Positions 1-64,000 of a stretch of 64,000 nucleotides of DNA are shown one piece after another. The notes beneath the pieces are model-generated. The model ran no database searches, had not been told where the DNA came from, and saw only the letters and a program-made list of their open reading frames with translations. The stretch covers positions 36,078 through 100,077 of the IMG/VR virus record IMGVR_UViG_3300045988_062714. One strand, written 5' to 3'. A program made the position numbers and the translations under genes. Every line of letters starts with the position of its first letter. Positions within the stretch are counted from its first letter, which is position 1. The DNA comes from a virus.

Positions 1-2
1 AG

Positions 3-888
3 CGTTCTGGGCTTCCAGAATCCTATTTAGCGGCTATATGTGCAGACTTCTAGGAAAGACTTGGCAGATTTCCCCACCTTGATGAAATTAAGGGAGTAGA
101 TTCTTCAAATTATTTGACAGAAGAGCTAAATATTAAACGTGGGATTACGAAGGAATAGTAGATTTATAGGCTTACTGGGAAAAATGATTTACAATCTTCA
201 TAGGTATGGATAAATGATAACTTTAGAGACCTAGAAGTGGAGTTTTCTCCATTCTTTGGCGATATTAAGGTATATATTACTCATAGACCTATTACTCAAG
301 AAATCTCTACTCCTGTAAGTCATTCTAAAATAAGCGATACGCTAGTTGTAGAGGAGATTGTAAGTAAATTGCGGGACGTATATGGACTACCAGTAGAATC
401 TGTTATAACAGAGGATTTAAATGAATATAAAGAATCTCCAATTTTTTCGGAAGGTGGGATAACTTATGTAAATGCAGATGCTGTTACCCTAGATACCCCA
501 GTAATAGAGCTAATTCCTCTGTTAATTACTTCACTCCACGGTACAGAACTTTACGATAAGCTAATTAAAGATAACGAAAAAGAATTTTCTAAAGAATTAA
601 GAAATAGAATAATAGATAAAAGCGAAAAATTATAGTTTCTTCCAACCAACGTATAGTATGAGTTAATGTATAATATGAAGCGTGTATTAGACTCTATTCT
701 AATGGGGGAATCTAGTATTAGAGATATTAATGACGATATATTATTCAACAGTACTTTGAGGTCACTTGCTAGAATAGTTAACTCTAAAATCGATGTTTCT
801 AATTCTAATATACTAAGTCTGGATTTGGAAGAAAAGCACAAATAGTTAATGGAAGAAGGGAAGGTAACTGAATACTGTCATGTCTGAA
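3..888 (+). CDS. Late-module protein, N-terminally truncated by the window. Frame 3 is open only if TAG is sense. In-frame TAG at 51, 156, 159, 201 and 633; real stop TGA at 886-888.
   Basis: Frame 3 from base 3 to 888 has no TAA or TGA but five TAG codons. The stop overlaps the ATG of the next gene (ATGTCTGA). Confidence 0.5.
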
Positions 889-3800
889 TGTATATATAAA
901 TTTAAAGACCACGAATTTAGTAGTAAAAAGGAGTATGAAAACTTTCTACTACAAAAAGGAGACGAACTATACGAAATCTACGGGGATTTGGTATTTAATG
1001 CTTTAGATAACGTAATAACTTAGGAAGCTTTAAAGAAAGTTAAAGCAGAGGCTCAAAAGCATGTTAAAGCTTATGCTGAGGCTAAGAAATTATACTAGGA
1101 TGGAGAAGATAATCTAGAATTTAAACGCCCTTATATTGGTGTAACGGAATTTCTCGCGGATCTTACTAATTCTAAAGACTAGCTTTTAATGCCTTCTTTT
1201 AGAGAATTTGAATATTGGAGAAGACGTATTAAGGACTGGAAAGATCCCACTAAAGGATTTAATAATGACGAAATAGAACTATTCGGGAAGAATGTAACCG
1301 TTACCGATAATGTTAGCGAAGACTAGCTGAAGGAGTATTTAGATAACTTTGATAATAATTCAGAAACTACCAGTTAGACTTTAGGATTAATCAAACAAAT
1401 GAAGGATAAGTGGAAAGCACAGGGCGAATTAGGTACAGAGATCCATAGTATCTTAGAAATGCTTTTCAGAACTACAAAGGCTGGATTACTTATCACCCAG
1501 AGTGACAAAGCCATTAAGAGCTATATAAATTTACAGTATAAAGACAAAAAATTAAAGCAGGATACTATAAATAGTATAATTAAGTATGGAAAAAAGTTAC
1601 ACGAAGATTTAATTAATACATATGGACAGAATCTAACTTTCTTTCCTGAGTTTAAAGTAGTTACCAAGTTGGGATATGAGATCGAAGGGAAAGGAGATAC
1701 CATCTTAGGAAAGATAGACCTATTGGTAGTTGATGGGGATGGGTATGCTCATGTTATTGACTATAAGACTTCCCCTAAAGATTCTTTTGATTCTGCGAAA
1801 CAGAGAGCTTTTTGGTATCAGATGGGATTATATCATAGAATGATTGAGAATGCCGGAATTAGAGTTAACAGTCCATCACCTAAAGTTATTGTTGCTCCTA
1901 TAAAAATGCATAATTTCAGGTAGGAGGGAGACACTTGGGTATTTGATACTATTTCAGCTAGGTTAGGAGAGTCTACTTTGGAAGATATAACTACTAGAGC
2001 AACATTAAATGAGGTTGCTGCTAATATTGATGAGTTTATTCCTCCTACCCCAGTTATTGATTTAACTCCCAAGGAAATTGTAACTAATGTTTCGTAGGTA
2101 ATGGAGTATTCGTTTCCTAGTATAAATATGAGTAAGACTTGGGGAGACGAAGAAATAAAATCTATGATGGAAGGAAATATTGAGTAGGACCCAGAGTCTA
2201 AGAAATGGGTATTTAAAACTGAAAACTCTAAGATTCCATATACTGCTAACACTTAGGAAGAACTTTTTGAAAAAGTTAAAAAGTTCTATTAGGAAACTCT
2301 CCCAAAAAAACGCAGAGATATGGTAGCCTCTGTGGAAATGGCCTTGAAGAAAGGCATAAAAGAAAATACTAGTCTAGTTCCTTTACCAAAATAGGGAAGT
2401 ATTAATGTTAAACAAGGAGCTTCCGCAGAATGGTTCTAGAATCTAATGGGTAAGTACTGTAGGAACTATTATGAAATTATCGAAAATGAAGCAATAAAGG
2501 CTTATGGGGTTATTCTACTAAGAAACAAGCTCAACGGGTAGATTGATATATTGAAAATTACTACTGACAATCTAGATTATTCTCATAAGTTTAATAAATC
2601 TAGTAGAAGATAGTTATTAACTGGGGCATTTGAAGTAGATAGTGTATAGGCTAGGAAACCTGGTTCATTGGCTATGAAAGCTACCAATGGAAACATACAC
2701 TTGATGGAGACAATGGCAATCCTAAACTGTTTGCCTGAAATAACCTCTAAAGAAGGAATTATTGGAAATATACTTGTAGCTAATCCCCATTCTCTACAGG
2801 GTACAGCGGCATCAAACGAGGAATTAGTCTACAATTTCGGAGAGTTAGTATCCCACATTGATGGATTCTAGAATAATATTAAGAACATTAAATTTGCGAA
2901 TAAAGTAGAATTGGCTAAAAATAAGCTTAGAGAAGTATTAGAACTTGGTGCTAGCACACACTGGGAAGAGGATAAGTATAAGTTTGTAGGAAAGTATAAG
3001 GATTTATATACATAGTTGGATGAAGCAGTCTCTACTAATGACAGAAGAGATATTCTTAGAAAATTGGAGGCAATTAGGAAAAAATTAGAAGAGCCTAATG
3101 GAGGTTTAAGAACTGAGTAGATAACATCGTTAGACACTTATAGTGAGGAGGGAAATGAGTAGAGAACTTTATATAATCATATAATGTTAGCTATTGCTGA
3201 AATATAGGGAGTGCAGTTTAGACAGCAGACTAAAGACAACGAGAAGTATCTTGAGAGCATGAATATATTTAATAACGGGGTTAAATCTCTGATGTTAGAT
3301 AATCCAGGAAATCTAGATAATGCTACTCTAAATAAATTAACCTCTCTTATTACTGAAGCTTATTAGAACACTCGTGAGGATATGATGAGGGAGACTCCAA
3401 TTATTAGAGAGCTAGTAGAGGAACTAAAGAAAAGCAAAGGGTTTGGAAAGCTATCAGAAATGACTGTTGGCAATTAGGCAAGCTTGTATAGAAATATGAT
3501 AGAGTATAAAGATGGCGATATTCTATTTAAGAATCCCTGGAGCAACAAATTCTCTGGTACTGAACAGGAAAAGAAATTTCTTAAATATGCTCTTACTAAG
3601 ATAAATTAGGATAGGTTTGGAACTGATGAATTGGATGAAATGATAACTACAGAAGATGTTAGATTCTTTAGAGTTCCATTGGCTGTAGGAAGTTTATCCT
3701 CACAAGCTTCTTAGTTAGGAAGTATTGCTGAAGCATTCAAGAAGAGATTAGTTAGTAGATTGAGTCCAAAAAGATGGTGGGAAGAAACACAGAAATAGTT

Positions 3801-5589
3801 TCTAGGAGTATTCTCAGATGTCTAGAATCCCTCTTCTGAAGGAGAATTATTTCAGATGAATAATATGTTTGATGCTGGAAAGAATACAGAGTAGAGACTA
3901 GAGAAGATTGCAGAGAAGGGATATGATTATTTTGAGAATAATCTAGAAACTTTGTTATTAAAGCATATATTTGCTTACTCTACTAAGAAAAACGTTGATT
4001 TAATTATGCCAATGGCTAAAGCATCAATGATCCATGTAATCACTTAGGGATAGTTAACTAATAAAAAGTTTACTAATACTGCCAATTATATCACAGATTA
4101 TATAAAATCTCATATTAAAAACGAATCTTTAATTCCTGAAAATTAGTAGAATTTTAATGCTATTGTTAGCAGAATTAAAAATGCGGCATCATTCTTGGTG
4201 CTGGGATTTTCTCCTATTTAGTATGGCTACTAGATGATATAGGCTCTTTGGACCGATATAAGGCTAATGTATTAGGGAAGAGGAGATGAAAACACTCCTT
4301 TCACCTTTGAGAATTTTGCATTTGCTTTTAAAGAAGTTTATAGAGAACTATTTACTCTTGGAGGAAAGCCTACTAAATGTAGCCTATTAAATGATATGTT
4401 TGCTATTAACGATAGAGATATGAATACTTATGCAGAACAGACTAAATCAGATAGGTATGGAATATTCAATATGTCTAATATTGCTTTTCACTGCACCAGC
4501 AGACCAGATTATTACAGTAGAATGTCTATATTTGTCACTTAGTTAAAATAGGATGGCAGTTATGATGCCTATGAAAAAGTTGGAAACAAACTAGTATATG
4601 ATTGGAAAAAGGATAAACGCTTTGAAGCATATGCTAATGGAAGGACTGATGACCCCAAATATAACGAACAAAAAGGGTTATATTACGCTATAGCTGAGTA
4701 GTTAGAAATAGAACATGCTAAAAATGCTGACGGTAGTTTATTCTAGATCGGACAACCTTTACCTAAATCTCATACAAACCAGCAGATTGAGAGTTTCAAA
4801 TCGTTAGCTGATGATATTTATGGTTACTATGCCCACGAAAAAAAGGCAATGATTCATTCCTATACTCTCGGAGCCTTGTGGATGCAAATGAGAACTTTCT
4901 GGTCTGGTAAGAAAAACCAGTATTTGGGAGGATAGGGTATCAAATTAAAAGGACGCTATGCTCAGTAGAAGGATGCTAATGGTAATTTGTTATACCTCAC
5001 CGAAGAAAATGGCAGAATGATACCAACTACAGAAAATACTGGAGTTCCAGTAGTAAAGTGGGAGGGAGAATGGTAGGAAGGAATTATGCTAACCTTATCA
5101 TAGTTAATATCTGGAACCTTTCAAGGAGATGGATTAAAGCATACTTTCGAAGATATGTGGTATAATGAGGATGAGAAGCTTAGAAATCTCTATAGAGCCA
5201 ATTTACGACAAATCTAGTATGATTTACTAATGTTCTTTATTGTTGGTTCTCTTGTCACTGGAACATTAGCCGATTGGGATGATGAAAACATGAAGAAAGC
5301 TAAGGATTCTAGAGATATAGACGATGCAGCTATAGCAGCTGCTGCTCATATGGCATGCAAGATGGTAAGTTCGTCTTTTTTAGACCTTAACTTTATTGAA
5401 TCTATTGGAGGACCACTAGTTTATTGGCAACCAATGTCATTTAGTTATTTTTCTAGAAGAGCCGAAGATATATATAATATAGCATTTGGGGATACTTCTT
5501 TTACTGATGCTCTTATTAGAATGTCTTCATTAACAAATAATACTAAGATATTTTGGAATACTTTACTTCCTGAAAGGGAGTAGGAATAA
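877..5589 (+). CDS. Giant late protein of about 1570 aa, probably virion-associated, with about 45 in-frame TAG codons read as sense. Contains a PD-(D/E)XK-like segment (IDLLVVDGDGYAHVIDYKTS).
   Basis: I read frame 1 codon by codon from 877 to 5589. It has zero TAA or TGA and many TAG, and terminates at TAA 5587-5589 just before a hairpin terminator. It joins track ORFs 1399-1923, 2668-2871 and 5230-5583 in one frame. Confidence 0.6.
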
Positions 5590-5595
5590 AAAAAT

Positions 5596-5640
5596 AGGGA
5601 GAAACATAGACTTTATTGTCTACGCTTCTCCCTTTATTAT
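5596..5640. terminator. Bidirectional rho-independent terminator at the junction of the convergent + and - modules.
   Basis: 8-bp perfect stem AGGGAGAA/TTCTCCCT with an inner stem TAGAC/GTCTA. It is flanked by AAAAAAT upstream and TTTATTATTT downstream, between the stops of both modules. Confidence 0.55.
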
Positions 5641-6159
5641 TTACCAAGTATTGTAATCAGTTATGTTCTTACTCTCCTTACATACATTACATTTAACAGA
5701 TTTACCTATACCTATTCCACTATGTGTAAATGTTACTGAACATCCACACGCCTTTATTCCCTTATGTAGTTCATAATGTTGTTTTTGAAATTCGGCATAT
5801 GCATTTGCCTCCTTCTCATTCAAACTATAAGAGATAGCACTAGGTTTAAATATATTAGATATACAAGCAGTACCATCAGTACTAATAACAAATCCAGAGG
5901 AAGTTCCTTCTTCCTTTTTGTCCTCGTTAATCTGCCGAATCCTTTCTTTGCAAATATGGATAATCTTCTCGTAATCCATTATTCTAGCATCCTCTTTAGA
6001 CTTACCAGGTTCTTCCTTAGTTCTCAGTATCCTCTTTACAATATCCGCATCCCATGGATTCAAATTATATTCTCTCCAAATATCCCAAGGTTGTATTTTA
6101 TGCTTGCTGTAATTAGAATTTCCTACATTATAGCTTCTAATGTCTTCATTCGTCTCCAT
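5641..6159 (-). CDS. Hypothetical protein with a C-terminal Cys-rich (zinc-ribbon-like) tail.
   Basis: Intact ORF. ATG at 6159; the track M at 6162 is a TTG. C-terminal CGCS...CNVCK. Confidence 0.45.
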   Translation of the reverse strand: METNEDIRSYNVGNSNYSKHKIQPWDIWREYNLNPWDADIVKRILRTKEEPGKSKEDARIMDYEKIIHICKERIRQINEDKKEEGTSSGFVISTDGTACISNIFKPSAISYSLNEKEANAYAEFQKQHYELHKGIKACGCSVTFTHSGIGIGKSVKCNVCKESKNITDYNTW

Positions 6160-6347
6160 CAACTATTTCGATTTTATATTCAAGTTCCATAGAATCTCTT
6201 AAAGTGTCTAAATCATCTACGAACATAATTACGTCTCCAGAATCCACAAAGTCTCTTAAGACCTCTATAAAATCAAACTCATCGAGTTCGTCATCACATT
6301 CCTTAGCATAGGCTACTCCTGTTCTGCTCAATAATACTCTATACATA

Positions 6348-6608
6348 TTAATTACCGTTTATAATTGATATAATAGTGCCCAAAGAAACAGCACCTACTG
6401 TTCTCTTAACTTCTTCATCTTGCTCGTTATAATATATCAAAACTGGAACATTTCGTATACCTCTTGCATTCGCAAGTTCTTCCTCTTCGTCTACATCATG
6501 CTTGACAATTTCTATTCCAGTAAGCTGTTCTAACGTCCTGTCTAGTACTTTGCATGGTCCACACCATGATGCTCCAAACTTTTCAATTCTTGTAATCATT
6601 TTAATCAA
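6348..6608 (-). CDS. trx: Thioredoxin/glutaredoxin-like redoxin (NrdC/NrdH-type hydrogen donor for the RNR).
   Basis: FGASWCGPCK active-site motif (WCGPC), 86 aa. Confidence 0.75.
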   Translation of the reverse strand: MIKMITRIEKFGASWCGPCKVLDRTLEQLTGIEIVKHDVDEEEELANARGIRNVPVLIYYNEQDEEVKRTVGAVSLGTIISIINGN

Positions 6609-7492
6609 ATAGGCTTAGTTCTTGACTTATCTGTACTCTGTTATTTACGTACTTAATTGGTTCCGTTATTTCTCCAGAAATAAGTTCAGAGTTAGGATTT
6701 TCTGGTATTCTTTTAGCCAGATTATGATCTATAGTAGCATAACAATATTTACATCCCATCTTACAAGTATCGTATTCTCCTATTCCGTAGGTCTGAACGC
6801 TACAAGTACATCCACTAGTAATAGAAGCTTTAGTCGGCTTTATGTTAAGCCCAAATATCTTAGGACTCATACATCCTTCAACATATACCCCAGGATATTC
6901 CTTTCCTAATCTACATATCTGTAAATGTAGATTATTCTCGGATATAGCAATAACTCCCATTCTCATAGTAATCCAGTCCTTTTCCTCTTCAGTGAAAGGA
7001 ATTATTTCTGGCATATTAGCTAATGTGTGGGAATATGGAGTAATAAAACTAAATATACATCTACTTACATACTTGGACAATTCTTTAGCCATTTTCTTGA
7101 AAGAATCTACTAACCATTCGCAAGATATTTTGTTAGTCTTAAGTAAAGGGTCAAACCTCCACAAAACATTTTCTTTGCCTACTATCTTACTCAACTCTTT
7201 TAAAGTCTTTATACTTTCATCTACCGATGGAACATTTGGCTCTATGTCAGTTCCATATGGAGTAATAGTATATACACTTATACTTGGAATTGATTTCTTG
7301 AATATATGGTAATATTTTAGAATAGTCCTTAGAACAGAAGGCTATACAGTCTACATCCTTTAAGGAGTATGCTGTAGTAACCTTAGTTCTAGGATTCTGG
7401 GAATAAATAAAGTCCTTATGTAACAATTTATCTACCAGCCAATCAGTATAACAAGCTACTATGTCAGTTCTTAAGCTGATGTTTAGAATCAT
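6601..7492 (-). CDS. DUF1848-like radical-SAM-related protein with a C-terminal CxxxCxxC cluster. It is split over two frames, by a frameshift, an overlapping-gene arrangement or an authentic indel.
   Basis: Track ORF 7247-7492 has an ATG start. Track ORF 6601-7194 starts at TTG, and its frame stays open upstream to 7341, overlapping the first ORF in a +1 frame. The C terminus carries TCKMGCKYC. The combined length of about 295 aa fits a single protein. Confidence 0.4.
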
Positions 7493-7772
7493 TTATTTTT
7501 TCATTATCCTCGCTTAAAATAACTAATCTGTCTGCTAGTAAATTAGCTACCTGGTGGCGTACAGAGTCTGTAGTCCAATATCTCATTTGCGTTTCGATAT
7601 GTCTACGTACAAAAGTATCCATATCGAAGTCGTCAAAAGTTTTCTTTAACATAAGCTCAGCTTGAGACTGCACTGCCTCTTTAAGCCAAGCTCTTATATC
7701 ATCCTTGGTGATGCCCAATTCATTATGAATGTAATTCTTGAACATCATCCATTTATCATTCTTTTCTGACAT
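7464..7772 (-). CDS. Hypothetical protein.
   Basis: Intact 102-aa ORF with an ATG start, tightly packed with its neighbours. Confidence 0.4.
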   Translation of the reverse strand: MSEKNDKWMMFKNYIHNELGITKDDIRAWLKEAVQSQAELMLKKTFDDFDMDTFVRRHIETQMRYWTTDSVRHQVANLLADRLVILSEDNEKINDSKHQLKN

Positions 7773-8428
7773 TAGATATGAAAGTCTATTACTGAAATTT
7801 CAACATCATCTCCTACACTGTCTAGATACTCTTTAAACTCCTTGTTCCAAACATCTTCGTCTTTGTCATTTGTAGTCATAGCCCACCAACCCATACTAGC
7901 AGACTCATGCCAATCTCCGTCCTCTGTTACAAAACAGAATGGAATTCTATCTTTTTCCAACATAGCATCCCAGTCTACTTCTTCTTTGGTAGCAAAGATG
8001 GCATTGAGGGGTTCTCCGTCTTCTCCTTTTTCCTTAAGAAGTAACCATGCTCCCCATCTACCTCCTTCACAATACCAATCCCACTTAGAGTCAGGATTAT
8101 ATGTAGACATCAAGTTCTCTTCGTCATCAATTTCATATCCCCAGTTCTTAGCTTCTTCCCAGGCATCTTCATATGAGATAAACAACCCTTTCTCTATGAT
8201 TTTATTAGCTCTTTCAAGCTGTTCCTTTTCCCATTCGGTGGTAGGATTCTTATACTTATCTGCTAGCTTAATGGCATACTCATAGTTATCAGCGTGTCTG
8301 GTTTTAACCTCATCAATGGCTTCATCCTTTGTATATCTAACATATTGTTCTACCTCCATGTTTTCATCATAGGGTTCTAACAATGTTTCAACATTACTTC
8401 CGAATACTAGTCCTACAAAATGGCTCAT
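7772..8428 (-). CDS. Hypothetical acidic protein.
   Basis: 218-aa ORF. Its start overlaps the neighbour stop (ATGA). Confidence 0.45.
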   Translation of the reverse strand: MSHFVGLVFGSNVETLLEPYDENMEVEQYVRYTKDEAIDEVKTRHADNYEYAIKLADKYKNPTTEWEKEQLERANKIIEKGLFISYEDAWEEAKNWGYEIDDEENLMSTYNPDSKWDWYCEGGRWGAWLLLKEKGEDGEPLNAIFATKEEVDWDAMLEKDRIPFCFVTEDGDWHESASMGWWAMTTNDKDEDVWNKEFKEYLDSVGDDVEISVIDFHI

Positions 8429-8910
8429 ACTATATATTTTTTAACAATTTCTGAAATCATCTTACCGTCTGCTTGAGGAAATTCTGATTTCAAATATTTA
8501 ATCGCATTTCCCATTTCTTTCTTTGGAATTTGGAAACTAACCATATCTATTGAATTTTCTTCATTATAGAAATCTTCAATAAAGCCTTTTCCCTCACACC
8601 ATATTTGTAATGCAGAATGTATGTCTGGCTCATTTACAGGCTCAGGAAGCAACTTTTTTAGTACTTCCAATTCATCCCTATATTCAGTTGCCAAGTCCTC
8701 TCTACCAGCCTCTATAAAGCTAGAAATACTGTCCTCTAATTTCTTACACATTTTAGAAATAAGCTGTATCTCAGCTGCTTCATCATAAGGTTTAGCATTT
8801 TTAGCAGTTTGTAGAATCTGAATTTCTGCCTTCAGATTCTTATATGCACGAAGTTCTACTTGATTTTTAGACTTCATTGCTTTAGCTATACATTCGTTTA
8901 TATTTATCAT
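8425..8910 (-). CDS. Hypothetical protein.
   Basis: 161-aa ORF with a 4-nt start/stop overlap. Confidence 0.45.
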   Translation of the reverse strand: MININECIAKAMKSKNQVELRAYKNLKAEIQILQTAKNAKPYDEAAEIQLISKMCKKLEDSISSFIEAGREDLATEYRDELEVLKKLLPEPVNEPDIHSALQIWCEGKGFIEDFYNEENSIDMVSFQIPKKEMGNAIKYLKSEFPQADGKMISEIVKKYIV

Positions 8911-9245
8911 TTTAAATTATTTAATCCTTCTTCTAAAACTTCATTTAACCAAGTGCCTCCATTGTAAAATTGGACAATGTACTTGTAAGTTCCATCTCCA
9001 TTACTTCTAACGTCAACCAAATAGGAAGTGTCTTCTGGATATTGAGTATCACCACATTTATACAGTTCTCCGTTTAACACTTTATAAGTATCATCCACAT
9101 CCATTAAGGTTTCAGCATATGTATCTCCTTCATAAGCAATCTCATAACCATATTTCTTACAAAGATACTCACAATATTCTTCTACTGTAAGTCCTTTTGT
9201 ATTAATTTTAGTTAAAGTTCCTGTATGTAATTCAACACAACTCAT
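8907..9245 (-). CDS. Hypothetical protein.
   Basis: 112-aa ORF. Confidence 0.4.
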   Translation of the reverse strand: MSCVELHTGTLTKINTKGLTVEEYCEYLCKKYGYEIAYEGDTYAETLMDVDDTYKVLNGELYKCGDTQYPEDTSYLVDVRSNGDGTYKYIVQFYNGGTWLNEVLEEGLNNLK

Positions 9246-9320
9246 ATTTCTAGAGTATAATTAGAAATCCAATCTCCACAACATTCACAATGTCCTAAGT
9301 CTTTATATTCTCCTAGATGC

Positions 9321-9476
9321 TCAATAAGAGACATCCTGAAGAGTAGCTATATCGGTTTCCCTATCTAGCATGGCTCGTATAGATACTTTTATCTCTTCCG
9401 GAGTCATGTATGCAGTCTCTTTTCCATCAACGGTAAGGGATGTGCAAATACATCCGTCAGTATATTCTATTTTCAT
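9321..9476 (-). CDS. Small ORF of 51 aa, absent from the >=60-aa track.
   Basis: ATG (9476) through TGA in an otherwise empty 240-nt gap. Sequence MKIEYTDGCICTSLTVDGKE... Confidence 0.3.
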   Translation of the reverse strand: MKIEYTDGCICTSLTVDGKETAYMTPEEIKVSIRAMLDRETDIATLQDVSY

Positions 9477-9486
9477 AATTAATTTA

Positions 9487-9690
9487 TTACCTATTATAAT
9501 CCAAAGTCTTAACCAAATACTTGATTGCTTCTAACTGTCCATATGTTAAGGATATCAGTTTGTCATTTAAACAAATATCCCAACCTTCTCCATTTGCCCA
9601 TTCTGTTACTTCTATAAAGTCTGAATCCTTCGCCAGATGGTCATACTTTTTTAATTCGTCGCTTACAGCTTTTCTTTCATGAATTTCCAT
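9487..9690 (-). CDS. Hypothetical protein.
   Basis: 67-aa ORF. Confidence 0.4.
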   Translation of the reverse strand: MEIHERKAVSDELKKYDHLAKDSDFIEVTEWANGEGWDICLNDKLISLTYGQLEAIKYLVKTLDYNR

Positions 9691-9691
9691 A

Positions 9692-9814
9692 TCAAATAAT
9701 TATTTTAAAATATACAGAAGTCTTCCAGGTTCTCCAACCTAGAAATTTAGTAGGAACCCAGTTAGGTTTTCCTATTAAATCTCTAAGTTCTAATGGAGTC
9801 AAATCAAATTCCAT
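9692..9814 (-). CDS. Small ORF of 40 aa (MEFDLTPLELRDLIGKPNWVP...).
   Basis: ATG at 9814. Its stop lies 1 nt upstream of the next gene's ATG (tight packing). Confidence 0.3.
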   Translation of the reverse strand: MEFDLTPLELRDLIGKPNWVPTKFLGWRTWKTSVYFKIII

Positions 9815-9824
9815 CCCTTGAACA

Positions 9825-10427
9825 TCATCTGGAGACAGTCCTATCCAAACTTTCATTCTTCTGAGATTCTATTTTTTCTTTAACTTCCCTATATGATATT
9901 GGGGTAAAATTATTATTATCAACTCCGACATCATACTGAGTCGGTAATAATACCCTAAGTCTAGAAATATCCAAACCATCAGCTTGTGGTCCGGAGTGAA
10001 CATGGCCAAACAGTTGCCATACTCCTCTATATGACCCTCCATAACACAGAAATGGATAATGGTTTAAGTAGATAGAATTATCCTCAATTTCTATCTGCAG
10101 CTGAGGTACTACCATATCAAAATATAACATATATCCCTGTCTAAGATTCTTTCTGTCATGATTGCCTATAATGAGGTTTATATGACCATTTAGACGAGGG
10201 ATGATGCTATTCCATACACTACTTCCACCAAAGGCAAAATCTCCCAGATGGAAGACCGTATCGTCCTTAGAAACCACCTTATTCCAATTTTCTATCAGAA
10301 CTTCGTTCATTTCTTCTACATTTTGAAAAGGTCTATTACAAAACCTAATTATATTGGCGTGTCCGAAATGAGTATCTGAGGTAAAAAATGTATGGTCTGG
10401 ACTATACTTAATCTTCTTTTCGCTCAT
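9825..10427 (-). CDS. Calcineurin-like metallophosphoesterase.
   Basis: Motifs HLGDFAFGG, IIGNHDR and GHVH. Confidence 0.6.
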   Translation of the reverse strand: MSEKKIKYSPDHTFFTSDTHFGHANIIRFCNRPFQNVEEMNEVLIENWNKVVSKDDTVFHLGDFAFGGSSVWNSIIPRLNGHINLIIGNHDRKNLRQGYMLYFDMVVPQLQIEIEDNSIYLNHYPFLCYGGSYRGVWQLFGHVHSGPQADGLDISRLRVLLPTQYDVGVDNNNFTPISYREVKEKIESQKNESLDRTVSR

Positions 10428-11106
10428 TCTCTTCTAGTTTTTCAGCAGTTATATTATACCCAGTTTTCATCCAACAATAAAACTTAGATGAAACCATTTT
10501 TCTAAATTCAAAGTAAAACATCTCTTCTCTAGCTAATATAGGAAATAGGGTATGCGTTACTGCCAAGATTGAAACATTAAATTTCTTATGCAAGTTCCTG
10601 TACATATTAGACATTCCTACTTGGCGAGATAGATCGAATCCCTTGTCAACTTCATCAAACACTAATAGAGTTTTCTCATCCCAATGTTCCTTGTTTTCTT
10701 CTAACCATTTACTTAACATCGCTAGACCTCTCTGACCTGTAGACATACGTTTGGTTTGGAATCCTCCGTTCTCAAGTAAGGCTTCTGCTGAAGCACTATT
10801 ATTAAGACTCGTTGGGTCATCAAATTCGGCACTAATGAAATAAAACCTAGTAAAGTCAGTACTTATTTCAACCTTATTTTTGAATCCTCTAATATCACAA
10901 TATCCAAGCTTAGTCTGATACACAGCGTTTGGGTCATCTTTGCTGTTATCACATTGATAATCTCTTATAACATTAACAAGAGTTGATTTTCCACACCCGT
11001 TATCTCCAGCAATCAGAATCTCTGGATGTTTACTAAAATCGAAATTAAATTCATCACCTTGCTTGAGGGTTCGGAAATCCTCAAGCATTTTTATATTAAG
11101 GTACAT
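10408..11106 (-). CDS. P-loop ATPase (AAA/ABC-like).
   Basis: Walker A IAGDNGCGKSTL and a Walker-B-like LLVFDEVD. Confidence 0.5.
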   Translation of the reverse strand: MYLNIKMLEDFRTLKQGDEFNFDFSKHPEILIAGDNGCGKSTLVNVIRDYQCDNSKDDPNAVYQTKLGYCDIRGFKNKVEISTDFTRFYFISAEFDDPTSLNNSASAEALLENGGFQTKRMSTGQRGLAMLSKWLEENKEHWDEKTLLVFDEVDKGFDLSRQVGMSNMYRNLHKKFNVSILAVTHTLFPILAREEMFYFEFRKMVSSKFYCWMKTGYNITAEKLEENERKED

Positions 11107-11646
11107 ATTAAGAAATTAAATCTTTAAGTTTAGAGATATACTTACTATTATCCTCAGCTACTTGCTGGTTAAACTCAATTTGAGTTTGGATAGAAGCAAT
11201 CTCATTTTGTTTAACTTTAATGTCTTCAGCTATAGCTGCATTTAGAGCCATAGCCTGGTCATAAGAGGTCTTGAAAATATTCTTTACTTCTGCTAACTGT
11301 TCAGCAAATGATTTTATTTGTTTTTTGCTACCGAAAATACTTGAAATGTTCATAATATTAATTTTTACTTATTTATAAAATTGGTTTCTACTTCCCATTC
11401 GAAAAAGCTAGAGTCTAAGTTCTCATAACTTTTTCTTGGACTATTTGCGTAAATGCCTTTTAACTGTTCAGTCATCATATTTATCATTTCAGCATAGTCC
11501 ATATATCTTCTTATTTTGGCAGCTTTACGAGTCCATTTAGAATTTCTTCCTACAGTATATACCGCTCCATACCTAAGACATCTTCCACATACTCTTGGAT
11601 ATAGGAAGGTATACTTAAGAGCCTTCTTTATTTTTCTGGTATCCTT

Positions 11647-12099
11647 TTATTCTCCATGATACGTGAAGCCATAAGCTGCTCCATATAAATCCCACAAAGT
11701 TTCTTCCTCCAAGTCTCTAGAACTCCACTCTAAATCTGGAAGAGAATATTTTACTATAGCAAAATACAAGTCTACAAATTCCTCCTCAGCATAGTCAAAT
11801 TCATAACACCCAGCTGGTGCACCCCATTCAGCATCTGATTCCCTAACATACTTCTCGTCTATTATTCCTAGTTTTAATAACTCTTTAGTAAATTTTTCTG
11901 GTATCCAATAGTCTGACTGAAAATCTACTCCAACTTCCTTGATAAAATCAAAACCTAGGAGTTTAGTAGTTTCTTTGTATGCTTTGGATATTTCATCTGC
12001 CGAATGATTAGCAACTATATGATAGTCCGTTGTACAGGCATGACCGTCCCCTCCTGGGTCTCCAAGCGTAAATCCAATATTATACTTCATAATTAACAA
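11647..12099 (-). CDS. Hypothetical protein.
   Basis: 150-aa ORF. Confidence 0.4.
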   Translation of the reverse strand: MLIMKYNIGFTLGDPGGDGHACTTDYHIVANHSADEISKAYKETTKLLGFDFIKEVGVDFQSDYWIPEKFTKELLKLGIIDEKYVRESDAEWGAPAGCYEFDYAEEEFVDLYFAIVKYSLPDLEWSSRDLEEETLWDLYGAAYGFTYHGE

Positions 12100-12779
12100 G
12101 TTCCATATTCTGTTTCTTTATAAAACTCAATCTTTTGCCCATATAGTTTCTGTAATTCCTGATTTATTTCAGTAAACACACTATAAGGCATCTTTTTATT
12201 CTGTCTAGCAAAATAGGCAGGATGATACACTTCTATAATTTTGGGACTATTTACAATATATTTCTTAAATGATGATGCTTGATTACCAAATAAGACATAT
12301 ATTATACCTCCATCTCTAGAACTTAGATTGTGAATTAATTTGGCAGTAAAGGATCTCCACATATCAAAGTGTGAGCCAACTCTACCAATTTCACAAGTGA
12401 AAGCAGTGTTAATCATTAAAATACCTTGCGTTGCCCATGATTCTAGAGTATTATCAAATTCTATCCTATTGTGTGGAATTTCGTAATTTATTGCAGCTTC
12501 TTTAACTATCTGTAATGAAGGCGATAGTTTATCTTCTGGGGTGTCCTTTGAGTTGCCAAACAATATTCCAGTAGCCACACCTTGTTGTGGGTACGGGTCT
12601 TGTCCTAAAAATACAACTTTACAATCTTTAAGAGGACACGCTTGAAACGCTCTAAATATGTTTTGAGAAGCAGGACACAGGGTAGTCTTGTCCAGCTTTC
12701 CTATCCATGAGACTACCCTATATAGTTCCTGTGTATCAATTACTCCCATCCAATCTCCAAAATATTCACTAGCTTTCAT
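12093..12779 (-). CDS. ung: Uracil-DNA glycosylase.
   Basis: Water-activating loop motif VVFLGQDPY. Length 228 aa. Confidence 0.55.
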   Translation of the reverse strand: MKASEYFGDWMGVIDTQELYRVVSWIGKLDKTTLCPASQNIFRAFQACPLKDCKVVFLGQDPYPQQGVATGILFGNSKDTPEDKLSPSLQIVKEAAINYEIPHNRIEFDNTLESWATQGILMINTAFTCEIGRVGSHFDMWRSFTAKLIHNLSSRDGGIIYVLFGNQASSFKKYIVNSPKIIEVYHPAYFARQNKKMPYSVFTEINQELQKLYGQKIEFYKETEYGTC

Positions 12780-13759
12780 TCACACCATCCCTTTTTTCTA
12801 AATTCTGCATGTAGAGGTTCTGCCAATTCTCTAGCCTGTGGATGTGCACTTTCTGCATCACGCAATTTAAAGAATCCGTCCCACTGTGTAAGAGTACCAG
12901 TCATAATTAATTCAGTCTTAAGACTATTAGGTAGTACAGCTCTTGCTTGCTGAGGTTTCCAACCCTGATTTAGTAATTCCAAATATAATTGTTCGGATAT
13001 TTGTAAATTAGCTATAAAATTCCTTTCTGGAGTAATCTCCCAAGGTTTAAACCAGGGGTTCCCTTTTCCAGTTAAATGATAGTAGTATTCTCCAATTAAA
13101 TTTCCATACTCATCATGATTAATGATAGTTCCTTTAACTTCTTGGAGAGCTAGGCTGTCTGCCCAACATGGAATAATAAAGGTAAGCTCATTACCAAATT
13201 TGTCCTTGGAATAATTGCAATAACGGGTACTCTCCTGAGCAAAACTAAACACTCTATGCCTTACAAATTCGTGGCTTACTCCTCTATCACATACAAATCG
13301 AACCGTAATTCTTTTCTCATGTTCCTTACCAGGATTACAGATATATTCCAAATCCTCAAGCCAACCATTTTCTACTAATACTCTATAATTAGTAGTAACA
13401 AATCCGTTCCAAGTTCCCTTTTCGGCTTCTCCAGTACTATTAGCTACAGAATAAGGATTGCTGCAATACTTAAAATACTGTTGTCTAGAAGACATCGTTA
13501 GAAATAGATATACGGTACCATGCTCTAACATAGCTCCATGTCCAGACTTTACCATTCTCTCAACAAATTTTGCAGCAGAATCTAGAGTAATCTTGTCCTC
13601 TGATTTGTAACAGGTTCTTCCAGCTATTTCAATCTGTCTATATACAGTGTCAATAAGCTCTTGCCTAGCCATTTTAGGTCCTATTTCCATATCAGATGGA
13701 ATGATTATGTTTCTAGGTTTCTGTTCTAAGATTTCAAAATATGGTTTAATTAGCTTCAT
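12776..13759 (-). CDS. thyX: Flavin-dependent thymidylate synthase ThyX.
   Basis: ThyX signature RHRVFSFAQESTRY (RHRxxSxxQxSxRY). Confidence 0.75.
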   Translation of the reverse strand: MKLIKPYFEILEQKPRNIIIPSDMEIGPKMARQELIDTVYRQIEIAGRTCYKSEDKITLDSAAKFVERMVKSGHGAMLEHGTVYLFLTMSSRQQYFKYCSNPYSVANSTGEAEKGTWNGFVTTNYRVLVENGWLEDLEYICNPGKEHEKRITVRFVCDRGVSHEFVRHRVFSFAQESTRYCNYSKDKFGNELTFIIPCWADSLALQEVKGTIINHDEYGNLIGEYYYHLTGKGNPWFKPWEITPERNFIANLQISEQLYLELLNQGWKPQQARAVLPNSLKTELIMTGTLTQWDGFFKLRDAESAHPQARELAEPLHAEFRKKGWCE

Positions 13760-13918
13760 TGTAATCCTTTGTTAGTTCATCATTAGTGTATTCATCTGCT
13801 TCATAGTCACTCATTGCCTGGTCATACCATGTCCAATTATCAACACCTGCCATTTCTAGACAACGCAACTTCCATCTATCCCTTAATAACTCTGCTAACT
13901 CGTCTTTTCTAATTAACT

Positions 13919-14296
13919 TCATTTCCATAGTCCCAGTTCTATACCTAATGCTTTATCCATGAAGCAATACGTTGTTCCGTCCTTTAATGTCCTGGTATTC
14001 GGCTTTATGTGTAATGCTAAAGGACAATCTTTATTAATTCCTGTAATATCTCCAGTTCTCCAAGGTTCTTTCTCAGATTTTTCTGCGTCGATGCCTATTA
14101 TGAATAAGGCTTCATCCTTATACTTTGCACATTCCTTGCAAGCATGATCAGAATAACCTACAGTTTTTCCATGTAGACTCTTTACCTCTTTTGCAGCTTC
14201 TTCAGAAAGAAGGGAATTCATTATGATTCCCTCCTCTGCTATATTCCCACAAACTGGGCATATATATTTAACTATAGAAGCTTTGAACTTATCCAT
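13919..14296 (-). CDS. Zinc-ribbon protein.
   Basis: CPVCG...CKEC pairs. Confidence 0.4.
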   Translation of the reverse strand: MDKFKASIVKYICPVCGNIAEEGIIMNSLLSEEAAKEVKSLHGKTVGYSDHACKECAKYKDEALFIIGIDAEKSEKEPWRTGDITGINKDCPLALHIKPNTRTLKDGTTYCFMDKALGIELGLWK

Positions 14297-14708
14297 GTTT
14301 ACACCTTTTACAAGGTTTGTAACCTTTCTTCCTTGCTTCAGAAAGCAGTATTTCTTCCACTTTCGGATTTCGAGCTTTCAAAGATGCGCAACCTCTATCC
14401 GTATGATAAACACTACCAGTTTTTGTTATATAAACGTACTCTTCATCATCTATACATCCACCAGTAGGATTTCCGTCTTCATCACAATAAGCACCACTAT
14501 TAGCTAATATAAGTCTGCCATTATCAGCTTCTATTACTTCGTCACCATTTTCTAAATACATATCCTCTACCTTTATTAAAGTTAAACTTTTGATTGAATG
14601 ATAATCATGTCTAATTTCCTGCTCTGCTTCATACTGATTTTCTGCAGAAGTCCAGACATTTTGGTCCATACCGTTAGTATGTTCTATATGATATATAAAC
14701 TTCTTCAT
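14289..14708 (-). CDS. Hypothetical protein with a C-terminal Cys/His cluster.
   Basis: 139-aa ORF. C-terminal HTDRGC...CKRCKHG. Confidence 0.4.
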   Translation of the reverse strand: MKKFIYHIEHTNGMDQNVWTSAENQYEAEQEIRHDYHSIKSLTLIKVEDMYLENGDEVIEADNGRLILANSGAYCDEDGNPTGGCIDDEEYVYITKTGSVYHTDRGCASLKARNPKVEEILLSEARKKGYKPCKRCKHG

Positions 14709-14855
14709 TTAATCCTCCTTAATAAGCTCTACTAAAGTCAGATTTCTAAAAGTCTCTCTGAGAGATTTTCTTGCTTCTTCTTCACTTGGAGCTTCTATTG
14801 TAATCGTTTCAGCACATCTAGTTTTAAATTCTATATAGTATGTATAGGTTTTCAT
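14709..14855 (-). CDS. Small ORF of 48 aa (MKTYTYYIEFKTRCAE...).
   Basis: ATG at 14855. Its TAA abuts the ATG of the downstream gene. Confidence 0.3.
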   Translation of the reverse strand: MKTYTYYIEFKTRCAETITIEAPSEEEARKSLRETFRNLTLVELIKED

Positions 14856-14863
14856 CTTAATAT

Positions 14864-15487
14864 TTATTTCTGGTTATAGTATAAAAGTGTAGGATTATTG
14901 TCATGTATATCTATTGGGTCTAACTGATACAAGGCTAGCTTCTGAGAAAACTGTTGCCTGTCAAACCCGTTAGAAATAAGGTGATATCCATTTACAGTCG
15001 GAATGATGTGTCTAATTCTCTCTCCTTCCGAACCTCTACACTCTTTGATTAGAGAAATTATTTTCTGTTGATACCCATCATCTTTAGAATCTATATCAAC
15101 TATCCATAATTTCTTATAGTTTGTACTTCTGCTAGCACCAGTAGCTCTGTCATATACAGCAATACCTTGTCTAGTATTTTTATTCTTTATTAAGTCAGTA
15201 AACTGCTTAATAGATTCGCAAGCTATATCGAAAGTATTTCTTGGATTTATCCAGAAATAAGCACGAGCGTTATTACTATTACATAGGTCTTTTATGTAAG
15301 GTTCTTGTCTTAGAAATTCTTCCTTGGTAAAGAAATAGAAACTTCTAATAGTTCTAGCGCCAGAAGTATATGATGAGAGTTCTACTCCATCCTTCTTACG
15401 TTGAATTATTTGTACGAAATAGAAATCATCCTTGTCTATTAATTCATCAAACAATTTAGATAAATATTCAAAATTATCTACTATCAT
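14864..15487 (-). CDS. Hypothetical protein.
   Basis: 207-aa ORF. Confidence 0.4.
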   Translation of the reverse strand: MIVDNFEYLSKLFDELIDKDDFYFVQIIQRKKDGVELSSYTSGARTIRSFYFFTKEEFLRQEPYIKDLCNSNNARAYFWINPRNTFDIACESIKQFTDLIKNKNTRQGIAVYDRATGASRSTNYKKLWIVDIDSKDDGYQQKIISLIKECRGSEGERIRHIIPTVNGYHLISNGFDRQQFSQKLALYQLDPIDIHDNNPTLLYYNQK

Positions 15488-15954
15488 TAAAACATTCCTC
15501 CAAATATTCCGTTAAACAATCTATCATTAAAATACTCTGGTACACATTTAGTTATAATAAGTTGTCTAAATGCATCTCCATGTTTTCTTCTTAAATAATC
15601 CTCAAGAGAACATTTTGCCATCAATTCATTATCTTTGTTCTTAACCTTTATTTCTTTATCGTAAAGGATTTCGTTAAATAAAACTACATTGTAGTTAATC
15701 CTATAATTCATTTCTAAGCTCTTCTCTTATTTGTTTTTTGATAAGCTGTCTAGCTTTTCTCTTATTTACACAATCTATCATGATTTCCCCAAATCTTTTG
15801 AAGTATATTTCTCCTCCCCATCCTTTCCATCCTTGAGAGCCATAAGCACGTCTTTTTCTTCGTCTCTCTTTTTTACCTTCATTGTCTAAGTATGGGGAAG
15901 GAAACCTATTTTTTGGGTTATGTGCTACTGGATGATGCTCATCAAATGTTCTGC

Positions 15955-16740
15955 TCATATAAGCTTCTCTATATAGTCTCTCCCTTCTCCAGTAAAGATT
16001 GGAATCTCATCGTCAATATACCAATAACCTCTGAGAGTTTGGTTCATAGTCTGATGATACTTCTTGATACAACAGCTTCCTCTTCTAAACTTAGTAGGAT
16101 AATCATTCCAATTAATTCCCTTCTCTTGGAAAAGTAGTTCTTGAATCTGATTAGTATTTAATCCTTCTAACTGCTTATGAGAAAAGTAAGCTTGCCCAAC
16201 AGATTGAATACTATTTCGTGTAGCGTCTTGCTGTCTCCATAATATACAATTAGTTACCTCTTCCTTGGGGATATTAAAGCATCTTGCATCAAATACCGCA
16301 CCTGATTTAATAGCACGTATGTAGGATTTAGCCAGATTTTCGTCTCCTAATTCACCTTTCCAAGAAAGTTCGTTAACTTGCACTTGGAATTGTCTATTAA
16401 AGATAAAGGTGGCCATAGATGCAGCTACACTACAGATTTTTTGTACTTCGTAATCAAACCAAGCATCTGTAGTAAGTTTTTGGTAGTCTATCAGAACTAG
16501 CGTAATTTCATCAGATTGTGTATATCCCAAGACACATCCCTGAATGTTTTCACACAGATATTTCATAGTTTCCTGCATGGCTTTGGACATACACTCATCA
16601 AAGGGCTTAACAAAACCCTTTGTGAATGTGTGAAATGCTTTTCCATCTAATCGGATGATTACAGGAGTTCTTCTCATAAGTGATGTCTTAGAACGCGCTT
16701 CATAATAAAGCTTCATTCTATCTCCAAATTCGTCTTTCAT
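15955..16740 (-). CDS. Thg1-like protein (tRNA-His guanylyltransferase family 3'-5' nucleotidyltransferase), a likely tRNA 5'-end repair enzyme.
   Basis: RLDGKAFHTF...KPFDE...LGYTQSDEITLVL matches the Thg1/TLP catalytic motifs (RxDGRxFHxF, FExPxD, YxQSDE). Confidence 0.6.
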   Translation of the reverse strand: MKDEFGDRMKLYYEARSKTSLMRRTPVIIRLDGKAFHTFTKGFVKPFDECMSKAMQETMKYLCENIQGCVLGYTQSDEITLVLIDYQKLTTDAWFDYEVQKICSVAASMATFIFNRQFQVQVNELSWKGELGDENLAKSYIRAIKSGAVFDARCFNIPKEEVTNCILWRQQDATRNSIQSVGQAYFSHKQLEGLNTNQIQELLFQEKGINWNDYPTKFRRGSCCIKKYHQTMNQTLRGYWYIDDEIPIFTGEGRDYIEKLI

Positions 16741-17255
16741 TTCTCCTTTCTTATATTAATGTTTCCGTAGTATAAACTACCACTAACTATATACTTGAAG
16801 TCTTTTCCTTCCTTTATGAAAGTTACCCAATAGTCTATATCCCAGCCATTAGTTTCTATGTTAGTATCAGTCCATCCTAACTCCTCTAACACTTCTTTAA
16901 CCAATGCAAACGAGATACAGCCTGCACTAAACTCTTCTGGTTCAGATTCCATAATGTGAAACAGTTGGTCTGAGATATTCCTAAGGTCTTGGGTGATTAT
17001 TTCACCTCTATTAACTAGTTTTGCATTGTCCCAGACAACCTCGTCTTCGTGGTAAATTTCTCTGGTAGCAGACCCATTGTTCTCTTCTGGAGCTAAGTCG
17101 TCAGTACTTTCATAAAGTTGTTCACTATCGTAGCAATCTACCTCTCCGTCCTTTACTTTTTCTATAGCTTCCTCTAATGTTTCGGCTTCTACTTCATAGT
17201 AATACCTATTCCATGTACGAGATAGTACATCCTCGTAGAGATTAAAACTGTTCAT
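16737..17255 (-). CDS. Hypothetical protein.
   Basis: 172-aa ORF. Confidence 0.4.
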   Translation of the reverse strand: MNSFNLYEDVLSRTWNRYYYEVEAETLEEAIEKVKDGEVDCYDSEQLYESTDDLAPEENNGSATREIYHEDEVVWDNAKLVNRGEIITQDLRNISDQLFHIMESEPEEFSAGCISFALVKEVLEELGWTDTNIETNGWDIDYWVTFIKEGKDFKYIVSGSLYYGNINIRKEK

Positions 17256-17794
17256 AACTTATCAATTAAGATTTCTTCGTCTAAATCTTTTCCACTATAG
17301 TCTACAATTTTGAGTATCCAATTCCCTTTAAATCGAGCTTTGCATACTTCCTTAGCTAGAGCTATTACATCTTCTGGAGAATGGAAGGCATTAGTATTGT
17401 CACCAATTTCATATCCACACCACCGTGAATTATCCTCTTCAATTTCTTCACGAGTAACCGGCCGCACTAGTTCGATATGATACATTCCTCCAGCTAGAGG
17501 ATTTTTTTCTTCAGCATCATAGGTTTCTGAACACATAGTCATTGTGTTTGGACTATCTTCCTGACTAAAGCTTATACCTTCTATGTCTAAATTGCCATAG
17601 TAATGAACTGCATTCCAACTAGTTCCTATATAGGTAGTTACGTTTAAAGTAATTCTTCTAGGACGATTATGTTCTCTCCATGGGCCTCTAGTGATAAATC
17701 TAGGAATAGATATATCCAATCCAGCATCATCAGAGATTATCTCTGGATAATCCCTTCTGTCCCAACAATGTTCTACTGCTTTATTTAAATCCAT
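17252..17794 (-). CDS. Hypothetical protein.
   Basis: 180-aa ORF. Confidence 0.4.
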   Translation of the reverse strand: MDLNKAVEHCWDRRDYPEIISDDAGLDISIPRFITRGPWREHNRPRRITLNVTTYIGTSWNAVHYYGNLDIEGISFSQEDSPNTMTMCSETYDAEEKNPLAGGMYHIELVRPVTREEIEEDNSRWCGYEIGDNTNAFHSPEDVIALAKEVCKARFKGNWILKIVDYSGKDLDEEILIDKL

Positions 17795-18730
17795 TTAAAA
17801 CTTTCCGTCATTAGGTTGTAAACAAGTAATGCCTAAGTCTCTCCACATTCTTACACATTTTGTACTATCTTCGAGTACGATAGGGACATAATACTTGTCC
17901 TTTACATATTGCTCGTATAACTTTTTCTTACAGTCTGGTCCTGCTGAATAATCTCCTTTAGGTCGCATAAGAACCATGTCTGGACATAGTAGGTGCGCAT
18001 CAAGCCATTTCTCAGTAGCTACGCGAGATTCCGGAGTATCTTCTCTACCAGTAAGAATGATTAACTCTGCATTGTGGAAATTACAATAAGCTCTTACTAA
18101 GCCAACTATTTCATTAATTGGTTCATCTTTTTCCATACCCTCGGCAGCACCTTCTCCATAGAAGGGACGACCACTAGTATTTAAGCACAACGTAGCATCC
18201 ATATCACATATAATAGCTACTGGCAAATCGGGATTCTGTTGACTTGCCTTAGCCTTCATTGCCATAATATCCTCGTGAATGATAAAGTTTCTATAGCGTC
18301 TCCATGTGTCTTTAATAACCTTTGCTCCTATAGGATTTAGTCGAGATGCGTCTCGACGAATACATTCTTCAACAGGAGTCCAGAAATCTTTAAACTCTAC
18401 TTCATACTTCCATCCATACTCACCTCGTACTCCTCTATTAAATAGATCAACCTCAGATTCTATTTCGGCAACAGTCTTGGGATTTAGGTTCATATTGTCT
18501 ATTACAATATCATACTTACGGGCCATAGAATCAAGCAAGAATCTATCATAAAGACATTTAACTAATTTCTCTCTGCTAGGAATCCAATAATCTCCTAGCA
18601 TATTACGAATATCGTCATTATTAAATCTCACTCTATGTTCTGGGTCTTCGTGACACCATTGTTTAGCCCATGTACTCTTTCCAGAGCCTTGTATTCCTCT
18701 ACATATAATTATTTTTCTTGTTTCCATCAA
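17795..18730 (-). CDS. pnk: Polynucleotide 5'-kinase/3'-phosphatase (T4 Pnk-like).
   Basis: N-terminal P-loop CRGIQGSGKSTWAK. C-terminal HAD motif IICDMDATL (DxDxT). Confidence 0.65.
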   Translation of the reverse strand: MMETRKIIICRGIQGSGKSTWAKQWCHEDPEHRVRFNNDDIRNMLGDYWIPSREKLVKCLYDRFLLDSMARKYDIVIDNMNLNPKTVAEIESEVDLFNRGVRGEYGWKYEVEFKDFWTPVEECIRRDASRLNPIGAKVIKDTWRRYRNFIIHEDIMAMKAKASQQNPDLPVAIICDMDATLCLNTSGRPFYGEGAAEGMEKDEPINEIVGLVRAYCNFHNAELIILTGREDTPESRVATEKWLDAHLLCPDMVLMRPKGDYSAGPDCKKKLYEQYVKDKYYVPIVLEDSTKCVRMWRDLGITCLQPNDGKF

Positions 18731-18996
18731 TATAACATATTTAAAATACCCAACCGTATTTAGTTTCTAAACTATAAAACTTATTCTTATACATAAAGCC
18801 GGATTTACCTTTCTTTATAATTCTTCTACAGAGAAAAGGCATTCCGACTTTACAAGTATTGTTGTTTCTCCAAGCACATAGTAAGTTCTTACCCATGAAG
18901 TCCATAATAACAAAGCTAGAATCCTTACTATTTGGAACCTCTGTACAGTATTTTATCGGAACTCTCCAATAAGACTCATGTACACTTCTATACTTT

Positions 18997-19281
18997 TCAA
19001 ACTTGTTCATATTTAGATAGACGTTCTTCTAGTCTAGTCAATTTCCTTTCTCTTTCCAGAGCAACTTTTTCTTTTCCAAAATAATTAGAAAGCTGTTCGC
19101 ACATAATCATAACATCAGCAATTTCAGTTATAATATCATCCTCTCCAACTCTACCTCTTCTAAACTTACATATAGCATTAGTTAACTCGCTACATTCTTC
19201 TACTACCATAGCGGCTTGAGCAGGAAACCCATAGATTTCCATAGCTCTTCTACATAAATTTTCTGAATCAACCACTAACAA
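18997..19281 (-). CDS. MazG-like nucleotide pyrophosphohydrolase.
   Basis: EECSEL...EIADVMIMCEQL matches the MazG EExxE/ExxD helix pattern. 94 aa. Confidence 0.4.
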   Translation of the reverse strand: MLVVDSENLCRRAMEIYGFPAQAAMVVEECSELTNAICKFRRGRVGEDDIITEIADVMIMCEQLSNYFGKEKVALERERKLTRLEERLSKYEQV

Positions 19282-19477
19282 TTACTTTCATTATATCGTG
19301 ATACAATTTAACTGCCTCTTCCACACTTTCTTTCCTCTCGGCCAACATCTTACAGATATACACTCCTCTACCTGTACTATATCTAATCTGCTTTATCTTT
19401 TCCATATCTCCAGTATATTGTGCTGGAATTGATTCTAAAGCCTCTCTTAGATTACGTTCTGTTATAATATTGTACAT

Positions 19478-20284
19478 TTATTTTTCACTAGTTGGCTTAA
19501 GCCATAAATTAGTGTTCTTAAAAATGTAATCTCTTAAATCAGTGAGTTCAGATAACCACCCTAGAGTTAAAGATGAGTTACACTTAAAGCACTTTGTCAG
19601 TTCTTCCCTTATTCTCTCCTCAGATACTACTGGCATTTTGTCTAAATAGTCATAAGCCTTCATAGCCTGCCACATATCTTCAGATACCCGTAGTCTCTTG
19701 GTAATAGAGAATCTTATGCCTCTGAGAATCCTTAAAGGGTCATCATCAAAGGTTATAATAGGAGGTAATGGAGTCCTAAGAAGTTTCTCCTTAATATCTT
19801 TAAGACCTCCAAAATAATCAATGATTTCTCCAGTATCAGGGTCTTTAGCTAAAGCATTAACAGTAAAATCCCTACGTAATAAATCATCATAGAGATTTCC
19901 TGGCTCAACTATTGGAGTTCTAGTACCTGGAATGTACCCTACCTCCTTACGAGCCATTACAAAATCAGCCACTCCTTGATACTTATAGCCCTCCGGAAAC
20001 CTAGCTCGAATTGTATAGCAGTCTGGAGTTACTAAGAAGATTTCAAACTTTTCTGCTATTAAATGTTCCCATAATAACTGAAACATATCACAGGTAGTCA
20101 AGTTTTCCTTTAAAGCTTCCTCGCATGGAACTGCTACATAATCAATATCCTTATTAGTAAGGCCGAGAAGTTCATCCCGTACCTTACCTCCTACTTCGTA
20201 AAACTTAAACATCTCCATTTTCAAATAATTCTCTAATATCATAGCAGTCAATATAGGGAGTTCCACTTGCAGTTTCTTTTTCAC
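19478..20284 (-). CDS. cca: tRNA nucleotidyltransferase (CCA-adding enzyme) or poly(A) polymerase head-domain protein.
   Basis: GGKVRDELLG followed by a DIDYV (DxD) motif. Confidence 0.6.
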   Translation of the reverse strand: MKKKLQVELPILTAMILENYLKMEMFKFYEVGGKVRDELLGLTNKDIDYVAVPCEEALKENLTTCDMFQLLWEHLIAEKFEIFLVTPDCYTIRARFPEGYKYQGVADFVMARKEVGYIPGTRTPIVEPGNLYDDLLRRDFTVNALAKDPDTGEIIDYFGGLKDIKEKLLRTPLPPIITFDDDPLRILRGIRFSITKRLRVSEDMWQAMKAYDYLDKMPVVSEERIREELTKCFKCNSSLTLGWLSELTDLRDYIFKNTNLWLKPTSEK

Positions 20285-20708
20285 TTGTGAAGAAGTCTAC
20301 AAAGTCCTCCCATGCTCCATCATCCTTTAGAATAAAATCAGCAAGAGGGTATATTGCCATCTCTTCTAACTGCCAGGAGAGATGATACTCTTCAGCAGGA
20401 ACCCATTGGGTAAGATACTCCCCACAGTGGTCAACTACATACTGAATACAATGGTCTAGCCAGTCATTGCCTGCAACCTTACAATGATAATCGTAAAGTA
20501 TTGGATACTTCTCTGCTAAGAATAGTAAGAAGTTTTTATCGGCTTCTCGCGAGAAGTTACAATAGTCAGTAAAAGACTCTCCAGCTTCTCCTTCCCATAT
20601 GCTAATAAGACGTGCTACATCTTTAGCCTTCAAATCCTCTCTATTGTAAAACCTTGTCTTCTCCATAGATTTCTCCGCTATATTCATTCCATTCTTCGTC
20701 ATCTTCAC
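20205..20708 (-). CDS. Hypothetical protein.
   Basis: 167-aa ORF. Confidence 0.35.
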   Translation of the reverse strand: MKMTKNGMNIAEKSMEKTRFYNREDLKAKDVARLISIWEGEAGESFTDYCNFSREADKNFLLFLAEKYPILYDYHCKVAGNDWLDHCIQYVVDHCGEYLTQWVPAEEYHLSWQLEEMAIYPLADFILKDDGAWEDFVDFFTSEKETASGTPYIDCYDIRELFENGDV

Positions 20709-21156
20709 ATTCTTCTATGGAAAAACTATAGTAGGTACTCTCGTCTACTCTACTCCATAATTCATCCCAGTCACTTTCTTCCATTTCATCTGGGTCATAG
20801 CCTTCTTCCTCAGCTATATCGTTCTCACAGCTGTAGCTTTGAAAGTTATCATAAGCTAGTTGTTCGGCTAAATCCCATAACTCCATCTCTGATTCAGCGA
20901 CTGCTCTAAATGTATCATCCATTCCACACCAATATGTAGAAACATGAATTAAAAACCTTTTCATAATTTCTTAACAGTTATTTGGTCGTAAGTTATACCT
21001 TCTATAACTCCATCTAGATAATTATATACCACGTCCATCAGAGTATCTTCTGGTACATCTTCTAAACTAGTATATTCTTCAGATCTACCATCGTTAGCGT
21101 CTATCAATAACGAGCTATCGGAGATATCAAATGTAAATTCTAATTTAAATTTCATG

Positions 21157-21558
21157 TTAACCTACGTTACAACAAATTTGACTGAAGTCAGAAAAGCCTA
21201 AAGATGTCCACGATATGATATACCGTAGAAACTCACAATAATTTTTACTAGTAGTAAGCTCCTCTAGATACTCCTTTAAGAGTATAATCTCCTCAATATA
21301 ATCTGGATTATTGGCAGCATATTTTTCATATAGAGTTAATCTCTCAGCAGAAGATTTTATATCCTCTTCAATACTATGAATAACTCCATCTAAGTCTGAA
21401 GTATTCAAGTTGGTATATACCTCACTTTCTCCAGCCCATGCCACATTAACTTCATCGCAAATTGCACTATATATACAGTGGGACCGACTAAAGCTAACAA
21501 TATCTATAGGCTTACCTTCATTTTTAGGAACACCATATATAGTTAAGTAACTACTCAT
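21157..21558 (-). CDS. Hypothetical protein.
   Basis: 133-aa ORF. Confidence 0.4.
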   Translation of the reverse strand: MSSYLTIYGVPKNEGKPIDIVSFSRSHCIYSAICDEVNVAWAGESEVYTNLNTSDLDGVIHSIEEDIKSSAERLTLYEKYAANNPDYIEEIILLKEYLEELTTSKNYCEFLRYIISWTSLGFSDFSQICCNVG

Positions 21559-21946
21559 ATTTATTCAATTTATTAATTAACATTTTATTATTTTTAATCA
21601 ACTCGCTATTACGAGCGCGAAGTTTTCTATTTTCTCCTTTTAAAGTCTGATTTTGAATGATTAATTCAACATTCTTAACATCATAAAAATCCGTTAATTC
21701 TTTAATGCCTTTCCGAGCTAAAGATGCTTTAAGTCTCCTATTTTCATCTTTCATAGCTATATAGCTCTTAGAATATTTATTTATTCCTCTAAGCTCTTCA
21801 ATTTCATCCTTTAATTTTCCAAGCTCCACTAGAGCATTACTATAGTATTTCTTACGCTCAATATCATACTCTTGAAACTCTTTTATAGCTAATTTTAACT
21901 TAGCAATTATAATATCTTTGGAATCCATCAAATTCTCATTCAGCAT
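21551..21946 (-). CDS. Coiled-coil protein.
   Basis: 131-aa K/E-rich heptad-like sequence. Confidence 0.4.
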   Translation of the reverse strand: MLNENLMDSKDIIIAKLKLAIKEFQEYDIERKKYYSNALVELGKLKDEIEELRGINKYSKSYIAMKDENRRLKASLARKGIKELTDFYDVKNVELIIQNQTLKGENRKLRARNSELIKNNKMLINKLNKYE

Positions 21947-22196
21947 ACTATGTCTAATTAAAACAATACTTACAACTCGCTTACTAATTTAATTACTAAT
22001 TCTTTAAGGTGTTGTAACAATTCTTTCTTAGATTTCTCAGTAATACAAAGACCCATTACGTCAGCTCTGTCTTCTAAGCAATCAATAAAAGAATCTATCT
22101 TAAACTTCCCTTCGTCAAATCGGATGGATTCTCCAAATGCGCTTAGAATCTCTTCATCTGTAATTAATTCTGTTGTTGTAAATTCTACATTCATAA

Positions 22197-22475
22197 TTAC
22201 TTGACGTTTGGTTCAACAAAAGATACTGGCTCATATAATTCCCAGCCAGTTAACCATACTGGAACAATTACGGTTTCTATAGCAACAATATCCCAAACAA
22301 TGTTCTCAAAACATGCTTCATATGTTACTCCTTCAATCTTATTAGATTGGTAGTTAGCCCAACCATAAGGTTCAGCTACAAACTTAGTTCCATCAGCTCT
22401 CTCAAAAGTCTTGCTGTCTGCACAAGAACTTAAAGCAATAATTGCTATTAACAATAAACCAAATAATTTTTTCAT
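22197..22475 (-). CDS. Small lipoprotein.
   Basis: Signal peptide plus lipobox MKKLFGLLLIAIIALSSC. Confidence 0.45.
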   Translation of the reverse strand: MKKLFGLLLIAIIALSSCADSKTFERADGTKFVAEPYGWANYQSNKIEGVTYEACFENIVWDIVAIETVIVPVWLTGWELYEPVSFVEPNVK

Positions 22476-22499
22476 ACACTACTATATTTAATTAAAAAT

Positions 22500-22600
22500 G
22501 ATGCCCTAACTGCGCTCTCAGCATTACGCCTTGGACTGTAGGCACTGTTAGTAGGCCAAGGGGGCTCAGGTTTGGCATCACTACTATAGCCCCTTATTCG
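22500..22600 (-). other. GC-rich structured element (two tandem 6-bp-stem hairpins) immediately 3' of the polymerase gene.
   Basis: GGGGCT...AGCCCC and CCTTGG...CCAAGG hairpins. Local GC is far above the surrounding sequence. Confidence 0.35.
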
Positions 22601-24790
22601 TTAATGAATCCAATGATCTGATACAGTAACATCTGCACCTAAAAATACATTAGGACAGAATGGTTTCCCTCCATCTATCATACATTTAACTAATACCTTA
22701 GATACTTCATCGGCAATAGATTCTGGGCATTCTAGATTAAACTCGTCATGGACTGGAACACACATCTTAACAATGTTAAGAAGCTTATGCTCCTTAATCC
22801 AATTAAATAGTTTAATAGAGGAAAGTTTAAAACACATTGCTCCCCTGTTCTGAATACGATAATTGATAGACTGCTTTTCAGATGCTGCTTTTCTCTGAAA
22901 ATATCTCTTAACGTCTTGGACGGTATCACAGCCAGGAGAATCTCTCTTCATTTCTCTGTAATAATCCCAGAACTCTGGGTCATTGAACTTCTTAGAAATC
23001 CGCCAGAGGTCATCAATATCATATATATGTGCTCTATGCTTAGTTATAGGATTTAACAAAATATAACCATCCCTCATTACCGCCATTCTACAATAATCTT
23101 GATACTGTTTTACTCCGGGGAAACCCTTCATAAAGTTATCATAGATTTCTTGAGCTTCTGACAACGGTAGACCCTTGTTATTAGCTATAGTATTTGCATC
23201 GCCTCCATAATTGATGGCAAATTCAATACCTTTAGCATCCTGTCTTTGGGCATGATATAATTTAGCTATATCCCCTATAGGGCAGTCTCTAGGGATAATA
23301 TTCGGATAAGACATTTTAGCTACTAGACTATGAACATCCCCACAGCCATGTTCAAATAGTTCAATCATAGCCTCGTCCTTAGATACAGAAGCAATGATTC
23401 TACTTTCTTGAGACTGATAATCCGCAGAAATCCACTTATTACCTTTCTCTGCAGTAAAACATGCTCTAGTTTCCTTGTCATGAGGTAAATTCTGTAGATT
23501 AAGTTTATATACTCCTCCTCCAGAACTTACTCTAGCTGTATCAGCTCCTAGTGAGTGAAAATCTACATGGATTCTTCCAGTCTTAGGGTTAATTGCCTTC
23601 AACCAGTTTTCCCCATAAGTAGAAACCACTTTTGCAGCTTCCTGATATTTTAGATAGATAGGAATAATCGGGAAATCTTTAGCCTGTGGAGCTAGAAGCT
23701 TAGCTTCAACAGATTTCTTTTCCTTCTTAGTTTGCTTATCAAATGTCTTGACTTTAATTCCTAATAATTCAAATAACTTGGTAACTTGTTGAGAGCTACT
23801 CCAGTTAATTGTGCACTTAGGCTTGGTATCAAAGCCATTAAATAAATCACCTTGATTATCTACCTTAGTAAATTGACTTATTACTCTTTTTCTATAAGCT
23901 TTAACCTTTCCGTCTGGTGTTTCAAGGTCTTCCTGAGGGCATCGGACATATTTCTCTTTTAGCAGTCTAGCTACTTCATCCTCTATTTCCATAAGATTAT
24001 AAAATTCCAGTTCTGGGTATTTAATATCCCATCCATCATGCTCATGTCTCTTTTCAGAATCCCATTGAACTACCCAATCGTTTAGTTCTTGCTCAGCATC
24101 CTTCAGCTTAACAAGGTCTTTAGCCATCTTATTTCTCCATTTTACGACATCTAGATGAACACCGCAATGCTTGAAATAAGCAAGACTCTTGATAAACTCA
24201 CACTCAAGTTTCATAGCAAGATTTAATTCTTGCTTAGCAAGCTCTATTTCTTGTTTTTCTTTAATGTCTTCTAGCCACATTACGTCTCCTGCAGCATAGA
24301 CTACTACATCTTCAGTAAGACCATCATTTATAATCTTACCTCGAACAGATTTATCTAAGTCATAGTTTAGATAATTCCATGCAGCTGCTTTCAAACTCAT
24401 TTCTCTTATATTAGCTGGATAGCCTAACCAAAGTAATTTCTCGGCAATCATACCATCCCAGATATAATTTGGCCAAATATCCTGCACATATAAAAACCCT
24501 AAGTCAAACATTAAATTCCATCCAAGAAATACTCTATCAGACTCAAAATAATTCTTTATCTCAGCTTTCTCTTCTGCTGACATAGTTGTCCAGTCAAAGA
24601 CAACTTGATTTTCTTTGCAACCTAGTTGCACAGTTAGTAACTCCTTAGTATGCGCATCTAATCCCTTAGTTTCAGTATCAAATTGAACTAAAGAAAGAGG
24701 CAACAATATTTTCATTGCCTCCTCGAAACTTACTTCTTTGTATTTTGTAGACACAAATAAAGTTTTATTCCGACTTACTAAATAAATCAT
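22601..24790 (-). CDS. polA: Family A DNA polymerase with an N-terminal 3'-5' exonuclease domain.
   Basis: Exo I FDTETKGLD. Motif A SADYQSQESRII. Motif B RQDAKGIEFAINYGG. Motif C PVHDE. Confidence 0.8.
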   Translation of the reverse strand: MIYLVSRNKTLFVSTKYKEVSFEEAMKILLPLSLVQFDTETKGLDAHTKELLTVQLGCKENQVVFDWTTMSAEEKAEIKNYFESDRVFLGWNLMFDLGFLYVQDIWPNYIWDGMIAEKLLWLGYPANIREMSLKAAAWNYLNYDLDKSVRGKIINDGLTEDVVVYAAGDVMWLEDIKEKQEIELAKQELNLAMKLECEFIKSLAYFKHCGVHLDVVKWRNKMAKDLVKLKDAEQELNDWVVQWDSEKRHEHDGWDIKYPELEFYNLMEIEDEVARLLKEKYVRCPQEDLETPDGKVKAYRKRVISQFTKVDNQGDLFNGFDTKPKCTINWSSSQQVTKLFELLGIKVKTFDKQTKKEKKSVEAKLLAPQAKDFPIIPIYLKYQEAAKVVSTYGENWLKAINPKTGRIHVDFHSLGADTARVSSGGGVYKLNLQNLPHDKETRACFTAEKGNKWISADYQSQESRIIASVSKDEAMIELFEHGCGDVHSLVAKMSYPNIIPRDCPIGDIAKLYHAQRQDAKGIEFAINYGGDANTIANNKGLPLSEAQEIYDNFMKGFPGVKQYQDYCRMAVMRDGYILLNPITKHRAHIYDIDDLWRISKKFNDPEFWDYYREMKRDSPGCDTVQDVKRYFQRKAASEKQSINYRIQNRGAMCFKLSSIKLFNWIKEHKLLNIVKMCVPVHDEFNLECPESIADEVSKVLVKCMIDGGKPFCPNVFLGADVTVSDHWIH

Positions 24791-25322
24791 GTTGATAGAT
24801 TTCGATGTTATTTATTTCAACATCTTTGGATTTGAACCTATTATAAATAGCTTCTTCAACTGCACCTTTAATATCATCTTCATCTATTACTTCTACATCT
24901 ACGAATAACCCTAATTCAACTCCTACTTCTACCTTAACCTTAGTAGGTAGTGGTTCATTGTAAGGTGCTCTAGGGTCATTAGCTGCACCCATTGGATAGT
25001 TATCTAAAGTCGTCATATGGGTCATAAGTTAAAGGATCAACTACTTCCCAATCATCTGCGTTTATATCTTCACCATCAAAAGGATAGTAAGTACAAGTCC
25101 TATCAGAAAAGTCATACATGATAAACTGGTCATGGTATGTAATACCTACACCGTAACTACACATAAGAGCTTTCATATCATCAGGGATAGAACGCATAGC
25201 AGGTATTCCATCTCCAGAAATCATTGCAGGTATCTGCATAAATATTACCAGATTGCTCTGAAATACTTTCCTTCTTACTACTTTTCCCTCTTGTAACTTA
25301 GACAATATTTCTCCGAATTTCA

Positions 25323-26168
25323 TTACATTAAATTTTTAAGTTGATTAGAAAATCTACGTCTTAATTTAGCTAAAGCTCCCTCTTTCATCTGTCTTATTCT
25401 TTCTCCTCCAACACCGTACATATCAGCTATAATTTTAGGATTGACAGGAGCCATTCCTATACCAAATAACATACAGATTAAATCGTGCTCTCTAATTGTT
25501 AATTTAGAAAGTAGATTCTCTAGCTCTTTAGTTACATAGCTTTTATTTACTTGTTCATCAAGGGGGTCTTCACCATCTGGAATAATATCACAGACTTGAC
25601 TGTTTTCTTCATCTCCTCCTATGAAATCGTCCACAGAAACTAACTTATTAGAAAACTGTGCTAGATAGTCAATTTGCTCCCTAGGAATATCAGTCATTTC
25701 TGATATTTCTTCGGAACTTGGATTTCTATCATGCGATTGCAAGAATTTATTAGTTGCATCGAGTATACTTATTACCAATAATTGCTGAGACATTGGAAGA
25801 CGAATTTCTCGTGCTTGCCAATATATAGAATTATAGATACTTTGTCTAATCCACCATACAGCATATGACAAGAATGTCACTCCTCTTTCTGGGTCAAACT
25901 TATCAATAGCTTTCATTAATCCTTCATTTCCACTAGAGATTAAATCCATTAAAGGGATACCTCTATTCTGAAATTGCTTGGCGATAGTCACAACAAACCT
26001 AAGATTTGATTTTATGACTTGTTCTCTAGCAACATCATCTCCTTTTTGAGCCTCACAAATGAGACGAGTTACCTCAGTACTATCTAAAATCTTATATTTA
26101 GATATATCCCTGAGATAACTCGTCAACAGTGAGTCAGAACGGTCTGTGAAAATGATTTTTTTACTCAC
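25323..26168 (-). CDS. Sigma-70 family RNA polymerase sigma factor.
   Basis: Regions 2.1-2.4 (VAREQVIKSNLRFVVTIA..., DLISSGNEGLMKAIDKFDPERG, FLSYAVWWIRQSI) and a region 4 helix-turn-helix. Confidence 0.8.
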   Translation of the reverse strand: MSKKIIFTDRSDSLLTSYLRDISKYKILDSTEVTRLICEAQKGDDVAREQVIKSNLRFVVTIAKQFQNRGIPLMDLISSGNEGLMKAIDKFDPERGVTFLSYAVWWIRQSIYNSIYWQAREIRLPMSQQLLVISILDATNKFLQSHDRNPSSEEISEMTDIPREQIDYLAQFSNKLVSVDDFIGGDEENSQVCDIIPDGEDPLDEQVNKSYVTKELENLLSKLTIREHDLICMLFGIGMAPVNPKIIADMYGVGGERIRQMKEGALAKLRRRFSNQLKNLM

Positions 26169-26403
26169 CTTCTTTTACAACCTGGGCTTCTGAAATTTCA
26201 TCTTTAGGAGCATTAAGACCAATACGAATAGATAGTACTGATATATATGCTTCCATTGCTTTTAGTTGGGCGACTAGTAAGTCTTTATTAAGGTTGTCAA
26301 CCTCCTTGAACTTATCCCCTAGGATAAAATCTCTGAGCTTAACAGCACGTTCATTAACTTCGTTAAATTCTCCCAACATTCTTTGAAATACAGCTTGTTC
26401 CAT
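26161..26403 (-). CDS. Hypothetical protein adjacent to the sigma factor (possible regulator).
   Basis: 80-aa ORF. Its start overlaps the sigma gene stop. Confidence 0.35.
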   Translation of the reverse strand: MEQAVFQRMLGEFNEVNERAVKLRDFILGDKFKEVDNLNKDLLVAQLKAMEAYISVLSIRIGLNAPKDEISEAQVVKEGE

Positions 26404-26541
26404 TTGATTAATTTTTAATATTTACAAATGAATCTAGACCCGTAGGTTTCAAGGAAGTCCTTTTCTTCCTGTATTATCTCATAAATTCCAACTATTACTA
26501 ATGACAATACTAATCCTCCAAATATATAGACCAGAATAGTA

Positions 26542-27237
26542 TTAAATATCCAAATATAAAGGTTCATAATTAATATCGTAAGAGTCATCGAGAATAGATA
26601 CATTGGCGGTCTTTGTCTCGCCTGCATCTAGTAGCCAATGATTTCCTTCGTGGATATGTCCACAAAAAGCATACTTCGGTTTCTTATCTATAATAGCCTT
26701 AGCCAAGACCTCATTTCCTGCATTTATGGGAGTAGAACTCCACCTACCAGGCGGAATCATACCACAATCATTTAATGCGGGAGCATCATGACTAATCAAT
26801 ATATCGCAATTTCCTGGGATATGTGAATAGATTTCTTCCAGTTTCTCATCAGAATACATGAAAGCCCAATTACCAAATTCATGGCAGGCCGGAGTTCCAT
26901 AAATTCTATATACCTTTCCTTCATCACTTAGATAGTCTAGATGAGAATTATCAAGAAATTCAGCTTTTCCTTCTGTAGGAAATTTAATCACAGAGTTATT
27001 CCAAAGAAAATCCCTATTTTCAAAAACAAAATCATGGTTTCCAGCTGTAAATACTACCTTCTTACACGGCAATGATTTAATCCAATCTGCAAATACAGTC
27101 TTCAACCACTTCTCACACTGTGGCTTGTTTCTCTGCATATAAAGAGGAACAATATCTCCACATATTAAAACAAGTTCACATGGCTCTATATAATCAATTA
27201 GAAATCCATGTAAATCACTTATTGCACATATTTTCAT
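26542..27237 (-). CDS. Calcineurin-like metallophosphoesterase.
   Basis: Motifs DLHG, GDIV, GNHD and GHIH. Confidence 0.6.
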   Translation of the reverse strand: MKICAISDLHGFLIDYIEPCELVLICGDIVPLYMQRNKPQCEKWLKTVFADWIKSLPCKKVVFTAGNHDFVFENRDFLWNNSVIKFPTEGKAEFLDNSHLDYLSDEGKVYRIYGTPACHEFGNWAFMYSDEKLEEIYSHIPGNCDILISHDAPALNDCGMIPPGRWSSTPINAGNEVLAKAIIDKKPKYAFCGHIHEGNHWLLDAGETKTANVSILDDSYDINYEPLYLDI

Positions 27238-27483
27238 ATCTTATGAGCTAATCCGTAAACATTTTTAGTCCATCCATTCATATGCCCTTTGTTATTTCCA
27301 ATAAGGCATCCTTTGTTTGAGTCTATCGCGTATACTTTATGAGTAACGCAAGCGCCTCTAACTTTACAAAATACTACATCTCCAACATTACATTCTTGCC
27401 ACCTTATAGGAGTGACAAGATGCTTTTCATTGCTCTTATACAGAGGGAGCATTGAATTTCCCGGCTCGCTTGTTATAAACGAT

Positions 27484-28083
27484 TCACCAGCCTCCAATCT
27501 CTGTATCTTTCTCAGTATGTTTGGATTCATCAGAATATTTATTTAGTCCTTCCCTAGTCATATTAGGTACTATACTAATATAAACCTTTTCACCATCACG
27601 GTCATACGACCATATATGATTGTCTACTACATAGCTTAGAGATTTATCATATCTAGTATAGTCTAGAATAGCTTCCCAAGTAGCCATGCTGCCAGTAATA
27701 CTATCCTTTTTATGTTTAGTAGCCCAGTTAAATATCCATAATAAATGCCAAGTTCTGAAAAATGTTATACAAATCATCGGGTCCCATTCGTGTCTGGGAC
27801 TGTCCCATTTATCCTTCCATCCTAATGCATGAAATCCTATATCTATCACCGGACTATAGTAGTCTCTTCTTATGGGAAGTCCAAATGTCCAAAAGTTCTT
27901 TCTAAATAGAAAGTGGGCCTTGGGGCGTTTAAAGTATTTTCTGGCTTTCCACCAGTGATACCATGGATTACGATACTCGTTCCAGCCAGGAGAAAGGAAA
28001 GGAATTTTACTATGAAAAAAGTACAACAGCTTGTAACGCAAACTGCCATACTTTTTACTAGTTAAGTACTCTTTAACATTCAT
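27484..28083 (-). CDS. Hypothetical protein.
   Basis: 199-aa ORF. Confidence 0.4.
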   Translation of the reverse strand: MNVKEYLTSKKYGSLRYKLLYFFHSKIPFLSPGWNEYRNPWYHWWKARKYFKRPKAHFLFRKNFWTFGLPIRRDYYSPVIDIGFHALGWKDKWDSPRHEWDPMICITFFRTWHLLWIFNWATKHKKDSITGSMATWEAILDYTRYDKSLSYVVDNHIWSYDRDGEKVYISIVPNMTREGLNKYSDESKHTEKDTEIGGW

Positions 28084-28332
28084 ATCCTTGTTTTACTAGC
28101 TCTTTCTCCATTTCGTCTAAAATATCATCAATGACATAGTCAGTTAGACAATCAGAGTCAGGAAAGCCTAAGTTCCGCAGATGATAATCTATGTTATCTC
28201 CCGCTTCATTAAGTATCATCCAGCCTTCAACTTCTCCCTCTTCATCTTCCTTAAGTGTTTTCACCACTTGGTCGATTAACTTAGGGATATTCACATCGTA
28301 GTTCTTAACTACCTCTACATTATAACTTATTA

Positions 28333-29700
28333 TCATGCTTCGTCTTCAATATTAGTTTCACCTTTGTCAAGTTCCTTTCCTTCCTTATCTAGGAATTTAA
28401 AACATTTAAGCTTAAATGCCTCAGATTTCATATTCTCAATCTTAATAACTATTCCCTCATGAGGTACTTTGTTATCGCAAGATGGCGAAGTTCGCTCCAT
28501 ATAGAATCTAGCGTCGTTAGCTAATTTCTCCATGAAATTTTCGTTCCAGTGCTCAGCTTCGTTAAGTTCTGGATATAAGCTATTGGCAGTACCATAATAC
28601 CACTCTTCTACTGGGATAAGACCTACCTTAGCGCACCATTGTTGAACTTCCCTAGCACTAAATTCGTGAACTACACCGTCAACATTAGTTAATGTTACAC
28701 GATATATTCGCACTTTAAAGTGCTTTTCGTGAGTATACTGTTCTCCTTCTTTAGGAGGCATACAGCCATAGTCATAATTCTTTTGGATATAGCCACCATT
28801 AGGTAAGAAACCAACGATTTCATAATATGCAGTCATACCTTTAGACAAGCAAGGTTTAACTATTTTATCAGCTTCCGCCCAAACGTCACACCCGTAGAAT
28901 CCAGGAGTAACATTCTTATTATAGAACTGATTCTTTATTACCGTTCTAGAAGCATACAAATAGTCATACTTATTGAACTCTTCTCCAGTAAGCCATTTAG
29001 CGATTTTCTGTTTCCAGTTCAGATCTTGTTTACAAAGCACATAAGCTGATATACCAGAAGTTCCGTGAATTTTCTCAGTAATACTGATTAAATCATTTGG
29101 ATGAATTACATTAGGACATTTCTTAATAAGAGTTGTGTCGTAGTGGAATCTAAATTGTTCATCAATGACCTTGCTGATTCCTTTGACCTTCTTCGTTTGG
29201 TTGTTACGTGGTGTGCCACCTTGTCCTTGCTGTCTCTTAGGGATGTACTTCTTGTTAATCCAAAATTCTTTGCCTTCATGTTCTACAATATCAAATTCAG
29301 TTCCTACTTCAATTTCTATCTCTTTATTAGTTACGGACATTATGTAGTTTTGGAACTGTATAATGGGCATAATAAAACCTTCCGACAGTTCATTTTTAAG
29401 TCTAATAGCTTTGACTCTACCATTGTCTTCAAACATACCAGTTTGTTCTGGGTCGTTGTTCAACTCCTTATGTCTATACAAGTTGCAATACCTTAGAAAA
29501 TCAGGATTAATGCAACAAGCAGTTGGGAAATAAACATACAATCCTGGCTGGGAATCAATACCAGTAATAATGTTAAATCCATCGATGGTGCAACACTTAA
29601 GTCTAGTTACTTCTGGGTTACTGTGTTGTCTAAAATTCTTAATTTCTACAATCTTTGCCAAATAATTGACATTGGCTTTCTTACTTTTTGATAACTTCAT
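28333..29700 (-). CDS. rnl: RNA ligase (Rnl2-like covalent nucleotidyltransferase).
   Basis: Motif I KIHGTSG, motif IV HEGIVIK, motif V FKLK. Confidence 0.55.
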   Translation of the reverse strand: MKLSKSKKANVNYLAKIVEIKNFRQHSNPEVTRLKCCTIDGFNIITGIDSQPGLYVYFPTACCINPDFLRYCNLYRHKELNNDPEQTGMFEDNGRVKAIRLKNELSEGFIMPIIQFQNYIMSVTNKEIEIEVGTEFDIVEHEGKEFWINKKYIPKRQQGQGGTPRNNQTKKVKGISKVIDEQFRFHYDTTLIKKCPNVIHPNDLISITEKIHGTSGISAYVLCKQDLNWKQKIAKWLTGEEFNKYDYLYASRTVIKNQFYNKNVTPGFYGCDVWAEADKIVKPCLSKGMTAYYEIVGFLPNGGYIQKNYDYGCMPPKEGEQYTHEKHFKVRIYRVTLTNVDGVVHEFSAREVQQWCAKVGLIPVEEWYYGTANSLYPELNEAEHWNENFMEKLANDARFYMERTSPSCDNKVPHEGIVIKIENMKSEAFKLKCFKFLDKEGKELDKGETNIEDEA

Positions 29701-30020
29701 TTCTTATATTTTTAAAATGGTTCTTCAGTAGTTTCTATAAATTCACACATAAAGTTAGCATATACTTGAGCCTGAATCTCATTAAATTCATTATTGTAAT
29801 AGAACTGGAAAACATGAAACAGCTCATGATAAAATGTATTCCTAAGCTGTTCATCACTCATAGAGACGTTTCCTTCATATTCAGACTTTACTGTTCTCGC
29901 CAATTTAATAGTGTTAGTAGCATCACAAAAATAACCGTAATCGTTATTTGGAAGAGAATCTTCTATGATTACAGTTATTTCTTGATTAGCTATTTTAAAC
30001 TTGTCTGGAGCTTTCCTCCA

Positions 30021-30512
30021 TTATTCAATTTCATCATAATACAGTTTGTACAGACTATTTAAATAATCCACAAACTCCTGTTTGTTTTCAAAAAGATTAT
30101 CTACATCAGGAAGCTCTACCTTATTCTTTCTTCCATCGTTGTCATAATATTCTATACGTATCTGAGATACGCTATGGCACATGATATCACACATTCCAGC
30201 GAATATCAGAATATCATTTTCAGATAGATACTCCGACAACCAAGGAAAATCTTTGTTTTCGTCTACATACTTCCCGTATCCTGCAGAGTTCCATCCTTTC
30301 TCAGAAAATCTTCCGGAATACTTACTAACATATGATAAAACCAATAGGAGAAGTTCGTCTTCTTCAAACGATTCTTTATCAAATTCAATAGTATCTCTCA
30401 TGTAATCACCATCGTTTGCGTCACATTCTACATAAACTACATACAGCTCTCTATTATTCGGAACGATAGAATATTTAGCTTTCTTTAGAATATCAAATTT
30501 TTCGTATTTCAT
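30021..30512 (-). CDS. Hypothetical protein.
   Basis: 163-aa ORF. Confidence 0.4.
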   Translation of the reverse strand: MKYEKFDILKKAKYSIVPNNRELYVVYVECDANDGDYMRDTIEFDKESFEEDELLLLVLSYVSKYSGRFSEKGWNSAGYGKYVDENKDFPWLSEYLSENDILIFAGMCDIMCHSVSQIRIEYYDNDGRKNKVELPDVDNLFENKQEFVDYLNSLYKLYYDEIE

Positions 30513-30925
30513 CGCGTATCAAGTACAATAAAATTATCACACATTTTTATAACATTTACTTTAAGCCCTCCCTTCAAGGCGCGAGTATCGCACACTTCAT
30601 ATTTCTCTTCAAGAAGGGCTGCATTCTCTTTGGTTATCTTTACCCAATAAACCCCGTTTTTCTGCTTAGAGCCATTCCAGATTAGATGATTAACTAACCA
30701 AATATAGCGTTTTTCTACATCACTCATTTTCAAAGAAGTTTTTCAATGTCTCATATAGCGGCCTAAGCTCATCTGCATAATACTCCAACTCTAGACCTTC
30801 TATGTACGAGGCTGTATGATACACAAAATTTTCCGTATCCTGTTCCAGATAATTCCACATATCTTCGATGTCAGACTGCATTAGTTCAACGCTGTCATCA
30901 TCTAATCGAATACTTAAATACATAA

Positions 30926-31564
30926 TTAGTAATTTATTATAGAATTATAGATTTTATCTGCTTCTTCCTTAAACTTAGCAGCTATATCATTGGAATTAGA
31001 GAACTCCTCAAACCATATACGTCCATATGGTAATTCACTAACAGCCATAGAAGCAACTTCTGTTCCATCTATCCAGTTCTTGAAATACACACTACCTATC
31101 TCTATACCTTTATAAGTAATACGTCTAAGCTTAGATATTTCGGATATACCCTTAGATTCCTTATATAATACTTGTAAGTCACTCCTATCCTGTTCAGAAG
31201 CTTCACTGAGCTTTCCTATTTTACTTAGAATAGCTGATATTTTGTTTTCTGCCACAGCATCTTTGTAGTATCTTACCATATACGCATTTTCAAATCTAGG
31301 AGCCTCCTCTACATTCTGTATGGGTATTTCTGAGTTTTCTATAAAAACATCGTCTAGGTAAGATAGATAAACATTACAAAGCAGTTTAGAATCCTCGATT
31401 TCTGAAGGACAAAGAAAAACATAAGCTTTAGTCTCGCCTTCTTCAATCTTGTGGGATATATTCATAAAGCCTACCTCATAGATACGGCATTCGTCAGGAA
31501 CTTCTAACTCTAGGTTAGAAAAGTTCCCATTGTAGTAATATTGCCTATACTTAATCTTCTTCAT
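30926..31564 (-). CDS. Hypothetical protein.
   Basis: 212-aa ORF. Confidence 0.4.
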   Translation of the reverse strand: MKKIKYRQYYYNGNFSNLELEVPDECRIYEVGFMNISHKIEEGETKAYVFLCPSEIEDSKLLCNVYLSYLDDVFIENSEIPIQNVEEAPRFENAYMVRYYKDAVAENKISAILSKIGKLSEASEQDRSDLQVLYKESKGISEISKLRRITYKGIEIGSVYFKNWIDGTEVASMAVSELPYGRIWFEEFSNSNDIAAKFKEEADKIYNSIINY

Positions 31565-31978
31565 AAAAATTGATTTTAAAAGTATTTCCAGCTATATAGT
31601 ATTTGCCTTGATGATAGCAGTTGTCCCACTTATCATGTACTTCTAACTCTAGAGACTTTGGAAGATACAGTTCGTGTGATTGCCCGAATCTATTTGAGCT
31701 GTTGCCAACTATATTAGCGATAACTAAAATAATTATATCTTCAGCGCTCATTCTTTAATCGCCTCCATTCTTCCAAAAATCCTTTTGGGTAACGCCAGTC
31801 TGATTCGCAAGTATATACTCTAGAGAACTTGATATGCTTGCGAAGTGTACCACACAATGTGTCGTTAACTTCATCAAACAACTCATCTTCATCCTCACAA
31901 TATAGATAGTCACTAGGCTGCAGTTCGAATACCCCTTCACTAAGACCAGATGTAACAAGCGACACATCAAATTTGTAC

Positions 31979-33178
31979 TTACTCATAATCGCGAATACAT
32001 TTTAGTACAGGTTGCAATGGAGTACCTTCATCAGACAGATAGAAATACTTAACAGTAGCCATCTTTCCTATCAGCTCCTTAAGTCTTTCCCTATATTGTT
32101 GTTTAAGTTCTCTAGAACCCATTGGTTTAGCTTTAAATTCTATACCATCTTCTGTTATTAGCGTAAAACACATATCTTCTTCCCGAAGACCTTCTGATAA
32201 ACCAGTAATTTCAAACTCTGCATCCTTGTAGAATTTAAATTTAAGCATATCATTAGTACGTTTTCCGAAGCCATACTCTTTATCAGGATTTCTACATACT
32301 ACTCCTTCCCAACCTTCTGATACATACTGGTCGTGGAGTTTCATTATATTCTCATATCCAGAAACCTTCTCCTGTGGAACTAATTGCATTTGAAGTTCTC
32401 CTTCTTCCCATTCTCTATTTGGGTCAAATCCAAGATTAAGTTCCTTTTGCAACTGCTTAAGAATCTCTAATCTATCTGAGAACTTCATTCCAGGAATCAT
32501 GATGTCGTAAACATAATATTCAAGCCAGTCGCAGTCAACTGCGTTCTTCTCAAGACGAGCTGCTCCACTGATTTGTTGGAGGCTTTTACCATGTTTATAC
32601 AACTCTCCATCAAGTATGTAAGCGGGATGAGATTCGAAGAACTTAAGCAATTTCTCATTTCTTCTGATATGACCTGTTGAATAGTCATAATTTCCCCCTC
32701 CCCTAGAAGCAGATAAAATCTCACCATCCTTGTAGTAGAAGGAACACCTAACTCCATCAATTTTTCGGCTAGCATACCAATACTTGACCTTATTGATTGA
32801 GGATTCTTTAACCTTATCTGCAGATTTTGCAAGCATATGCTTTGCAAATCCATTCTGGTCCGTCTTGATGTCTCCATAAAACTCCTCCAATTGCGTTTCA
32901 CTGTAGGTTTCCGGATCATTTTCCATTTCCTTGTAACCTTTATCTAAATATTTCTTAAGCTCAGACTTAAACTGTAACTCAAGCTGCTCTCTATGCGTTC
33001 TACCAGCCTTACCCTTAGTAATAACGATTTCTGGCTGTTCTGTCATCTTTCCATGTAGCTGTCCAGTAACTCTATTTATTACAAATCCAGCTTTTTCTTC
33101 ATCCCACTCTTCAGTAGTAGATAGGTATACAACTCTAAATTTACCAGTAGAGGCTTTGCTTAACAAATATTTAATCAT
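31979..33178 (-). CDS. lig: ATP-dependent DNA ligase (could alternatively be an RNA ligase).
   Basis: Motif I KIDGVR, motif III ILDGELY, motif IV EGVVCR, motif V MLKFK. Confidence 0.6.
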   Translation of the reverse strand: MIKYLLSKASTGKFRVVYLSTTEEWDEEKAGFVINRVTGQLHGKMTEQPEIVITKGKAGRTHREQLELQFKSELKKYLDKGYKEMENDPETYSETQLEEFYGDIKTDQNGFAKHMLAKSADKVKESSINKVKYWYASRKIDGVRCSFYYKDGEILSASRGGGNYDYSTGHIRRNEKLLKFFESHPAYILDGELYKHGKSLQQISGAARLEKNAVDCDWLEYYVYDIMIPGMKFSDRLEILKQLQKELNLGFDPNREWEEGELQMQLVPQEKVSGYENIMKLHDQYVSEGWEGVVCRNPDKEYGFGKRTNDMLKFKFYKDAEFEITGLSEGLREEDMCFTLITEDGIEFKAKPMGSRELKQQYRERLKELIGKMATVKYFYLSDEGTPLQPVLKCIRDYE

Positions 33179-34267
33179 GAATAGTTACCTTATAATCATC
33201 ATAGTCTAATACATCATCTAGTCCACTGTAGTCATATTCATTCTCGATTAAGGTTTTCAAAAGCTCTTCATCGCTAACGAACTCTTCCTCTATATATTTC
33301 TTTAGCCATTCTTCCTGTAAATCTTCTCCTAATACAATATTTTTGTGTACTGTAATAGTGACTACTTTCTTTTTAAGTTCTTCTAGTGTCATTTCTGATA
33401 GTCCTTAACTAAGTTCCACAAATCATCTATAGTATCAGTAGGAATTATATTTCCGTCTTCATCATAAGCTTCATTAGGAAGACTATTTTTGAATAGTCCA
33501 GGCTTCTCAAACAACCACCAATTAACCCAGTCCACTCCTTCATCAGAGAACAATTCCGGAAGTACTGTATTTAAGAATCCCCAACCTAGTTCGGATATAG
33601 GAAGTTCAAACAAATCAATTCCAAAATCAGACCATCTATCCAATTCCTTAGAATAGTTCTGAGCATTTTCAATAAGCTTTACAAATCCTTCTTTAGTCAT
33701 AGTAGTAATTATTTTAATATTCTTTTTGTAATATCTGTCTTCCAACCGCAATCGCACTCCTCGGCTGCTATCTTAAATGATTCCTCTAGGTCTCCACTTT
33801 CCATATACTCTGCAATTAATATATCAGTGTCTACATCGTATTTATCAACAATTCTTTCAGTGACTATTTTAACTGCAACACCTTCGAGTTCGTCATAGAT
33901 AACATCTTCCAACTTACTCATTAATTCATCCCATTCATCACTTAGTTTAGCTGTGGTAGACTTGCTGTCTTCTTCTCTCATAGCTTCTTCGAGTTCTAAT
34001 ATTTTAGACCTCAATTCCTCTTTAGTCATGGTACTTTTAATACATTTTTAACAACAATTTCCTTTTTCATCTTACCAAATTGCTTCTCGATTTCTTCTGG
34101 AATATTTACTCGTATATCCATTAGGGAAGTTAGATACTTGACTTTGTCTCTTATATCATCAATAAAGTGATAATTAGTTTTGATTTGATTACTAATGTCC
34201 TCAACTCTCCGCATGAGACAAAGTATTAGGGCTAAGTTACATAATCCCAATACCATTAATACCCATA

Positions 34268-34849
34268 TCATACTCCAGTATGTCCAAATCCTCCTTCTCC
34301 TCGTTCAGTAGAAGGTAATTCTTCGACAACTTCCCATTCTATAGTTTCATGCTTAGCAATAACTATTTGGGCAATTCTTTCTCCATCAGTAATTCTAACT
34401 GGGACATTAGAAGTGTTCACTAATACAACTCCAATCTCTCCTCTGTAGTCGGCGTCAATGGTTCCAGGTGAATTAAGGACAGTAAGTCCCAATTTTAATG
34501 CAAGACCGCTTCGTGGTCGAACTTGCGCCTCGTAACCCTTAGGTAAAGCTATAAACAATCCAGTCGGAATCAAACATCTACCTCCGGGCTTTATTTCAAT
34601 AGTAGAAGCAACGGGAATACTAGGAACTCTTCTATCAGTAAGATTTCCTTCCTTGTCTACCACAAATGGACCATTTGGATCTTCAATTTTACTAATAGCT
34701 ACAACATCAGCATCGAAAAAGAATTTCTCAGGCTTATTGTCTACTAACTTAATTCTACTAAAGTCTCCTCTAATATCCATACCTGCTGATAAGGGAGTTT
34801 CATACTGAGGAAGTTGATGTCTTGATTTATTAATTATGAGTACTTTCAT
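34268..34849 (-). CDS. dut: dUTPase / dCTP deaminase family enzyme.
   Basis: RSGLALK and [17 protein letters not shown] motifs. Confidence 0.6.
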
Positions 34850-35384
34850 GTAATAAAATAAATTCAGTTAAATAAAATCTTGCATCTATAACACACTTAG
34901 GAACTAGTCCTTCTAGGCTTAAATTAGATCTTAGGGCATCTCTTACAACAGTAGCCGATATACCTTCTTCTACCTGTTCTCTTGCCATGAGAGTCATTGA
35001 TATATAACCCTTCAGCATAAACTTTGGAAACCATGTTGTAATAATTTCGTATCCATCGCTATAGTAGATATTAAAATGGGACTCTTTTATAATACTAACT
35101 ATGTTAGCATATAAATAGAATCCCCAATCCTGAGAGTTATCAGACTCATCAGTCAAATCATTAAGAGGCTGAATGATACATCTACTAAGTAAACCTTCGT
35201 CCTCTAAGGCAGTTTCTAGTAATTTTATCCTAACCTTTATAGGAATAGGATTACGCTTGTTTACTTTATCAGCACTACCAACTAACAAAAGAACCTTATC
35301 GTTCTCTGAACAAGCTTTTTTAATTAAAGCTAGGTGCCCATTGTGAATGGGCTGAAACCTAGCTAAAATAACTCCATATTTCAT
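34830..35384 (-). CDS. NMN adenylyltransferase-like nucleotidyltransferase (NadM/NadR-type).
   Basis: [12 protein letters not shown] (HxGH motif in the GRFQPxHxGH context). Confidence 0.55.
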
Positions 35385-36300
35385 TTCTGATCTTTTGGTT
35401 TTATCTCTGTTGTTTTAATTATTTCCCTAAAGTCGAGCAATTTCCAGTTCTGCCTCTTATACTTCTTATGGTCTTGTGAAAAATCTTTTAAATCAGATTT
35501 GGTACAGAACAAAGCAAAGGCATAATCAACAATAATCTCAGAAATCTTTTCATAATTCTGTTCCTTGTTTGTAGTCAGGTTGAGAATTACATCATCAATC
35601 TCTAAGTCTGGACAATTATACTTAGCTGGAATATAATTTTTGTCGTTGTAATATACACAAACGATGTTAGTAAATTTTCTTATCATACACTTAATTCGTA
35701 GAGTCTTATTGGAGTAAATTCAAATATAAACCACTCTCTATCTGCATCCTGGAACATACTAGAGTCCCAATCTATCATGGTAATTCTCTGTATTATCTTA
35801 GTCGGCTCACTATCAATAATTAGAGGAAGCCCAACCTTAAACGCTCCAGTTATCCCTTCGTACACTTTACCAGCGCCTGACCTATGACTAACTTTAATCA
35901 TTCCGTGCTTGGAGTGCAAGAGATTTTCTTCTTCTTCAGTAAAGTCCTTGAAGATATTCTCTTCAAGTCCTTTTATCAGAAGTTTCTTCCTTTCAATAAT
36001 ATCTTTAACCTTCAATTCTACCATACACTACAGGATTATTTAATGCTTTCATTATCTCTTCTATGGTACAAGTATTAGCTTCACTGTAGAATGCCATTAC
36101 TGGAGCTGCATCATTATCAATTAATACAGCAAATGGAGTATGTCTAGCGCTAAAACCTCCCTTAAGCTTGAAGGCGTTTTTACGTTCCTTAAACAAGCCT
36201 TCATGGTAAGTTTGTAATTCTACTAAAGGATATTTAGAAAGAACCTTTTTTAATTCGTCAACCAGATGTTGACTGTTATCATCATATGCAACCTTAAGAA

Positions 36301-36804
36301 TCATTTCCAAAAACGTGATGTTATGTCTTTAACTATGGGTTTTCCACAGCTATTATCTATATGAAGCATAACTTGATTAGTTGTCTTACTATTTAAAGGC
36401 CCGTTTTCTTCAATATATGGACCTAGCTTGATATAATCGAAATGCTTCATATTCACGTGCTCTGATAGTTCTTGTCTACCTGAGTACCATGCCACTTTTA
36501 AATTCGGATAATAATCTTTAACAAAACTAGCTAACACATTTACTAAGTGAGGGTCAGAATCCCCTCCCATAAATGCTATACACGAAATACCATCTGTAAT
36601 TAGTTCGTCTAGATGAATAATGTAATCATCAGAGAACCCCTGCGGATATTCAATTAATGGTTTACCTATATCTTCGGCTAGGTATTGACTATGACATCCT
36701 TTACAATGACAAGGACAGTTAGATATATTTATAGCTAATGTAATCTCATCCGGAATTTCCTGAAAGACTACTCTGGCATCAACATATTTAAGCATACTCC
36801 TCAA
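36301..36804 (-). CDS. nrdG: Anaerobic RNR activating protein NrdG (radical SAM).
   Basis: CPCHCKGC (CxxxCxxC), positioned next to nrdD. Confidence 0.65.
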   Translation of the reverse strand: MRSMLKYVDARVVFQEIPDEITLAINISNCPCHCKGCHSQYLAEDIGKPLIEYPQGFSDDYIIHLDELITDGISCIAFMGGDSDPHLVNVLASFVKDYYPNLKVAWYSGRQELSEHVNMKHFDYIKLGPYIEENGPLNSKTTNQVMLHIDNSCGKPIVKDITSRFWK

Positions 36805-37453
36805 TCTTTTTAGTTTCTGTATCTAATATAAAAGGTCTTCTTACGTCTAAGCAAGCAAACTTGTCAGTAATAATGGGTTCTGATTCCAATTGAGTATGCC
36901 CAAATATTTGATAATATGTAGACTCTCTATCTCCTTCTCTGACATCGCTCCATACCATACTGCCTGTATTAGACCACCCTCCTCTCATACGAGATACTTC
37001 CCATAGGAAGCCAACTAGAAAGTCCTCAGGCTTAGTAATTAGGTCAGTAATAGTAAAATCCATACTCTTTAACCAATCATTAGTAACTCCAGCATGAGTA
37101 TATAGAATACCTTCCGAGAAGTATTTGAGTTGGAATAGAGACTTGAAATTCTCAAACATTTCCTTAATTAGCTCTGCATTAGCGTAATCATACCTAGAAG
37201 CACTTCCGAAATCATAGCAATAAGCACAGTCGTGATTTCCAAGGAGTAGTATTACCTTATCGGGATTATCAACTTTGAATTGGATAATCTCTTTAAACTC
37301 CTCTATCGCATTCTCTCTAGTAATACCTTCATAACCATATGGGTCGAGGTAGTCCCCTAAAAAGACTACCTTATCCACACTATTAATCTTCTCTTTTGCT
37401 TTTCTCCAGAATGGTCTACCGTGAACATCTGGAATAATTAAAACTTTACTCAT
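36788..37453 (-). CDS. Ser/Thr-phosphatase-like metallophosphoesterase.
   Basis: Motifs DVHGR, GDYLDPYG and GNHD. Confidence 0.6.
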   Translation of the reverse strand: MSKVLIIPDVHGRPFWRKAKEKINSVDKVVFLGDYLDPYGYEGITRENAIEEFKEIIQFKVDNPDKVILLLGNHDCAYCYDFGSASRYDYANAELIKEMFENFKSLFQLKYFSEGILYTHAGVTNDWLKSMDFTITDLITKPEDFLVGFLWEVSRMRGGWSNTGSMVWSDVREGDRESTYYQIFGHTQLESEPIITDKFACLDVRRPFILDTETKKIEEYA

Positions 37454-37455
37454 TT

Positions 37456-39627
37456 TTAATTTACTTCTTTAGAATATGTTCTTTTCTCAGCTTCTATTCT
37501 TCTATCTTTACCAAAAGCAGTGATAGGTCTTAGATAGCCAATAATTCTGGTATATTGAGTAATATGTTCACTCCCACATTTAGGACATACCTTAATGGGA
37601 GCTTTCACAATATGTTTACAATCCTCGCACTTACTATTAGGAATATTGAACGTGAAGTAATTAGTTCCTTGCTGAATAGCAAAGTCTATAAGCTTCAAGT
37701 ATTGCTCCTTAGATAGATGTTCCTCCAAGTTAATGTGGGCTGCACTACCTCCATCTGTATACTGATAAGTCTGCCTTCCATGAAGTATAAACTTATCTAA
37801 TACAGATGTGTCATCATGGGCATTATAGAAATAACTATTGTATAGATTCCTATCTTCAGGAACCCAATAGCCATCTGCTTTATCCCATTTATAATTCTTA
37901 CCACCAAGTCCCTCTGCTGGAACAACTTCAGAATTAAATAGGAAAGGTCTTTTCTTATCGTAGATGGAATGAATCTTATTCTGCTCCTTAATAGTTCCGA
38001 GGATTAGTTGCAAGAACTCGAAATACTCTGGATTATTAGATACTTTCAGTCCTAGGAACTCAGCAGCTTCATTCAGACCATTTAGCCCAATAGTACTATA
38101 TAGGTCTTTGATGTTTATATAACCTCCATTTGAAGAAGCAAACATCTTCTTATCCTCCCACTCATAGAGCATGGTCTTATAGGTAATGTGATACTTGTAT
38201 ACTCTCTCTAGAATATCTATTAGATATTTTTTGAGTAGGGCAACATTATCTTTACAATGCAAGAGATTTTTGTCTCCATCTTCACTCCACCAAGTAGTTT
38301 CTTGTCTAGCCCAATCTTGGACAATTCTGTTAATATTCAGAGTAATAACATTACAAGAACCTGTCTTTACACCAGTCATACCAGAGGTAGGACTAAATGT
38401 ATTTTCAGCTAATTCATTACGAAGACGACAACAAGATGCAAGACTATCTGCACTGTCTGAGATATAGGTAAAGAAACTATGACCTTGAGAATACATTTCT
38501 GCACATAAGTCTTTATAGTTCTTATCTATAATGTCTTTACCGTCATGCACCATAGCAAAGGTTTCTACTGGAAATGTCAGAACTTGTTTCAAGCGAAGTT
38601 TATTAAACCAAGACATGAACAATCTCTGTAAAGTATCAATTGCTACCCATTCTGGCTTAGTTCCGTCTGGATAGTAAAATTCTCCAAATAGAGATTCAAA
38701 ATAGGTCTTATCGTAGTACGAAACATTAGTAAAGGGAGATTGATAACTTCTGTTTCCAGCAGGTTGATTAATTCCCCAAACAAACTGTTTAAAAGCTTTA
38801 AGGATAGAGTCTTCGATAGTTCTCTTAATAAGAGAATGTTCCGAAGTACATATACAGTCGAGCTTCTCGTACCACTTTTCTCCGTATTCAGCAATAATAT
38901 AATAGTTAAGTGCAATAAAATAGCTACCTACAGCAACTGCTCCTTTACATTGAGAGGACAATAGAAATACTAAGTTAGTAACTTGTCCACTGAATGACTG
39001 CAAATCATTAGGAGGGCCAGGAGTAACTCCATCAATATTACCTACTCCCTCTAACATTAGGGGGTATAACGAGACTGCCATACAATACTGTTTAAGTACT
39101 GACGTAGAAGCCTCATCGTGGGTATAAATAATATGACTGTCTAGGTCTTTAGAATATTGAGAAGAGAGTTCGGGATAAAGAAGCTTTAATTTCTTCTTCA
39201 TACGATAGCGCTGAATTTCTCTGTTCTCGCGCTTTCTATCTTCACTCTCTAATGTAGCAACGTTCTTAGATACAACATTAGCATTTCCATCTGTTTCAGA
39301 TGAAGTAGCTGCATTTTCGGAACTATTAATATAGTTATCTTGATAACTAATCTTAGCTATGATTTCTCTAAGTCTAGATTGTTCACTTCTATACTGAGAA
39401 TATGCTGAGGCTACATCATCGTAACCATAGTCCCTCAAGGTTTCTATTACTACGTCCTGAATCTCTTCTATAGTAATGCCGTCCCATAAATGCATATCAG
39501 CCACCATAGCTGTAATGACTTCTTTATTTTCTTCAGGACAGCAAGCATTAAATGCTTTAGATATTGCTTCTACTATCTTATTACCGTCAAATTCCTGTAA
39601 ACTTCCGTCTCTCTTTACTACTTGCAT
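37456..39627 (-). CDS. nrdD: Anaerobic ribonucleoside-triphosphate reductase NrdD (class III).
   Basis: 723 aa. C-terminal zinc ribbon CEDCKH...CPKCG plus glycyl-radical motif TRIIGYLRP. Confidence 0.8.
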   Translation of the reverse strand: MQVVKRDGSLQEFDGNKIVEAISKAFNACCPEENKEVITAMVADMHLWDGITIEEIQDVVIETLRDYGYDDVASAYSQYRSEQSRLREIIAKISYQDNYINSSENAATSSETDGNANVVSKNVATLESEDRKRENREIQRYRMKKKLKLLYPELSSQYSKDLDSHIIYTHDEASTSVLKQYCMAVSLYPLMLEGVGNIDGVTPGPPNDLQSFSGQVTNLVFLLSSQCKGAVAVGSYFIALNYYIIAEYGEKWYEKLDCICTSEHSLIKRTIEDSILKAFKQFVWGINQPAGNRSYQSPFTNVSYYDKTYFESLFGEFYYPDGTKPEWVAIDTLQRLFMSWFNKLRLKQVLTFPVETFAMVHDGKDIIDKNYKDLCAEMYSQGHSFFTYISDSADSLASCCRLRNELAENTFSPTSGMTGVKTGSCNVITLNINRIVQDWARQETTWWSEDGDKNLLHCKDNVALLKKYLIDILERVYKYHITYKTMLYEWEDKKMFASSNGGYINIKDLYSTIGLNGLNEAAEFLGLKVSNNPEYFEFLQLILGTIKEQNKIHSIYDKKRPFLFNSEVVPAEGLGGKNYKWDKADGYWVPEDRNLYNSYFYNAHDDTSVLDKFILHGRQTYQYTDGGSAAHINLEEHLSKEQYLKLIDFAIQQGTNYFTFNIPNSKCEDCKHIVKAPIKVCPKCGSEHITQYTRIIGYLRPITAFGKDRRIEAEKRTYSKEVN

Positions 39628-39628
39628 A

Positions 39629-40396
39629 TTAAATACCCATTACGTCCTTAATTAACAATGTCTTCTCGAATTTATTTACTAAGTCTCTCTTATCCTGAGT
39701 AATCAAGTCAGTAAATGCGTTATACACGGTAAATCCATCTACAACATTGTCTGTTGTATAATACTTAGATTTTTCATCATAAAACAAATCTTTATAAACA
39801 TCAATCGGAGCAGATTCAGCTAATTTTACAGAACCAAATCCCATGTTGATTTTAGAATTGATGCAGTTGTCAACCCAGTGACCTAGGTCAGCATATATAT
39901 CATCTTTCTTATACTCCATCTCTGAAAGTTTCTTAAGCATTAAGTTGGTTTCATCTGTCATCGACATAGCATTTCTTAAGAAGCTATAGTTAATAGCAGA
40001 TTCTGGCTCTAGCTCAGAAACATTTAACATTTCTGGATTAAATACACACAAGTTTAGACAAGCCATATTTAAAGCTCCTACATAGAACTTAACTAATGGT
40101 TTACGAGTATCAAGGGCATAAATCATACTAATTACTCTTTTATGATTATCCCAAGCATATTCATCCGGCAAAACACCTTGAATCCAAACTCTATTGTATA
40201 TTACATCATCAAAATTAATCTCCCCATCTTTAGTAAGCGATATTTGGTCAGCAGGCTTAGCATTAATGATAAAATTATCAGTCATTTTAGATACTCTGTC
40301 TATAAACGGAGTTACATAGGCTTCAGTAGTAAAATACTCTTTATCCTTAATTCTAGTTGCTTTCCCTTGCATCAATTGTTCAATCGTCAATTCCAT
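39629..40396 (-). CDS. Hypothetical protein.
   Basis: 255-aa ORF. Confidence 0.4.
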   Translation of the reverse strand: MELTIEQLMQGKATRIKDKEYFTTEAYVTPFIDRVSKMTDNFIINAKPADQISLTKDGEINFDDVIYNRVWIQGVLPDEYAWDNHKRVISMIYALDTRKPLVKFYVGALNMACLNLCVFNPEMLNVSELEPESAINYSFLRNAMSMTDETNLMLKKLSEMEYKKDDIYADLGHWVDNCINSKINMGFGSVKLAESAPIDVYKDLFYDEKSKYYTTDNVVDGFTVYNAFTDLITQDKRDLVNKFEKTLLIKDVMGI

Positions 40397-40398
40397 AT

Positions 40399-40989
40399 TT
40401 AAACATTATTATAGTAAATCTCCTTTAATAGGAGGTCTAATCTAAAGTGTTCATCCAATGCTTTAACCCTATGCCTTAGAGAATACATAGCTAATTCTGC
40501 AAAACTCTCTAATTCTGGTTCTTTGTATGCTTTGGAAGGTGAAACTCGAAAATATTTGCGCCATAAAGGTTCAAATTTTTCCATTAGAGTATCTATTTCC
40601 TTTCTCGGAATGTAGCAAAAATACCTTGCCGAATCGAGAAATACTCCATTGAAATTATCTACTCCTAAATGAGTACTAGTATCATAATACACGTTTCCTA
40701 AATACATCATAGCCTGTAATAAAGACCTATGTACGAAAACAGAGTTAATACCTATATCTCTTTTAGTTTCTTGAAGAATCCAGAACTTGACATTCCGGTT
40801 TTCATCATAGAACCTAACTATTCCATCTGTAGGTTTTCCCGCGATGGATTCTTTTCTTCCGATTATTAGAGGATTAACTAAGCTAAAATAGTTATAGAAA
40901 TGATTTTCTATTACATCTTCAAGCACACAACCTCTGTTTGTATAGAAATTAATTCTAATCTGAAGTCCTGTTATAGGAGTAAATTCCAT
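40399..40989 (-). CDS. Hypothetical protein.
   Basis: 196-aa ORF. Confidence 0.4.
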   Translation of the reverse strand: MEFTPITGLQIRINFYTNRGCVLEDVIENHFYNYFSLVNPLIIGRKESIAGKPTDGIVRFYDENRNVKFWILQETKRDIGINSVFVHRSLLQAMMYLGNVYYDTSTHLGVDNFNGVFLDSARYFCYIPRKEIDTLMEKFEPLWRKYFRVSPSKAYKEPELESFAELAMYSLRHRVKALDEHFRLDLLLKEIYYNNV

Positions 40990-41061
40990 TTAATTGTTAA
41001 TTAGTTGTTACACTTCCATAATTAAATTACGTTTAATATCTATTAAATATTGCTTATCTCA

Positions 41062-41100
41062 AAATAAAAAAGGAAGGCCACCCTTAGGCAGTCTTCCTTT
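41062..41100 (-). terminator. Rho-independent terminator of gene 41123-41680.
   Basis: Stem AAGGAAGGCC/GGC..CTTCCTT followed on the - strand by TTTTTTATTTT. Confidence 0.55.
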
Positions 41101-41122
41101 TAAACGTATATCTTTCAAGAAA

Positions 41123-41680
41123 TTAGGCTTCGATACCGAAAGCTAACCAAGTACCATTCTTGGTATTCTTAGAAGGAGTATATTGTGCAGTTGCTACTAC
41201 TGCCTGTCCTTCAACAACATCCTTAGTTTTCACCAACTCAGCATTTCCTTTATACTTACCGCTCTTATACAATTCTTTGATTGCGTTCTTAGCGTCAGCT
41301 TTGTTAGTATCAACTTGGCAAACAACAGTCTTAGTTTCTTTGTCAATCCACTTGTAGAAAGTCTTAAACTTACGCTTTCCATCACCTTTAACATCGTCAA
41401 TCTTGTACGGACGCTCACGAGTGTCTGCAACAGACGATTCGATAGTAATCAGATAACCAGCACCGGGGCAGTTCTTGCCTTTCTTAGCGAGATATTCAAG
41501 CATAAACTCTTTTACATCACGCTCAGTAATACCCTTAGTCTGTTTAGCTTTCCAATTTTTGTAAGCCTGAGTTGCATCACCATTTACATGGAATAATGTA
41601 CTTTCAACTTGTGCGATTGCTGCTTCTTTGCTTTCTGCTACTACTTCTACTTTCTTAAAATTCAAAATCGTTGTACTCAT
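41123..41680 (-). CDS. Lys-rich basic protein, probably abundant (candidate DNA-binding or early structural protein).
   Basis: 185 aa. Bracketed by a long AT-rich upstream region and a strong terminator. GC-richer codon usage than its neighbours. Confidence 0.4.
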   Translation of the reverse strand: MSTTILNFKKVEVVAESKEAAIAQVESTLFHVNGDATQAYKNWKAKQTKGITERDVKEFMLEYLAKKGKNCPGAGYLITIESSVADTRERPYKIDDVKGDGKRKFKTFYKWIDKETKTVVCQVDTNKADAKNAIKELYKSGKYKGNAELVKTKDVVEGQAVVATAQYTPSKNTKNGTWLAFGIEA

Positions 41681-42183
41681 AATAAATAAAATTTTTAAAC
41701 ATAAATCATTAACATATAATCTGAAATTATTTTTCCGTATCTAATCAGTATTGTTTCCCTTACTGATGTAATCAATTATACTACATCATACATAGAAACC
41801 CTAATCTTCAAATGTTAATTTTATGTTAAAGGACGTTAAAATCCTCTTAACTAAAAATCTCTTAAAATGGTACATAATTGTCGAGCAAAATCTGGAGCTG
41901 TTTGGGCATATCTTTCGGCTTAATACCAAAGTCAAGAAAAGTGGTACACCCATACATTAAATCCTCACAGATAGCCCCTAAAGACTTCAGAAAGGTATTT
42001 TTTTCTCCCTCCCTAAAATCTTTTCCGACTTTCAATAAAACATCATAACACGTTACCTTTTGACCTTTTTTCTTTAACTCATTAGTTATATAACAAGTAA
42101 GAGCAATACAGGCTAGTTTATCACCCATATTGCTCCCTAGGTAGTTTAAGGTAAAGTATTTTGAGTAAATTGATGACAATTGT

Positions 42184-43233
42184 TCAAAGCTGATATTTTG
42201 AAGGTCGTTCATCAAGAGAATAGTCTCTATAACCTATCTGATAGGCTACATACTTCAAAAGAGTCTTGAACTCATGAAATCCTTGTCGCAATTCCAAATA
42301 AGTAACTGGCCTAACCTTACTATAAAAGTTCGGAATGGTAGAAACTACTAAGTAATTAGCTTGCAATTTTGGATTCTCCAAGTTATAGAACTTTTCAGCA
42401 CACAACTTCAGAAGGTATAAATACATAGCAAACTCCCTACTATAGTGATACTTATTGATATTGGTATCAATTTCACTAACGATTTTTCCAATCGTCTTAA
42501 TATCATTCACTACAATAGTGTTAGTTTCTGTATCTATTGTATAATTATCTAGTTTGGACTTCAGGTGTAAGATAAACTTTTTTCCATTAGGGCAGGTCGC
42601 CTCCACGTCCAATAAAATAGCTTGCTCATTTTCAGAAATAGGTGTTTTAGTTATCCCTTCAGGATGTAAAAGTTTCTGCACTTGCTTATTGCTATTTAAT
42701 GCTGATACACAAGACTTTACGATTTCTAGTGATTTGTTGTCAAGATATATAATTTCCTTATCTTGTGTTAAATCAAATTCTTTTAGCTGTCTATTCTTCC
42801 AATAGTTAGTAGAAGCTTCAATCACAGATTTAGCTAGTTCCTTGGTAAGCTTTCCCTTATAATATTCGACCTTGTCTGATGCTTTCTTTACATCGTCAAA
42901 TGTCACTTCTCCTTTTAGAAAAACGGGATAGAGTTCATTAGCCATTGCTCCTAACTTTGCAGTAGGTTTACCAATGTCTTCTGACAGTTCAAAACTATCT
43001 GGCTGTAGCACCAATTCGTGTACAGCACTTCCAAGTTCCAGAGCAGAAGAGAAAGTATTTTTAAACCCAGTAAAGAATTTATCTGGATTACCATCCTGCC
43101 GAGGATTAATTAATCCTAAACGGGAATTACTAACGTATCCACTGTACTGTTCAGAAAAATATACCTTATCACTTATCTTCTCCAATCTTAGTGTGTCTAG
43201 CAGCGGCCTAAGCTTGATATCTTTTAATTCCAT
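42184..43233 (-). CDS. Hypothetical protein.
   Basis: 349-aa ORF. Confidence 0.4.
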   Translation of the reverse strand: MELKDIKLRPLLDTLRLEKISDKVYFSEQYSGYVSNSRLGLINPRQDGNPDKFFTGFKNTFSSALELGSAVHELVLQPDSFELSEDIGKPTAKLGAMANELYPVFLKGEVTFDDVKKASDKVEYYKGKLTKELAKSVIEASTNYWKNRQLKEFDLTQDKEIIYLDNKSLEIVKSCVSALNSNKQVQKLLHPEGITKTPISENEQAILLDVEATCPNGKKFILHLKSKLDNYTIDTETNTIVVNDIKTIGKIVSEIDTNINKYHYSREFAMYLYLLKLCAEKFYNLENPKLQANYLVVSTIPNFYSKVRPVTYLELRQGFHEFKTLLKYVAYQIGYRDYSLDERPSKYQL

Positions 43234-43742
43234 CCTAAAGTTGCTAATTCTAATTCATATGCAAATCTAATTTCGTCAATATCTAAACTATAAATGCGGA
43301 ATAAAGGATCTCCATTCTGGTTATGTGGCCTATCTATTAGCAATGCTGGAAGTCCAGAGTTTATTGCCATAGTCACATTACTAATACTGTCGTCGATTAA
43401 TACATCGCATTTGCCTTTTATCAAGTCAGCCTTGTTTCCGTGCTGATAATACATTTGATAAATAGGTCTTATGGGTAAATTGTATTTAGCTAGACAATTT
43501 CGAGTATAAGTTTTACTGTTAATTCTTTTAGTCGCATAAATATGCGGCTCGAAATTCGGCTTTTCTAGCAAGGGTAAATTTTCCCAAAACTCCTTGTTGT
43601 AGCAAAGACTTACTACGTTTCGTGTAATTACGTGCTCGACTAAATCTGATTCTCTAGGGAATAGTGTTTTATATGCTCCCCAGAAATCGAAGATTGTGTC
43701 ATCCAAGTCTAACGCTATCCTTAATGGATTACATAAATTCAT
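43224..43742 (-). CDS. HAD-superfamily phosphatase (5'-deoxynucleotidase-like).
   Basis: N-terminal IALDLDDTIFDF (DxDxT). Confidence 0.5.
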   Translation of the reverse strand: MNLCNPLRIALDLDDTIFDFWGAYKTLFPRESDLVEHVITRNVVSLCYNKEFWENLPLLEKPNFEPHIYATKRINSKTYTRNCLAKYNLPIRPIYQMYYQHGNKADLIKGKCDVLIDDSISNVTMAINSGLPALLIDRPHNQNGDPLFRIYSLDIDEIRFAYELELATLGWN

Positions 43743-44191
43743 TTATCTCAGATACTTCTCCTAAATATATCCCATGTTTATCGGCAAGTTCTTCGCAGAA
43801 ATCATCATAATCCAGAAGATCATCTAAATCGTCGTACTTATTTATATACATACTCTTTATTTTTTCTTCACAATCCTCGTAGCTTCTAGCTACCACTTTA
43901 CCAATTCTACAGACTTCATCTGTATGCCATGGAAATAAATATGTGTTCATAACTCGATTACTTCAATAACATTTAATCGCTTCTTAATTAAAAGTTCAAG
44001 GTCTTCTCTATCCACGTAGACAAAGTGACTCTTTTTCAAATCAGATAATGTAGAGTCAAATTCTAGAGAAAATGCTTCCTCAGTTCTCCAATTCTTCTTA
44101 GCTGTCCTCAAATAGAGGGCATACTCGTCATCAAAGTCATTAACTACACAGTTCTTAATCGTAGGAATTGGACCTTTAACTATTAACTTTT

Positions 44192-44737
44192 TCATTTCTT
44201 AAGCAATTCATAAAAATATTCTATAGGTATTACAGCTACTTGACCCACGCTAGGTGCCCCGTTCTTTCCTGCCTTCTTCCAACATATACAGAACGGTTTA
44301 GATTTATCACTACAAGCGTCCCTAATGTCAAAATAGTTTGGCATATTTTGGGTAAACTTGGCTTGGATATTAACTGGAAGTTCATTGTTCATATCAACAA
44401 TATCTATTTTGTCAGCATCAGCCAGTTTGTTCTGGCTTCTACTAGATACACATCCTTCATATCCAACATCTCTCAATTTATGAATTATTTCTAACTCATA
44501 TTGAGAACCTTTTTGTTTACTTTTCTTCGCTTGCTTACTTCTTCTAACTGCAGGATCTGCCCATTCAAAGGTAATTCCATCTTTCGATTTAGCTCCAGAG
44601 CCAGGTTTATTAGCCCTAGCTTTAATAGAGTTTATCTCTAAGCCAGTTACTTCTGAGGCTTCTTCTATAGTTTCGAAGGTTTTCTTTTCTCCATTTTTAA
44701 ATGTAGCTGTAACACTTGTATTAGTCTACTTTTTCAT
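44192..44737 (-). CDS. Hypothetical protein whose frame opens ATG AAA AAG TAG, with TAG as codon 4.
   Basis: The track ORF 44192-44476 starts at TTG. The same frame is stop-free for a further 88 codons upstream, with no ATG, GTG or TTG, until ATG at 44737, which is followed by TAG at 44726-44728. Confidence 0.4.
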
Positions 44738-44941
44738 TCCGTTTATTCTATTTATTTTTTCATTAACTTTACATCTCTAGGGTTTCTCTAGTCAATAACG
44801 AGTTGCTCATTTATAAAGTCCAATAAGTCTTGTGTATTTACACACGCTCCGGCTGGAAGCTCACACCTATATACTGTCTGTCTAGGAAATTTGGATATTA
44901 GTGCTTCTTCGTCTCCAGAAATAAAGTTTTCTCCAGTATCA

Positions 44942-45961
44942 TTAATTACTACGTAAAATACCATTTCTTTTAAATTTGTCAATAGTTAACTTAATCAACT
45001 CCTGAGTAGCTTTTCTTCCATAGTCCCTATAGTAATCACTTATATCCTTAGCTCCTGTGTTTCTGGGAATCATTGATACGATTAATTCTGGATGTTGTTT
45101 CCTAATCTTATTAGTAAAACGAACTCCAGTTAGGTCATTATCATATAGCAACACAATGTATTTGAATCTCTGCTTTAATTCTTCTAAAACTTTGTCAGAA
45201 ACAAACTGAGTCTCAGAGTTGGGAGCTATAGCTGGTATTCCTAAAGAATATAAACACATTACATCTTTCATAGACTTAGTTATTACTACCAGTTTTCCAG
45301 TCTTAGCTAATTGTTTATAGCCTTGAATAGTCTTAGTAGAAACATTACCTATGAATCTAAACTCCTTTCGTTTTGGCATATAAATACGCCATTGCTCGAT
45401 GTTCTCTTTCTTCCCAAAATAATATCCATAGATAGGACTATGTTGGGCAGACTGTGCATATATATTTCCATTTAAGAATACAGTACTACAACTGTATACC
45501 TTAAACCTATGTAGAATATCTTTAGTAATACCAAAGCTTCCCCACCACTTCAACTCAGGTTCTGAGAACTCCTTAGCTTCTATTTGGATGAAGGTTTGTT
45601 TTTCTTCCTCAAATTTCGGCTGGATTTTTACTGCAATCTTCTTTACAGGAGAATCCTTAGTATATCCAAAGTCCTTAGCTATAATCTTTAAAGCAGTGTG
45701 ATAGTTACAATTATACTTTTCCATAACTACCCCTTCGAATGTCAAACATTTTCCGGAAGCAAAGTCCTTAAAATATAAGTTTCCAGATTTTCCTCTAAAA
45801 AAGCTGCAGGTGACATGACTGTCACTACGCAAAGGAGACTTGAACAGTCCTTTCTTAACTGGAATACCCAGATAATAAGTCATGTAAGTCTCCTCATTGT
45901 TCTTAGATAGAAGAAATTCCTTAGTAATTTTGGGTTCAAAAGTATAATCAAACATAGTCAC
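44942..45961 (-). CDS. DNA primase (TOPRIM domain).
   Basis: C-terminal TOPRIM-like VVITKSMKDVM...LLYDNDLTG (DxD). Confidence 0.5.
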   Translation of the reverse strand: MTMFDYTFEPKITKEFLLSKNNEETYMTYYLGIPVKKGLFKSPLRSDSHVTCSFFRGKSGNLYFKDFASGKCLTFEGVVMEKYNCNYHTALKIIAKDFGYTKDSPVKKIAVKIQPKFEEEKQTFIQIEAKEFSEPELKWWGSFGITKDILHRFKVYSCSTVFLNGNIYAQSAQHSPIYGYYFGKKENIEQWRIYMPKRKEFRFIGNVSTKTIQGYKQLAKTGKLVVITKSMKDVMCLYSLGIPAIAPNSETQFVSDKVLEELKQRFKYIVLLYDNDLTGVRFTNKIRKQHPELIVSMIPRNTGAKDISDYYRDYGRKATQELIKLTIDKFKRNGILRSN

Positions 45962-45995
45962 TAAGGAATTTATGAATTACTCTACTAACAAATCA

Positions 45996-46691
45996 TTATA
46001 GCAAGTTGTCAAGATCGAAGTCATTTCCTGGTGCAGCATCTACACCGGCAACATCTGCAATCGGGTCTTCTGACTTCATTTCGGTAGGCTTAGCTTTCAG
46101 ATACTTCTGACGTTCTCCCTCCTCATAGTCAGAGAAGAACAGCTTGTCACCAATATAGTTATCAGAGATGAACGACTCACCTTGTTTGTTAATACCTACG
46201 ATACGAGGTATATCAGCAACTACTTTACCATCACGGTTTCTACCAATCAACTTCAACTTAGTCTCTGTACCTTTAACTTTTTCAGTTATAGTAATCAGAG
46301 CCTTAGCTACATCATCGAAGCTCTTAAATTTAGAGCTAGCTGCTTGCATCTTTTCAAATCCTGCAGGATTGAGAACCTGTGCAGTCTGCTTAACTACAGC
46401 CATCAAAGTCTCGAAGTTGGAAGGCATGATAACCTTTCCACCATTCTTACTATCAAACTCACGTCTCTCATCATCGCCAGCTTTAGGGAAGAATTGGGTT
46501 ACAGAGAAGTAACCCTCTTCGTTCTCAAAGTTGATTGCTAGAACTTTATAATGAGCCGTTGGATCCTTTTTACCATCAAATTCTTTGATTTCACATCCCA
46601 TGAATTTTACATCATGGATGTTCCAAGGAGTTAAAGGACGACGTGTGTTTCTTACTGCTGAGTCTGCTGATATACCAAAATTAAATGCCAT
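45996..46691 (-). CDS. Putative ssDNA-binding protein.
   Basis: 231 aa with an acidic C-terminal tail ...GNDFDLDNLL. Sits in the replication cluster. Confidence 0.35.
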   Translation of the reverse strand: MAFNFGISADSAVRNTRRPLTPWNIHDVKFMGCEIKEFDGKKDPTAHYKVLAINFENEEGYFSVTQFFPKAGDDERREFDSKNGGKVIMPSNFETLMAVVKQTAQVLNPAGFEKMQAASSKFKSFDDVAKALITITEKVKGTETKLKLIGRNRDGKVVADIPRIVGINKQGESFISDNYIGDKLFFSDYEEGERQKYLKAKPTEMKSEDPIADVAGVDAAPGNDFDLDNLL

Positions 46692-47268
46692 AATTAATTC
46701 AAATTAAAATCAAATTTTTCTAAGTCTTTGTCATCTTCGTCTATGTTTATATTATCTAATGATTCTATATCGAGTTCATTCTCAATATCAATTATCTCAT
46801 CAGGTACAGAGTTTTCTTCCTGTATCTTATCTCCTACTAGATAATAAATTCCTTTATCCTCTGTAGGCTCTAGTTTAAAGGTAGTACCATAAGCTGAGAG
46901 CTTTTCATTAGCTGCACCTCTATAACTTACAGTATTACTCTTCGTTAACTTGTTTCCACTTTTAGTTCCGAAAGCGGCATCGGTTCCAATAATAGGAACT
47001 GCCTTCTTATCCTTTTTCTTATACTTGATGTCTACACGACAATCTGCACAGACTTGTAACAAGTCTACTGCCCCTTGGGTCAAAATCAACTTGTTAGAAT
47101 CAAGCGTAATAATAGGTTCAGGATTTTCATCTACCTTAGCAGATGAAGATTTACTACTTGCAGCTTTCTTAGTAGCTACGGTGTCAACATGGATTTCTTC
47201 TTTACCAATATAGGTGATTTCACCCGTTTGCTCATTCACATCATAGTGAAACAGTATGTCTAATTTCA

Positions 47269-47964
47269 TTATTCCCCTTCGTTATAAGCGTCAATAACTT
47301 TAATAATCTCATCCAAATCATTATCAATTTCTAAGTCTTCAAACATTCCCAAAGAAGTCTTTGCTACACAGCTACCATCATTGTTAGTGATAAGCTTATA
47401 CTCCATTCTACCGGAGTCTCCTTCGTTTACTTTAGTAAAGAAGATATATGTAAACAAACCTTCCAAGGTTACTTTTTCAGACAGCAACTTACCAACAGTC
47501 TTGATAACATACTTAGGATTAACGTTGTCTCCAACATTTTCTGAGTGAGTCAAGAAGATCATTTTGCAATCCTCTCTCATCTTTTCTGAATATCTCAGAA
47601 TTTCCATAGCGTGTTGAGCTAATTCACTAAACTTAGTATAACCAACTTCAGTTGCTCTATCAACGAACTCATAAGAGAGAACATATTGGAAGTCATCAAT
47701 GATTACCTGCTTGATGTGTGGCATCATCTTATCAATAATTTGAAGAATTTTCAGTATTTGGTCCCACTTTGAACTTACATAGTAGTTACCACTCACGTTC
47801 TTTCCTTCGATTTTGATGGGAATATACTTCTTCTTCCATGCACGGAAGGGAAGGGGTTTACCCGTAGTACTTATAATAAAAGTAGTTTCGGGATTAAGAT
47901 TTCTTAAACTTGTACTTTTTCCAGTACCTGATTCACCTACGATAGCAATTGTTTCAGCAGCCAT
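47269..47964 (-). CDS. RecA-fold P-loop ATPase (AAA_24/Sak4-like).
   Basis: Walker A IAIVGESGTGKSTSL and Walker B IIDDFQYV. About 230 aa. Confidence 0.4.
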   Translation of the reverse strand: MAAETIAIVGESGTGKSTSLRNLNPETTFIISTTGKPLPFRAWKKKYIPIKIEGKNVSGNYYVSSKWDQILKILQIIDKMMPHIKQVIIDDFQYVLSYEFVDRATEVGYTKFSELAQHAMEILRYSEKMREDCKMIFLTHSENVGDNVNPKYVIKTVGKLLSEKVTLEGLFTYIFFTKVNEGDSGRMEYKLITNNDGSCVAKTSLGMFEDLEIDNDLDEIIKVIDAYNEGE

Positions 47965-49058
47965 TATTCTAATGCAAAATTAAAATTCGAATTTGAATTA
48001 TCTAATTCTGTAATATCATCTAGCTCCTGTTCTACAATAGAACTATTATCTTCTAATATATAGTTTGGACTTGTATATCTCTCATAATCATAAATTTCAT
48101 CGGGCTTCGGCAGCTCGTAGAACATATTAATCCATCCAAAGAAGTTTACTCCAACCTCAACATCGCAATCCCCATATCGGTTCTTAAGTACCATAATACT
48201 CCTATAATAAGAGCCTAGATACTCAATATTGTAATGTTTATAAGTCTTCAATCCATCTCTGTGAGGATTATACAATGCAATCATGATATTACAATCTTGC
48301 ACAGTATTACCTGAATCCTTAGCATCGTGAATAGTAAATGCACTTTTGCCTTGTTTAAACCTCTCAATATTTCCTTGCTCTCTATTAGCTTGCTGTATTA
48401 CTACAGGACTAATAAAACACTTATCTCTAAGAAAAAGAAGATAGCTAGACAACAAATCAATATCAGGCTTTGTACCAACAAGACCAATATGGTCTACAAC
48501 TACATTATAAATAAGATTAGGATTATTTGGAGTATAGACGAGGCGGGTTTCACTTTCAGAAAAGGTTCCCATTTCCTCCAACCTAGTTTTCAAGATGGCA
48601 TATACCTTCTTCGGAGTTACCTTCTTGTCATAGATTTCTAACTTCTTACTAATCTTATCTATCCAAGGCATACATTGCTTAACTAAGTCATAATGCTCAT
48701 CAGATAAAATATATTCTTTTTCTCTTGACAATATCTTCTTAAAAGATAGTTGGATTCCATAGGTCTCAAATATATATATGGATAACAGCTTAATATACAA
48801 AGCTACTTCTCCCATTTCAAGACTGAAATACAATACCTTAAAATCATCATCATCAAGATGTTCCATTAGTGGTCGATATACATAAGCATATAAGGCAAAC
48901 GAAGTCTTACCTGCACCAGAGTTTGATAGAATTAAAGTATAGGTTTCCCTAGTAACTCCATCAATAATACTCTCTAGCTTAGGAAGTTTCATAGAAATAC
49001 CATGATTTAGTCCCTGTCTACCTCTATCAATTTCATTGAGAAGTTTATCAGAAATCAT
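47964..49058 (-). CDS. DnaB-like replicative helicase (RecA-like C-terminal domain).
   Basis: LILSNSGAGKTSFAL resembles the DnaB Walker A segment. Confidence 0.55.
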   Translation of the reverse strand: MISDKLLNEIDRGRQGLNHGISMKLPKLESIIDGVTRETYTLILSNSGAGKTSFALYAYVYRPLMEHLDDDDFKVLYFSLEMGEVALYIKLLSIYIFETYGIQLSFKKILSREKEYILSDEHYDLVKQCMPWIDKISKKLEIYDKKVTPKKVYAILKTRLEEMGTFSESETRLVYTPNNPNLIYNVVVDHIGLVGTKPDIDLLSSYLLFLRDKCFISPVVIQQANREQGNIERFKQGKSAFTIHDAKDSGNTVQDCNIMIALYNPHRDGLKTYKHYNIEYLGSYYRSIMVLKNRYGDCDVEVGVNFFGWINMFYELPKPDEIYDYERYTSPNYILEDNSSIVEQELDDITELDNSNSNFNFALE

Positions 49059-49660
49059 AGTAATCTCATAGAATCATAATTAACTCCGCCTTCATTCTTT
49101 AATGCCTCTAGTTCTTCCCACTTATGGTCTATTACAAAATTAGCTATTGTGGTACACAATATATTGTGTTCATTAGCCCACTTAACTAACTCTATAATAT
49201 GGTTATGAGTTTCTGGCTTCCATCTGATAGTTTTACCATAAAACCTATAGAAGTCTTCAATTGTATCAAATTTCTTAGATACGCTTTTCAGACCCACTTG
49301 TGTATTATTAACTATTCCAAATAATGGATAAGTATCCCACAATTCCTTACCTAAGTCGAATGAACACTTATAAAAGTCTTTCACAACTAACTTATTTAGA
49401 GGAACATCTAGTGGGTTAAATACAGACCCTTTCTCAGGAATCTTATAGGATTTATGAATAACTCCAGCATCGCGAAGTCCAGTTAATAGTTCTATTGTAA
49501 AACCACGAGCGCATACTCTAGAAGAGAAATACTCGTGGACAATTTCGGGTTCATCACCCTCTTGGGCGATAAGAAGAATTTCTAACAACAACAGCTCACT
49601 TGGGTTTATGCTATATTTTTCACAAAACAAAAGTTGCTGTTTCAGTTCAAGATTTTTCAC
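49055..49660 (-). CDS. Hypothetical protein (possible helicase-associated).
   Basis: 201-aa ORF. Confidence 0.35.
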   Translation of the reverse strand: MKNLELKQQLLFCEKYSINPSELLLLEILLIAQEGDEPEIVHEYFSSRVCARGFTIELLTGLRDAGVIHKSYKIPEKGSVFNPLDVPLNKLVVKDFYKCSFDLGKELWDTYPLFGIVNNTQVGLKSVSKKFDTIEDFYRFYGKTIRWKPETHNHIIELVKWANEHNILCTTIANFVIDHKWEELEALKNEGGVNYDSMRLL

Positions 49661-49917
49661 GTGTACAAATTAATAGATTTTCTACTAATCTATACACCAA
49701 GTCTAGTTTACTTGTTAAAGCGTTAAAACTTGGTTACGTGATAAACTTTAGTCCTCAACTTTTTCGCTGGCAGTTTCAAGAAGTACTGCATAGTCCTTCT
49801 TTAATTCCTTCAATTCAGCAGTAAGCTTACTAACTTTAGTTTCCAATGCTTTGCACTTCTTAGTCAAAGCAGACTTCATCTCATTAAACTCTTTTTTAGT
49901 GTAATAAGTTTCCATAA

Positions 49918-51195
49918 TTAAAAACGATAGGTAAAATTCTGCAATTTTTTCTTGTAAGGTTCCCAAGGCTCTCCATTAAGTAACTTTCGTAAGTTATCTA
50001 CATCAATAGTAACATACTCGCTCTTTTGATGAGACTTCTTAAACCATTCTTGTTCAACGGTATCTTCTAGCACTAATGTGAATATTTCAGAGTATTTAGA
50101 ACCTTCTTTTCTAATGACCCTACCAGCGGCTTGAGTGCTTTTTGTGCTACTAGAGTCAACTCCAAGCATTATCCCGACCGATAGACCGGGACAATCAAAA
50201 CCTTCAATAGCCAATTTACAGCTATTAATTACGCCCTTGTCTAGTAGGGCGAACTCCTCAAGTGTAATTCTGTTTTGTTTTTTACTTTCTTTGCCAGTGT
50301 AAACATATCCTACTCCTATCTTCTCTGCCATTGCAGTGTTGGCAGAGAATGTAATAATTTTCTTGTCTGCTCTGTGAGCAATAATCTCCCTAGCCACTTC
50401 TAATTTAGCCGGATGATTATGGATAAACTTTTTTCTAGCTTGTAAAGCTCTCATAAAAGCCGTAGAATGAAAGGTAATCTGCTTCAAAGCATTAGACAGC
50501 TCAGCTTTATCCGAACTACTACAAATCTGATTTCTGTAATTAAGCCTATTTCTGAGGCCGTCTTTACCAACCATACTCATTGCGAGTCCAAAATCAAAGT
50601 TAAAGAATTCAAAATGTCTTATAAATTCCCTATTTTGCTCTCGATAGCTTTCGATGTCTTCTGCTGTGATAATTACTTGATATTCAGTAAAATCAGATAC
50701 CCAACCATTGGCTTTGGCTACTTCAATAGTTACACTATCAACTACAGGGCAATATTTCTCGACTATAGTATGTCTACCGTCAAGTCTTTCCAGAGTAGCA
50801 GTTAGTCCAAGAATTAACTTGTATTTAACCTTACTAAATACAAATTGTAAAGTCTCAGCAGCAGTTCTATGGATTTCATCAATGATTAAAAAGTCACATT
50901 CGTATCCATTCTTTGCTGTAGTATTTACAACTTGCACCTCTGTATTTAACCCTAGACCTTCCTTATCTAATATATCTATCCACTGATTCTTTAAAAGTTC
51001 CGTGGGGACTACTACCAATGCTCTAATAGTAGGATATTTAGATAGAACAGCCTTTAAACAATTAATAGCACATCGTGTTTTACCAAAGCCTGTACAGGCT
51101 TCTATGGTGCCTCTTCCTTTATGTAATAACCAGGCTCTCTTACATTGCTCCTGTCGCTCATCACGAGTAACAGGAGTAAAGAGGTCTTTCATCAA
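49918..51195 (-). CDS. Superfamily II DEAD/DEAH-box helicase.
   Basis: Walker A TGFGKT, DEIH box and a helicase C-terminal region. Confidence 0.6.
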   Translation of the reverse strand: MMKDLFTPVTRDERQEQCKRAWLLHKGRGTIEACTGFGKTRCAINCLKAVLSKYPTIRALVVVPTELLKNQWIDILDKEGLGLNTEVQVVNTTAKNGYECDFLIIDEIHRTAAETLQFVFSKVKYKLILGLTATLERLDGRHTIVEKYCPVVDSVTIEVAKANGWVSDFTEYQVIITAEDIESYREQNREFIRHFEFFNFDFGLAMSMVGKDGLRNRLNYRNQICSSSDKAELSNALKQITFHSTAFMRALQARKKFIHNHPAKLEVAREIIAHRADKKIITFSANTAMAEKIGVGYVYTGKESKKQNRITLEEFALLDKGVINSCKLAIEGFDCPGLSVGIMLGVDSSSTKSTQAAGRVIRKEGSKYSEIFTLVLEDTVEQEWFKKSHQKSEYVTIDVDNLRKLLNGEPWEPYKKKLQNFTYRF

Positions 51196-52055
51196 TCTAT
51201 ATTCCTAGTGATGTCCCATCCTTTAAGTTCTGCAACTTTCTTGATTTCTTCCATCTTATCCTTCCATTGTTTAGCCTGGTTCTCGCATTGATTTTGGAAG
51301 CGATAAAGAACTTTGTTTGATAGCAGTCTGAGCTGATCACTAGTTAAGTTAGCATATTTATCTCGTTTCAATCTACACATAGATCTAAACTCAGCATAAC
51401 TTAATCCAGTATCACAGATTTTCAGAGCTATAGAAGGATTCAAACGAAGTTCCTTACTTACTACTAACAGTCTGTTAACAGCTTTACCTGTCACTGGGTC
51501 TTTACGATACAAGTCTTTCTGCATTTCTTGCTGTGTAAACCACAGTCCCATTTTTACAATGAAGTTAAGCGTCAAGTGAGAGTTGTCAAACAATCCCAAG
51601 GAATCTAAACAAGCATCCATAACTAAACTTACTGGTACTTCTCTAAACTCTACAGGGATTCCATTAAGAATCTCTCCAATTGGATAGACCTTAATAGCCT
51701 CATTAGTTAACACTTCCTTATTGTTTTTGATAACAGCTTTCAAGTCTTCCAAACAACGTGTGTTTGTGTATTGCTTTTCAGCTCTAAGCCATCTAATAAG
51801 AAGCTCTGCACGACATCTTTGTATTTGGTCGGACACAATTCCGAGTAATGTTACACGACCCGGATTCTTGGTATCAGAGTTGTACAACATTTGTTCACAA
51901 TGATTGTAGAATCGTCTTAGCTGGTCATAACCTGCGTCTACCAATTTAATTTCCTCCTGGACCCCATTTACCTTAGGTCCTTTCCATACATAGCTATTAA
52001 CGTCGTTTGCTTTATCGCTCAAAGCCTCTCTCAGCTTATATCCTAATACAGTCAT
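51192..52055 (-). CDS. Hypothetical protein.
   Basis: 287-aa ORF. Confidence 0.4.
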   Translation of the reverse strand: MTVLGYKLREALSDKANDVNSYVWKGPKVNGVQEEIKLVDAGYDQLRRFYNHCEQMLYNSDTKNPGRVTLLGIVSDQIQRCRAELLIRWLRAEKQYTNTRCLEDLKAVIKNNKEVLTNEAIKVYPIGEILNGIPVEFREVPVSLVMDACLDSLGLFDNSHLTLNFIVKMGLWFTQQEMQKDLYRKDPVTGKAVNRLLVVSKELRLNPSIALKICDTGLSYAEFRSMCRLKRDKYANLTSDQLRLLSNKVLYRFQNQCENQAKQWKDKMEEIKKVAELKGWDITRNID

Positions 52056-52578
52056 AAATTATTCTTTAAAAATACTTCATAGTTTATCTCCTTTTTAATG
52101 TTAATCTAATAATATTTGTCCATCTTCAATGATAGGCTTTTCATGAATAAATTTCAAGAAAATTATATTACTATCCTTGTATGGAACAAAATCTTTACCA
52201 TCGTACCATTTATCGATGCCTTCTTCTACGTATCTTAGTGAAACATAGCCGACATCTCCTAATTTCATAGAACACTGGTTCCAATTCGGGAATCGAACAC
52301 ACATTATATCCTTGTAATCTAGATTATCATATTCTAGCCTTTCAAAGACATAATTAGCGTATCCCATCCCGTCCTCACATTCAGCAACAAATTTGACATG
52401 GTAAGTTACTTCTTTGGTTTCCACACTTCAAATGTATTAATATCCTCGAACTTCCTACAACCATAAGAAGCGAAGTCTCCTTGCAGCTTATCCATGTTAG
52501 GCAAGCAAGGGTAATTCTTACACCTAGTGCAGCTACGTTCAGGATGTTTGTAGTGAAAACCATCTTTGTCCTTAAACA

Positions 52579-52953
52579 TTACTTCAGTAATAGGCATAAT
52601 AATATTAATACACATGAACCAGCAGTGCCATATTTAATGACATTCTGCTTCTTTTTTAAAGACTTATTAAGACCTTCAATAGATCTATTTTTATCTTCAA
52701 TTATGTTTCCATAATACAGTAACTGAACTCTACGAAGAGAATCCGTTTTTTCCCAACTCTTATTTATTAGTTCTAGATTAGTTATTCGCTTATTCAATAA
52801 CGGAACAGTTTCAGACAACTTCTGATGCTCAGCAAATATCAGATTAGTTGTTTTTAGTTGCTCGCTGGTTATTGTAACGGTCGATGTATTCTGAGAAAAA
52901 GCACAAATTGATGCTATCAGAACTAGACATAATAGTAGATACTTTCTCATCAT
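52579..52953 (-). CDS. Secreted or membrane-anchored protein.
   Basis: Signal peptide MMRKYLLLCLVLIASICAFSQ. Confidence 0.4.
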   Translation of the reverse strand: MMRKYLLLCLVLIASICAFSQNTSTVTITSEQLKTTNLIFAEHQKLSETVPLLNKRITNLELINKSWEKTDSLRRVQLLYYGNIIEDKNRSIEGLNKSLKKKQNVIKYGTAGSCVLILLCLLLK

Positions 52954-53135
52954 ACTCTTTGTCTATATACTTAATTTTCTCCACGATGGAATCGTTAACT
53001 ATATAGATGCTATCTCTAATTATAGAATCCCTTACTATTTCCTGCACATTAGGTGGAGAAACTGTGGTTTCCTTCTTAGGTATTAGCAAATAAATAATTA
53101 ACAATCCCATCAAGGCTATTAAGATATAGCAAAAC

Positions 53136-53720
53136 TTAGTCCTGTTCATTCAGATCAACGCCTATTGCCTTGGCTTTAGTTACCAGTTCAGCGCATTTAA
53201 CTACATCTATACCTTCTTTAGCTAGATTCAAAGCTTGCTTCTCTTTATCAGAGAGATTTTTGATTTCATTTTTGAGGGCTTCTTTTCTTTCAAACCGAGC
53301 TTTCATTTGGTTATATCCCTTAATGATACGCTCTGGATTTTCTTTCAAGAAAGTAAGCTCCTGTTCCAAGAATGCTTTTACCAGCACTTTACTTGCTACA
53401 CCTCCAGATGTAGTATAAATAGCTGGACACTTTGGATCATGAAGAGCCTTATCGTAAGCCTTCTTCTGTCCCTTAGCCAAATCGAAGGTATCACTAGGAT
53501 TACATACTGCAATACCAACGGTTACTACTCTACAGATTCTAGCATAGTCCGGATCATTTGTGCATATGTATTCATCGGGAGTCACCCAACCTACTGCTAA
53601 GACACAATCATCCTCACTTACTTCAGCAGCCTGACTTAAAGCACAAGCTACAATTTTACGTTCTTCACCCTTAAAGTCTACAAATGAGTCTACCATGTAC
53701 TCAATCACATCCTGTTTCAT
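53136..53720 (-). CDS. Hypothetical protein.
   Basis: 194-aa ORF. Confidence 0.4.
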   Translation of the reverse strand: MKQDVIEYMVDSFVDFKGEERKIVACALSQAAEVSEDDCVLAVGWVTPDEYICTNDPDYARICRVVTVGIAVCNPSDTFDLAKGQKKAYDKALHDPKCPAIYTTSGGVASKVLVKAFLEQELTFLKENPERIIKGYNQMKARFERKEALKNEIKNLSDKEKQALNLAKEGIDVVKCAELVTKAKAIGVDLNEQD

Positions 53721-54656
53721 TTTCTACAATTTTAAAACCGTTATTAATTAAATATTCTTCGGGAGCAAATTGTAATTCAAAGAATCTATGCAGAGAGTAT
53801 TTCTTCCTCTTACAACATAGTTGACTCTTTTTCAATACAATAGGTTTATTAGAAGAGTAGTATTTTTCTTCCATTAGAGCAGCTCCCCAGCTCCATATTT
53901 GATATACTGAACTACAGTAGATAAACTTATCATGCGTATGCACAATCTGTTTATCCTTCTCGTAAGTCCTCCGTGAGGTCGTCATAAAACACCTTTATAG
54001 TCTTAAAAATGAATTGATTCTTTTGAGTATTATAACAGTCATTCCAGCTACATTTCTGATAGTGAGATAGTAGTTCGGAAGCTTTTACGCCAGTATACAC
54101 ATTTCTGCAAAAGCTATCGTCATCATCACAATCTGCTGCGTTTATGGTGTACTTTCCAATAGAAATCGCATAATGATAATGACTTCTCGCTACTTCGCTA
54201 AACTTTTCTTCTAGTTCATAATCCTCGTAAATAATGACTTTGAACTTGAATTTATCTCTACTTAGTAGCCTAGCTAGACAGTATGCTATATAGCAACACC
54301 CTCCACAATTAACGTCATATTCCTCATCTAAGAATCTACAAAGCTTATTCAGCCTCTCCGCTAGAATCTCCTGAATCTCCTGAGACTTCGAGTTTAATTT
54401 CCTCCTTTGCCTTTTTAAACTCATCTAAGTACCTACCTAAAGTTATAACTTCATCTTTTCCGAACTTTTTTCTTACTGCATAATGGCGACATCGCTCTAT
54501 AGCAGCTTCTAGGGGATAGCCGTAGCCCTCCACTTTAAATTCTTTTCTCGGATTTTTCCCACCAATATCATACAACAATTCCAAGTCAAACCTCGGAGAA
54601 GATTCACTAATGGGAGTAAGTCTGTAAAAAGGACCTTCAATTACCATTTTATTTTG

Positions 54657-55466
54657 TTATTTACAAACGTCTATTACAGTTAAGTTCTCGTTGCTGGGAC
54701 GATAATTAATATCCCTATGAGAATTAGATACAATAACCTGGTCAAAATTATTACACATATTAACCAGGCCTTTATCATTAACTGCATGACATACGATTAT
54801 GATAAACTTGCTATTTGGATATCTCTCTTTGAGAACCTTAAGCTCTCCTAGGAAAGTTCCTCCAGCATCACACAAGTCATCAATGAACACAAATGTAGAA
54901 TAGTAGCAATTCTTAGACTCCTCTATTTCAAAGGACTCAATTCTTCCAGTCTCTAGATTTCTTTCCTTTTTGAAGACTAAATAACCATAGTGAGAATAGT
55001 TACTTCCATATCTGTCCTTCGCCCCATGGTCTGGGAACACGATATTACTTTGGGCTGGAATCCAAGAGTGGTGTCCAAATTCCCAAGGTAAACATCTGTC
55101 ACCAAGAAGATGAAAAGTTCTACTAGAATGTGCCTCAAGAACATATATGTTTCTATAGCCTAAGCTATTTAACATATTACATACTACTTTCAAGGAGAAT
55201 GGACGATTAAAACTCATTACTCTATCCATACGCATAGACATTAAATAAGTAATGTGTAAATCCCATTCTACTTCTTGTCTATCTAAAATATCTCCTACTT
55301 GCATTAAGAGGAATAAATCCTCAGTATTAGATATTCTACAAATGACATCAATAGATTCCTTTCTGTTTAATTCCTCAGTAAGGAAAAACTGAGGCTCTCC
55401 ATCAGGAAATCTAGTAACATCGTACTTAATTTCACTGATTTCCTTGTTGATTAAGTTTAATTTCAT
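54657..55466 (-). CDS. Ribose-phosphate pyrophosphokinase-like enzyme (Prs-like; candidate ADPR-pyrophosphate synthetase Adps).
   Basis: PRPP-binding loop VFIDDLCDAGGTF and a Prs-like VFPDHGAKDRY segment. Confidence 0.55.
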   Translation of the reverse strand: MKLNLINKEISEIKYDVTRFPDGEPQFFLTEELNRKESIDVICRISNTEDLFLLMQVGDILDRQEVEWDLHITYLMSMRMDRVMSFNRPFSLKVVCNMLNSLGYRNIYVLEAHSSRTFHLLGDRCLPWEFGHHSWIPAQSNIVFPDHGAKDRYGSNYSHYGYLVFKKERNLETGRIESFEIEESKNCYYSTFVFIDDLCDAGGTFLGELKVLKERYPNSKFIIIVCHAVNDKGLVNMCNNFDQVIVSNSHRDINYRPSNENLTVIDVCK

Positions 55467-55887
55467 CTACTACATATTTTAAGATTTCATAACTTTCTTC
55501 TAGACCTGCCCTATCATCTAGGAGGATATTATAATAGGGTTTCTCAGAATTAGGAAATACAGGACTTTCATTTGTATATAGCTCAAAGTCTTCATCCAGA
55601 CCTAATAATTTAGCAGTTTTCATCTGTTTAATACATAGCTCTTGAAGATTTGTTTCACAGGTAAACAATATCAAATGAAATCCCAATTTATAACACTTAT
55701 TAAGTAAATTTATGACTTCACTATAATCTCCTCCATTATTATGGTAATCGAAAATAGTATTATCAAAATCGAAAGCGACTATTAGCTTTCCGTATTTATG
55801 ATACTCTTCTAATAGTCGTTTCTTGCAAGCTTCTTTCCCAAAAGGATGATTAAAGTCCATGGTCAATTCTTTGTCTGATTTCTTCAA
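55432..55887 (-). CDS. HAD-superfamily phosphatase.
   Basis: IVAFDFDNTIFDY (DxDxT). Confidence 0.5.
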   Translation of the reverse strand: MKKSDKELTMDFNHPFGKEACKKRLLEEYHKYGKLIVAFDFDNTIFDYHNNGGDYSEVINLLNKCYKLGFHLILFTCETNLQELCIKQMKTAKLLGLDEDFELYTNESPVFPNSEKPYYNILLDDRAGLEESYEILKYVVDEIKLNQQGNQ

Positions 55888-57400
55888 GAGAATATTCTTT
55901 CTTCAAGATACCATCTTCAAAGACAGTCTCTAAGCATCCCTCTTTTTCCTCCTCGATTGAGACCTGGTCGGTAGCAGTATACTTCCCATCCAGACCTTTA
56001 TAGACAGCAATCAAACCTTTCAAAGAGTTCTTAGTACCATCATCAGTTTTAGGATGTTTGAAGATTTCTTTCAATTCGCCATTTACTACGCAAGCAGTAG
56101 CCTTAATAGCAAACCCAAGACTATCTCTACTTGCATACTGATAGGAATATGAACCTACTCCCAGAACGAGATTACAAGCCGCCATATGAGCGTTTTCTAA
56201 TCTCAAGTAGATTTGCTTTTGACGTTCTAGAGTAATAGAATCTCCATAAAGCAGACCAACCTTAGTGCTAGGATAACGGTAATCCTTTGAAGTAGTATTC
56301 CATCCGAAGATTTTACCAAGCATATAATATGCCCCATAATATTGACCTTCGGACACTTCAACATACTCTGCATCGTCGTTAAACGGAGCATAGCAGCAAT
56401 AATACTTACCTTCTTTCATTCTGGTATTGAAGTGAGGATTAGTTCTCAACCCGCAGATTATATCTACTGGGTCTCCACTATCAGGACGGATTACTACTCT
56501 ACCATCACGAGCCATAATGTCTTTCTTCAGCTTGGGCAAGAAATTTTCAATTACATTCCAGAAATCCCAAGTATCAGATACAATAGAAACAAACCCAGAA
56601 GGATACAAATCATTAATTAGACGTTTGAAAGTGCCCAGCTCATCTTCCTCCCCTCCAGCACACATTACAGAGTGTTCTGTTGCTGGAACTGTAGCAGCAA
56701 TCAATTCCTCGTCTGAATTAGCTCCATAATATTCTTCCAAAGCAGCAATAGCTGGAATAGTCTCACTTCCCACAAAAGAAGTCATATGCGCCATACCAGA
56801 TATAATTGCGGCTTCCATTCCCGCCATACCTCGCATTGAGAAATCATGACAACAAAAACCAAGATTTACATCTGTTGGAAAACCAGTCTTGCAAGCATGA
56901 CGATGTAGCTCTTTCTTATAAAGCCTAGCTCTAGTAGCAGATGTGCATGGCATCCACAAGGTACAGCTGATAATAGTCTCTAAGTAGTTAGTTAACCAAA
57001 AGAACTCGGGTAGGGTATTTGTAATGGTCATCATGGGAACCCGAATAGGGCACACAGAACCTTCAGGAAGAGCCTTTATGCGAATTGGTAGATACCCAAG
57101 GTCATATAAAGCTTCAATATGTCTGTACCCAACGGATTCAATACCAACAAAGTTGTTTACTCTACGATAGAACATCTCTACAGCTTCCTTCTTTGGTAGA
57201 TTAAAGAAGTTTTTCTCAAACTGTTTAATGAGATATTCTTTGATTAGGTATTGAATACCAAATACTACTGAACCTTCGGTTGCTTCTGGGAAGTATTTAT
57301 TACTTCTAGGAGTCCAGTTACTATAAACTTGTTCAGTACCTTCGGGGTACATTCTGTGATGGCCCAATTTGTAACCATCTGTAGCATTAATTATTTCCAT
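55850..57400 (-). CDS. nadV: Nicotinamide phosphoribosyltransferase-like enzyme (NadV/NAMPT or Namat).
   Basis: N-terminal INATDGYKLGHHRMYP...QVYS matches the NAMPT TDSYKxxH...YP...VYSY pattern. 516 aa. Confidence 0.7.
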   Translation of the reverse strand: MEIINATDGYKLGHHRMYPEGTEQVYSNWTPRSNKYFPEATEGSVVFGIQYLIKEYLIKQFEKNFFNLPKKEAVEMFYRRVNNFVGIESVGYRHIEALYDLGYLPIRIKALPEGSVCPIRVPMMTITNTLPEFFWLTNYLETIISCTLWMPCTSATRARLYKKELHRHACKTGFPTDVNLGFCCHDFSMRGMAGMEAAIISGMAHMTSFVGSETIPAIAALEEYYGANSDEELIAATVPATEHSVMCAGGEEDELGTFKRLINDLYPSGFVSIVSDTWDFWNVIENFLPKLKKDIMARDGRVVIRPDSGDPVDIICGLRTNPHFNTRMKEGKYYCCYAPFNDDAEYVEVSEGQYYGAYYMLGKIFGWNTTSKDYRYPSTKVGLLYGDSITLERQKQIYLRLENAHMAACNLVLGVGSYSYQYASRDSLGFAIKATACVVNGELKEIFKHPKTDDGTKNSLKGLIAVYKGLDGKYTATDQVSIEEEKEGCLETVFEDGILKKEYSLEEIRQRIDHGL

Positions 57401-57413
57401 TCTAAAAATTATT

Positions 57414-57938
57414 TTAATAACTAATTGTTAATAAACTTTTCATGCCTTTACCACTAGCTAAATTCTTAAAACACTGAGTGATAAATTCCTTCGTTTCTGG
57501 ATGGATAGCCCTAGGAGAATTTATATACTTAATCCACCAGTTATATTCTCCTTGAAAACTATTACCGTTGTATACTTTACCAGCAGCCAGATAATCGCAT
57601 ACCAATTCTAGAGCATACTCTTTAGGCATCTTCACTGGAACACCGCCAATGTCTAGCTTAGTTACCCAGTATTCATAATGGTGTGGATTTCTTCCTCTGT
57701 GATGTAAATAAGACCTAGAATATCCTAGAATTTCTTTTTCCTTGTTTAAGGGAGATGTGTCATCATCGTAAAATTTTACAGAACGAGAGAACTCATACCA
57801 TCCGAATTTAGATAAGTCGTGCAAGATGCCCTGTTTGTATAAACCTAACTGAAAACAGTAATAAGCTACCCAAAACTTATGTCTAAGTATTCGCCTAAGA
57901 TGTTTCAGTGTTATACACATACATTTAAGAATTTCCAT
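57414..57938 (-). CDS. Hypothetical His-rich protein (possible HD-like hydrolase).
   Basis: HDLSK...YLHHRGRNPHHYEY. Confidence 0.35.
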   Translation of the reverse strand: MEILKCMCITLKHLRRILRHKFWVAYYCFQLGLYKQGILHDLSKFGWYEFSRSVKFYDDDTSPLNKEKEILGYSRSYLHHRGRNPHHYEYWVTKLDIGGVPVKMPKEYALELVCDYLAAGKVYNGNSFQGEYNWWIKYINSPRAIHPETKEFITQCFKNLASGKGMKSLLTISY

Positions 57939-58254
57939 ATCTTCTTCACTATTCTAGTTAGAAAATTATTTCCTCTTAGATTGAACTTATGTGTATATCC
58001 AGACAACTTATCTGGATTCCACACAGCATGAACTATATAGAATAAATATCCTACTGTGTATAGCATAATGTTCAGTACTGGGATAAATCCTAGGATTAGT
58101 ATTACTAAAACTAGCCACACTGGAACTTTAAGGTCACAGTCTTCTTCTATAAGTGCCACACTTCTGCTATACCCATTGTAATAAACGGTTACATGGGTAT
58201 CTTTCAAGATAAGCACCGTGATGATTACCATCACAGTGCATATTACTAGATACA

Positions 58255-59082
58255 TCATTTGTTATTAGCTACATCTTTAAATAAGGTGGGAACCTGACCA
58301 TAAGTAGGAAGTTTTCCATCCCACTTCTTAATCATATCCTGCTGAACTATGAGAACTGACAAAGATGCTGAAATCTTTCTATTATATTCAGCTTCTGCAT
58401 CACCCTTAATCTTAAGAGCTTCTGCCTCTCCTTGTGCAGCTGCTACTTTCTTTTTAGCTTCTGCCTCAATAGTCTTAACTTCATTCTCTGCCTTCAAAGC
58501 CTGTTGAATTGCAGCATTCTTAGCATCAATAGAATTGACTAGCGTCTGTGGATATTGAAGACCAGAAGTCATTTGTTCAAGCTGAAAATTCTCAGCCAAG
58601 AGTTCCTTTGACAGTCTATCTTCTATAGACTTCTCAAACTCCTCACGTTTACTTACTAGTTCATCAGTAGTATAGTTATTCAGCTGAATGCGAAAAGCAT
58701 TCTTTACGTAATTATACAAAGTAGTGTTAATTACCTCTACAATATCTTCCTTTCTATACTTCTTAAATACTTCTGGTGATTTCCCGTCAACAATCTTCAA
58801 AGAAATTGTAGGGTCTACAGTAAATGATGATCCATCTTTAGCATTAATACTGAAAGGAGGATAGTCCACAGTCTGTACGAATGTAGGATATTCATATACA
58901 GCCGTAGTAACAGGATTGTACCATACCGCACCAGTAACAAGAGACACATCGTCTACTCCTTTACCATCTCCGTATAGATTTACCTTGATGCCTTCATAAC
59001 CAGCATCAATTCTCTCATAGCCACAACTAGATAAGCCAAACACTAAAGTTAATACGCACAAAATCTTAATAATTGTCTTCAT
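58255..59082 (-). CDS. SPFH/band-7 (stomatin/HflK-like) lipoprotein.
   Basis: Lipobox LVFGLSSCGY. C-terminal Ala/Glu-rich coiled coil typical of SPFH proteins. Confidence 0.5.
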   Translation of the reverse strand: MKTIIKILCVLTLVFGLSSCGYERIDAGYEGIKVNLYGDGKGVDDVSLVTGAVWYNPVTTAVYEYPTFVQTVDYPPFSINAKDGSSFTVDPTISLKIVDGKSPEVFKKYRKEDIVEVINTTLYNYVKNAFRIQLNNYTTDELVSKREEFEKSIEDRLSKELLAENFQLEQMTSGLQYPQTLVNSIDAKNAAIQQALKAENEVKTIEAEAKKKVAAAQGEAEALKIKGDAEAEYNRKISASLSVLIVQQDMIKKWDGKLPTYGQVPTLFKDVANNK

Positions 59083-59409
59083 TTTCCTTATTTAAGTAAT
59101 GTTTCTTAATATATTTGAATATCCTATAAACTAAACTTGGGATTGCCACTAGTAATAGTAACAACCCCAAGATATTTGCAGCATACAATGATTCGGATAA
59201 TAACCATAAGCTGACGTTGTAAATCACAACGATTAACAGAACGGCAACAAATGCCTTAATTAAGTTTTTCTCGACCATAGAATAATATATTCTCTATTGC
59301 CACTTTTATTATACCATAGTAGTACATTATCCTCTGTAATGTCTACATACGGGTCATAATAAATATACGCGGCAAACATTATGCACACAATTATAAATGC
59401 AACCATGAT

Positions 59410-59523
59410 TTATCGAGTTTTAACAGACCCAGGTCTGGTAGTTGCAGCCTGAAAATCTTTTCCTTGTTTATCCCACCATGCTTGCTTTGCTTTTAACCAA
59501 GCTACTTTTTTCTTATACTTCAT
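59410..59523 (-). CDS. Small, very basic ORF of 37 aa (MKYKKKVAWLKAKQAWWDKQGKDF...).
   Basis: ATGA start/stop overlap with the OmpA-like gene. Confidence 0.3.
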   Translation of the reverse strand: MKYKKKVAWLKAKQAWWDKQGKDFQAATTRPGSVKTR

Positions 59524-60536
59524 TGTTCGGAAATTATTACGATACGATTAAATTCATTATCTCCAAATTCAGTAGTAATTCCGCATCCCTTAACAACCAA
59601 TTTATCCTCTGGAGCACCATAGCTAATCAGAGCCTTCTTCATAGATTCTGCCCTAGCTACAGCAAGGTTATTATTAAACTCTTCTGGACCTTCTTCCGAA
59701 GCATATCCCTCAATCACATAAGTTTTTCCACTATTAGAAATATAGGAAGCTAGTTCTGAGACAGCCACATTGGAAGTTTTAGAAATCTCTGAAGAATTTT
59801 GAAGGAATTGAATTTTTGGAGTCAAAAGCTCTACTTTAGTAATTTCGATTGTGTCCGTCTTAACAATTTCTATTGGTTTACGAGCCATAAGTTCCTCATT
59901 CTTGGCTCTCAACTCATTAATAGAAGCGTTTAGGCTTTCAACCTCGGCATCACTATACAACTTCATAATTGGAAAGTCCCCTTTGCTAGACTTAAAGCGA
60001 TAGGTAGCACCAATATAGACGTTAAACTCATGATTCAGAGGAGAAGTCTTGGGAAGTAACATATACTCAGGAGTAACATTTAATGCCCATCTATTAGAGA
60101 TATTAAAGTTACATCTAACGGCTCCACGGGCGGATACATTATTATAGACATCTCCATAAGTATGATACCAACCAGCACCAACGATTAGTATAGGCTCAAA
60201 CAGACGCCTATCTCCGTTATATCCACATATCAGGTTAGTAAGATTGGTAGTAACGTTAGCTGTCAAATTATGTGAATCAAAGAATGTTTTATTTCCTTGG
60301 TTCATTCCAGCCATCATGTCTAACTCCAAGCCAAAGATAGGAGTAACCTCCTTACCAATAGCAATGTTTACTAGTACATCATTTGGTTCTGCCCAACTTC
60401 TATGGTTATCCCAAATAGTAGTTCCAACATTACCAGAAATATACCAGTTATCCTTCATACTTCCAGTCTCAACAACTTGTGCGCTAGCAAATGCACACAT
60501 CAAACACAAACAAATAATACTAAAAATTCTCTTCAT
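59520..60536 (-). CDS. Outer-membrane protein with a C-terminal OmpA-like peptidoglycan-binding domain.
   Basis: Signal peptide MKRIFSIICLCLMCAFASAQ. C-terminal EGYASEEGPEEFNNNLAVARAESM (OmpA_C pattern). Confidence 0.55.
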   Translation of the reverse strand: MKRIFSIICLCLMCAFASAQVVETGSMKDNWYISGNVGTTIWDNHRSWAEPNDVLVNIAIGKEVTPIFGLELDMMAGMNQGNKTFFDSHNLTANVTTNLTNLICGYNGDRRLFEPILIVGAGWYHTYGDVYNNVSARGAVRCNFNISNRWALNVTPEYMLLPKTSPLNHEFNVYIGATYRFKSSKGDFPIMKLYSDAEVESLNASINELRAKNEELMARKPIEIVKTDTIEITKVELLTPKIQFLQNSSEISKTSNVAVSELASYISNSGKTYVIEGYASEEGPEEFNNNLAVARAESMKKALISYGAPEDKLVVKGCGITTEFGDNEFNRIVIISEQ

Positions 60537-60949
60537 AATTAAATTAGTTAAATTAATCCCACCAAGTTCTCATACGTTCAAACCTAAGTTTATTGTATAA
60601 GTACCAGGCTTTTTCTCTTCTCAGATAATCTTTAAGGATTGGGGCATTCCAATCGAGATCAGCAGCCTTAGGGTGGAATCGATTCCAATTTTTAGTATTT
60701 ATGTGTCTATCTACAAATCCCTTTGACCCAGGTCTAAAGTCATGGTGATACGCAGAATCTATTTCTAGCACAATATCTAATAGCTTTAGTGCTAGATTTA
60801 GCTCTTTTTCGACACGTTCATTGCCTTCCGCAATTCTAGATACTTTGAAGTATTCATACATTCTGATTAAGGCTTGCTTCTCTAGTGAGAGCACGAAACC
60901 ATAATCGAATGGATAAAACTTCATAGCTTCTTTGATAAGTTTCTTATTC

Positions 60950-61393
60950 TTATTCTTTCTTAGTTTCATATTCCTGACTTGCTTCAACTGCTAATTTATC
61001 TGCGAGATTATTCATCTGAGAAAAGAAGTCTGAACTTGAAGTATGTCCTTTCACCCAACAAAAATCTATATTAGGACAAAATTGCTTTGCCTTATTTAAG
61101 ACCTTGTCGTATAAATTCCATAACTCTACGTTCTTCTTTCTTTTCCATCCTTTAGTAGCACATCCTATGACGTACTGAGAATCTGAGTAAATAGTCAGAG
61201 ATTCGATTTTACGACTTACTGCATTTAGAGCATAAATTACTGCTAACAACTCACATTTGTTGTTAGTAGTATTTGGAATCATCTTGCTAAATTCATAGGA
61301 TTTTTTCCCATCAATTACGAATACAACTCCTACTCCTCCTGTATTTCTAGATGAACTAAAAGCTCCGTCAGTAAAGACCTCTAAATTACTCAT
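60950..61393 (-). CDS. rnhA: Ribonuclease H (RNase HI).
   Basis: Acidic catalytic residues in VFTDGA, ELLAV, YSDSQYV and ...NNLADKLA. Confidence 0.7.
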   Translation of the reverse strand: MSNLEVFTDGAFSSSRNTGGVGVVFVIDGKKSYEFSKMIPNTTNNKCELLAVIYALNAVSRKIESLTIYSDSQYVIGCATKGWKRKKNVELWNLYDKVLNKAKQFCPNIDFCWVKGHTSSSDFFSQMNNLADKLAVEASQEYETKKE

Positions 61394-62440
61394 TCTGAGT
61401 ATTAGTCCTGAGATTAGTTCCTAGTAGTATTGCTATCTTTAGCAGGTCGTCTTGGTTATCACAAAATATATTATCTAAAATATAGTTTGCGTAATCACTT
61501 ATTCTAACTCTCTTTCCTACAGCTCCATACTTCCCATTAAGCCACTTAATTTGTGGAATAAAGTCTTCCAAATTATCTCCAAGATGCCTCAAGGCTTTTC
61601 TAATAGAGACTGGAAACCACATTTTTTCTTTTATCCAATCTAAGTGACAATAACCAAACGCAAATGCTCTACTTAAATCCTTCTGAATAAACTCGTCTAA
61701 CTCGAAATTTCTCTCATGCCTACCAGCTTCCTCGAAATCATCTTTCAAATCCTCACAAAAAATCTGATTAAATTCAATCATAACTCCAAGTTTCTAGGCA
61801 AGCTATAAGTTCCAGCATCCCATATCTGCAATAACCTTGAATGGTCCAGTAGCTATAGAAAGATAAGGACTTTTGTTGTCATTGTACAGCTTCATTACTT
61901 CTCTTAGTAGTATACTAGCATTTCTGGATAGTTCGTAAAGAGTGGGAACTCTGTGTTCGTTCGGACCTACATACATTTTCCATGTACTTTTGCCTATACA
62001 GCGACCCTCGTCATCATATTCTCTATGACTCTTGTTCCACTGCATATACTCCAGAACCTTATCAAAATCAAAGTTCTCCATAATGCTTTTGTATTGTTCC
62101 TCCAATGGGGGACAATCATCCCTTGTCAGGACTGTTCTCTTTGTTTTGCTCATTTTTGTAACAATTAACAAGATTCTGTAAGTTGGACAACTTATCAGTT
62201 CTTACACTGACCAGTAGCCCACCCTTACGTAAGTTGTAACTAAGTTTAATTCCGCAATGATTTAGAATTTCGATAAACTCTCTCAATGCGCTTCCCTTTA
62301 ACACATTTCTGTAGACTAGTTTCTGACCATCTTGATATCCTGCTCGATAATATTCATTCGCAACATCAGAAATAAGCCATCGCTTAATAGGAGATACCCT
62401 ACTTAAGAGTTCATTGACTCTGGTTGCGATAAAATCCATA

Positions 62441-62614
62441 TTACTGAATACTATCAATTACAAGACTATCCACACCTAGAGTGTCTACACTCATTGTGTC
62501 AGCAACTTCTTTAACGATTGCGATAGAATCGTTTTCTGGAGCCTGAGTCTTTGTATTACCTGCACAAGCAGACATCAGTGCAACCATTCCGAAAAGCAAT
62601 AGTACTTTCTTCAT
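62441..62614 (-). CDS. Small lipoprotein of 57 aa.
   Basis: ATG at 62614. Sequence MKKVLLLFGMVALMSAC (signal peptide plus lipobox). Absent from the track because it is shorter than 60 aa. Confidence 0.35.
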   Translation of the reverse strand: MKKVLLLFGMVALMSACAGNTKTQAPENDSIAIVKEVADTMSVDTLGVDSLVIDSIQ

Positions 62615-62655
62615 TTTTCTTAATTTAAATTAGTTAATAATCATTTTATCTATCA

Positions 62656-62707
62656 AAAAAAAGAGTGGTTCCAGTATCTGTGCTTCACCAGATACTTTCC
62701 CCACTCC
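62656..62707 (-). terminator. Rho-independent terminator on the - strand.
   Basis: Bipartite stem GAGTGG..CCAGTATCTG/CAGATACT..CCACTC followed on the - strand by U8. Confidence 0.5.
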
Positions 62708-63088
62708 TATCACTCCGAAGAGCTTGTACCATTATTAGGTTGGTCAACCTCCCTCTTCATCTTGTTGAGAATTTGGGATAATAGTCACCAAGTTTAAAGA
62801 TTACTTGTAACTGAAGCAAAAGGCTAGAATCCCGAAGGGATTCCGTAACTCCTTCAACACGTGGTTGACGAGCTATGTAGGAAGCTAACGCGCAGGCAAA
62901 GATGAAGCCGTAGTCAAAGACCTAGCTACACTAACAAAGACTAAGACAAAGACTCTCAATTAGAGAGTAGGTTGTAAATTTTTGTGTAGCCAGCGAATAA
63001 AGATTAAATCCATGCGGATTTAAGAATATACTGTTCATAATTATTCCTGTTAAGTATGTTATGTTAGCTTCCTACGGAAGTCCTCTAA
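62708..63088 (-). ncRNA. Candidate structured non-coding RNA or unusually long structured 3' UTR.
   Basis: About 380 nt with no ORF. GC is well above the genome background. Contains multiple perfect hairpins (GAATCCC/GGGATTC, AAATCC/GGATTT, CCTCTAA/TTAGAGG) and ends at a terminator. Confidence 0.3.
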
Positions 63089-64000
63089 TTACTTAGAGGA
63101 AGAGTCGCCTTGTCTCCTAATCTCTTCGAAAATATCTAAAAGATTCTTAGGCAAAGCGATTTTTAGTTTGGAAATACGTTCCATTTCAGAAGTTTTCCAA
63201 CTATTGAAACAACTTCTCAACTCTCCTAATTCGGAGGTATATTTGTCGTATTTTGCTTTAAATTCAGCCATTTTCTCACGATACTCTTGTTCTTGAGTGT
63301 TAGAAAGTTTATTAACCTCCTCCTTAAGCTCAGCTTTAAGAGCATTTAACTCCTTCTCGTAAGAACGATAGGTGTCTTGAAGAGACATGAACATATTGTC
63401 CACTTTTTCTACTTCGATGGTAGGGTCTTGGTAGTAGAGAATTAAATCTCTTCCAGAGCCTTCCTTATAGATAGGACAATTCTCAGCTGCATGAACTTCT
63501 TTTCGTGCTTTACTAAAGGCTCCTTTTGGATGAATATACTTTCCATAGGTAGAAGCAAACGCCTCTAATCTTAGGAATTTATTTCTCTTGTTAATATCCC
63601 ACGACTTTATGATAGTCTCTTCAGTCGGAGAAGGTAGAGCTTCTGGATACTTAGGCTGCTCTGGCAGTCCTATTCCCTGACTTTCTGCCCAATCATCAAG
63701 CATAGTAGCAGATACTTTGCCAATCATTCCTTCTTTCTCTTTAATAGCTTCTCGTACCCAAGCACAAAAACTATTCATGGCAGCGACCTTTTCCAAATCA
63801 TCTTTTATAAAGTCAAGGGACTTTTGTCCTACTGTCATTAACTGCTTTTCTCCTCCACCGATAGAGGCTACAGATACTTGAAAGAATTTCACATTATTCA
63901 AGCGTTCCTGTGCTGCTTGAATCATTTCTTGTGCGATGTTCGCATAGAAGTTTGCTGACGTAGAAGTCAACCCTTCATTTCCAAAAAATACACTGTTCAT
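63089..64000 (-). CDS. Hypothetical coiled-coil protein, possibly truncated by the window edge.
   Basis: ORF runs to the last base of the window. Confidence 0.4.
   Translation of the reverse strand: MNSVFFGNEGLTSTSANFYANIAQEMIQAAQERLNNVKFFQVSVASIGGGEKQLMTVGQKSLDFIKDDLEKVAAMNSFCAWVREAIKEKEGMIGKVSATMLDDWAESQGIGLPEQPKYPEALPSPTEETIIKSWDINKRNKFLRLEAFASTYGKYIHPKGAFSKARKEVHAAENCPIYKEGSGRDLILYYQDPTIEVEKVDNMFMSLQDTYRSYEKELNALKAELKEEVNKLSNTQEQEYREKMAEFKAKYDKYTSELGELRSCFNSWKTSEMERISKLKIALPKNLLDIFEEIRRQGDSSSK

What the first reader, a model, noticed from the sequence alone, without database searches (positions are those of the whole stretch)
1..5589. Amber (TAG) stop-codon reassignment confined to the + strand late module
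Two + strand genes, 3-888 and 877-5589, are continuous only if TAG is translated. In frame 1 across about 4.7 kb I counted about 45 TAG codons and not one TAA or TGA. The second gene ends cleanly at TAA just before a hairpin terminator. Under the standard code the region collapses into four unrelated short ORFs. This is the signature of code-15-like recoding (TAG to Gln) seen in some crAss-like and Lak-like phages of Bacteroidota. The recoded protein of about 1570 aa also carries a PD-(D/E)XK-like segment (IDLLVVDGDGYAHVIDYK), suggesting a nuclease domain inside a giant virion protein.
Basis: seen in the sequence. Interest (0 to 1): 0.85.

Follow-up and report, generated by a model that had tools for sequence, protein, structure and literature searches.

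The report
Amber-recoded late genes, crAss-like phage
Two genes at the left end of this gut-phage fragment really do read the stop codon TAG as glutamine, but this is the well-documented code switch of large crAss-like phages, so the finding is correct and ordinary.

Summary
The + strand frame 880-5589 has 45 in-frame TAG, no TAA or TGA, and ends at TAA before a strong hairpin. Frame 3-887 has 7 TAG. Chance of no TAA/TGA is about 4e-44.

TAG means glutamine:
- Standard-code orthologs have Gln at the conserved TAG columns.
- In a 93%-identical relative, 14 of 15 TAG changes are TAG<->CAG/CAA.
- Codon differences are 250 synonymous to 45 non-synonymous.

The 58 kb minus-strand replication module is 97% coding under the standard code, with one possible exception.

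Gene B (1569 aa) has a Pfam-supported PD-(D/E)XK nuclease domain with invariant catalytic residues. It belongs to the crAss "transcription block" of giant proteins.

The phage falls in the Zeta crAss-like group, subgroup zeta_4. That lineage is already published as TAG->Gln recoded (Ivanova 2014, Yutin 2021). The same recoding is proteomically proven in other crAss-like phages. A near-identical protein (four or more residues differ) is already in public databases, translated with TAG=Q. Novelty: already known.

One side observation is less ordinary. The closest complete relatives carry a single suppressor tRNA about 30 kb beyond the window. Its anticodon is UUA (ochre type), not CUA. It sits directly behind a RAGATH-14 RNA.

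The parts
3..887 (+). Gene A: the 3' part (294 codons) of a 311-codon gene cut by the window edge. It has 7 in-frame TAG in the window and ends at TGA 885-887. Function unknown.
   Evidence: Searches give the counts. The full gene, with 8 TAG, is in L001. Orthologs in 8 relatives have 0-11 TAG and no TAA or TGA. No Pfam or PHROG hit.
880..5589 (+). Gene B: 1569 codons with 45 in-frame TAG read as Gln, stop TAA at 5587-5589. It is a large crAss-like 'transcription block' protein with an N-terminal PD-(D/E)XK nuclease domain.
   Evidence: TAG is the major Gln codon: 45 TAG against 11 CAA and 19 CAG.
1405..1920 (+). PD-(D/E)XK nuclease domain of gene B (aa 176-347).
   Evidence: Pfam PF12705 PDDEXK_1, E = 4.9e-13, 50 bits against a cut-off of 22. 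PHROG 1218 'exonuclease', E = 2.2e-6. D280, D294, Y295, K296, Q314 and Y318 are invariant in 31 homologs.
2440..5586 (+). C-terminal about 1050 aa of gene B. It is mostly helical, has no solved structural relative, and is conserved across crAss-like phages.
5596..5633 (.). Hairpin between the convergent gene B (+) and gene 5641-6162 (-), with T/A runs on both sides. Likely a bidirectional intrinsic terminator. It is also the boundary between recoded and standard-code DNA.
   Evidence: -18.8 kcal/mol, z = -5.06. GC skew flips sign here.
5641..64000 (-). Standard-code replication and nucleotide-metabolism module. It holds 111 ORFs and is 96.8% coding under code 11. Stops are TAA 68, TGA 38, TAG 5.
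   Evidence: Pfam: PolA 22601-24790, NrdD 37456-39627, DNA ligase 31979-33178, DnaB-like 47964-49058, Toprim primase 44942-45961, helicase 49918-51195, NAPRTase 55850-57400. Thy1, UDG, thioredoxin and YqeY come from the gene table.
44192..44736 (-). Possible single exception to strand confinement. This resolvase-like ORF has only one canonical start that keeps the whole domain: ATG 44736, which is followed by TAG as codon 4.
   Evidence: ATG AAA AAG TAG ACT.... PHROG 244 matches aa 67-180 (E = 4.4e-10). The first code-11 start (TTG 44476) would cut into that domain. Unresolved.

Best explanation
The window comes from a large (about 185-190 kb) crAss-like phage of the human gut, Zeta group, zeta_4 lineage. 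Its + strand 'transcription block' genes are written in a code where TAG is glutamine. This includes gene A, gene B, and the 2997-aa and 2780-aa giants just upstream of the window. The convergent minus-strand replication module is written so that it can be read with the host's standard code.

Shown here:
- The ORFs are intact only if TAG is sense.
- TAG behaves as a Gln codon in evolution and is the major Gln codon of these genes.
- The early module needs no read-through.
- Gene B carries an intact PD-(D/E)XK nuclease domain.

Inferred from relatives and from the literature:
- A phage tRNA gene in a 25-tRNA block that starts about 200 bp beyond the window's right end supplies a suppressor.
- That suppressor is made from the standard-code module.
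- Its accumulation lets the TAG-laden late genes be translated, which delays them relative to replication genes.
- Gene B is a late-made, probably virion-packaged partner of the phage RNA polymerase.
For: Intact ORFs: 45+7 in-frame TAG and no TAA/TGA, P about 4e-44.

TAG = Gln.

Purifying selection: 250 synonymous against 45 non-synonymous differences.

Spread in the family: 42 of 68 orthologs are TAG-recoded and none is TGA- or TAA-recoded.

Upstream gene: the 2997-aa gene has 102 TAG and no TAA/TGA.

Early module: 96.8% coding in code 11.

Public gene calls: they already give a near-identical 1569-aa protein, P0001, with 842 member sequences and contigs up to 183 kb.

Clade:
- crAss_MUZ domain next to the standard-code ortholog.
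- IMG/VR contigs of 185-192 kb.

Literature:
- Late-gene-restricted recoding and a PDDEXK domain in transcription-block proteins (PMC7886860).
- Proteomic proof of TAG=Gln in crAss-like phages (PMC9523058).
- Late-gene regulation model (10.1101/2021.08.26.457843).
Against: - No tRNA lies in the window or within 10 kb to its left.
- In the closest relatives the only suppressor found has anticodon UUA, cognate for TAA rather than TAG. The decoding step is therefore not straightforward.
- No release-factor homolog was seen by GGQ motif.
- Expression timing and virion location were not tested.
- The RNA-polymerase identity of the upstream 2997-aa gene rests only on a DYDID motif.
- One minus-strand ORF may need TAG read-through.
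Confidence: 0.92

Rival explanations
1. TAG is translated, but as an amino acid other than glutamine, for example Glu, Lys, Tyr or pyrrolysine. ARAGORN labels CUA tRNAs 'Pyl'.
For: Lys and Glu are the next commonest residues opposite TAG (13% and 12%). ARAGORN prints 'tRNA-Pyl(cta)' for the CUA alleles.
Against: - Gln scores 104 against 67 for Glu and 57 for Lys.
- The residue profile opposite TAG mirrors the profile opposite CAA/CAG.
- 14 of 15 recent TAG changes are to or from CAG/CAA.
- Family-invariant Gln columns are TAG here.
- The 'Pyl' label is only ARAGORN's name for any CUA anticodon.
Confidence: 0.03
2. The region is non-functional, or holds several short standard-code genes, and the long TAG-only frame is an accident or an assembly artefact.
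For: Under code 11 only short ORFs exist.
Against: - P about 4e-44.
- The same gene is seen in many independent assemblies.
- There is a strong synonymous excess.
- Full-length standard-code orthologs exist.
- The Pfam domain spans TAG codons.
Confidence: 0.01
3. TAG is read as Gln, but not by a dedicated phage amber suppressor. Decoding would depend on a host factor or on loss of RF1 activity, with near-cognate or wobble reading. The phage UUA tRNA would be incidental or would serve another purpose.
For: - The closest relatives lack a CUA tRNA at the conserved suppressor locus.
- One close relative (L073) has a decayed copy, and two have a 6-nt anticodon loop.
- Yutin 2021 and Borges 2021 both note recoded phages without a detectable suppressor.
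Against: - The suppressor locus is conserved and scores as a good tRNA (57 bits).
- Sister genomes with the same TAG load carry CUA.
- A UUA anticodon can read UAG by U:G wobble, as classical E. coli ochre suppressors do (established knowledge).
Confidence: 0.1

Closest known systems
Zeta-group crAss-like phages, subgroup zeta_4 (Yutin et al. 2021, PMC7886860), including 'phage_1' of Ivanova et al. 2014
   Same: - Genome size is about 181-192 kb.
- Translation is listed as 'TAG|q'.
- Recoding is concentrated in late genes.
- The tRNA block has 21-28 tRNAs in the same order.
- PolA, primase, DnaB, Thy1, UDG and RNR are present.
- The giant transcription-block proteins include one with a PDDEXK domain.
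   Different: All 18 zeta_4 genomes in that table list a CTA suppressor. The contigs that share this window's gene B have TTA at that locus. Signature structural genes (MCP, portal, TerL) lie outside the window and were not checked.
Genetic code 15 in crAss-like phages, validated by metaproteomics (Peters et al. 2022, PMC9523058), and the late-gene recoding model (Borges et al., 10.1101/2021.08.26.457843)
   Same: - TAG->Gln applies in late genes.
- The replication module is compatible with the standard code.
- The suppressor tRNA is encoded in the standard-code part.
- GC content is low and TAG is rare as a true stop (5 of 111 here).
   Different: No proteomic data exist for this phage. No RF2 or aminoacyl-tRNA synthetase gene was seen. 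The suppressor anticodon differs in the nearest relatives.
E. coli ochre suppressor supB (tRNA-Gln with anticodon UUA)
   Same: The UUA anticodon would insert Gln and read both UAA and UAG by wobble. This is recalled textbook knowledge, not tested here.
   Different: Here UAG is a high-frequency sense codon (28 per 1000) while UAA stays the main terminator. A classical ochre suppressor would not give that selectivity. The tRNA is not a recent copy of the phage's own tRNA-Gln(UUG), to which it is 58% identical.
PD-(D/E)XK nucleases of Pfam PF12705 (Cas4/AddB/RecB-type)
   Same: The HMM match is above threshold. The D...D-x-K and Q-x-x-x-Y motifs are invariant.
   Different: The domain is embedded at aa 176-347 of a 1569-aa protein. 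The remaining about 1200 aa have no known fold relative.

Membership tests
Code-15-type (TAG->Gln) recoded phage genes | Long conserved ORFs interrupted only by TAG, never by TAA or TGA | tested here: met
   There are 45 and 7 TAG and no TAA/TGA, with P about 4e-44. The upstream 2997-aa gene has 102 TAG.
Code-15-type (TAG->Gln) recoded phage genes | TAG positions correspond to Gln in homologs that use the standard code | tested here: met
   (Gln enriched 5.8-fold and the best BLOSUM fit). (14 of 15 TAG changes are TAG<->CAG/CAA).
Code-15-type (TAG->Gln) recoded phage genes | Recoding limited to late genes, with replication genes readable in the standard code | tested here: met
   The minus-strand module is 96.8% coding in code 11. 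One possible exception is at 44192-44736. 'Late' timing itself is inferred, not measured.
Code-15-type (TAG->Gln) recoded phage genes | Phage-encoded suppressor tRNA with anticodon CUA | tested here: not met
   There is no tRNA in the window. At the conserved suppressor locus of the closest relatives the anticodon is UUA. Those contigs hold no second CUA copy of this backbone. Sister genomes do have CUA. About 50 kb of the nearest contig was not scanned.
Code-15-type (TAG->Gln) recoded phage genes | Gln found at TAG positions in peptides | not testable with these tools
   This was done for other crAss-like phages (PMC9523058).
Crassvirales, Zeta group (zeta_4) | Genome of 145-192 kb with a large tRNA block in the zeta_4 order | tested here: met
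   Shown on relatives, not on the window itself. Contigs are 183-194 kb. The tRNA order matches Yutin's Supplementary Data 1.
Crassvirales, Zeta group (zeta_4) | Complex replication module: DNA polymerase A or B, DnaG primase, DnaB, Thy1, UDG, RNR | tested here: met
   Pfam hits.
Crassvirales, Zeta group (zeta_4) | Transcription block of giant proteins, one of them with the RNAP DxDxD motif | tested here: inconclusive
   Giant genes of 2780 and 2997 aa lie upstream. A DYDID string is present. There is no Pfam or PDB sequence support.
Crassvirales, Zeta group (zeta_4) | Signature structural genes (MCP, portal, TerL, IHF, genes 74/75) | not tested
   They lie outside the window and the fetched flanks. 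The only support is a crAss_MUZ Pfam domain beside the ortholog in L007.
PD-(D/E)XK nuclease superfamily (PF12705) | HMM match above the curated threshold | tested here: met
   50 bits against a cut-off of 22, E = 4.9e-13. 33 of 35 homologs carry PF12705.
PD-(D/E)XK nuclease superfamily (PF12705) | Catalytic D...(D/E)-x-K, plus Q-x-x-x-Y, conserved | tested here: met
   D280, D294, K296, Q314 and Y318 are invariant in 31 sequences of 31-65% identity.
PD-(D/E)XK nuclease superfamily (PF12705) | Nuclease activity | not testable with these tools
   Needs biochemistry.

The most novel reading that the evidence does not exclude
In the sub-lineage that carries this window's gene B, the very frequent TAG codons are decoded by an ochre-type suppressor tRNA (anticodon UUA) rather than an amber one. 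That tRNA is transcribed directly behind a RAGATH-14 RNA.

Near-identical genomes carry either the UUA or the CUA allele with the same TAG load, and TAA stays the main terminator. This would imply one of two things: a selective wobble-decoding mechanism, or an RF2-based discrimination mechanism. It would also give the orphan RAGATH-14 motif a possible role in making or timing the code-switch tRNA.
Probability: 0.35. Interest if true: 0.6.

Novelty: already known. Interest (0 to 1): 0.25.

Why it matters
For annotation, standard-code gene callers shatter about 5.6 kb of this window, and about 100 kb of the genome, into meaningless fragments. Code 15 must be used for the + strand block.

Biologically it is one more instance of the published late-gene code switch of crAss-like phages. 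It opens no new question by itself.

The part that could matter is outside the given coordinates. This lineage may really run a TAG=Gln code with a UUA-anticodon tRNA while keeping TAA as its main stop. If so, it is a natural test case for how suppression is kept codon-specific. It would also link the orphan RAGATH-14 RNA to suppressor tRNA expression.

Tried and rejected
1. 'Back-up stop' idea. I asked whether the five TAG-terminated early genes are protected by a nearby TAA or TGA. The distances (1, 5, 8, 11, 138 codons) do not differ from those after TAA or TGA stops (median 7). Rejected.
2. Internal TAGs in the minus-strand ORF 61386-62201. Relatives show variable stops at the junction, so these are two genes.
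3. Release-factor genes. No GGQ-motif ORF was found in the window or in any fetched locus.
4. RNA-polymerase identity of the upstream 2997-aa protein. No Pfam hit and no PDB sequence hit.
6. Suppressor as a recent copy of the phage tRNA-Gln(UUG). Only 58% identical, so not supported.
7. Link between suppressor allele and TAG load or gene-B type. None was found. UUA occurs with both B and B', and both alleles go with 40-47 TAG.
8. A scan with P0002 found nothing in IMG/VR.
It was redone with the representative.
10. The GenBank phage collection holds only two unannotated fragments of this phage.
Full report
**Observation**

Counting stop codons frame by frame gives the following.
- The + strand frame that contains 868-5589 has 45 TAG. 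It has no TAA or TGA until TAA at 5587-5589.
- The frame that contains 3-887 has 7 TAG. It has no TAA or TGA until TGA at 885-887.

Base composition predicts about 97 TAA/TGA in 1569 codons, so P(none) is about 4e-44. The two other frames of the same stretch have 79 and 169.

Gene B starts at ATG 880, overlapping the stop of gene A as ATGTCTGA.

Seven bases after the TAA there is a 16-bp hairpin at 5596-5633. It folds at -18.8 kcal/mol, z = -5.06, with T/A runs on both sides. It separates gene B from the convergent gene 5641-6162. GC skew changes sign at the same place.

Under the standard code the + strand gives only six ORFs of at least 50 aa, the longest 174 aa. These are pieces of one protein rather than unrelated genes.

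**What TAG means**

A search with the TAG=Q translation returned 35 full-length homologs of about 1550-1620 aa. I fetched the DNA of eight of them.
- Two (L007, L011) have no in-frame stop at all.
- Six have 12-38 in-frame TAG.

Opposite the window's TAG codons, the two standard-code relatives have Gln in 22% of cases, against a 3.9% background. Gln is the best-scoring assignment: BLOSUM sum 104, against 67 for Glu and 57 for Lys. The residue profile matches the profile opposite the window's own CAA/CAG codons. Columns that are Gln in every one of 31 homologs (Q829, Q1118) are TAG in the window.

A relative with 93% nucleotide identity (L123) differs at 295 codons. Of these, 250 are synonymous if TAG = Gln. 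Of the 15 differences that involve TAG, 14 are TAG<->CAG or CAA.

Among 68 orthologs from IMG/VR, 42 have 12-55 in-frame TAG and 26 have none. None has in-frame TGA or TAA.

TAG is the commonest Gln codon of these genes. Usage per 1000 codons:

| Codon | + strand genes | Minus-strand genes |
|---|---|---|
| TAG | 27.9 | 0 |
| CAA | 7.0 | 15.8 |
| CAG | 10.2 | 12.1 |

**Is it confined to the + strand?**

On the minus strand, 111 standard-code ORFs cover 96.8% of 5600-64000. Their stops are TAA 68, TGA 38 and TAG 5. In-frame TAGs in the TAA/TGA-delimited frames lie upstream of start codons or in alternative frames.

Two candidates were examined.
- **61386-62201.** This is two genes, because relatives have variable stops at the junction.
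- **44192-44736.** This remains open. A resolvase-like domain (PHROG 244, aa 67-180) is kept whole only if translation starts at ATG 44736 and reads TAG as codon 4.

So the confinement claim holds for this window, with one possible exception.

The upstream + strand genes seen in an about 99%-identical contig are recoded too. A 2997-aa gene there has 102 TAG and no TAA or TGA.

**What the genes are**

Gene B matches Pfam PDDEXK_1 at aa 176-347 (E = 4.9e-13, 50 bits against a cut-off of 22). It also matches a PHROG exonuclease family. D280, D294-Y-K296 and Q314...Y318 are invariant across 31 homologs.

The remaining about 1050 aa gave a mostly helical AlphaFold model of moderate confidence (pLDDT 64.9). 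Its only significant relatives are large proteins of crAss-like phages. One is annotated 'putative RNA-polymerase subunit' and another 'PD-(D/E)XK endonuclease-like'. No solved structure resembles it.

Yutin et al. [quoted passage not shown] Virion packaging is an inference from other crAss-like phages and was not tested. Gene A has no recognisable family.

**Which phage**

The minus-strand module encodes PolA, an anaerobic RNR, DNA ligase, DnaB-like and SF2 helicases, a Toprim primase, Thy1, UDG and NAD-salvage enzymes.

Contigs carrying the same genes are 183-194 kb. A crAss_MUZ domain lies beside the standard-code ortholog.

Walking right from the window through IMG/VR relatives shows a block of about 25 tRNA genes. 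It starts about 200 bp beyond position 64000. [quoted passage not shown]

That order is the one listed for subgroup zeta_4 of the Zeta crAss-like phages in Yutin 2021 Supplementary Data 1. The subgroup includes 'phage_1' of Ivanova et al. 2014, and every member is marked 'TAG|q'.

TAG->Gln in crAss-like phages has been shown by metaproteomics. Late-gene restriction is the published pattern. The public protein collection already holds a near-identical protein translated with TAG=Q. It differs from the window's copy at four or more residues. The finding is therefore correct and already known.

**How it most likely works**

*Shown:* two coding dialects on two convergent strands, with TAG as a Gln codon in one of them.

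*Inferred:* the standard-code module, which includes the tRNA block, is expressed first with host machinery. A phage suppressor tRNA then allows translation of the TAG-laden block. This is the model of Borges et al.

I found no release-factor gene.

**The odd detail, outside the given coordinates**

The suppressor is the first tRNA of the block. In 13 or more IMG/VR contigs its anticodon loop is CTCTAAA (CUA).

In 7 contigs it is CTTTAAA (UUA). These include all three contigs for which both loci are known and gene B matches the window's:
- 070909, which is 98.8% identical to the window over 14.9 kb;
- 058602;
- 074321.

An exact-pattern scan of independent metagenome assemblies found UUA in 7 stretches and CUA in 4, each allele on its own D-arm backbone. 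None of the UUA contigs has a second CUA copy of this backbone.

TAG load is the same with either allele: 40-47 TAG in the gene at this position. Other contigs show a 6-nt loop, a TTTAAAA loop or a decayed gene.

Yutin's table lists only CTA for zeta_4. A UUA anticodon is cognate for TAA and reads TAG only by wobble, yet TAA remains the main stop here. I cannot explain that. About 50 kb of the nearest contig was not scanned, so a second suppressor is not excluded.

In every relative checked, an Rfam RAGATH-14 RNA (154-183 bits, gathering score 149) lies about 25-55 nt upstream of this tRNA. No paper in the library mentions this RNA. The theta ribozymes described next to suppressor tRNAs are a different element, placed on the 3' side.

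**Verdict**

- Novelty: already known.
- Interest is low for the finding itself. The suppressor allele and its RAGATH-14 neighbour are the only parts worth a follow-up.

Noticed in passing
Relatives, about 30 kb beyond window position 64000: L089 1068-1138 (UUA), L076 1160-1230 and L077 2357-2427 (CUA), L093/L101 142-211 (6-nt loop), L100 55-125 (loop TTTAAAA), L073 about 905-970 (decayed): The single suppressor tRNA of this phage lineage is polymorphic. The contigs that share the window's gene B have anticodon UUA (ochre type). Sister genomes with the same TAG load have CUA. Independent metagenome assemblies give 7 UUA and 4 CUA. Published zeta_4 tables list only CTA.
   Followed up: yes
L089 835-1041, L076 937-1130, L077 2110-2301, L073 671-877: An Rfam RAGATH-14 RNA (RF03145, function unknown) lies about 25-55 nt directly upstream of the suppressor tRNA in every relative checked. 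This includes the one whose tRNA has decayed.
   Followed up: partly
Window 1-6082, compared with L240 and about 25 other loci (L220-L256): Some genomes have an early module 92-100% identical to the window but carry a very divergent allele at gene B's position. That allele is 1543 aa, 27% identical over 1092 aa, with 40-47 TAG. Nucleotide homology breaks near window position 6082, next to the convergent terminator. This suggests whole-module exchange.
   Followed up: partly
Window 44192-44736 (-): This resolvase-like ORF (PHROG 244) has a NUMOD-like N-terminus. It appears to start ATG AAA AAG TAG. It is either a lone in-frame TAG on the standard-code strand or a non-canonical start.
   Followed up: partly
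Window 6612-7770: An 1159-bp stretch is present in the window and in L001, L002 and L126. It is absent from the otherwise near-identical L003, L004, L124 and L125. It holds a DUF1848 gene and two small ORFs.
   Followed up: partly
Window 12776-13759 (-), compared with L003 20739-22859: The Thy1 thymidylate synthase gene is intact here. In relative L003 it is split by an insert that carries a 254-aa ORF, possibly an intron or homing-endonuclease insertion of the kind reported for Zeta phages.
   Followed up: no
Window 61782-62171 (-): Gene 61803-62171 ends with TAG, two sense codons, then TAG. It is in frame with the next gene (61386-61781). Amber suppression would therefore fuse the two products into a 255-aa protein.
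   Followed up: partly
Window 55850-57400, 54657-55466, 59520-60536 (-): Auxiliary genes sit in the replication module. One is a NAPRTase/NAMPT-type NAD-salvage enzyme. Another is an OmpA-family outer-membrane beta-barrel protein. Relatives also carry NAD synthase (L010).
   Followed up: no
L001 83-9076 (about 0.05-9 kb left of the window): A 2997-aa gene has 102 in-frame TAG, which is 69% of its Gln codons. It contains a DYDID string that could be the RNAP DxDxD motif. There is no Pfam or PDB sequence support.
   Followed up: partly

Follow-up and report, generated by a model that had tools for sequence, protein, structure and literature searches.

Genes and features of the window

The window, which is the whole stretch of 64,000 nucleotides under analysis, contains a late module on the + strand and a block of replication genes on the − strand. 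The two blocks converge on a hairpin and are laid out as follows.

1–887, + strand: 3' part of a late-module ORF in frame 3, truncated by the start of the window; seven in-frame TAG codons; stop TGA at 885–887
880–5589, + strand: giant late-module ORF of ~1570 amino acids in frame 1; 45 in-frame TAG codons; stop TAA at 5587–5589
5596–5633, no strand assigned: terminator-like hairpin of 16 bp with a T-run after it, at the place where the late (+) and replication (−) blocks converge
5641–64000, − strand: block of replication, nucleotide-metabolism and auxiliary genes; 114 tiled ORFs in the standard code

A search for hairpins followed by a T-run returned this single instance against 0.2 expected in shuffled sequences. 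The − strand set consists of standard-code ORFs of at least 40 amino acids that tile 5641–64000, and the core genes of the block encode PolA, NrdD/NrdG, ligase, DnaB, primase, an SNF2-type helicase, Thy1, dUTPase and UDG. Further − strand genes have matches to RNA-related or regulatory families.

8425–8910, − strand: YqeY-like protein of the GatB/YqeY family (Pfam PF09424, E = 1e-18)
15955–16740, − strand: Thg1-like tRNA 5'-nucleotidyltransferase (Pfam PF04446, E = 3.5e-30)
17795–18730, − strand: polynucleotide kinase-phosphatase of the RNA/tRNA repair type (Pfam PF25109, E = 6e-26; AAA_33)
19478–20284, − strand: CCA-adding-enzyme or poly(A)-polymerase head-domain protein (Pfam PF01743, E = 2e-18)
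25323–26168, − strand: sigma-70 family factor with regions 2, 3 and 4 (Pfam PF04542, PF04539, PF04545)
28333–29700, − strand: RNA-ligase-like protein, a weak match (Pfam PF09414, E = 4e-4, short of the curated threshold)

The sigma-70 family factor may regulate the transcription programme. The YqeY-like protein was considered as a recoding factor and set aside: a homologue is also encoded by MT835470, a standard-code genome devoid of tRNA genes, and thus no link to recoding is supported.

The best matches of PolA are in Crassvirales, namely IAS virus, cr111_1 and Bacteroides crAss phages (44–52% identity), and a crAss001_48-related domain and the PD-(D/E)XK segment of the giant late ORF point to the same group. 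A 171-kb ENA contig is 100% identical to the window over 13 kb, and the MT83xxxx records derive from human faeces. Judged by these matches, the source is a large (about 171–192 kb) crAss-like phage of the human gut. It probably belongs to the Zeta group, an assignment made from the size of the genome, its source and its coding features: the origin is the human gut, related contigs measure 183–192 kb against a Zeta expectation of 145–192 kb, and tRNAs are many. The genomes are mosaic, with early regions common to contigs whose late modules differ. Approximately 10,000 blocks of the assembly collection index one protein of this phage.

TAG encodes glutamine in the late genes

Under code 11 the + strand between 1 and 5589 offers only short ORFs, and reading TAG as a sense codon restores two. 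The frame of the giant ORF contains no TAA or TGA across 1573 codons, whereas the other two frames over the same region hold 72–99 TAA and 33–70 TGA in DNA of 34% GC. Orthologues of this ORF are present in 37 IMG/VR contigs; many of them are uninterrupted under the standard code and the TAG-recoded ones are likewise open only when TAG is sense. A PD-(D/E)XK exonuclease-like segment lies within the giant ORF; the truncated ORF at 1–887 has no PHROG match.

Pooled over the late ORFs, TAG makes up 52 of the 84 Gln-type codons (62%). Comparison of the giant ORF with a 94% identical orthologue reveals the partners of TAG directly: it is exchanged with CAG at 13 positions, with CAA at one and with TCG at one, so that a Gln codon is the partner in 14 of 15 TAG-changing differences. 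At the TAG columns of an alignment with 22 standard-code orthologues, Q is the top residue, with a frequency of 16.8% against a background of 3.0% (5.6-fold). These codon comparisons establish that TAG is read as glutamine in the late ORFs, as in genetic code 15.

TAG in the replication block

A very different picture characterizes the − strand. The 114 ORFs contain 298 CAA and 231 CAG codons and no in-frame TAG, that is, 0 of 529 Gln-type codons. TAG is plentiful out of frame on this strand (1164 occurrences) and base composition is therefore not what excludes it from the reading frames. The in-frame contrast between late and − strand ORFs is overwhelming, and chance is ruled out.

As a terminator, TAG is scarce and nevertheless in use: TAA ends 71 of the ORFs, TGA 38 and TAG five (4.4%). 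Just beyond the window, in the same genome, TAG ends three of 15 further − strand ORFs, bringing the total to eight of 129. This scarcity is not exceptional, as low use is common in standard-code relatives: the proportion in the window is lower than that in the standard-code crAss-like genome cr106_1 (17/106, 16%; Fisher p = 0.006) and comparable with that in the standard-code relative MT835470 (9/118, 7.6%; p = 0.41). The five terminators are the following.

15701–15703, − strand: TAG terminator of ORF 15701–15958; next in-frame stop two codons on
20641–20643, − strand: TAG terminator of ORF 20641–20964; TAG in 12 of 12 relatives; next stop six codons on
21551–21553, − strand: TAG ending ORF 21551–21946; CAG in four relatives, with TAA nine codons later
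44788–44790, − strand: TAG terminator of the small ORF 44788–44982, downstream of the primase gene
61803–61805, − strand: TAG terminator produced by a 1-nt deletion; the same in only one contig, the 100% identical L037

The CAG in four relatives makes the TAG at 21551–21553 homologous to a near-C-terminal Gln codon. Public gene calls run 12 codons past the TAG at 44788–44790, and in relatives other than L037 the gene at 61803 terminates at a TGA overlapping the ATG that follows. A back-up TAA or TGA follows the TAG terminators after 2–12 codons in four cases, where ~12 codons are expected; a broader comparison of tandem stops is distorted by false ORFs that were called on the wrong strand of the comparators. 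A code-15 ORF at 62757–63038, in the gap 62615–63088, has a gene call in none of the related contigs and was treated as non-coding.

These counts bear unevenly on the original prediction. TAG is indeed near-absent as a sense codon in the replication block and enriched in the late genes (0/529 against 52/84), and TAA and TGA do dominate as − strand stops. The per-gene count of TAG that had been proposed as a check thus recovers the in-frame contrast and not the absence of TAG terminators: the description of 58 kb of − strand genes as TAG-free, with no TAG stop seen on the genes inspected, is contradicted by the five ORFs above, as is the exclusion of TAG as a terminator from early and middle genes, whether counted in the window or with its flank. 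That more than 100 − strand genes are intact under the standard code holds for the 114 tiled ORFs and fails for one further gene.

An amber codon in a resolvase-like gene

Sense TAG is needed by this one gene only on the − strand.

44192–44737, − strand: Hjc/RusA-like Holliday-junction-resolvase-type gene of 181 amino acids, with an in-frame TAG at codon 4 (44726–44728)

Reading it in code 15 closes the gap at 44477–44737. Residues 67–180 of the product match phrog_244, 'RusA-like Holliday junction resolvase' (E = 4e-10), and the N-terminus has a weak NUMOD-like match. Similarity to Hjc is fainter, with E = 6e-4 for the NCBIfam model (19.6 bits, cut-off 70) and E = 0.3 for Hjc in the PDB. The alignment with PDB 1hh1 pairs YE-L with VE-R, ID-IV with PD-II and IQAK with IEMK. 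The catalytic motif of Hjc is E...D...ExK: E, D and K are retained, and the second E is replaced by Q, giving QxK for ExK. The only standard start in the gene, a TTG at residue 88, comes after the putative catalytic Glu at residue 81. The TAG at codon 4 is invariant in 10 of 10 and 46 of 46 related contigs (n = 56), which argues for selection and against drift.

Suppressor tRNAs and release factors

No tRNA gene and no aminoacyl-tRNA synthetase gene were found within the window. In related contigs, a tRNA-Gln-like tRNA(CUA) lies on the late strand ~29 kb past the right end of the window, and it is present in all eight related loci that reach its position. Three contigs that harbour it (058602, 070909 and 074321) have a late gene with 99.8% identity or more to that of the window (5–9 nt differ in 4719). 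As the suppressor is located outside the window, these near-identical contigs are the basis for inferring that the source genome has it too. At 77% identity to the tRNA-Gln(UUG) that the phage itself encodes, the tRNA(CUA) has the same D-arm and the same U1-A72 acceptor end; it is probably charged by the host GlnRS. The first genes downstream of it are without TAG, and thus the recoded set is not defined by strand alone.

In contigs with a late gene this close to that of the window, a second suppressor-like tRNA, with a UUA or CUA anticodon, heads an array of ~30 tRNAs, accompanied by a tmRNA, upstream of the replication block. UUA is the commonest allele, CUA being the alternative at the same locus, and TAA is the main terminator. 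The UUA tRNA is 62% identical to the Gln-like suppressor, and the two suppressor tRNA genes are a divergent pair. The second tRNA and its array have the same orientation as the replication genes, which suggests that suppression may begin before a strict 'late switch' implies. A tRNA-like gene with an anticodon loop of 14–15 nt was also weighed as a suppressor and rejected: its sequence includes CUA in part of the relatives but CAA in the rest, the gene is missing from the closest relative, and it became superfluous once the canonical CUA tRNAs had been found. Neither a release factor nor a GlnRS or other code-switch protein was found among the 114 − strand ORFs and the 10 ORFs beside the late-strand suppressor.

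Two codes in one genome

It is very likely that this genome follows two reading conventions, with a replication block in the standard code and a late block in code 15 that is decoded by the phage tRNA(CUA). According to the published model, before the suppressor tRNA accumulates ribosomes would halt at the many TAGs and no late proteins would be made; full-length translation of the late ORFs would presumably follow its accumulation, and at that stage the few − strand ORFs terminated by TAG would be extended by 2–12 residues. The same mechanism gates one gene of the replication block as well, the resolvase-like nuclease gene with TAG at codon 4, whose activity is likely to be required late or to do damage early. 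The dependence of late translation on a phage suppressor tRNA, as originally predicted, is supported by glutamine at TAG, by the tRNA(CUA) of near-identical contigs and by this model.

A manipulation of termination appears improbable as the sole device. Here host RF1 would be inactivated or out-competed, or a host suppressor employed, so that near-cognate host tRNAs read UAG and no phage tRNA takes part. Such a scheme is in keeping with the lack of tRNA genes in the window and with the detection of suppressor tRNAs in only ~40% of TAG-recoded phages, the agreement being imperfect in the Zeta group (10.1101/2021.08.26.457843; PMC7886860; PMC10136315); furthermore, a tRNA with a UUA anticodon would be more tolerable were UAG alone without a release factor. 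However, the Gln-like CUA tRNA occurs at every related locus that reaches its position, proteins with an RF-1/PCRF domain were found neither in the window nor among the tRNA neighbours, and 45 TAGs in one ORF demand very efficient decoding.

Very improbable is a genome wholly in code 15, devoid of temporal logic, in which the replication block is poor in TAG by chance, composition or recent acquisition of standard-code genes. The difference in Gln-type codons is incompatible with chance, the abundance of out-of-frame TAG speaks against composition, the pattern is common to many related contigs and follows the published rule for the group, and the single in-frame TAG of the resolvase-like gene does not vary among 56 contigs; these points outweigh the mosaic nature of the genomes and the low TAG-terminator use common in the group (MT835470, cr106_1), both of which such a scenario would accommodate. 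Finally, the notion that 1–5589 is non-coding, decayed, pseudogenized or an assembly artefact with TAGs as true stops, accounts for the short standard-code ORFs and hardly deserves credence, given a 1573-codon frame beyond chance at 34% GC, full-length orthologues in 37 contigs, many of them uninterrupted, and a synonymous-like exchange of TAG and CAG.

The two-code organization, with its boundary at the convergent terminator 5596–5633, represents a clean and well-resolved case in a phage that is very abundant in the gut. For gene callers it means that code 15 is needed for 1–5589 and for the gene at 44192–44737. Smaller additions, namely the amber-gated resolvase, the divergent suppressor pair and the UUA allele, may bear on how and when the code switches. 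A tentative and rather doubtful extension is that the amber codon acts as a per-gene timer and that UAG and UAA are discriminated at termination. The codon-4 TAG might hold the resolvase-type nuclease back until suppressor tRNA is available. A UUA allele in a genome with TAA as its main terminator would imply the discrimination, which could arise if RF1 no longer functioned and RF2 continued to serve UAA, or through a U34 modification; this would correspond to the release-factor manipulation that had been proposed as the other half of the original prediction.

Comparison with known systems

Late-gene-restricted TAG recoding has been described in the Zeta and other crAss-like groups (Yutin et al. 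2021, PMC7886860), a temporal code-switch model has been put forward (Borges et al., bioRxiv 10.1101/2021.08.26.457843) and peptides with TAG as Q have been recovered from crAss-like phages (Peters et al. 2022, PMC9523058), one of which belongs to the Zeta group (PMC10136315). The main finding is thus already known. The phage shares with the published Zeta-group code 15 a gut crAss-like identity, related contigs of 171–192 kb, dozens of tRNAs (here just beyond the window), standard-code replication genes, structural-side ORFs interrupted by TAG alone, TAG as Gln and a suppressor tRNA(CUA), here in near-identical genomes, with no essential difference. The amber-gated resolvase, the divergent suppressor pair and the UUA allele were not found in PMC7886860, 10.1101/2021.08.26.457843 or PMC9523058.

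In the TGA-recoded Agate phages a recoded homing-endonuclease gene resides within an early gene (Borges et al., 10.1101/2021.08.26.457843). In both cases a nuclease gene carrying the recoded stop sits among standard-code early genes and would be expressed only after the switch. Unlike its Agate counterpart, the gene at 44192–44737 stands on its own and resembles Hjc/RusA; its one recoded stop is a TAG, which occupies codon 4 in all 56 contigs.

In E. coli, the supE-type amber suppressor is a tRNA-Gln whose anticodon is CUA and which places Gln at UAG. The tRNA(CUA) has the same design, a tRNA-Gln body with a CUA anticodon, but its gene belongs to the phage, and it has to read UAG with an efficiency that copes with 45 TAGs in an ORF.

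A 'pre-emergence' of a suppressor, in which TTG(Gln) changed to TTA, has been reported for an alpha-group crAss-like genome (Yutin et al. 2021, PMC7886860). Here too an ochre-type tRNA with a UUA anticodon is found in a crAss-like genome without reassignment of TAA. In contrast to the alpha-group case, this tRNA has not arisen recently from the phage tRNA-Gln. Its locus can hold a CUA allele instead, and the TAG-recoded genomes that encode it have a tRNA-Gln(CUA) elsewhere.

TAG codons in the late + strand block

The window has a GC content of 35%, and the sign of its GC skew switches at ∼5.6 kb. Read in the standard code, the late + strand block (1–5589) yields short ORFs only. Frame 1, however, extends from 868 to a TAA at 5587 with 45 TAG codons and not a single TGA or TAA, against 72–99 TAA and 33–70 TGA in the other two frames. 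Frame 3 stays open from the left edge of the window as far as a TGA at 885 and contains seven TAG. That this region is simply non-coding, as the short standard-code ORFs might imply, is unlikely. The recoded and standard-code blocks converge, and a 16-bp hairpin with a T-run (5596–5633) sits precisely between them.

Relative to a 94%-identical orthologue (L138, a related-contig locus), the TAG status of the late ORF differs at 15 codons: 13 are TAG/CAG, one is TAG/CAA and one is TAG/TCG. Across 22 non-redundant, TAG-free standard-code orthologues (25–37% identity), Q is the commonest residue in the columns of the 45 window TAGs, at 16.8% versus a background of 3.0%, and the E/K neighbours are the same as at CAA/CAG columns. 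By these comparisons TAG is read as glutamine in the late ORFs.

The original prediction held that TAG is shunned in-frame on the − strand and enriched in the late module. This is borne out: among Gln-type codons, TAG makes up 52 of 84 for the late ORFs and 0 of 529 for the 114 − strand ORFs. The single convincing sense TAG on the − strand is codon 4 of a resolvase-type gene. TAG occurs 1164 times out of frame on the − strand, so composition does not bar it. A uniform code 15 (TAG read as Gln), with TAG missing from the replication genes by chance, is thus an unlikely alternative.

Gene content of the − strand block

Standard-code tiling of 5641–64000 (−) gives 114 ORFs, each of at least 40 amino acids, many of which were assigned roles in replication and nucleotide metabolism by Pfam. 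Pfam identifies the following:

22601–24790, − strand, family A DNA polymerase
25323–26168, − strand, sigma-70 factor
31979–33178, − strand, ATP-dependent DNA ligase
37456–39627, − strand, NrdD (its activase is also encoded)
44942–45961, − strand, Toprim primase
47964–49058, − strand, DnaB-like helicase
49918–51195, − strand, SNF2/ResIII helicase
elsewhere in the block, − strand, Thy1, UDG, dUTPase and RNase H

The block is a replication module and, by likeness to studied crAss-like phages, would be expressed in the early or middle period (PMC10136315). It also encodes a tRNA-servicing set:

8425–8910, − strand, YqeY
15955–16740, − strand, Thg1-like enzyme
17795–18730, − strand, PNKP
19478–20284, − strand, CCA-adding-type nucleotidyltransferase
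28333–29700, − strand, RNA-ligase-like protein

No link is drawn between YqeY and recoding, a homologue being present in a standard-code, tRNA-less relative.

Candidate anti-defence genes are found at 13746–13928, 25000–25323, 34830–35384, 54657–55466 and 55850–57400 (all −). The types represented are a T7 gp5.9-like RecBCD inhibitor, a Tad2-like domain protein and an NAD-salvage set consisting of NAMPT, an NMNAT-like cytidylyltransferase-fold protein and a PRTase. The replication-side block further encodes two pieces of unusual cargo that are indicative of a Gram-negative (Bacteroidota) host: an OmpA-family protein carrying an outer-membrane beta-barrel domain (59520–60536, −) and an SPFH/Band-7 protein (58255–59082, −). 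The 470 nt at 62615–63088 hold a convincing ORF in neither code, and no relative has a gene called there; this part of the block may serve in regulation or as a promoter.

TAG as a terminator

The 114 ORFs end in TAA (71), TGA (38) or TAG (5). The statement that no TAG stop had been seen is therefore nearly right, as 109 of 114 end in TAA or TGA, and strictly wrong. The five TAG-ended ORFs are:

15701–15958, − strand, next in-frame stop 2 codons on; TAG in 2/2 relatives
20641–20964, − strand, next in-frame stop 6 codons on; TAG in 12/12 relatives
21551–21946, − strand, next in-frame stop 9 codons on; TAG in 10 relatives, CAG in 4
44788–44982, − strand, next in-frame stop 12 codons on; public gene calls of relatives read through
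61803–62171, − strand, reading the TAG gives an in-frame fusion with the next ORF

Since four relatives have CAG, the TAG of 21551–21946 occupies a Gln-codon position, with a TAA nine codons later. The TAG of 61803–62171 arises from a 1-nt deletion common only to a 100%-identical contig, the end in other relatives being a TGA that overlaps the next start. Past the window, the same genome (locus L037 1–7393, window coordinates 64001–71393) ends three of 15 further ORFs on the same strand with TAG.

Two standard-code comparators were tiled by the identical procedure. TAG terminates 17 of 106 ORFs in the crAss-like phage cr106_1 (Fisher p = 0.006 versus the window) and 9 of 118 in the relative MT835470 (p = 0.41). 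Low use of TAG terminators has already been published for relatives of recoded phages (10.1101/2021.08.26.457843). As MT835470 does not differ from the window and such low use is on record, the scarcity is real, yet ordinary for the group.

A putative amber-gated resolvase-type gene

The claim that all − strand genes are intact under the standard code holds for the 114 tiled ORFs and fails for one gene. Standard-code tiling leaves 44477–44787 (−) empty; with TAG as sense, the following ORF appears:

44192–44737, − strand, 181 codons, start ATG AAA AAG TAG, with TAG at codon 4 (44726–44728)

Public gene calls give a single 181-aa gene for its counterpart in ten related contigs. The codon-4 TAG is present in 10/10 contigs fetched via the neighbouring gene and in 46/46 IMG/VR contigs recovered by a pattern search that left that codon free; it is the only convincing sense TAG among ∼19,000 − strand codons. 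Residues 67–180 of the product match phrog_244, "RusA-like Holliday junction resolvase" (E = 4e-10). Matches to the NCBIfam Hjc model (E = 6e-4, far under cut-off) and to PDB Hjc chains (E = 0.3) are weak, and the weak Hjc alignment retains E, D and K at positions that we take to be the nuclease motif. The aligned Glu is residue 81, whereas the sole standard start past the TAG is a TTG at residue 88, seven residues downstream, so a standard-code product would lose part of the predicted active site. Taken at sequence level, this is evidence that 44192–44737 is one gene read through TAG. In one relative (L191) an HNH/NUMOD4 homing-endonuclease-type gene is inserted near the resolvase-type gene.

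Suppressor tRNAs beyond the window

The window contains no tRNA, Rfam family, release factor or aminoacyl-tRNA synthetase. In related contigs a region of ∼27 kb upstream of the − strand block accommodates ∼30 tRNA genes and a tmRNA among small ORFs. At its far end, ∼26 kb past the right end of the window, stands a tRNA of 71 nt whose anticodon loop has the canonical 7 nt, and a second tRNA lies 2.4–3.3 kb beyond it, divergent, on the opposite (late) strand:

L174 1214–1284 (−), L092 330–400 (+) and nine more contigs, early strand, suppressor-like tRNA with UUA anticodon
L174 4471–4543 (+), L189 4630–4702 (+) and six more loci, late strand, tRNA(CUA)

The early-strand anticodon is UUA in 11 and CUA in 5 of the 16 contigs with that tRNA family; a related CUA version occurs in four more contigs. 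The late-strand tRNA(CUA) shares 77% identity with the tRNA-Gln(UUG) that the phage itself encodes, and the D-arms of the two are the same. Directly downstream of it are TAG-free genes (a PD-(D/E)XK nuclease and small proteins), followed by TAG-rich ORFs, one with 15 TAG in 404 codons.

Related contigs 058602, 070909 and 074321 carry both suppressor tRNAs, and the in-frame TAGs of their giant late gene match those of the window: two full-length copies have 45 TAG and 5–9 nt differences to the window in 4719, and the truncated 074321 copy has 40 TAG. From this shared pattern both tRNAs are expected in the genome of the window as well, ∼26–30 kb past the right end of the window. The proposal that late translation depends on a phage suppressor tRNA is supported in substance by the tRNA(CUA), found outside the window in all eight related loci that reach its position. 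A mechanism based on release-factor manipulation alone, or on a suppressor supplied by the host, is unlikely.

Other RNA features accompany the array. A RAGATH-14 RNA (RF03145; L174 1311–1517, −) scores 156.6 bits, above the gathering score, directly 5′ of the UUA suppressor tRNA. The tmRNA (L046 8422–8976, +; also L076 and L077; Rfam 73.4 bits) is detected by ARAGORN in some relatives only. After a tRNA-Gly pair there is a tRNA-like gene with a 14–15-nt anticodon loop (L047 5037–5119, L067 8454–8535), called Tyr(ata), Ser(act) or Leu(aag) by ARAGORN depending on the relative; the loop sequence varies too, including CAA in some of them and CUA in others, and the closest relative is devoid of the gene.

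Affiliation and proposed mechanism

Megablast matches are confined to unannotated human-faecal "Bacteriophage sp." fragments, and 13 kb of the window is 100% identical to a 171,360-bp ENA contig. On the source contig (ENA ERZ28660292, WENC17-2 scaffold_20) the window spans 31046–95045, and the two predicted suppressor genes would fall at ∼121–125 kb. The nearest PolA sequences belong to Crassvirales: IAS virus (52%), cr111_1 and Bacteroides crAss phages. In IMG/VR, 27 contigs contain a 35-mer of the polymerase gene, none above 192 kb save one of 270 kb. Within the crAss-like phages a placement in the Zeta group is probable, in keeping with the size, the human-gut source, the abundance of tRNAs and the restriction of TAG recoding to late genes.

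The published suppressor-tRNA account is the best supported, its timing being presumed. Standard-code genes would be translated first; a phage suppressor tRNA-Gln(CUA), presumably charged by host GlnRS, would then allow the structural genes, with their many TAGs, to be translated. The resolvase-type gene with its amber codon would obey the same logic on the scale of a single gene. The UUA allele is puzzling: TAA is the main terminator and never in-frame in the late ORF.

Overall, the initial observation is confirmed in part, and the phenomenon was already known for this phage group. The residual value resides in the gated resolvase-type gene and in two tRNA features outside the window: the divergent arrangement of the two suppressor genes and the ochre-type allele. 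The resolvase resembles the recoded intron endonuclease of Agate phages (Borges et al., 10.1101/2021.08.26.457843).

What the first reader, a model, noticed from the sequence alone, without database searches (positions are those of the whole stretch)
6601..7492. DUF1848-like radical-SAM-related gene split across two frames with an ATG-TAG-x-x-TAG opening in the second frame
ORF 7247-7492 has an ATG start and 81 aa. ORF 6601-7194 starts at TTG and ends in CKMGCKYC. The two overlap in different frames. The second frame stays open upstream to 7341 and, if TAG is read through, reaches ATG TAG ACT GTA TAG at 7356. The summed length of about 295 aa and the C-terminal CxxxCxxC cluster match a single DUF1848-type protein. 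Three explanations are possible: a +1 programmed frameshift, a sequencing or assembly indel (pseudogene), or a second example of an amber-gated start embedded in an overlapping gene.
Basis: partly seen in the sequence, partly recalled or inferred. Interest (0 to 1): 0.6.

Follow-up and report, generated by a model that had tools for sequence, protein, structure and literature searches.

The report
Phage DUF1848 gene broken by 8-bp deletion
A gut-phage gene for a radical-SAM-like enzyme of unknown function is split here because one copy of an 8-base tandem repeat was lost; this is an ordinary, naturally circulating knockout allele, not a programmed frameshift or an amber-gated start.

Summary
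On the minus strand, ORF 7492..7247 (81 aa) and the frame open from 7341 to 6601 are the N- and C-terminal parts of one Pfam DUF1848 protein.

The cause is now known. Near-identical phage contigs carry a single 299-aa ORF whose DNA reads GTG-TATACTAT-TATACTAT-TACTCC. The window has only one TATACTAT (7272..7265). This 8-bp slipped-strand deletion shifts the frame by +1 inside the invariant Y-T-I-T motif.

The same allele occurs in at least 7 other independent assemblies made with SPAdes, MEGAHIT and Logan, so it is not an assembly error. At least four other frameshift lesions and several large microhomology deletions hit the same gene in the same lineage. The gene is therefore decaying, or being selected against, in a very common human-gut phage of about 190 kb.

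The phage does recode TAG: the adjacent ORF has 45 in-frame TAGs. That motif is only the +1 reading of conserved codons K-D-V-D-C-I-A, and intact alleles have it too.

There is no slippery site, and no homolog conserves the split.

The intact protein models confidently as a radical-SAM-like barrel with a C-terminal CX3CX2C. Interest is low to moderate.

The parts
7247..7492 (-). N-terminal fragment of the DUF1848 gene. Codons 1-76 are authentic, followed by 5 out-of-frame codons (Y-S-I-W-N) and TGA at 7249..7247.
   Evidence: Pfam PF08902 positions 1-81, E 3.7e-17. Identical to residues 1-76 of the intact 299-aa relatives.
7265..7272 (-). The single remaining TATACTAT unit. Intact alleles have two perfect tandem copies here (TGT ATA TAC TAT TAT ACT ATT ACT = C I Y Y Y T I T). 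Loss of one unit (-8 nt) shifts the frame by +1.
   Evidence: DNA alignment of the window with L002-L013 and L036-L045. The N{0,24} pattern scans returned only 33-nt (1-copy) and 41-nt (2-copy) matches.
6601..7272 (-). C-terminal 223 codons of DUF1848 (Y77 to D299, plus the TAA stop), now in the +1 frame relative to the start codon.
   Evidence: Pfam PF08902 positions 60-262, E 2.9e-47. Identical to the relatives' residues 77-299.
6601..7194 (-). Mechanical TTG-start ORF of 197 aa inside the C-terminal part. It is not an independent gene.
   Evidence: The exact sequence is P0150, listed in 89 blocks of the public collection, always downstream of a lesion in the N-terminal part. AAAAGAG abuts the TTG with no spacing.
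7342..7356 (-). ATG TAG ACT GTA TAG, the +1-frame reading of codons K45-A51 of the real gene. Only on the 8-bp-deletion allele does it start a 251-codon ORF when TAG is read as Gln.
   Evidence: The same bases are present in intact alleles. Code-15 gene callers produced P0002, P0003 and P0136, all beginning MQTVQPSV....
6742..6765 (-). CKMGCKYC, the CX3CX2C cysteine cluster (C246, C250 and C253 of the intact protein).
   Evidence: These cysteines are invariant in 73 homologs.
7464..7772 (-). Upstream 102-aa gene of unknown function whose end overlaps the DUF1848 start by 29 nt. It is intact in the window but broken in 4 of 28 relatives.

Best explanation
The window carries a naturally occurring loss-of-function allele of a phage DUF1848 gene.

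**Ancestral gene.** The ancestral gene is 299 codons long. At codons 74-79 it contains a perfect tandem duplication, TATACTAT-TATACTAT.

**Mutation.** Replication slippage removed one unit. After codon 76 the ribosome then reads Y-S-I-W-N and stops at TGA 7249..7247. The remaining 223 codons lie in the +1 frame and have no credible start of their own.

**Population context.** The allele is heritable and common in a very widespread human-gut phage of about 190 kb, where it coexists with the intact allele. It is one of many independent lesions of this gene and of the overlapping upstream 102-aa gene. This pair is therefore dispensable, or selected against, in that lineage.

**Intact protein.** The intact product is a single-domain enzyme with a radical-SAM-like partial barrel whose CX3CX2C iron-sulfur motif sits at the C-terminus. 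Its substrate is unknown.

**Shown versus inferred.** Shown: the deletion, its exact site, its recurrence across assemblies, the other lesions and the fold. Inferred: slippage as the mechanism, loss of function, and dispensability or counter-selection.
For: **The split is one 8-bp deletion**
- Both pieces match consecutive parts of PF08902. The rejoined protein scores 225.7 bits over profile positions 1-262.
- 11 of 12 IMG/VR loci have one 299-aa ORF reading ...KYKCIYYYTITPYGTD....
- The only difference at the junction is one versus two copies of TATACTAT.
- 72 homologs at 39-50% identity are continuous proteins of about 300 aa. Y77, T78, I79 and T80 are invariant exactly at the deletion site.

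**The allele is real and common**
- The same deletion is in L013, L015, L020 and L039-L042. These are SPAdes, MEGAHIT and Logan assemblies of different runs.
- The window's exact 197-aa ORF is indexed in 89 blocks of the collection.

**Other lesions in the same gene, all on the same 0-SNP haplotype**
- del4 TTTA at nt 82, in 5 contigs.
- del8 TCCCAGAA at nt 91.
- ins1 at nt 130.
- del1 at nt 351.
- An extra +GG in L015.
- Large microhomology deletions or gene fusions: P0004-P0007, P0010, P0015, P0017, P0020.

**Lesions are concentrated in this gene pair**
- In loci not selected for a lesion, DUF1848 is broken in 5 of 28 and the upstream 102-aa gene in 4 of 28.
- The nine other neighbouring genes are broken in 3 of 193 gene copies. 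Fisher p = 1e-4; per-base binomial p = 0.006.

**Fold of the intact protein**
- The AlphaFold model has pLDDT 90.3 and pTM 0.89. Residues 1-78 supply strands 2-5, 28-32, 39-43, 49-54 and 73-78 of the barrel.
Against: - No reads are available for the window itself, so its own allele is supported only by identity with other assemblies.
- Loss of function is inferred from truncation, not measured.
- The C-terminal part is still perfectly conserved in the deleted alleles (0 SNPs). This is expected for a very recent lesion, but it does not by itself prove non-function.
- Code-15 gene callers do find a 251-aa ORF on this allele, and the phage does decode TAG.
- The enrichment statistics rest on about 30 loci and count contigs that share ancestry.
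Confidence: 0.86

Rival explanations
1. Contingency or adaptive-loss reading, which elaborates the best explanation rather than excluding it. The short tandem repeats in the 5' third of the gene act as mutational hot spots. Knockouts of DUF1848 and the 102-aa gene then arise repeatedly and are positively selected, for instance because the product is sensed by a host defence or is costly in some hosts.
For: - At least 5 independent frameshift lesions against 0 SNPs in the 900-bp gene on one haplotype.
- Lesions are enriched relative to neighbouring genes.
- Both the del8 and del4 alleles occur on several flanking haplotypes, and the four-gamete test fails within 281 bp.
- In unbiased loci, lesions are confined to the 0-SNP haplotype: 5 of 12 against 0 of 16 for the other haplotypes (Fisher p about 0.007).
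- DUF1848 proteins occur in defence contexts: the PADLOC model RTasDUF1848 matches at E 3e-25, and PMC9226505 reports an association with the UG25 reverse transcriptase.
Against: - Two-copy repeats are weak hot spots and effectively one-way. No 3-copy allele was found with N{0,24}.
- Frequent recombination in this phage population explains the multiple backgrounds equally well; flanking mosaicism is evident in intact alleles too.
- Relaxed constraint alone would give the same pattern.
- The sample is small and partly non-independent.
Confidence: 0.25
2. Amber-gated truncated protein. On the deletion allele, translation starts at ATG 7356, reads TAG 7353 and TAG 7344 as Gln once the phage's suppressor is active, and yields a 251-aa late-expressed DUF1848 variant.
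For: - The ORF exists.
- The phage recodes TAG: 45 in-frame TAGs in 868..5589.
- Automated code-15 callers annotated exactly this ORF on many contigs, for example P0136 on 14 contigs.
Against: - The ATG-TAG-x-x-TAG string is the +1 frame of conserved codons. It is present unchanged in intact alleles, where it is a dead end.
- It joins the C-terminal part only on the del8 allele, not on the del4, ins1 or del1 alleles.
- The product lacks invariant residues N4, R8, T9, D10, W18, N33, P34, C53, S54, K55 and Y57, and four barrel strands.
- The gene lies in the standard-code replication block, whose genes carry no in-frame TAG.
- AAAGG abuts the ATG with no spacer.
- Deleted alleles accumulate further frameshifts (L015, P0009).
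Confidence: 0.04
3. Programmed +1 ribosomal frameshift that joins the two frames into one functional protein.
For: The second frame is +1 relative to the first, and the two overlap by 95 nt.
Against: - The split is not conserved. Sister genomes 0-2 SNPs/kb away and all distant homologs are unsplit.
- The split is created by a simple repeat-unit deletion.
- The overlap (GCC TTC ... TAC TCC ATA TGG AAC TGA) has no prfB- or antizyme-like shifty codon before the stop. The P-site tRNAs (Asn on AAC, Cys on UGU) cannot re-pair in +1 (sequence inspection).
- Any shifted product would still lack 2-3 residues of strand 73-78.
- Other alleles break the gene in other ways and other frames.
Confidence: 0.02
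4. Sequencing or assembly artefact in this contig only.
For: The window has a second private 8-bp deletion at about 9331-9336 that also breaks a small gene. This could hint at a contig-specific problem.
Against: - The DUF1848 deletion is identical in at least 7 other contigs from other samples and three assembler families.
- Assembler k-mers (up to 127-141 in the MEGAHIT contig names k127/k141; about 31 for Logan, from general knowledge) span the whole 18-nt repeat.
- More than 25 contigs assemble the 2-copy form without trouble.
Confidence: 0.03

Closest known systems
Pfam PF08902 (DUF1848), annotated by IMG as 'DNA repair photolyase'; PADLOC model RTasDUF1848 (partner of UG25 reverse transcriptases, PMC9226505)
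   Same: Both fragments and the rejoined protein match the family profile end to end. All invariant residues and the C-terminal CX3CX2C are present. The length, 299 aa, is typical.
   Different: Here the gene is interrupted by an 8-bp deletion. It sits in a phage replication and nucleotide-metabolism block, not next to a reverse transcriptase. No member of the family has a demonstrated function.
[not shown]
   Different: The cysteine motif lies after the barrel (residues 246-253) instead of at its N-terminal start. Sequence identity is 5-14%. There was no Pfam Radical_SAM (PF04055) hit at E <= 0.01. SAM binding and cleavage are untested.
Slipped-strand mispairing at short tandem repeats (frameshift pseudogenes; contingency loci of Haemophilus and Neisseria)
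   Same: Loss of exactly one unit of a perfect in-ORF tandem repeat switches the gene off. The copy number is polymorphic in the population. A second repeat in the same gene, (TTTA)2, shows the same behaviour.
   Different: There are only two copies, no expansion alleles were seen, and reversion is unlikely. It looks like one-way decay rather than a reversible switch.
Programmed +1 frameshifting (prfB/RF2 CUU-UGA-C; antizyme UCC-UGA)
   Same: The downstream frame is +1, and a stop codon closes the upstream frame.
   Different: There is no conserved shift site, no conservation of the split in homologs, and the split is explained by a recent deletion.
TAG-to-Gln recoded gut phages (genetic code 15; bioRxiv 10.1101/2021.08.26.457843, PMC9523058)
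   Same: The same genome has a late-gene block saturated with in-frame TAG: 45 in one ORF against 30 CAA+CAG codons.
   Different: The intact DUF1848 gene contains no TAG and ends in TAA. The amber codons at 7353 and 7344 are out-of-frame by-products.

Membership tests
Pfam PF08902 DUF1848 | Profile HMM score above the gathering threshold (30.5 bits) | tested here: met
   63.4 bits for the N-terminal fragment, 162.1 bits for the C-terminal frame and 225.7 bits for the rejoined protein.
Pfam PF08902 DUF1848 | One continuous domain of about 260-300 aa in a single ORF | tested here: not met
   In the window the domain is split over two frames. It is continuous in L002-L012, L046-L048 and 72 homologs. 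The window therefore holds a disrupted member.
Pfam PF08902 DUF1848 | C-terminal cysteine cluster CX3CX2C plus upstream conserved cysteines | tested here: met
   C231, C233, C246, C250 and C253 are invariant in A1. CKMGCKYC lies at 6765..6742.
Radical SAM superfamily | Partial TIM-barrel fold shared with solved radical SAM enzymes | tested here: met
   [not shown]
Radical SAM superfamily | CX3CX2C at the start of the barrel, and a match to the Radical_SAM profile (PF04055) | tested here: not met
   The motif is at residues 246-253, after the last barrel strand. No PF04055 hit appeared at E <= 0.01. The only related hit was a marginal one to TIGR04470, E 0.0036.
Radical SAM superfamily | [4Fe-4S] binding and reductive cleavage of SAM | not testable with these tools
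   This needs biochemistry.
Programmed +1 ribosomal frameshift | The two-frame arrangement is conserved among homologs | tested here: not met
   Close and distant homologs are single ORFs.
Programmed +1 ribosomal frameshift | A shift-prone codon with +1 re-pairing, next to a slow codon or stop | tested here: not met
   Inspection of 7341..7247 found none. The last codons are TCC ATA TGG AAC TGA.
Phase-variable contingency locus (slipped-strand mispairing) | In-ORF tandem repeat whose copy number varies among isolates and sets the frame | tested here: met
   2 versus 1 copies of TATACTAT, and 2 versus 1 copies of TTTA.
Phase-variable contingency locus (slipped-strand mispairing) | Reversible ON/OFF switching (expansion as well as contraction; long repeat tract) | tested here: not met
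   Pattern scans allowing 0-24 extra bases found only 1- and 2-copy alleles in 22 collection contigs, 12 viral and 10 metagenome. The tract has only two units.
Code-15 (TAG=Gln) recoded gene | In-frame TAG codons inside the conserved coding sequence | tested here: not met
   The intact 299-codon ORF has no TAG and stops at TAA. The genome itself is recoded elsewhere.

The most novel reading that the evidence does not exclude
DUF1848 and its overlapping 102-aa partner form a module that is repeatedly and independently knocked out in one globally distributed lineage of a TAG-recoded gut phage. The knockouts arise through microdeletions at short repeats and microhomology fusions. They would be favoured because the product is a liability on some hosts, for example as a trigger of a host defence or a costly radical-SAM DNA or nucleotide-modifying activity. 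This would be a natural escape-mutant series pointing to the function of an uncharacterised radical-SAM-like family.
Probability: 0.2. Interest if true: 0.5.

Novelty: already known. Interest (0 to 1): 0.25.

Why it matters
For annotation, the two ORFs should be called as one disrupted DUF1848 gene. They are not two genes, not a recoding site, and not the 251-aa 'MQTVQ...' protein that code-15 gene callers have already deposited in public collections.

The case is also a warning. In stop-codon-recoded phages, reading TAG as sense everywhere can turn pseudogene debris into plausible-looking ORFs.

The population pattern is a modest lead. Many independent knockouts of this gene and its upstream partner occur in an extremely common gut phage. 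That offers an entry point for asking what DUF1848, a radical-SAM-like family without a known function, does and when it is dispensable.

Tried and rejected
**Searches that gave little**
- PHROGs had no family for DUF1848 or for the 102-aa gene.
- The PDB sequence search gave only insignificant hits, E 0.075.
- The literature search found three papers that mention DUF1848, of which two were listed and neither is functional. The one read gives only an association with the UG25 reverse transcriptase. The zeta crAss-like phage paper does not mention this gene or frameshifts. I did not establish that the window belongs to that group.
- There is no tRNA, and so no suppressor, in the window.
- The INPHARED phage collection holds only short unannotated fragments of this phage: MT837177 and MT836281.

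**Questions left open**
- I tried to decide between recurrent mutation and recombination using flanking haplotypes. All four gametes are present for both the del8 and del4 alleles, but the flanks are mosaic in intact alleles as well, so the test is inconclusive.
- I considered that retention of the C-terminal part in every deletion variant means selection for that part. I rejected this as ascertainment. Only C-terminal-containing products rank high in the search, and lesions also occur in the C-terminal half (P0123, P0133, P0163, L015, L023).

Full report
**1. What is in the sequence**

The feature is on the minus strand. ORF A runs 7492..7247 (ATG, 81 aa). A second frame, +1 relative to ORF A, is open from 7341 to the TAA at 6603..6601. 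Its first canonical start is the TTG at 7194, giving 197 aa.

ORF A matches Pfam PF08902 (DUF1848) positions 1-81 (E 3.7e-17). The second frame matches positions 60-262 (E 2.9e-47). The string ATG TAG ACT GTA TAG is at 7356..7342 in the second frame.

Two details of the finding need correction:
- CKMGCKYC lies at 6765..6742, 46 residues before the end of the ORF, not at its end.
- The two listed ORFs do not overlap. Only their open frames do.

**2. The cause of the split**

A search of IMG/VR with a rejoined protein returned 12 loci. Eleven encode one uninterrupted 299-aa protein...INSKYKCIYYYTITPYGTDIEPNVP....

At the DNA level these read AAGTG-TATACTAT-TATACTAT-TACTCC. The window, and L013, read AAGTG-TATACTAT-TACTCC. 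The window therefore lacks one unit of a perfect 8-bp tandem duplication. The remaining unit is at 7272..7265. Eight bases lost equals a +1 frame change.

The two-copy form is ancestral. In an alignment of 73 homologs (39-50% identity, all continuous proteins of about 300 aa), Y77, T78, I79 and T80 are invariant, and they are encoded across the repeat.

**3. It is a real allele, not an assembly error**

A pattern allowing 0-24 bases between the flanks found only 33-nt (one-copy) and 41-nt (two-copy) matches.

One-copy contigs are:
- IMGVR_3300045988_060658
- OHQB01000579
- OPLD01001490
- four of the ten contigs retrieved through the window's exact 197-aa ORF: ERZ16021074, SRR32260069, SRR24705346 and ERR13326264

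These come from different samples and from SPAdes, MEGAHIT and Logan assemblies. The 197-aa ORF sequence is indexed in 89 blocks of the collection.

**4. The gene is hit again and again**

I compared all loci with the intact reference (L012, gene 3001..3900). The following alleles were found:

| Lesion | Position in gene | Loci |
|---|---|---|
| del8 TATACTAT | nt 221 | 8 contigs, including the window |
| del4 TTTA, one unit of (TTTA)2 | nt 82 | 5 contigs |
| del8 TCCCAGAA | nt 91 | L044 |
| ins1 T | nt 130 | L038 |
| del1 C | nt 351 | L051 |
| three deletions (6, 10 and 5 nt) | nt 511, 535 and 613 | L023 |
| additional +GG, on a del8 allele | nt 610 | L015 |

The protein database also holds large microhomology deletions:
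- In-frame deletions: INSKY|VSRC between two SKY, and ITPY|SHT between two ITPY.
- Fusions of the 102-aa, 218-aa or a UDG-like upstream gene to the C-terminal third.

Other products are truncated in the C-terminal half (P0123, P0133, P0163).

In loci not chosen for a lesion:
- DUF1848 is broken in 5 of 28.
- The upstream 102-aa gene, which overlaps the DUF1848 start by 29 nt, is broken in 4 of 28.
- The nine other neighbouring genes are broken in 3 of 193 gene copies (Fisher p = 1e-4; per-base binomial p = 0.006).

All frameshift alleles sit on the gene haplotype that is identical to L012: 5 of 12 broken, against 0 of 16 for haplotypes with two or more SNPs (p about 0.007).

Both the del8 and del4 alleles are found on several flanking haplotypes. 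This means either recurrent mutation or recombination. The flanks are mosaic in intact alleles too, so I cannot tell which.

**5. The amber question**

The phage does recode TAG. Window 868..5589 (+) is a 1573-codon ORF with 45 in-frame TAGs, against 11 CAA and 19 CAG. Window 3..887 (+) has 7 more. Public gene calls give a 1569-aa product there.

Several points argue against a function:
- The ATG and both TAGs are the +1 reading of AAG GAT GTA GAC TGT ATA GCC (K45-A51).
- The same bases occur in all intact alleles, where that frame dies after 36 codons.
- Only the del8 lesion connects this ORF to the C-terminal part.
- The product would lack 11 invariant residues and four barrel strands.
- The gene lies in the standard-code replication block, which holds DNA polymerase, NrdD, NAMPT, ligases and helicases.

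I treat the motif as a coincidence that code-15 annotation turns into an ORF.

**6. No programmed frameshift**

The split is absent from sister genomes that differ by 0-2 SNPs per kb, and from all distant homologs. The overlap region ends ...TAC TCC ATA TGG AAC TGA, with no shift-prone codon. Other alleles break the gene in other frames.

**7. What the intact protein is**

With the 73-sequence alignment, AlphaFold2 gives pLDDT 90.3 and pTM 0.89: a beta/alpha barrel followed by a cysteine-rich tail.

The CX3CX2C motif (C246, C250, C253) lies after the barrel rather than at its start, and no Radical_SAM Pfam hit is obtained. I therefore describe the protein as working like a radical SAM enzyme, without filing it as a canonical member.

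Other annotation:
- IMG calls a bacterial homolog 'DNA repair photolyase'.
- PADLOC has a model for DUF1848 proteins that accompany UG25 reverse transcriptases (E 3e-25).
- The substrate is unknown, and no functional literature exists.

**8. Verdict**

This is a genuine, common, slipped-strand knockout allele of a known but uncharacterised family, in a very widespread gut phage. The neighbouring protein is indexed in 2511 blocks, and contigs run to 186-192 kb.

The mechanism is ordinary. The only lead of wider interest is the concentration of independent knockouts in DUF1848 and its upstream partner.

Noticed in passing
window 868..5589 (+) and 3..887 (+): A 1573-codon ORF has 45 in-frame TAG codons (CAA 11, CAG 19), and a neighbouring ORF has 7. 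This is a TAG-recoded (code-15-like) late block directly abutting the standard-code replication block on the minus strand. Public gene calls give a 1569-aa product with a PDDEXK_1 domain. The window holds no tRNA.
   Followed up: partly
window ~9331..9336 (-): A second 8-bp microdeletion, private to the window (GGATGTAT|GGATGTCT becomes GGATGTCT). It splits an 80-aa ORF (MKIEYTDG...CECCGDWISNYTLEI) that is intact in L002, L012 and L013.
   Followed up: partly
window 7464..7772 (-) and relatives L002, L013, L020, L040, L052: The 102-aa gene overlapping the DUF1848 start is itself disrupted in several relatives: 1-nt indels in L002, L020 and L052, and CAA to TAA at codon 37 in L013. L040 carries the same T at window 7664, and its gene is called as 36 + 62 aa. 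It may be a functional partner of DUF1848. It has no family match except a marginal PADLOC QatB hit (E 0.007).
   Followed up: partly
L036, L043, L046, L053 (between the 66-aa gene and the next gene; corresponds to window ~6100..6150): A 180-aa HNH_3 endonuclease gene is present in some relatives and absent in the window and others. This looks like a homing-endonuclease presence/absence polymorphism.
   Followed up: no
proteins P0004-P0007, P0010, P0015, P0017, P0020 (relatives of window 6601..8428): Large deletions at 3-5-residue microhomologies (SKY..SKY, ITPY..ITPY, EWEK/EEKDW). They delete the middle of DUF1848 or fuse upstream genes, including a UDG-like gene, in frame to its C-terminal third.
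   Followed up: partly
window 6348..6608 (-), 8425..8910 (-), 37456..39627 (-): DUF1848 is flanked by a thioredoxin and a YqeY/GatB-like gene. The same block encodes an anaerobic ribonucleotide reductase (NrdD), NAMPT, RNA ligase, DNA ligase and a thymidylate-synthase-like protein, which indicates an anaerobic nucleotide-metabolism context.
   Followed up: no
L003-L008 versus the window, ±3 kb around the gene: The flanks of these relatives differ from the window by about 60 SNPs per kb and many indels. The DUF1848 gene itself differs by only 3-10 SNPs in 900 bp. The gene region is much more conserved, or more recently exchanged, than its surroundings.
   Followed up: no

What the first reader, a model, noticed from the sequence alone, without database searches (positions are those of the whole stretch)
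15955..29700. Unusually complete phage tRNA-repair toolkit: Thg1-like polymerase, Pnk, CCA-adding enzyme, RNA ligase and MazG
Within 14 kb the phage encodes a Thg1-like 3'-5' nucleotidyltransferase for 5'-end repair (15955-16740). It also encodes a T4-type polynucleotide kinase/phosphatase for end healing (17795-18730), a class II CCA-adding enzyme for 3'-end repair (19478-20284) and an Rnl2-family RNA ligase for sealing (28333-29700). A MazG-like NTP pyrophosphohydrolase sits at 18997-19281. The T4 Pnk+Rnl pair is the classic counter to anticodon nucleases (PrrC, RloC). Adding both 5'- and 3'-terminal rebuilders suggests defence against tRNA-cleaving or tRNA-trimming host immunity (anticodon nucleases, PARIS-like tRNA cleavage, tRNA-nicking toxins). 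It could alternatively maintain a phage-encoded suppressor tRNA needed for the recoded late genes.
Basis: partly seen in the sequence, partly recalled or inferred. Interest (0 to 1): 0.75.

Follow-up and report, generated by a model that had tools for sequence, protein, structure and literature searches.

The report
Phage tRNA end-repair and finishing genes
A large human-gut phage that reads the TAG stop codon as an amino acid carries a tightly packed set of enzymes that can mend or finish both ends of tRNAs, and it sits in a genome with about 25 tRNA genes that almost all lack their CCA tail; the same kind of gene set is already known from other large phages.

Summary
Three details need correcting. 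The Thg1 homologue is a bacterial-type Thg1-like protein (TLP). The CCA enzyme is a short head-plus-neck form of about 245-268 aa. The ligase looks like DraRnl/NgrRnl (Rnl5-like), not T4 Rnl2.

CCA-u69-MazG-u89-Pnkp-u180-u172-TLP is one gap-free, co-directional gene string. It is conserved in about 35 related 185-193 kb gut-phage contigs. In more distant lineages the ligase, Pnkp and TLP (sometimes also the CCA enzyme) lie directly adjacent in other orders, which supports a functional link.

New context: a tRNA island starts about 190 bp beyond the window. It holds about 25 tRNAs, two amber-suppressor tRNAs and a tmRNA. Only 4 of 260 distinct tRNA genes encode CCA. Some tRNAs, and the tmRNA, end in HDV-like theta ribozymes.

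Most likely this is a tRNA-end maintenance module: it finishes phage tRNAs and repairs broken ones. The anti-defence role is plausible but untested. The set is not unique: Lak megaphages carry all four enzymes and jumbo phages carry the same enzyme classes. Verdict: real, a new member of a known kind, moderately interesting.

The parts
15955..16740 (-). Thg1-like protein (TLP), a templated 3'-5' nucleotidyltransferase that rebuilds tRNA 5' ends
   Evidence: PF04446 3e-31 and Thg1C 3e-6. phrog_4717 8e-93. Best solved relative is B. thuringiensis TLP 4KGK, 1e-66, with the RLDG and QSDE carboxylate motifs aligned.
16737..17255 (-). u172, a conserved ORF of unknown function whose ends overlap the TLP and u180 genes
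   Evidence: 4-nt overlaps with both neighbours. Kept next to the TLP gene in the window's clade and in a distant lineage (L033-L041, 58-87% id); 45-47% matches lie about 1 kb away in L043-L048. Only phrog_14479, function unknown. 57 homologues, all from this phage group.
17252..17794 (-). u180, a conserved ORF of unknown function between the Pnkp and u172 genes
   Evidence: No gap to the Pnkp gene and a 4-nt overlap with u172. Conserved in the clade. No Pfam or PHROG hit. AlphaFold model unusable, pLDDT 42.
17795..18730 (-). T4-type polynucleotide 5'-kinase / 3'-phosphatase (Pnkp)
   Evidence: AAA_33 2e-11 plus HAD_PNKP 9e-27. Aligns end to end with Capnocytophaga Pnkp1 4XRP (1e-26) and T4 Pnkp 1LTQ (4e-18). 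The P-loop GSGKST, the NDDIR motif and the DMDAT (DxDxT) motif are aligned.
18741..19010 (-). u89, a small ORF inside the gene string
   Evidence: Overlaps the MazG gene by 14 nt and lies 10 nt from the Pnkp gene. No family hit.
18997..19281 (-). Small MazG-like NTP pyrophosphohydrolase; its role in the module is unclear
   Evidence: phrog_2245 1e-25. Pfam MazG 1e-3, below the cut-off. Travels with the CCA gene in relatives.
19268..19477 (-). u69, a small ORF that starts at the base after the CCA gene's stop codon
   Evidence: Same frame as the CCA gene, separated by one TAA. Found together with the CCA gene in relatives. No Pfam hit.
19478..20284 (-). Short class II tRNA nucleotidyltransferase (CCA-adding type), head and neck domains only
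   Evidence: PolyA_pol 2e-19. phrog_24229 (245-position profile) 2e-66. Solved relatives are the Aquifex A-adding enzyme and the Thermotoga and Planococcus CCA enzymes. Motifs GGKVRD..DID, RRDFTVNA, DDDPLRILR and ERIREELTK are read from the sequence. All NCBIfam equivalog cut-offs are missed because the body and tail domains are absent.
26542..27237 (-). Calcineurin-type metallophosphoesterase near the ligase gene; a possible extra end-healing enzyme, membership uncertain
   Evidence: Metallophos 3e-12. Conserved near the sigma-factor gene in the clade. Any role in RNA repair is inferred only by analogy with the phosphoesterase domain of Clostridium thermocellum Pnkp (abstract seen).
28333..29700 (-). 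ATP-dependent RNA ligase, DraRnl/NgrRnl-like: N-terminal OB-like domain plus C-terminal nucleotidyltransferase
   Evidence: phrog_968 5e-40 over the full length. PF09414 at residues 206-435, 4e-4. TIGR02306 (DRB0094 family) matches residues 26-123, 7e-5. K210-I-H-G, E294, E415-G-x-V-I-K420 and K430/K432 are invariant in 22 homologues. The top 13 Foldseek hits are Naegleria RNA ligase, but the model is poor. The gene lies directly beside the Pnkp, TLP and CCA genes in other lineages.

Best explanation
This is a phage-encoded tRNA-end maintenance module. It is expressed from the TAG-free early/middle gene block and serves a genome that carries its own tRNA island of about 25 tRNAs, two amber suppressors and a tmRNA.

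Proposed steps:
1. The short CCA-type nucleotidyltransferase completes the 3' ends of phage tRNAs, almost none of which encode CCA, and restores trimmed CCA ends.
2. The Pnkp phosphatase removes 2',3'-cyclic or 3'-phosphates. These arise from nuclease cuts and, in genomes where a theta ribozyme abuts a tRNA or the tmRNA, from ribozyme self-cleavage. Its kinase converts 5'-OH ends to 5'-phosphate.
3. The DraRnl-like ligase seals healed breaks.
4. The Thg1-like protein refills 5'-truncated acceptor stems, using the 3' strand as template and a 5'-phosphate end.

Shown here: family identities, catalytic motifs, operon-like packing, conserved linkage, and the nature of the tRNA genes. Inferred: all activities, the substrates, and the source of the damage. 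The module is auxiliary rather than essential, so its benefit probably depends on the host, for example when host tRNA-cleaving defences are active.
For: - Family calls and catalytic motifs.
- From the CCA gene to the TLP gene every junction is an overlap or a gap of 10 nt or less. No minus-strand terminator-like site falls inside the string, and none of the genes contains an in-frame TAG.
- The string is conserved in about 35 contigs. In other lineages the ligase, Pnkp and TLP genes (plus the CCA gene in some) are adjacent in different orders: L033 has ligase@4977, CCA@7042, Pnkp@8553, TLP@10001; L043 has ligase@7044, Pnkp@9082, TLP@10001.
- Pnkp and CCA genes are also neighbours in Arthrobacter phages, genes 183 and 185.
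- The tRNA island starts about 190 bp beyond the window. Only 4 of 260 distinct tRNA genes encode CCA.
- Theta ribozymes lie directly at the 3' end of tRNA-Leu, tRNA-Met and tRNA-Pro genes and abut the 3' end of the tmRNA, including in a contig of the same species. They match the published motif segment by segment.
- Kienbeck et al. report that theta-ribozyme phages are 250-fold enriched for tRNA adenylyltransferase and 140-fold for DRB0094-family ligase.
- Anantharaman et al. 2010 found Thg1-PNK-RNA ligase neighbourhoods in bacteria and proposed that the kinase supplies the 5'-phosphate.
- HDV-type cleavage leaves a 2',3'-cyclic phosphate, and T4 Pnkp removes such ends (established knowledge, not tested here).
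Against: - No activity, substrate or expression data exist.
- Contigs 070909, 058553 and 066369 lack the Pnkp and/or CCA genes near the TLP gene yet keep 20-26 CCA-less tRNA genes. Host enzymes therefore suffice, and the module is not needed for basic tRNA maturation.
- Most contigs with the full enzyme set show no theta ribozyme in the part of the island covered; 13 of the 21 with at least two island loci have none. Ribozyme end-healing cannot be the general reason for Pnkp.
- The TLP has no obvious maturation substrate: G-1 of tRNA-His is encoded, and no 5' acceptor mismatches occur outside tRNA-Met(CAU) apart from one tRNA-Ser.
- The CCA enzyme lacks the body and tail domains that normally hold the tRNA, so its substrate range is uncertain.
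- In this genome the ligase gene lies 8 kb from the rest of the module.
- MazG has no clear role.
Confidence: 0.6

Rival explanations
1. Pure counter-defence. The module exists to reverse host-inflicted tRNA damage, such as anticodon-loop cuts and acceptor-end trimming. It works as T4 Pnkp plus Rnl1 does against PrrC, with the TLP and the CCA enzyme extending repair to both termini. Phage tRNA maturation is left to host enzymes.
For: - T4 precedent (established knowledge; reviewed).
- Presence/absence variation among near-identical genomes, as expected of accessory anti-defence genes.
- Genomes without the Pnkp and CCA genes still carry CCA-less tRNAs, so the genes are not needed for maturation.
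- The TLP has no maturation substrate.
- The same window carries an NAD+ salvage set (Nampt, PRPP synthetase, NMNAT-like), so the phage appears to invest in countering host immunity.
Against: - No host or host nuclease has been identified, and no experiment exists.
- It does not explain why the CCA enzyme and DRB0094-type ligases are so strongly enriched in theta-ribozyme, TAG-recoded, tRNA-rich gut phages and in Lak phages.
- It ignores that nearly every phage tRNA needs CCA added.
Confidence: 0.25
2. Pure maturation. The enzymes form a phage-owned finishing line for its own tRNAs, tmRNA and suppressor tRNA. Ribozyme or nuclease 3' processing is followed by Pnkp dephosphorylation and then CCA addition. 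The TLP corrects RNase P mis-cuts in the tightly packed tRNA arrays. This makes the switch to TAG decoding independent of the host.
For: - tRNA island with two tRNA(CUA) genes and a tmRNA.
- 98% of tRNA genes lack CCA.
- Theta ribozymes directly at tRNA 3' ends and abutting the tmRNA 3' end.
- Enrichment reported by Kienbeck et al..
- The genes are free of TAG and lie in the early block.
- tRNA genes only 4-6 nt apart could favour mis-processing (inference).
Against: - Deletion variants keep the tRNA island.
- Theta ribozymes number only 0-3 per genome, and none was found in most contigs that have the full enzyme set.
- No ribozyme was found next to the suppressor tRNAs of the same-species contig.
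- The ligase has no role in this scheme.
- G-1 is encoded, and no 5' mismatches occur outside tRNA-Met(CAU) apart from one tRNA-Ser.
Confidence: 0.1
3. Coincidental neighbours. These are generic nucleic-acid enzymes of the replication and nucleotide-metabolism block, for example Pnkp and ligase acting on DNA or mRNA ends and the nucleotidyltransferase acting as a poly(A) polymerase. They share no tRNA function.
For: - The genes sit among PolA, DNA ligase, NrdDG, ThyX and dUTPase genes.
- The short nucleotidyltransferase also scores with PcnB poly(A) polymerase models.
- T4 Pnkp and DraRnl-type ligases can act on DNA ends in vitro (established knowledge).
Against: - Linkage of the ligase, Pnkp and TLP genes persists in rearranged orders across lineages.
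- TLPs are only known to act on tRNA-like 5' ends.
- All four enzymes occur together again in Lak phages.
Confidence: 0.05

Closest known systems
Phage T4 tRNA repair (Pnkp plus Rnl1, with Rnl2) against the PrrC anticodon nuclease
   Same: A bifunctional kinase-phosphatase with the same domain order and motifs as T4 Pnkp, plus an ATP-dependent RNA ligase. The healing-then-sealing logic is the same.
   Different: The ligase is not Rnl1 or Rnl2 type; it has a DraRnl/NgrRnl-like architecture. T4 has no TLP and no CCA enzyme. No cognate host nuclease is known here.
Jumbo-phage RNA repair complements (Iyer, Anantharaman, Krishnan, Burroughs, Aravind 2021, PMC7824862)
   Same: The same catalogue of enzymes: ATP-dependent RNA ligases, PNK-HAD, a CCA-adding enzyme, and Thg1 in a few genomes. 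These are read as restoring tRNA ends alongside phage tRNAs.
   Different: This genome is about 190 kb, under the jumbo threshold, and TAG-recoded. Four parts (the CCA, MazG-like, Pnkp and TLP genes) form one gap-free gene string. No RtcB, RlaP or 2H phosphoesterase was found in the window.
Prevotella Lak megaphages (Devoto et al., bioRxiv 10.1101/356790)
   Same: Also TAG-recoded, tRNA-rich gut phages. All four enzymes have homologues in 15 Prevotella-phage records; the Pnkp and ligase hits are named Lak phages (ligase 53-54% and Pnkp about 50% identical). The authors list G-1 addition, CCA addition and an RNA ligase.
   Different: In Lak the genes are scattered over 540 kb; the ligase and Pnkp genes are 270-300 kb apart. 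The genome is three times larger. The Lak paper reports tRNA introns, which were not examined here.
Bacterial Thg1-like protein neighbourhoods with PNK and RNA ligase (Anantharaman, Iyer, Aravind 2010, PMC2904730), and B. thuringiensis TLP
   Same: The TLP is of the bacterial type (4KGK, 1e-66). It is linked to a polynucleotide kinase and an RNA ligase, as in the bacterial operons.
   Different: This is a phage setting. The kinase is fused to a HAD phosphatase. No Macro domain gene is present, and a CCA enzyme is added.
Theta (HDV-like) ribozyme phages (Kienbeck et al. 2024, PMC10879173)
   Same: The same phage world. Relatives of this phage carry theta ribozymes with the published segment pattern. 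The short tRNA adenylyltransferase and the roughly 460-aa 'DRB0094 family' ligase are the two genes that paper found enriched.
   Different: That paper does not mention Pnkp, Thg1 or the cyclic-phosphate end left by the ribozyme, either in the main text or in the truncated supplement text held here. It suggests an aminoacylation-like role for the ligase. Here most genomes with the enzymes show no ribozyme in the island stretches covered.
Bacterial Pnkp1-Rnl-Hen1 repair complex (Capnocytophaga gingivalis, PDB 4XRP/4XRU)
   Same: Pnkp1 is the closest solved relative of the phage Pnkp (1e-26, end to end). It works with a separate ligase.
   Different: No Hen1-like methyltransferase was found in the window. 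The phage ligase has no sequence match to any solved chain, so none to the Rnl deposited with that complex.

Membership tests
Thg1 / Thg1-like protein (3'-5' nucleotidyltransferase) | Thg1 catalytic domain and Thg1 C-terminal domain score above Pfam's cut-offs | tested here: met
   PF04446 108.3 bits (cut-off 29.2); PF14413 28.0 bits (cut-off 26.3).
Thg1 / Thg1-like protein (3'-5' nucleotidyltransferase) | Metal-binding carboxylates of the palm domain are conserved (the RxDG Asp and the SDE Asp-Glu) | tested here: met
   Query IIRLDGKAFH and YTQSDEITL align with VIVRIDGAHFH and YHQSDEISI of 4KGK.
Thg1 / Thg1-like protein (3'-5' nucleotidyltransferase) | Belongs to the bacterial TLP branch (templated 5' repair) rather than the eukaryal tRNA-His-specific Thg1 branch | tested here: met
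   4KGK (B. thuringiensis TLP) 1.4e-66, against human Thg1 3OTB 3.9e-9 and Candida 3WBZ 4e-8. 47-51% identical to Bacillus and Staphylococcus phage TLPs.
Thg1 / Thg1-like protein (3'-5' nucleotidyltransferase) | 3'-5' nucleotide addition to tRNA 5' ends | not testable with these tools
   Needs an enzyme assay.
T4-type polynucleotide kinase-phosphatase (Pnkp) | N-terminal P-loop 5'-kinase followed by a C-terminal HAD (DxDxT) 3'-phosphatase in one chain, colinear with T4 Pnkp | tested here: met
   AAA_33 at residues 8-146 and HAD_PNKP at 170-311 (94.4 bits, cut-off 27.6). Aligns with residues 2-301 of 1LTQ and 12-312 of 4XRP.
T4-type polynucleotide kinase-phosphatase (Pnkp) | Catalytic motifs: GxxGxGKS/T P-loop, kinase Asp/Arg (T4 D35/R38), phosphatase DxDxT | tested here: met
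   GIQGSGKST; NNDDIR aligned with T4 NRDDYR; DMDAT aligned with T4 DVDGT.
Class II CCA-adding enzyme | Pol-beta head domain with motifs A-E (GGxVRD..DxD, RRDxTxNA, motif C, [E/D]DxxR, RxxxExxK) | tested here: met
   PF01743 70.4 bits (cut-off 23). VGGKVRDELLGLTNKDIDYV, RRDFTVNA, DYFGGLKDI, DDDPLRILR and ERIREELTK are read in the translation. In motif D the first acidic residue is Asp, not Glu.
Class II CCA-adding enzyme | Body and tail domains that bind the tRNA elbow (full length about 370-480 aa) | tested here: not met
   The protein ends at residue 268. Matches to solved enzymes stop at about residue 260 of chains that are 390-580 residues long. Every NCBIfam CCA equivalog score is far below its cut-off, for example 100.7 bits against 290. 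The phage family profile phrog_24229 is itself only 245 positions long.
Class II CCA-adding enzyme | Adds C, C, A rather than CC only, A only or poly(A) | not testable with these tools
   The best solved match is an A-adding enzyme, and PcnB models also score. Sequence alone does not settle the specificity.
Rnl2-type RNA ligase (T4 Rnl2) | Nucleotidyltransferase domain with the lysine motif I (KxxG) and motifs III, IV, V | tested here: met
   K210-I-H-G-T-S, Y-Y-E294-I-x-G, H-E415-G-x-V-I-K420 and K430-L-K432 are invariant in 22 homologues. PF09414 at residues 206-435 scores 21.1 bits, below the cut-off of 27.
Rnl2-type RNA ligase (T4 Rnl2) | Rnl2-specific C-terminal domain after motif V | tested here: not met
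   Only 23 residues follow K432. The extra domain of about 190 residues is N-terminal.
Rnl5-type RNA ligase (DraRnl / NgrRnl, 'DRB0094 family') | N-terminal OB-like domain fused to a C-terminal nucleotidyltransferase domain | tested here: inconclusive
   TIGR02306 matches residues 26-123 to profile positions 12-104, but with only 21.8 bits against a cut-off of 151. The top 13 Foldseek hits are Naegleria RNA ligase over 404-455 alignment columns (E about 1e-5), but the model has pLDDT 49 and TM scores of 0.2-0.3. geNomad labels a 462-aa ligase of a comparable phage genome as DRB0094 family.
MazG NTP pyrophosphohydrolase | MazG domain scores above Pfam's cut-off | tested here: inconclusive
   PF03819 19.4 bits against a cut-off of 22. 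phrog_2245 'NTP pyrophosphohydrolase' 1e-25.
Theta (minimal HDV-like) ribozyme, in related contigs and not in the window | P1, P2, P3-L3-P3', P1', GG (P1.1), a short linker, C-containing J4/2 and P2', with the cleavage site at the tRNA 3' end | tested here: met
   My scan requires full P1 and P3 pairing and near-complete P2 pairing. Hits start directly at the 3' end of tRNA-Leu, tRNA-Met and tRNA-Pro genes and abut the tmRNA 3' end. The segment pattern is identical to the paper's Supplementary file 3. Self-cleavage was not tested.

The most novel reading that the evidence does not exclude
The Pnkp and the short CCA enzyme, encoded four genes apart in one gap-free string, are the missing protein half of a phage-owned, RNase-independent tRNA 3'-maturation route.
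1. A theta ribozyme cuts exactly after the discriminator base and leaves a 2',3'-cyclic phosphate.
2. The Pnkp phosphatase opens and removes it.
3. The minimal CCA enzyme then adds CCA.

This would play, in trans, the part that the HD phosphoesterase domain plays in the E. coli CCA enzyme. It would make the supply of finished phage tRNAs and tmRNA, and therefore the timing of the TAG code switch, depend on early phage enzymes. The TLP and the ligase would act as quality control for the same pool.
Probability: 0.2. Interest if true: 0.75.

Novelty: new member of a known kind. Interest (0 to 1): 0.45.

Why it matters
Phage RNA repair has been studied mainly in T4, and its scope in gut phages is unknown. 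This case packs 5'-end rebuilding, end healing and 3'-end rebuilding into one operon-like string, with a sealing ligase 8 kb away. It sits in a phage that depends on its own CCA-less tRNAs and amber suppressors to read its late genes.

It offers compact, clonable candidates for three tests:
- whether Thg1-like proteins repair tRNAs during infection;
- whether a 245-268 aa CCA enzyme without body and tail domains still recognises tRNA;
- who removes the cyclic phosphate left by theta ribozymes, a step the ribozyme paper leaves open.

If the module is a counter-defence, it predicts tRNA-targeting immunity in Prevotella or Bacteroides hosts.

Tried and rejected
- **Read-through extension of the CCA enzyme.** u69 follows in the same frame, but the intervening stop is TAA, not the recoded TAG. 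Rejected.
- **Split CCA enzyme with u69 or u167 supplying the missing tRNA-binding part.** Neither has a Pfam hit. No support.
- **TLP needed to add G-1 to phage tRNA-His.** All five tRNA-His variants have G at -1 and C73. Rejected.
- **TLP needed for mitochondrial-style 5' editing.** Mismatches at acceptor positions 1-3 occur only in tRNA-Met(CAU), which looks initiator-like, and in one tRNA-Ser. Rejected.
- **Strict coupling of the enzymes to theta ribozymes.** 13 of 21 full-set contigs with at least two island loci show none. Rejected as the general explanation.
- **tRNAs or known RNA families in the window.** None found.
- **Ligase classification by sequence against solved structures.** No hit with a single sequence or a profile. 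The AlphaFold model is poor (pLDDT 49), so the Naegleria ligase match is only a lead.
- **Function of u172 and u180.** Homologues occur only in this phage group, with no informative domain. The u180 model has pLDDT 42. Partial 'fusions' of u180 with Thg1, kinase or PolyA_pol fragments in the database look like gene calls across deletion variants (my inference, not checked).
- **Hen1, RtcB, RlaP and 2H phosphoesterase.** Not found among the window's ORFs.
- **Phage classification.** PolA is nearest to crAss-like phages (52%). The 1573-aa TAG-rich late protein gave only a weak exonuclease hit. The family is left open.
- **Neighbourhoods of the more distant TLP loci (L052-L080).** These share no Pnkp or CCA homologue by tblastn. 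I started a profile analysis and did not finish it.

Full report

The five ORFs sit at the coordinates given, all on the minus strand.

| Gene (window coordinates) | Pfam | PHROG |
|---|---|---|
| 15955-16740 | Thg1 PF04446 3e-31, plus Thg1C | phrog_4717 8e-93 |
| 17795-18730 | AAA_33 kinase plus HAD_PNKP phosphatase 9e-27 | phrog_505 5e-58 |
| 19478-20284 | PolyA_pol head 2e-19 | phrog_24229 tRNA nucleotidyltransferase 2e-66 |
| 28333-29700 | RNA_ligase PF09414 4e-4, below cut-off | phrog_968 RNA ligase 5e-40, full length |
| 18997-19281 | MazG 1e-3, below cut-off | phrog_2245 1e-25 |

The plus strand at 1-5589 is open only if TAG is read through; there are 45 in-frame TAGs in 868-5589. The 'recoded late genes' context is therefore also real. 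None of the five genes contains an in-frame TAG.

**2. What each protein is**

- **TLP.** It is a bacterial-type Thg1-like protein. The best solved relative is the B. thuringiensis TLP 4KGK (1e-66), against 4e-9 for human Thg1. The RLDG and SDE carboxylates are aligned.
- **Pnkp.** It is colinear with Capnocytophaga Pnkp1 (4XRP, 1e-26) and T4 Pnkp (1LTQ, 4e-18). The P-loop, the kinase Asp/Arg and the DxDxT motif (DMDAT) are conserved.
- **CCA enzyme.** The nucleotidyltransferase has motifs A-E but stops at 268 aa. It has no body or tail domains, and every NCBIfam CCA equivalog cut-off is missed. The matching PHROG profile is 245 positions long. Annotated homologues in Cellulophaga and Microbacterium phages cover about 240-245 codons. 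This is therefore a phage family of minimal enzymes. Whether it adds CCA, CC or A cannot be read from the sequence.
- **Ligase.** It has an extra N-terminal domain of about 190 aa, a linker, and then a nucleotidyltransferase domain with K210-I-H-G and motifs III, IV and V invariant. It ends 23 residues after motif V, so it lacks the T4 Rnl2 C-terminal domain. The N-terminal part weakly matches the DRB0094 (DraRnl) model. A low-confidence AlphaFold model (pLDDT 49) finds Naegleria RNA ligase as its top 13 Foldseek hits. I call it DraRnl/NgrRnl-like, not proven.

**3. Anatomy and conservation**

From the CCA gene to u207 (20284 to 14864) every gene junction is an overlap or a gap of 10 nt or less. 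No minus-strand terminator-like site falls inside the string. Co-transcription is inferred, not shown.

I ran tblastn with the window's proteins against 80 IMG/VR loci centred on TLP homologues.
- The string CCA-u69-MazG-Pnkp-u180-u172-TLP (with u89 in the closest relatives only) occurs in about 35 contigs of 185-193 kb. Pnkp is 56-99% identical and the CCA enzyme 68-99%.
- 49 of the 80 loci have a Pnkp gene within 10 kb of the TLP gene.
- In more distant lineages the ligase gene joins the cluster and the order changes. L033 has ligase@4977, CCA@7042, Pnkp@8553, TLP@10001. L043 has ligase@7044, Pnkp@9082, TLP@10001.
- Linkage that survives rearrangement is the strongest evidence here that TLP, Pnkp and ligase work together.
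- Near-identical genomes differ by presence or absence. L010 and L015 lack u172 through CCA; L005 and L008 lack MazG and CCA. The module is therefore accessory.

**4. The missing context: a tRNA island**

The window holds no tRNA gene. Walking beyond its right end in closely related contigs showed a tRNA island that starts about 190 bp past position 64000. It is on the same strand, upstream of the early genes.

In contig IMGVR_UViG_3300045988_050967 (TLP 99% identical, so the same species) the island holds:
- 24 tRNAs, including tRNA-His;
- two tRNA(CUA) amber suppressors;
- a tmRNA.

Across the clade, only 4 of 260 distinct tRNA genes encode CCA. The CCA enzyme therefore has an obvious standing substrate.

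A structure-aware motif scan of my own found minimal HDV-like ribozymes. They start directly at the 3' end of tRNA-Leu(UAA), tRNA-Met, tRNA-Pro and tRNA-Leu(UAG) genes, and abut the 3' end of the tmRNA in the same-species contig. Their segment pattern, P1|J|P2|ACC|T|CC|ACGT|GGT|P1'|GG|linker|CTAA|P2', is the same as that of the theta ribozymes listed in Kienbeck et al. 2024, Supplementary file 3.

That paper reports that theta-ribozyme phages are 250-fold enriched for tRNA adenylyltransferase and 140-fold for 'RNA ligase, DRB0094 family'. Its supplement shows a 253-aa adenylyltransferase next to a 462-aa ligase. Its main text never mentions a kinase, a phosphatase or the cyclic phosphate. Polynucleotide kinase and Thg1 are also absent from the truncated supplement text held here.

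HDV-type cleavage leaves a 2',3'-cyclic phosphate on the upstream product, and T4-type Pnkp removes such ends (established knowledge). This suggests a route of ribozyme cut, then Pnkp, then CCA addition.

**5. Limits of the maturation reading**

- Ribozymes number only 0-3 per genome. They are absent from the covered part of the island in 13 of the 21 full-set contigs that have at least two island loci.
- Contigs that lack the Pnkp and/or CCA genes near the TLP gene still carry 20-26 CCA-less tRNA genes, so host enzymes suffice.
- All tRNA-His genes have G-1 encoded opposite C73.
- Acceptor-stem mismatches at positions 1-3 occur only in the initiator-like tRNA-Met(CAU) and in one tRNA-Ser.
- The TLP therefore has no visible maturation job, and the ligase has none either.

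These points favour repair of damaged tRNAs for the TLP-Pnkp-ligase trio. This fits the proposal of Anantharaman et al. 2010 that the kinase supplies the 5'-phosphate that Thg1-type enzymes need.

**6. Best explanation**

This is a dual-use tRNA-end maintenance module (confidence 0.6).
- The CCA enzyme finishes phage tRNAs. Where ribozymes are present, the Pnkp phosphatase does so too.
- Pnkp, ligase and TLP heal, seal and refill broken tRNAs.

Rivals:
- Pure counter-defence: 0.25.
- Pure maturation: 0.1.
- Coincidental neighbours: 0.05.

No activity, substrate, expression pattern or host nuclease has been shown.

**7. Comparison with what is known**

- The enzyme classes and the idea of repairing both tRNA ends are described for jumbo phages (Iyer et al. 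2021).
- tblastn found homologues of the four enzymes in 164 (TLP), 2070 (Pnkp), 466 (CCA) and 379 (ligase) of 50,697 GenBank phage records.
- All four occur in 15 Prevotella-phage records. The Pnkp and ligase hit lists name these as Lak megaphages, which hold the closest GenBank homologues of the ligase (53-54%) and the Pnkp (about 50%) outside two unannotated human-faecal 'Bacteriophage sp.' records.
- The Lak paper already lists G-1 addition, CCA addition and an RNA ligase.
- Pnkp and CCA genes are also neighbours in Arthrobacter phages.

The finding is therefore a new member of a known kind. What is particular here:
- the compact gene string;
- the bacterial-type TLP inside it;
- the minimal CCA enzyme;
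- the association with a TAG-recoded genome whose tRNA genes lack CCA and are in part ribozyme-terminated.

**8. Verdict**

Interest is 0.45.

The most novel reading still open is that Pnkp plus the CCA enzyme are the protein back-end of ribozyme-based tRNA 3' maturation and gate the code switch. I give this a probability of about 0.2. It would be of high interest if true.

Noticed in passing
L139 3612-3783 (contig IMGVR_UViG_3300045988_050967; outside the window): A RAGATH-14 RNA (RF03145, 173 bits, gathering score 149) lies 31 nt upstream of the amber suppressor tRNA(CUA) at L139 3815-3885. It is an uncharacterised structured RNA placed right in front of the tRNA that drives the TAG recoding.
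   Followed up: no
L122 11570-12190 = L084 about 1690-2309, then L084 2334-2960: A phage-encoded tmRNA (RF00023, 57-63 bits) has a theta ribozyme abutting its 3' end. It is followed by a GIY-YIG-like ORF with in-frame TAGs and a duplicated copy of the tmRNA 3' end, which looks like a homing-endonuclease insertion.
   Followed up: partly
tRNA island loci L081-L175: 237 of 255 distinct tRNA genes have C at position 74, directly after the discriminator base, but only 12 have C at position 75 and only 4 of 260 encode CCA. In the ribozyme-linked genes inspected, position 74 is the G that starts the ribozyme (4 of 255 genes have G there). I did not explain this conserved single C.
   Followed up: partly
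L142 2994, L143 2867, L175 5584: In some close relatives the plus-strand suppressor tRNA has anticodon UUA (ochre type) instead of CUA at the same position in the island.
   Followed up: no
window 54657-55466, 55850-57400, 34830-35384: An NAD+ salvage set: PRPP synthetase, nicotinamide phosphoribosyltransferase (phrog_448, 8e-182) and an NMN-adenylyltransferase-like protein. It resembles the phage NAD+ reconstitution pathways that counter NAD+-depleting defence.
   Followed up: no
window 8425-8910: A YqeY/GatB-like protein (PF09424 1e-20; PHROG 'tRNA amidotransferase'). This is another tRNA-linked gene in the same early block.
   Followed up: no
window 9825-10427, 26542-27237, 36788-37453: Three separate calcineurin-type metallophosphoesterases lie in one 64-kb window. 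The middle one is near the RNA ligase gene.
   Followed up: no
window 25323-26168: A sigma-70-type sigma factor (phrog_351, 1e-55) is encoded in the early block between the PolA and ligase genes.
   Followed up: no
L064 18708-19160 and 6854-6922 (a different TLP-encoding phage): A GOLLD RNA (RF02032, 189 bits) lies inside a tRNA array 8 kb from a TLP gene. There is also a twister-P1-like hit below the gathering score.
   Followed up: no
homologues of window 17252-17794 (u180): Database proteins join about half of u180, at 98-99% identity, to fragments with Thg1, AAA_33 kinase or PolyA_pol domains. These are probably gene calls across deletion or recombination variants of the module, which would point to frequent rearrangement at this locus.
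   Followed up: no
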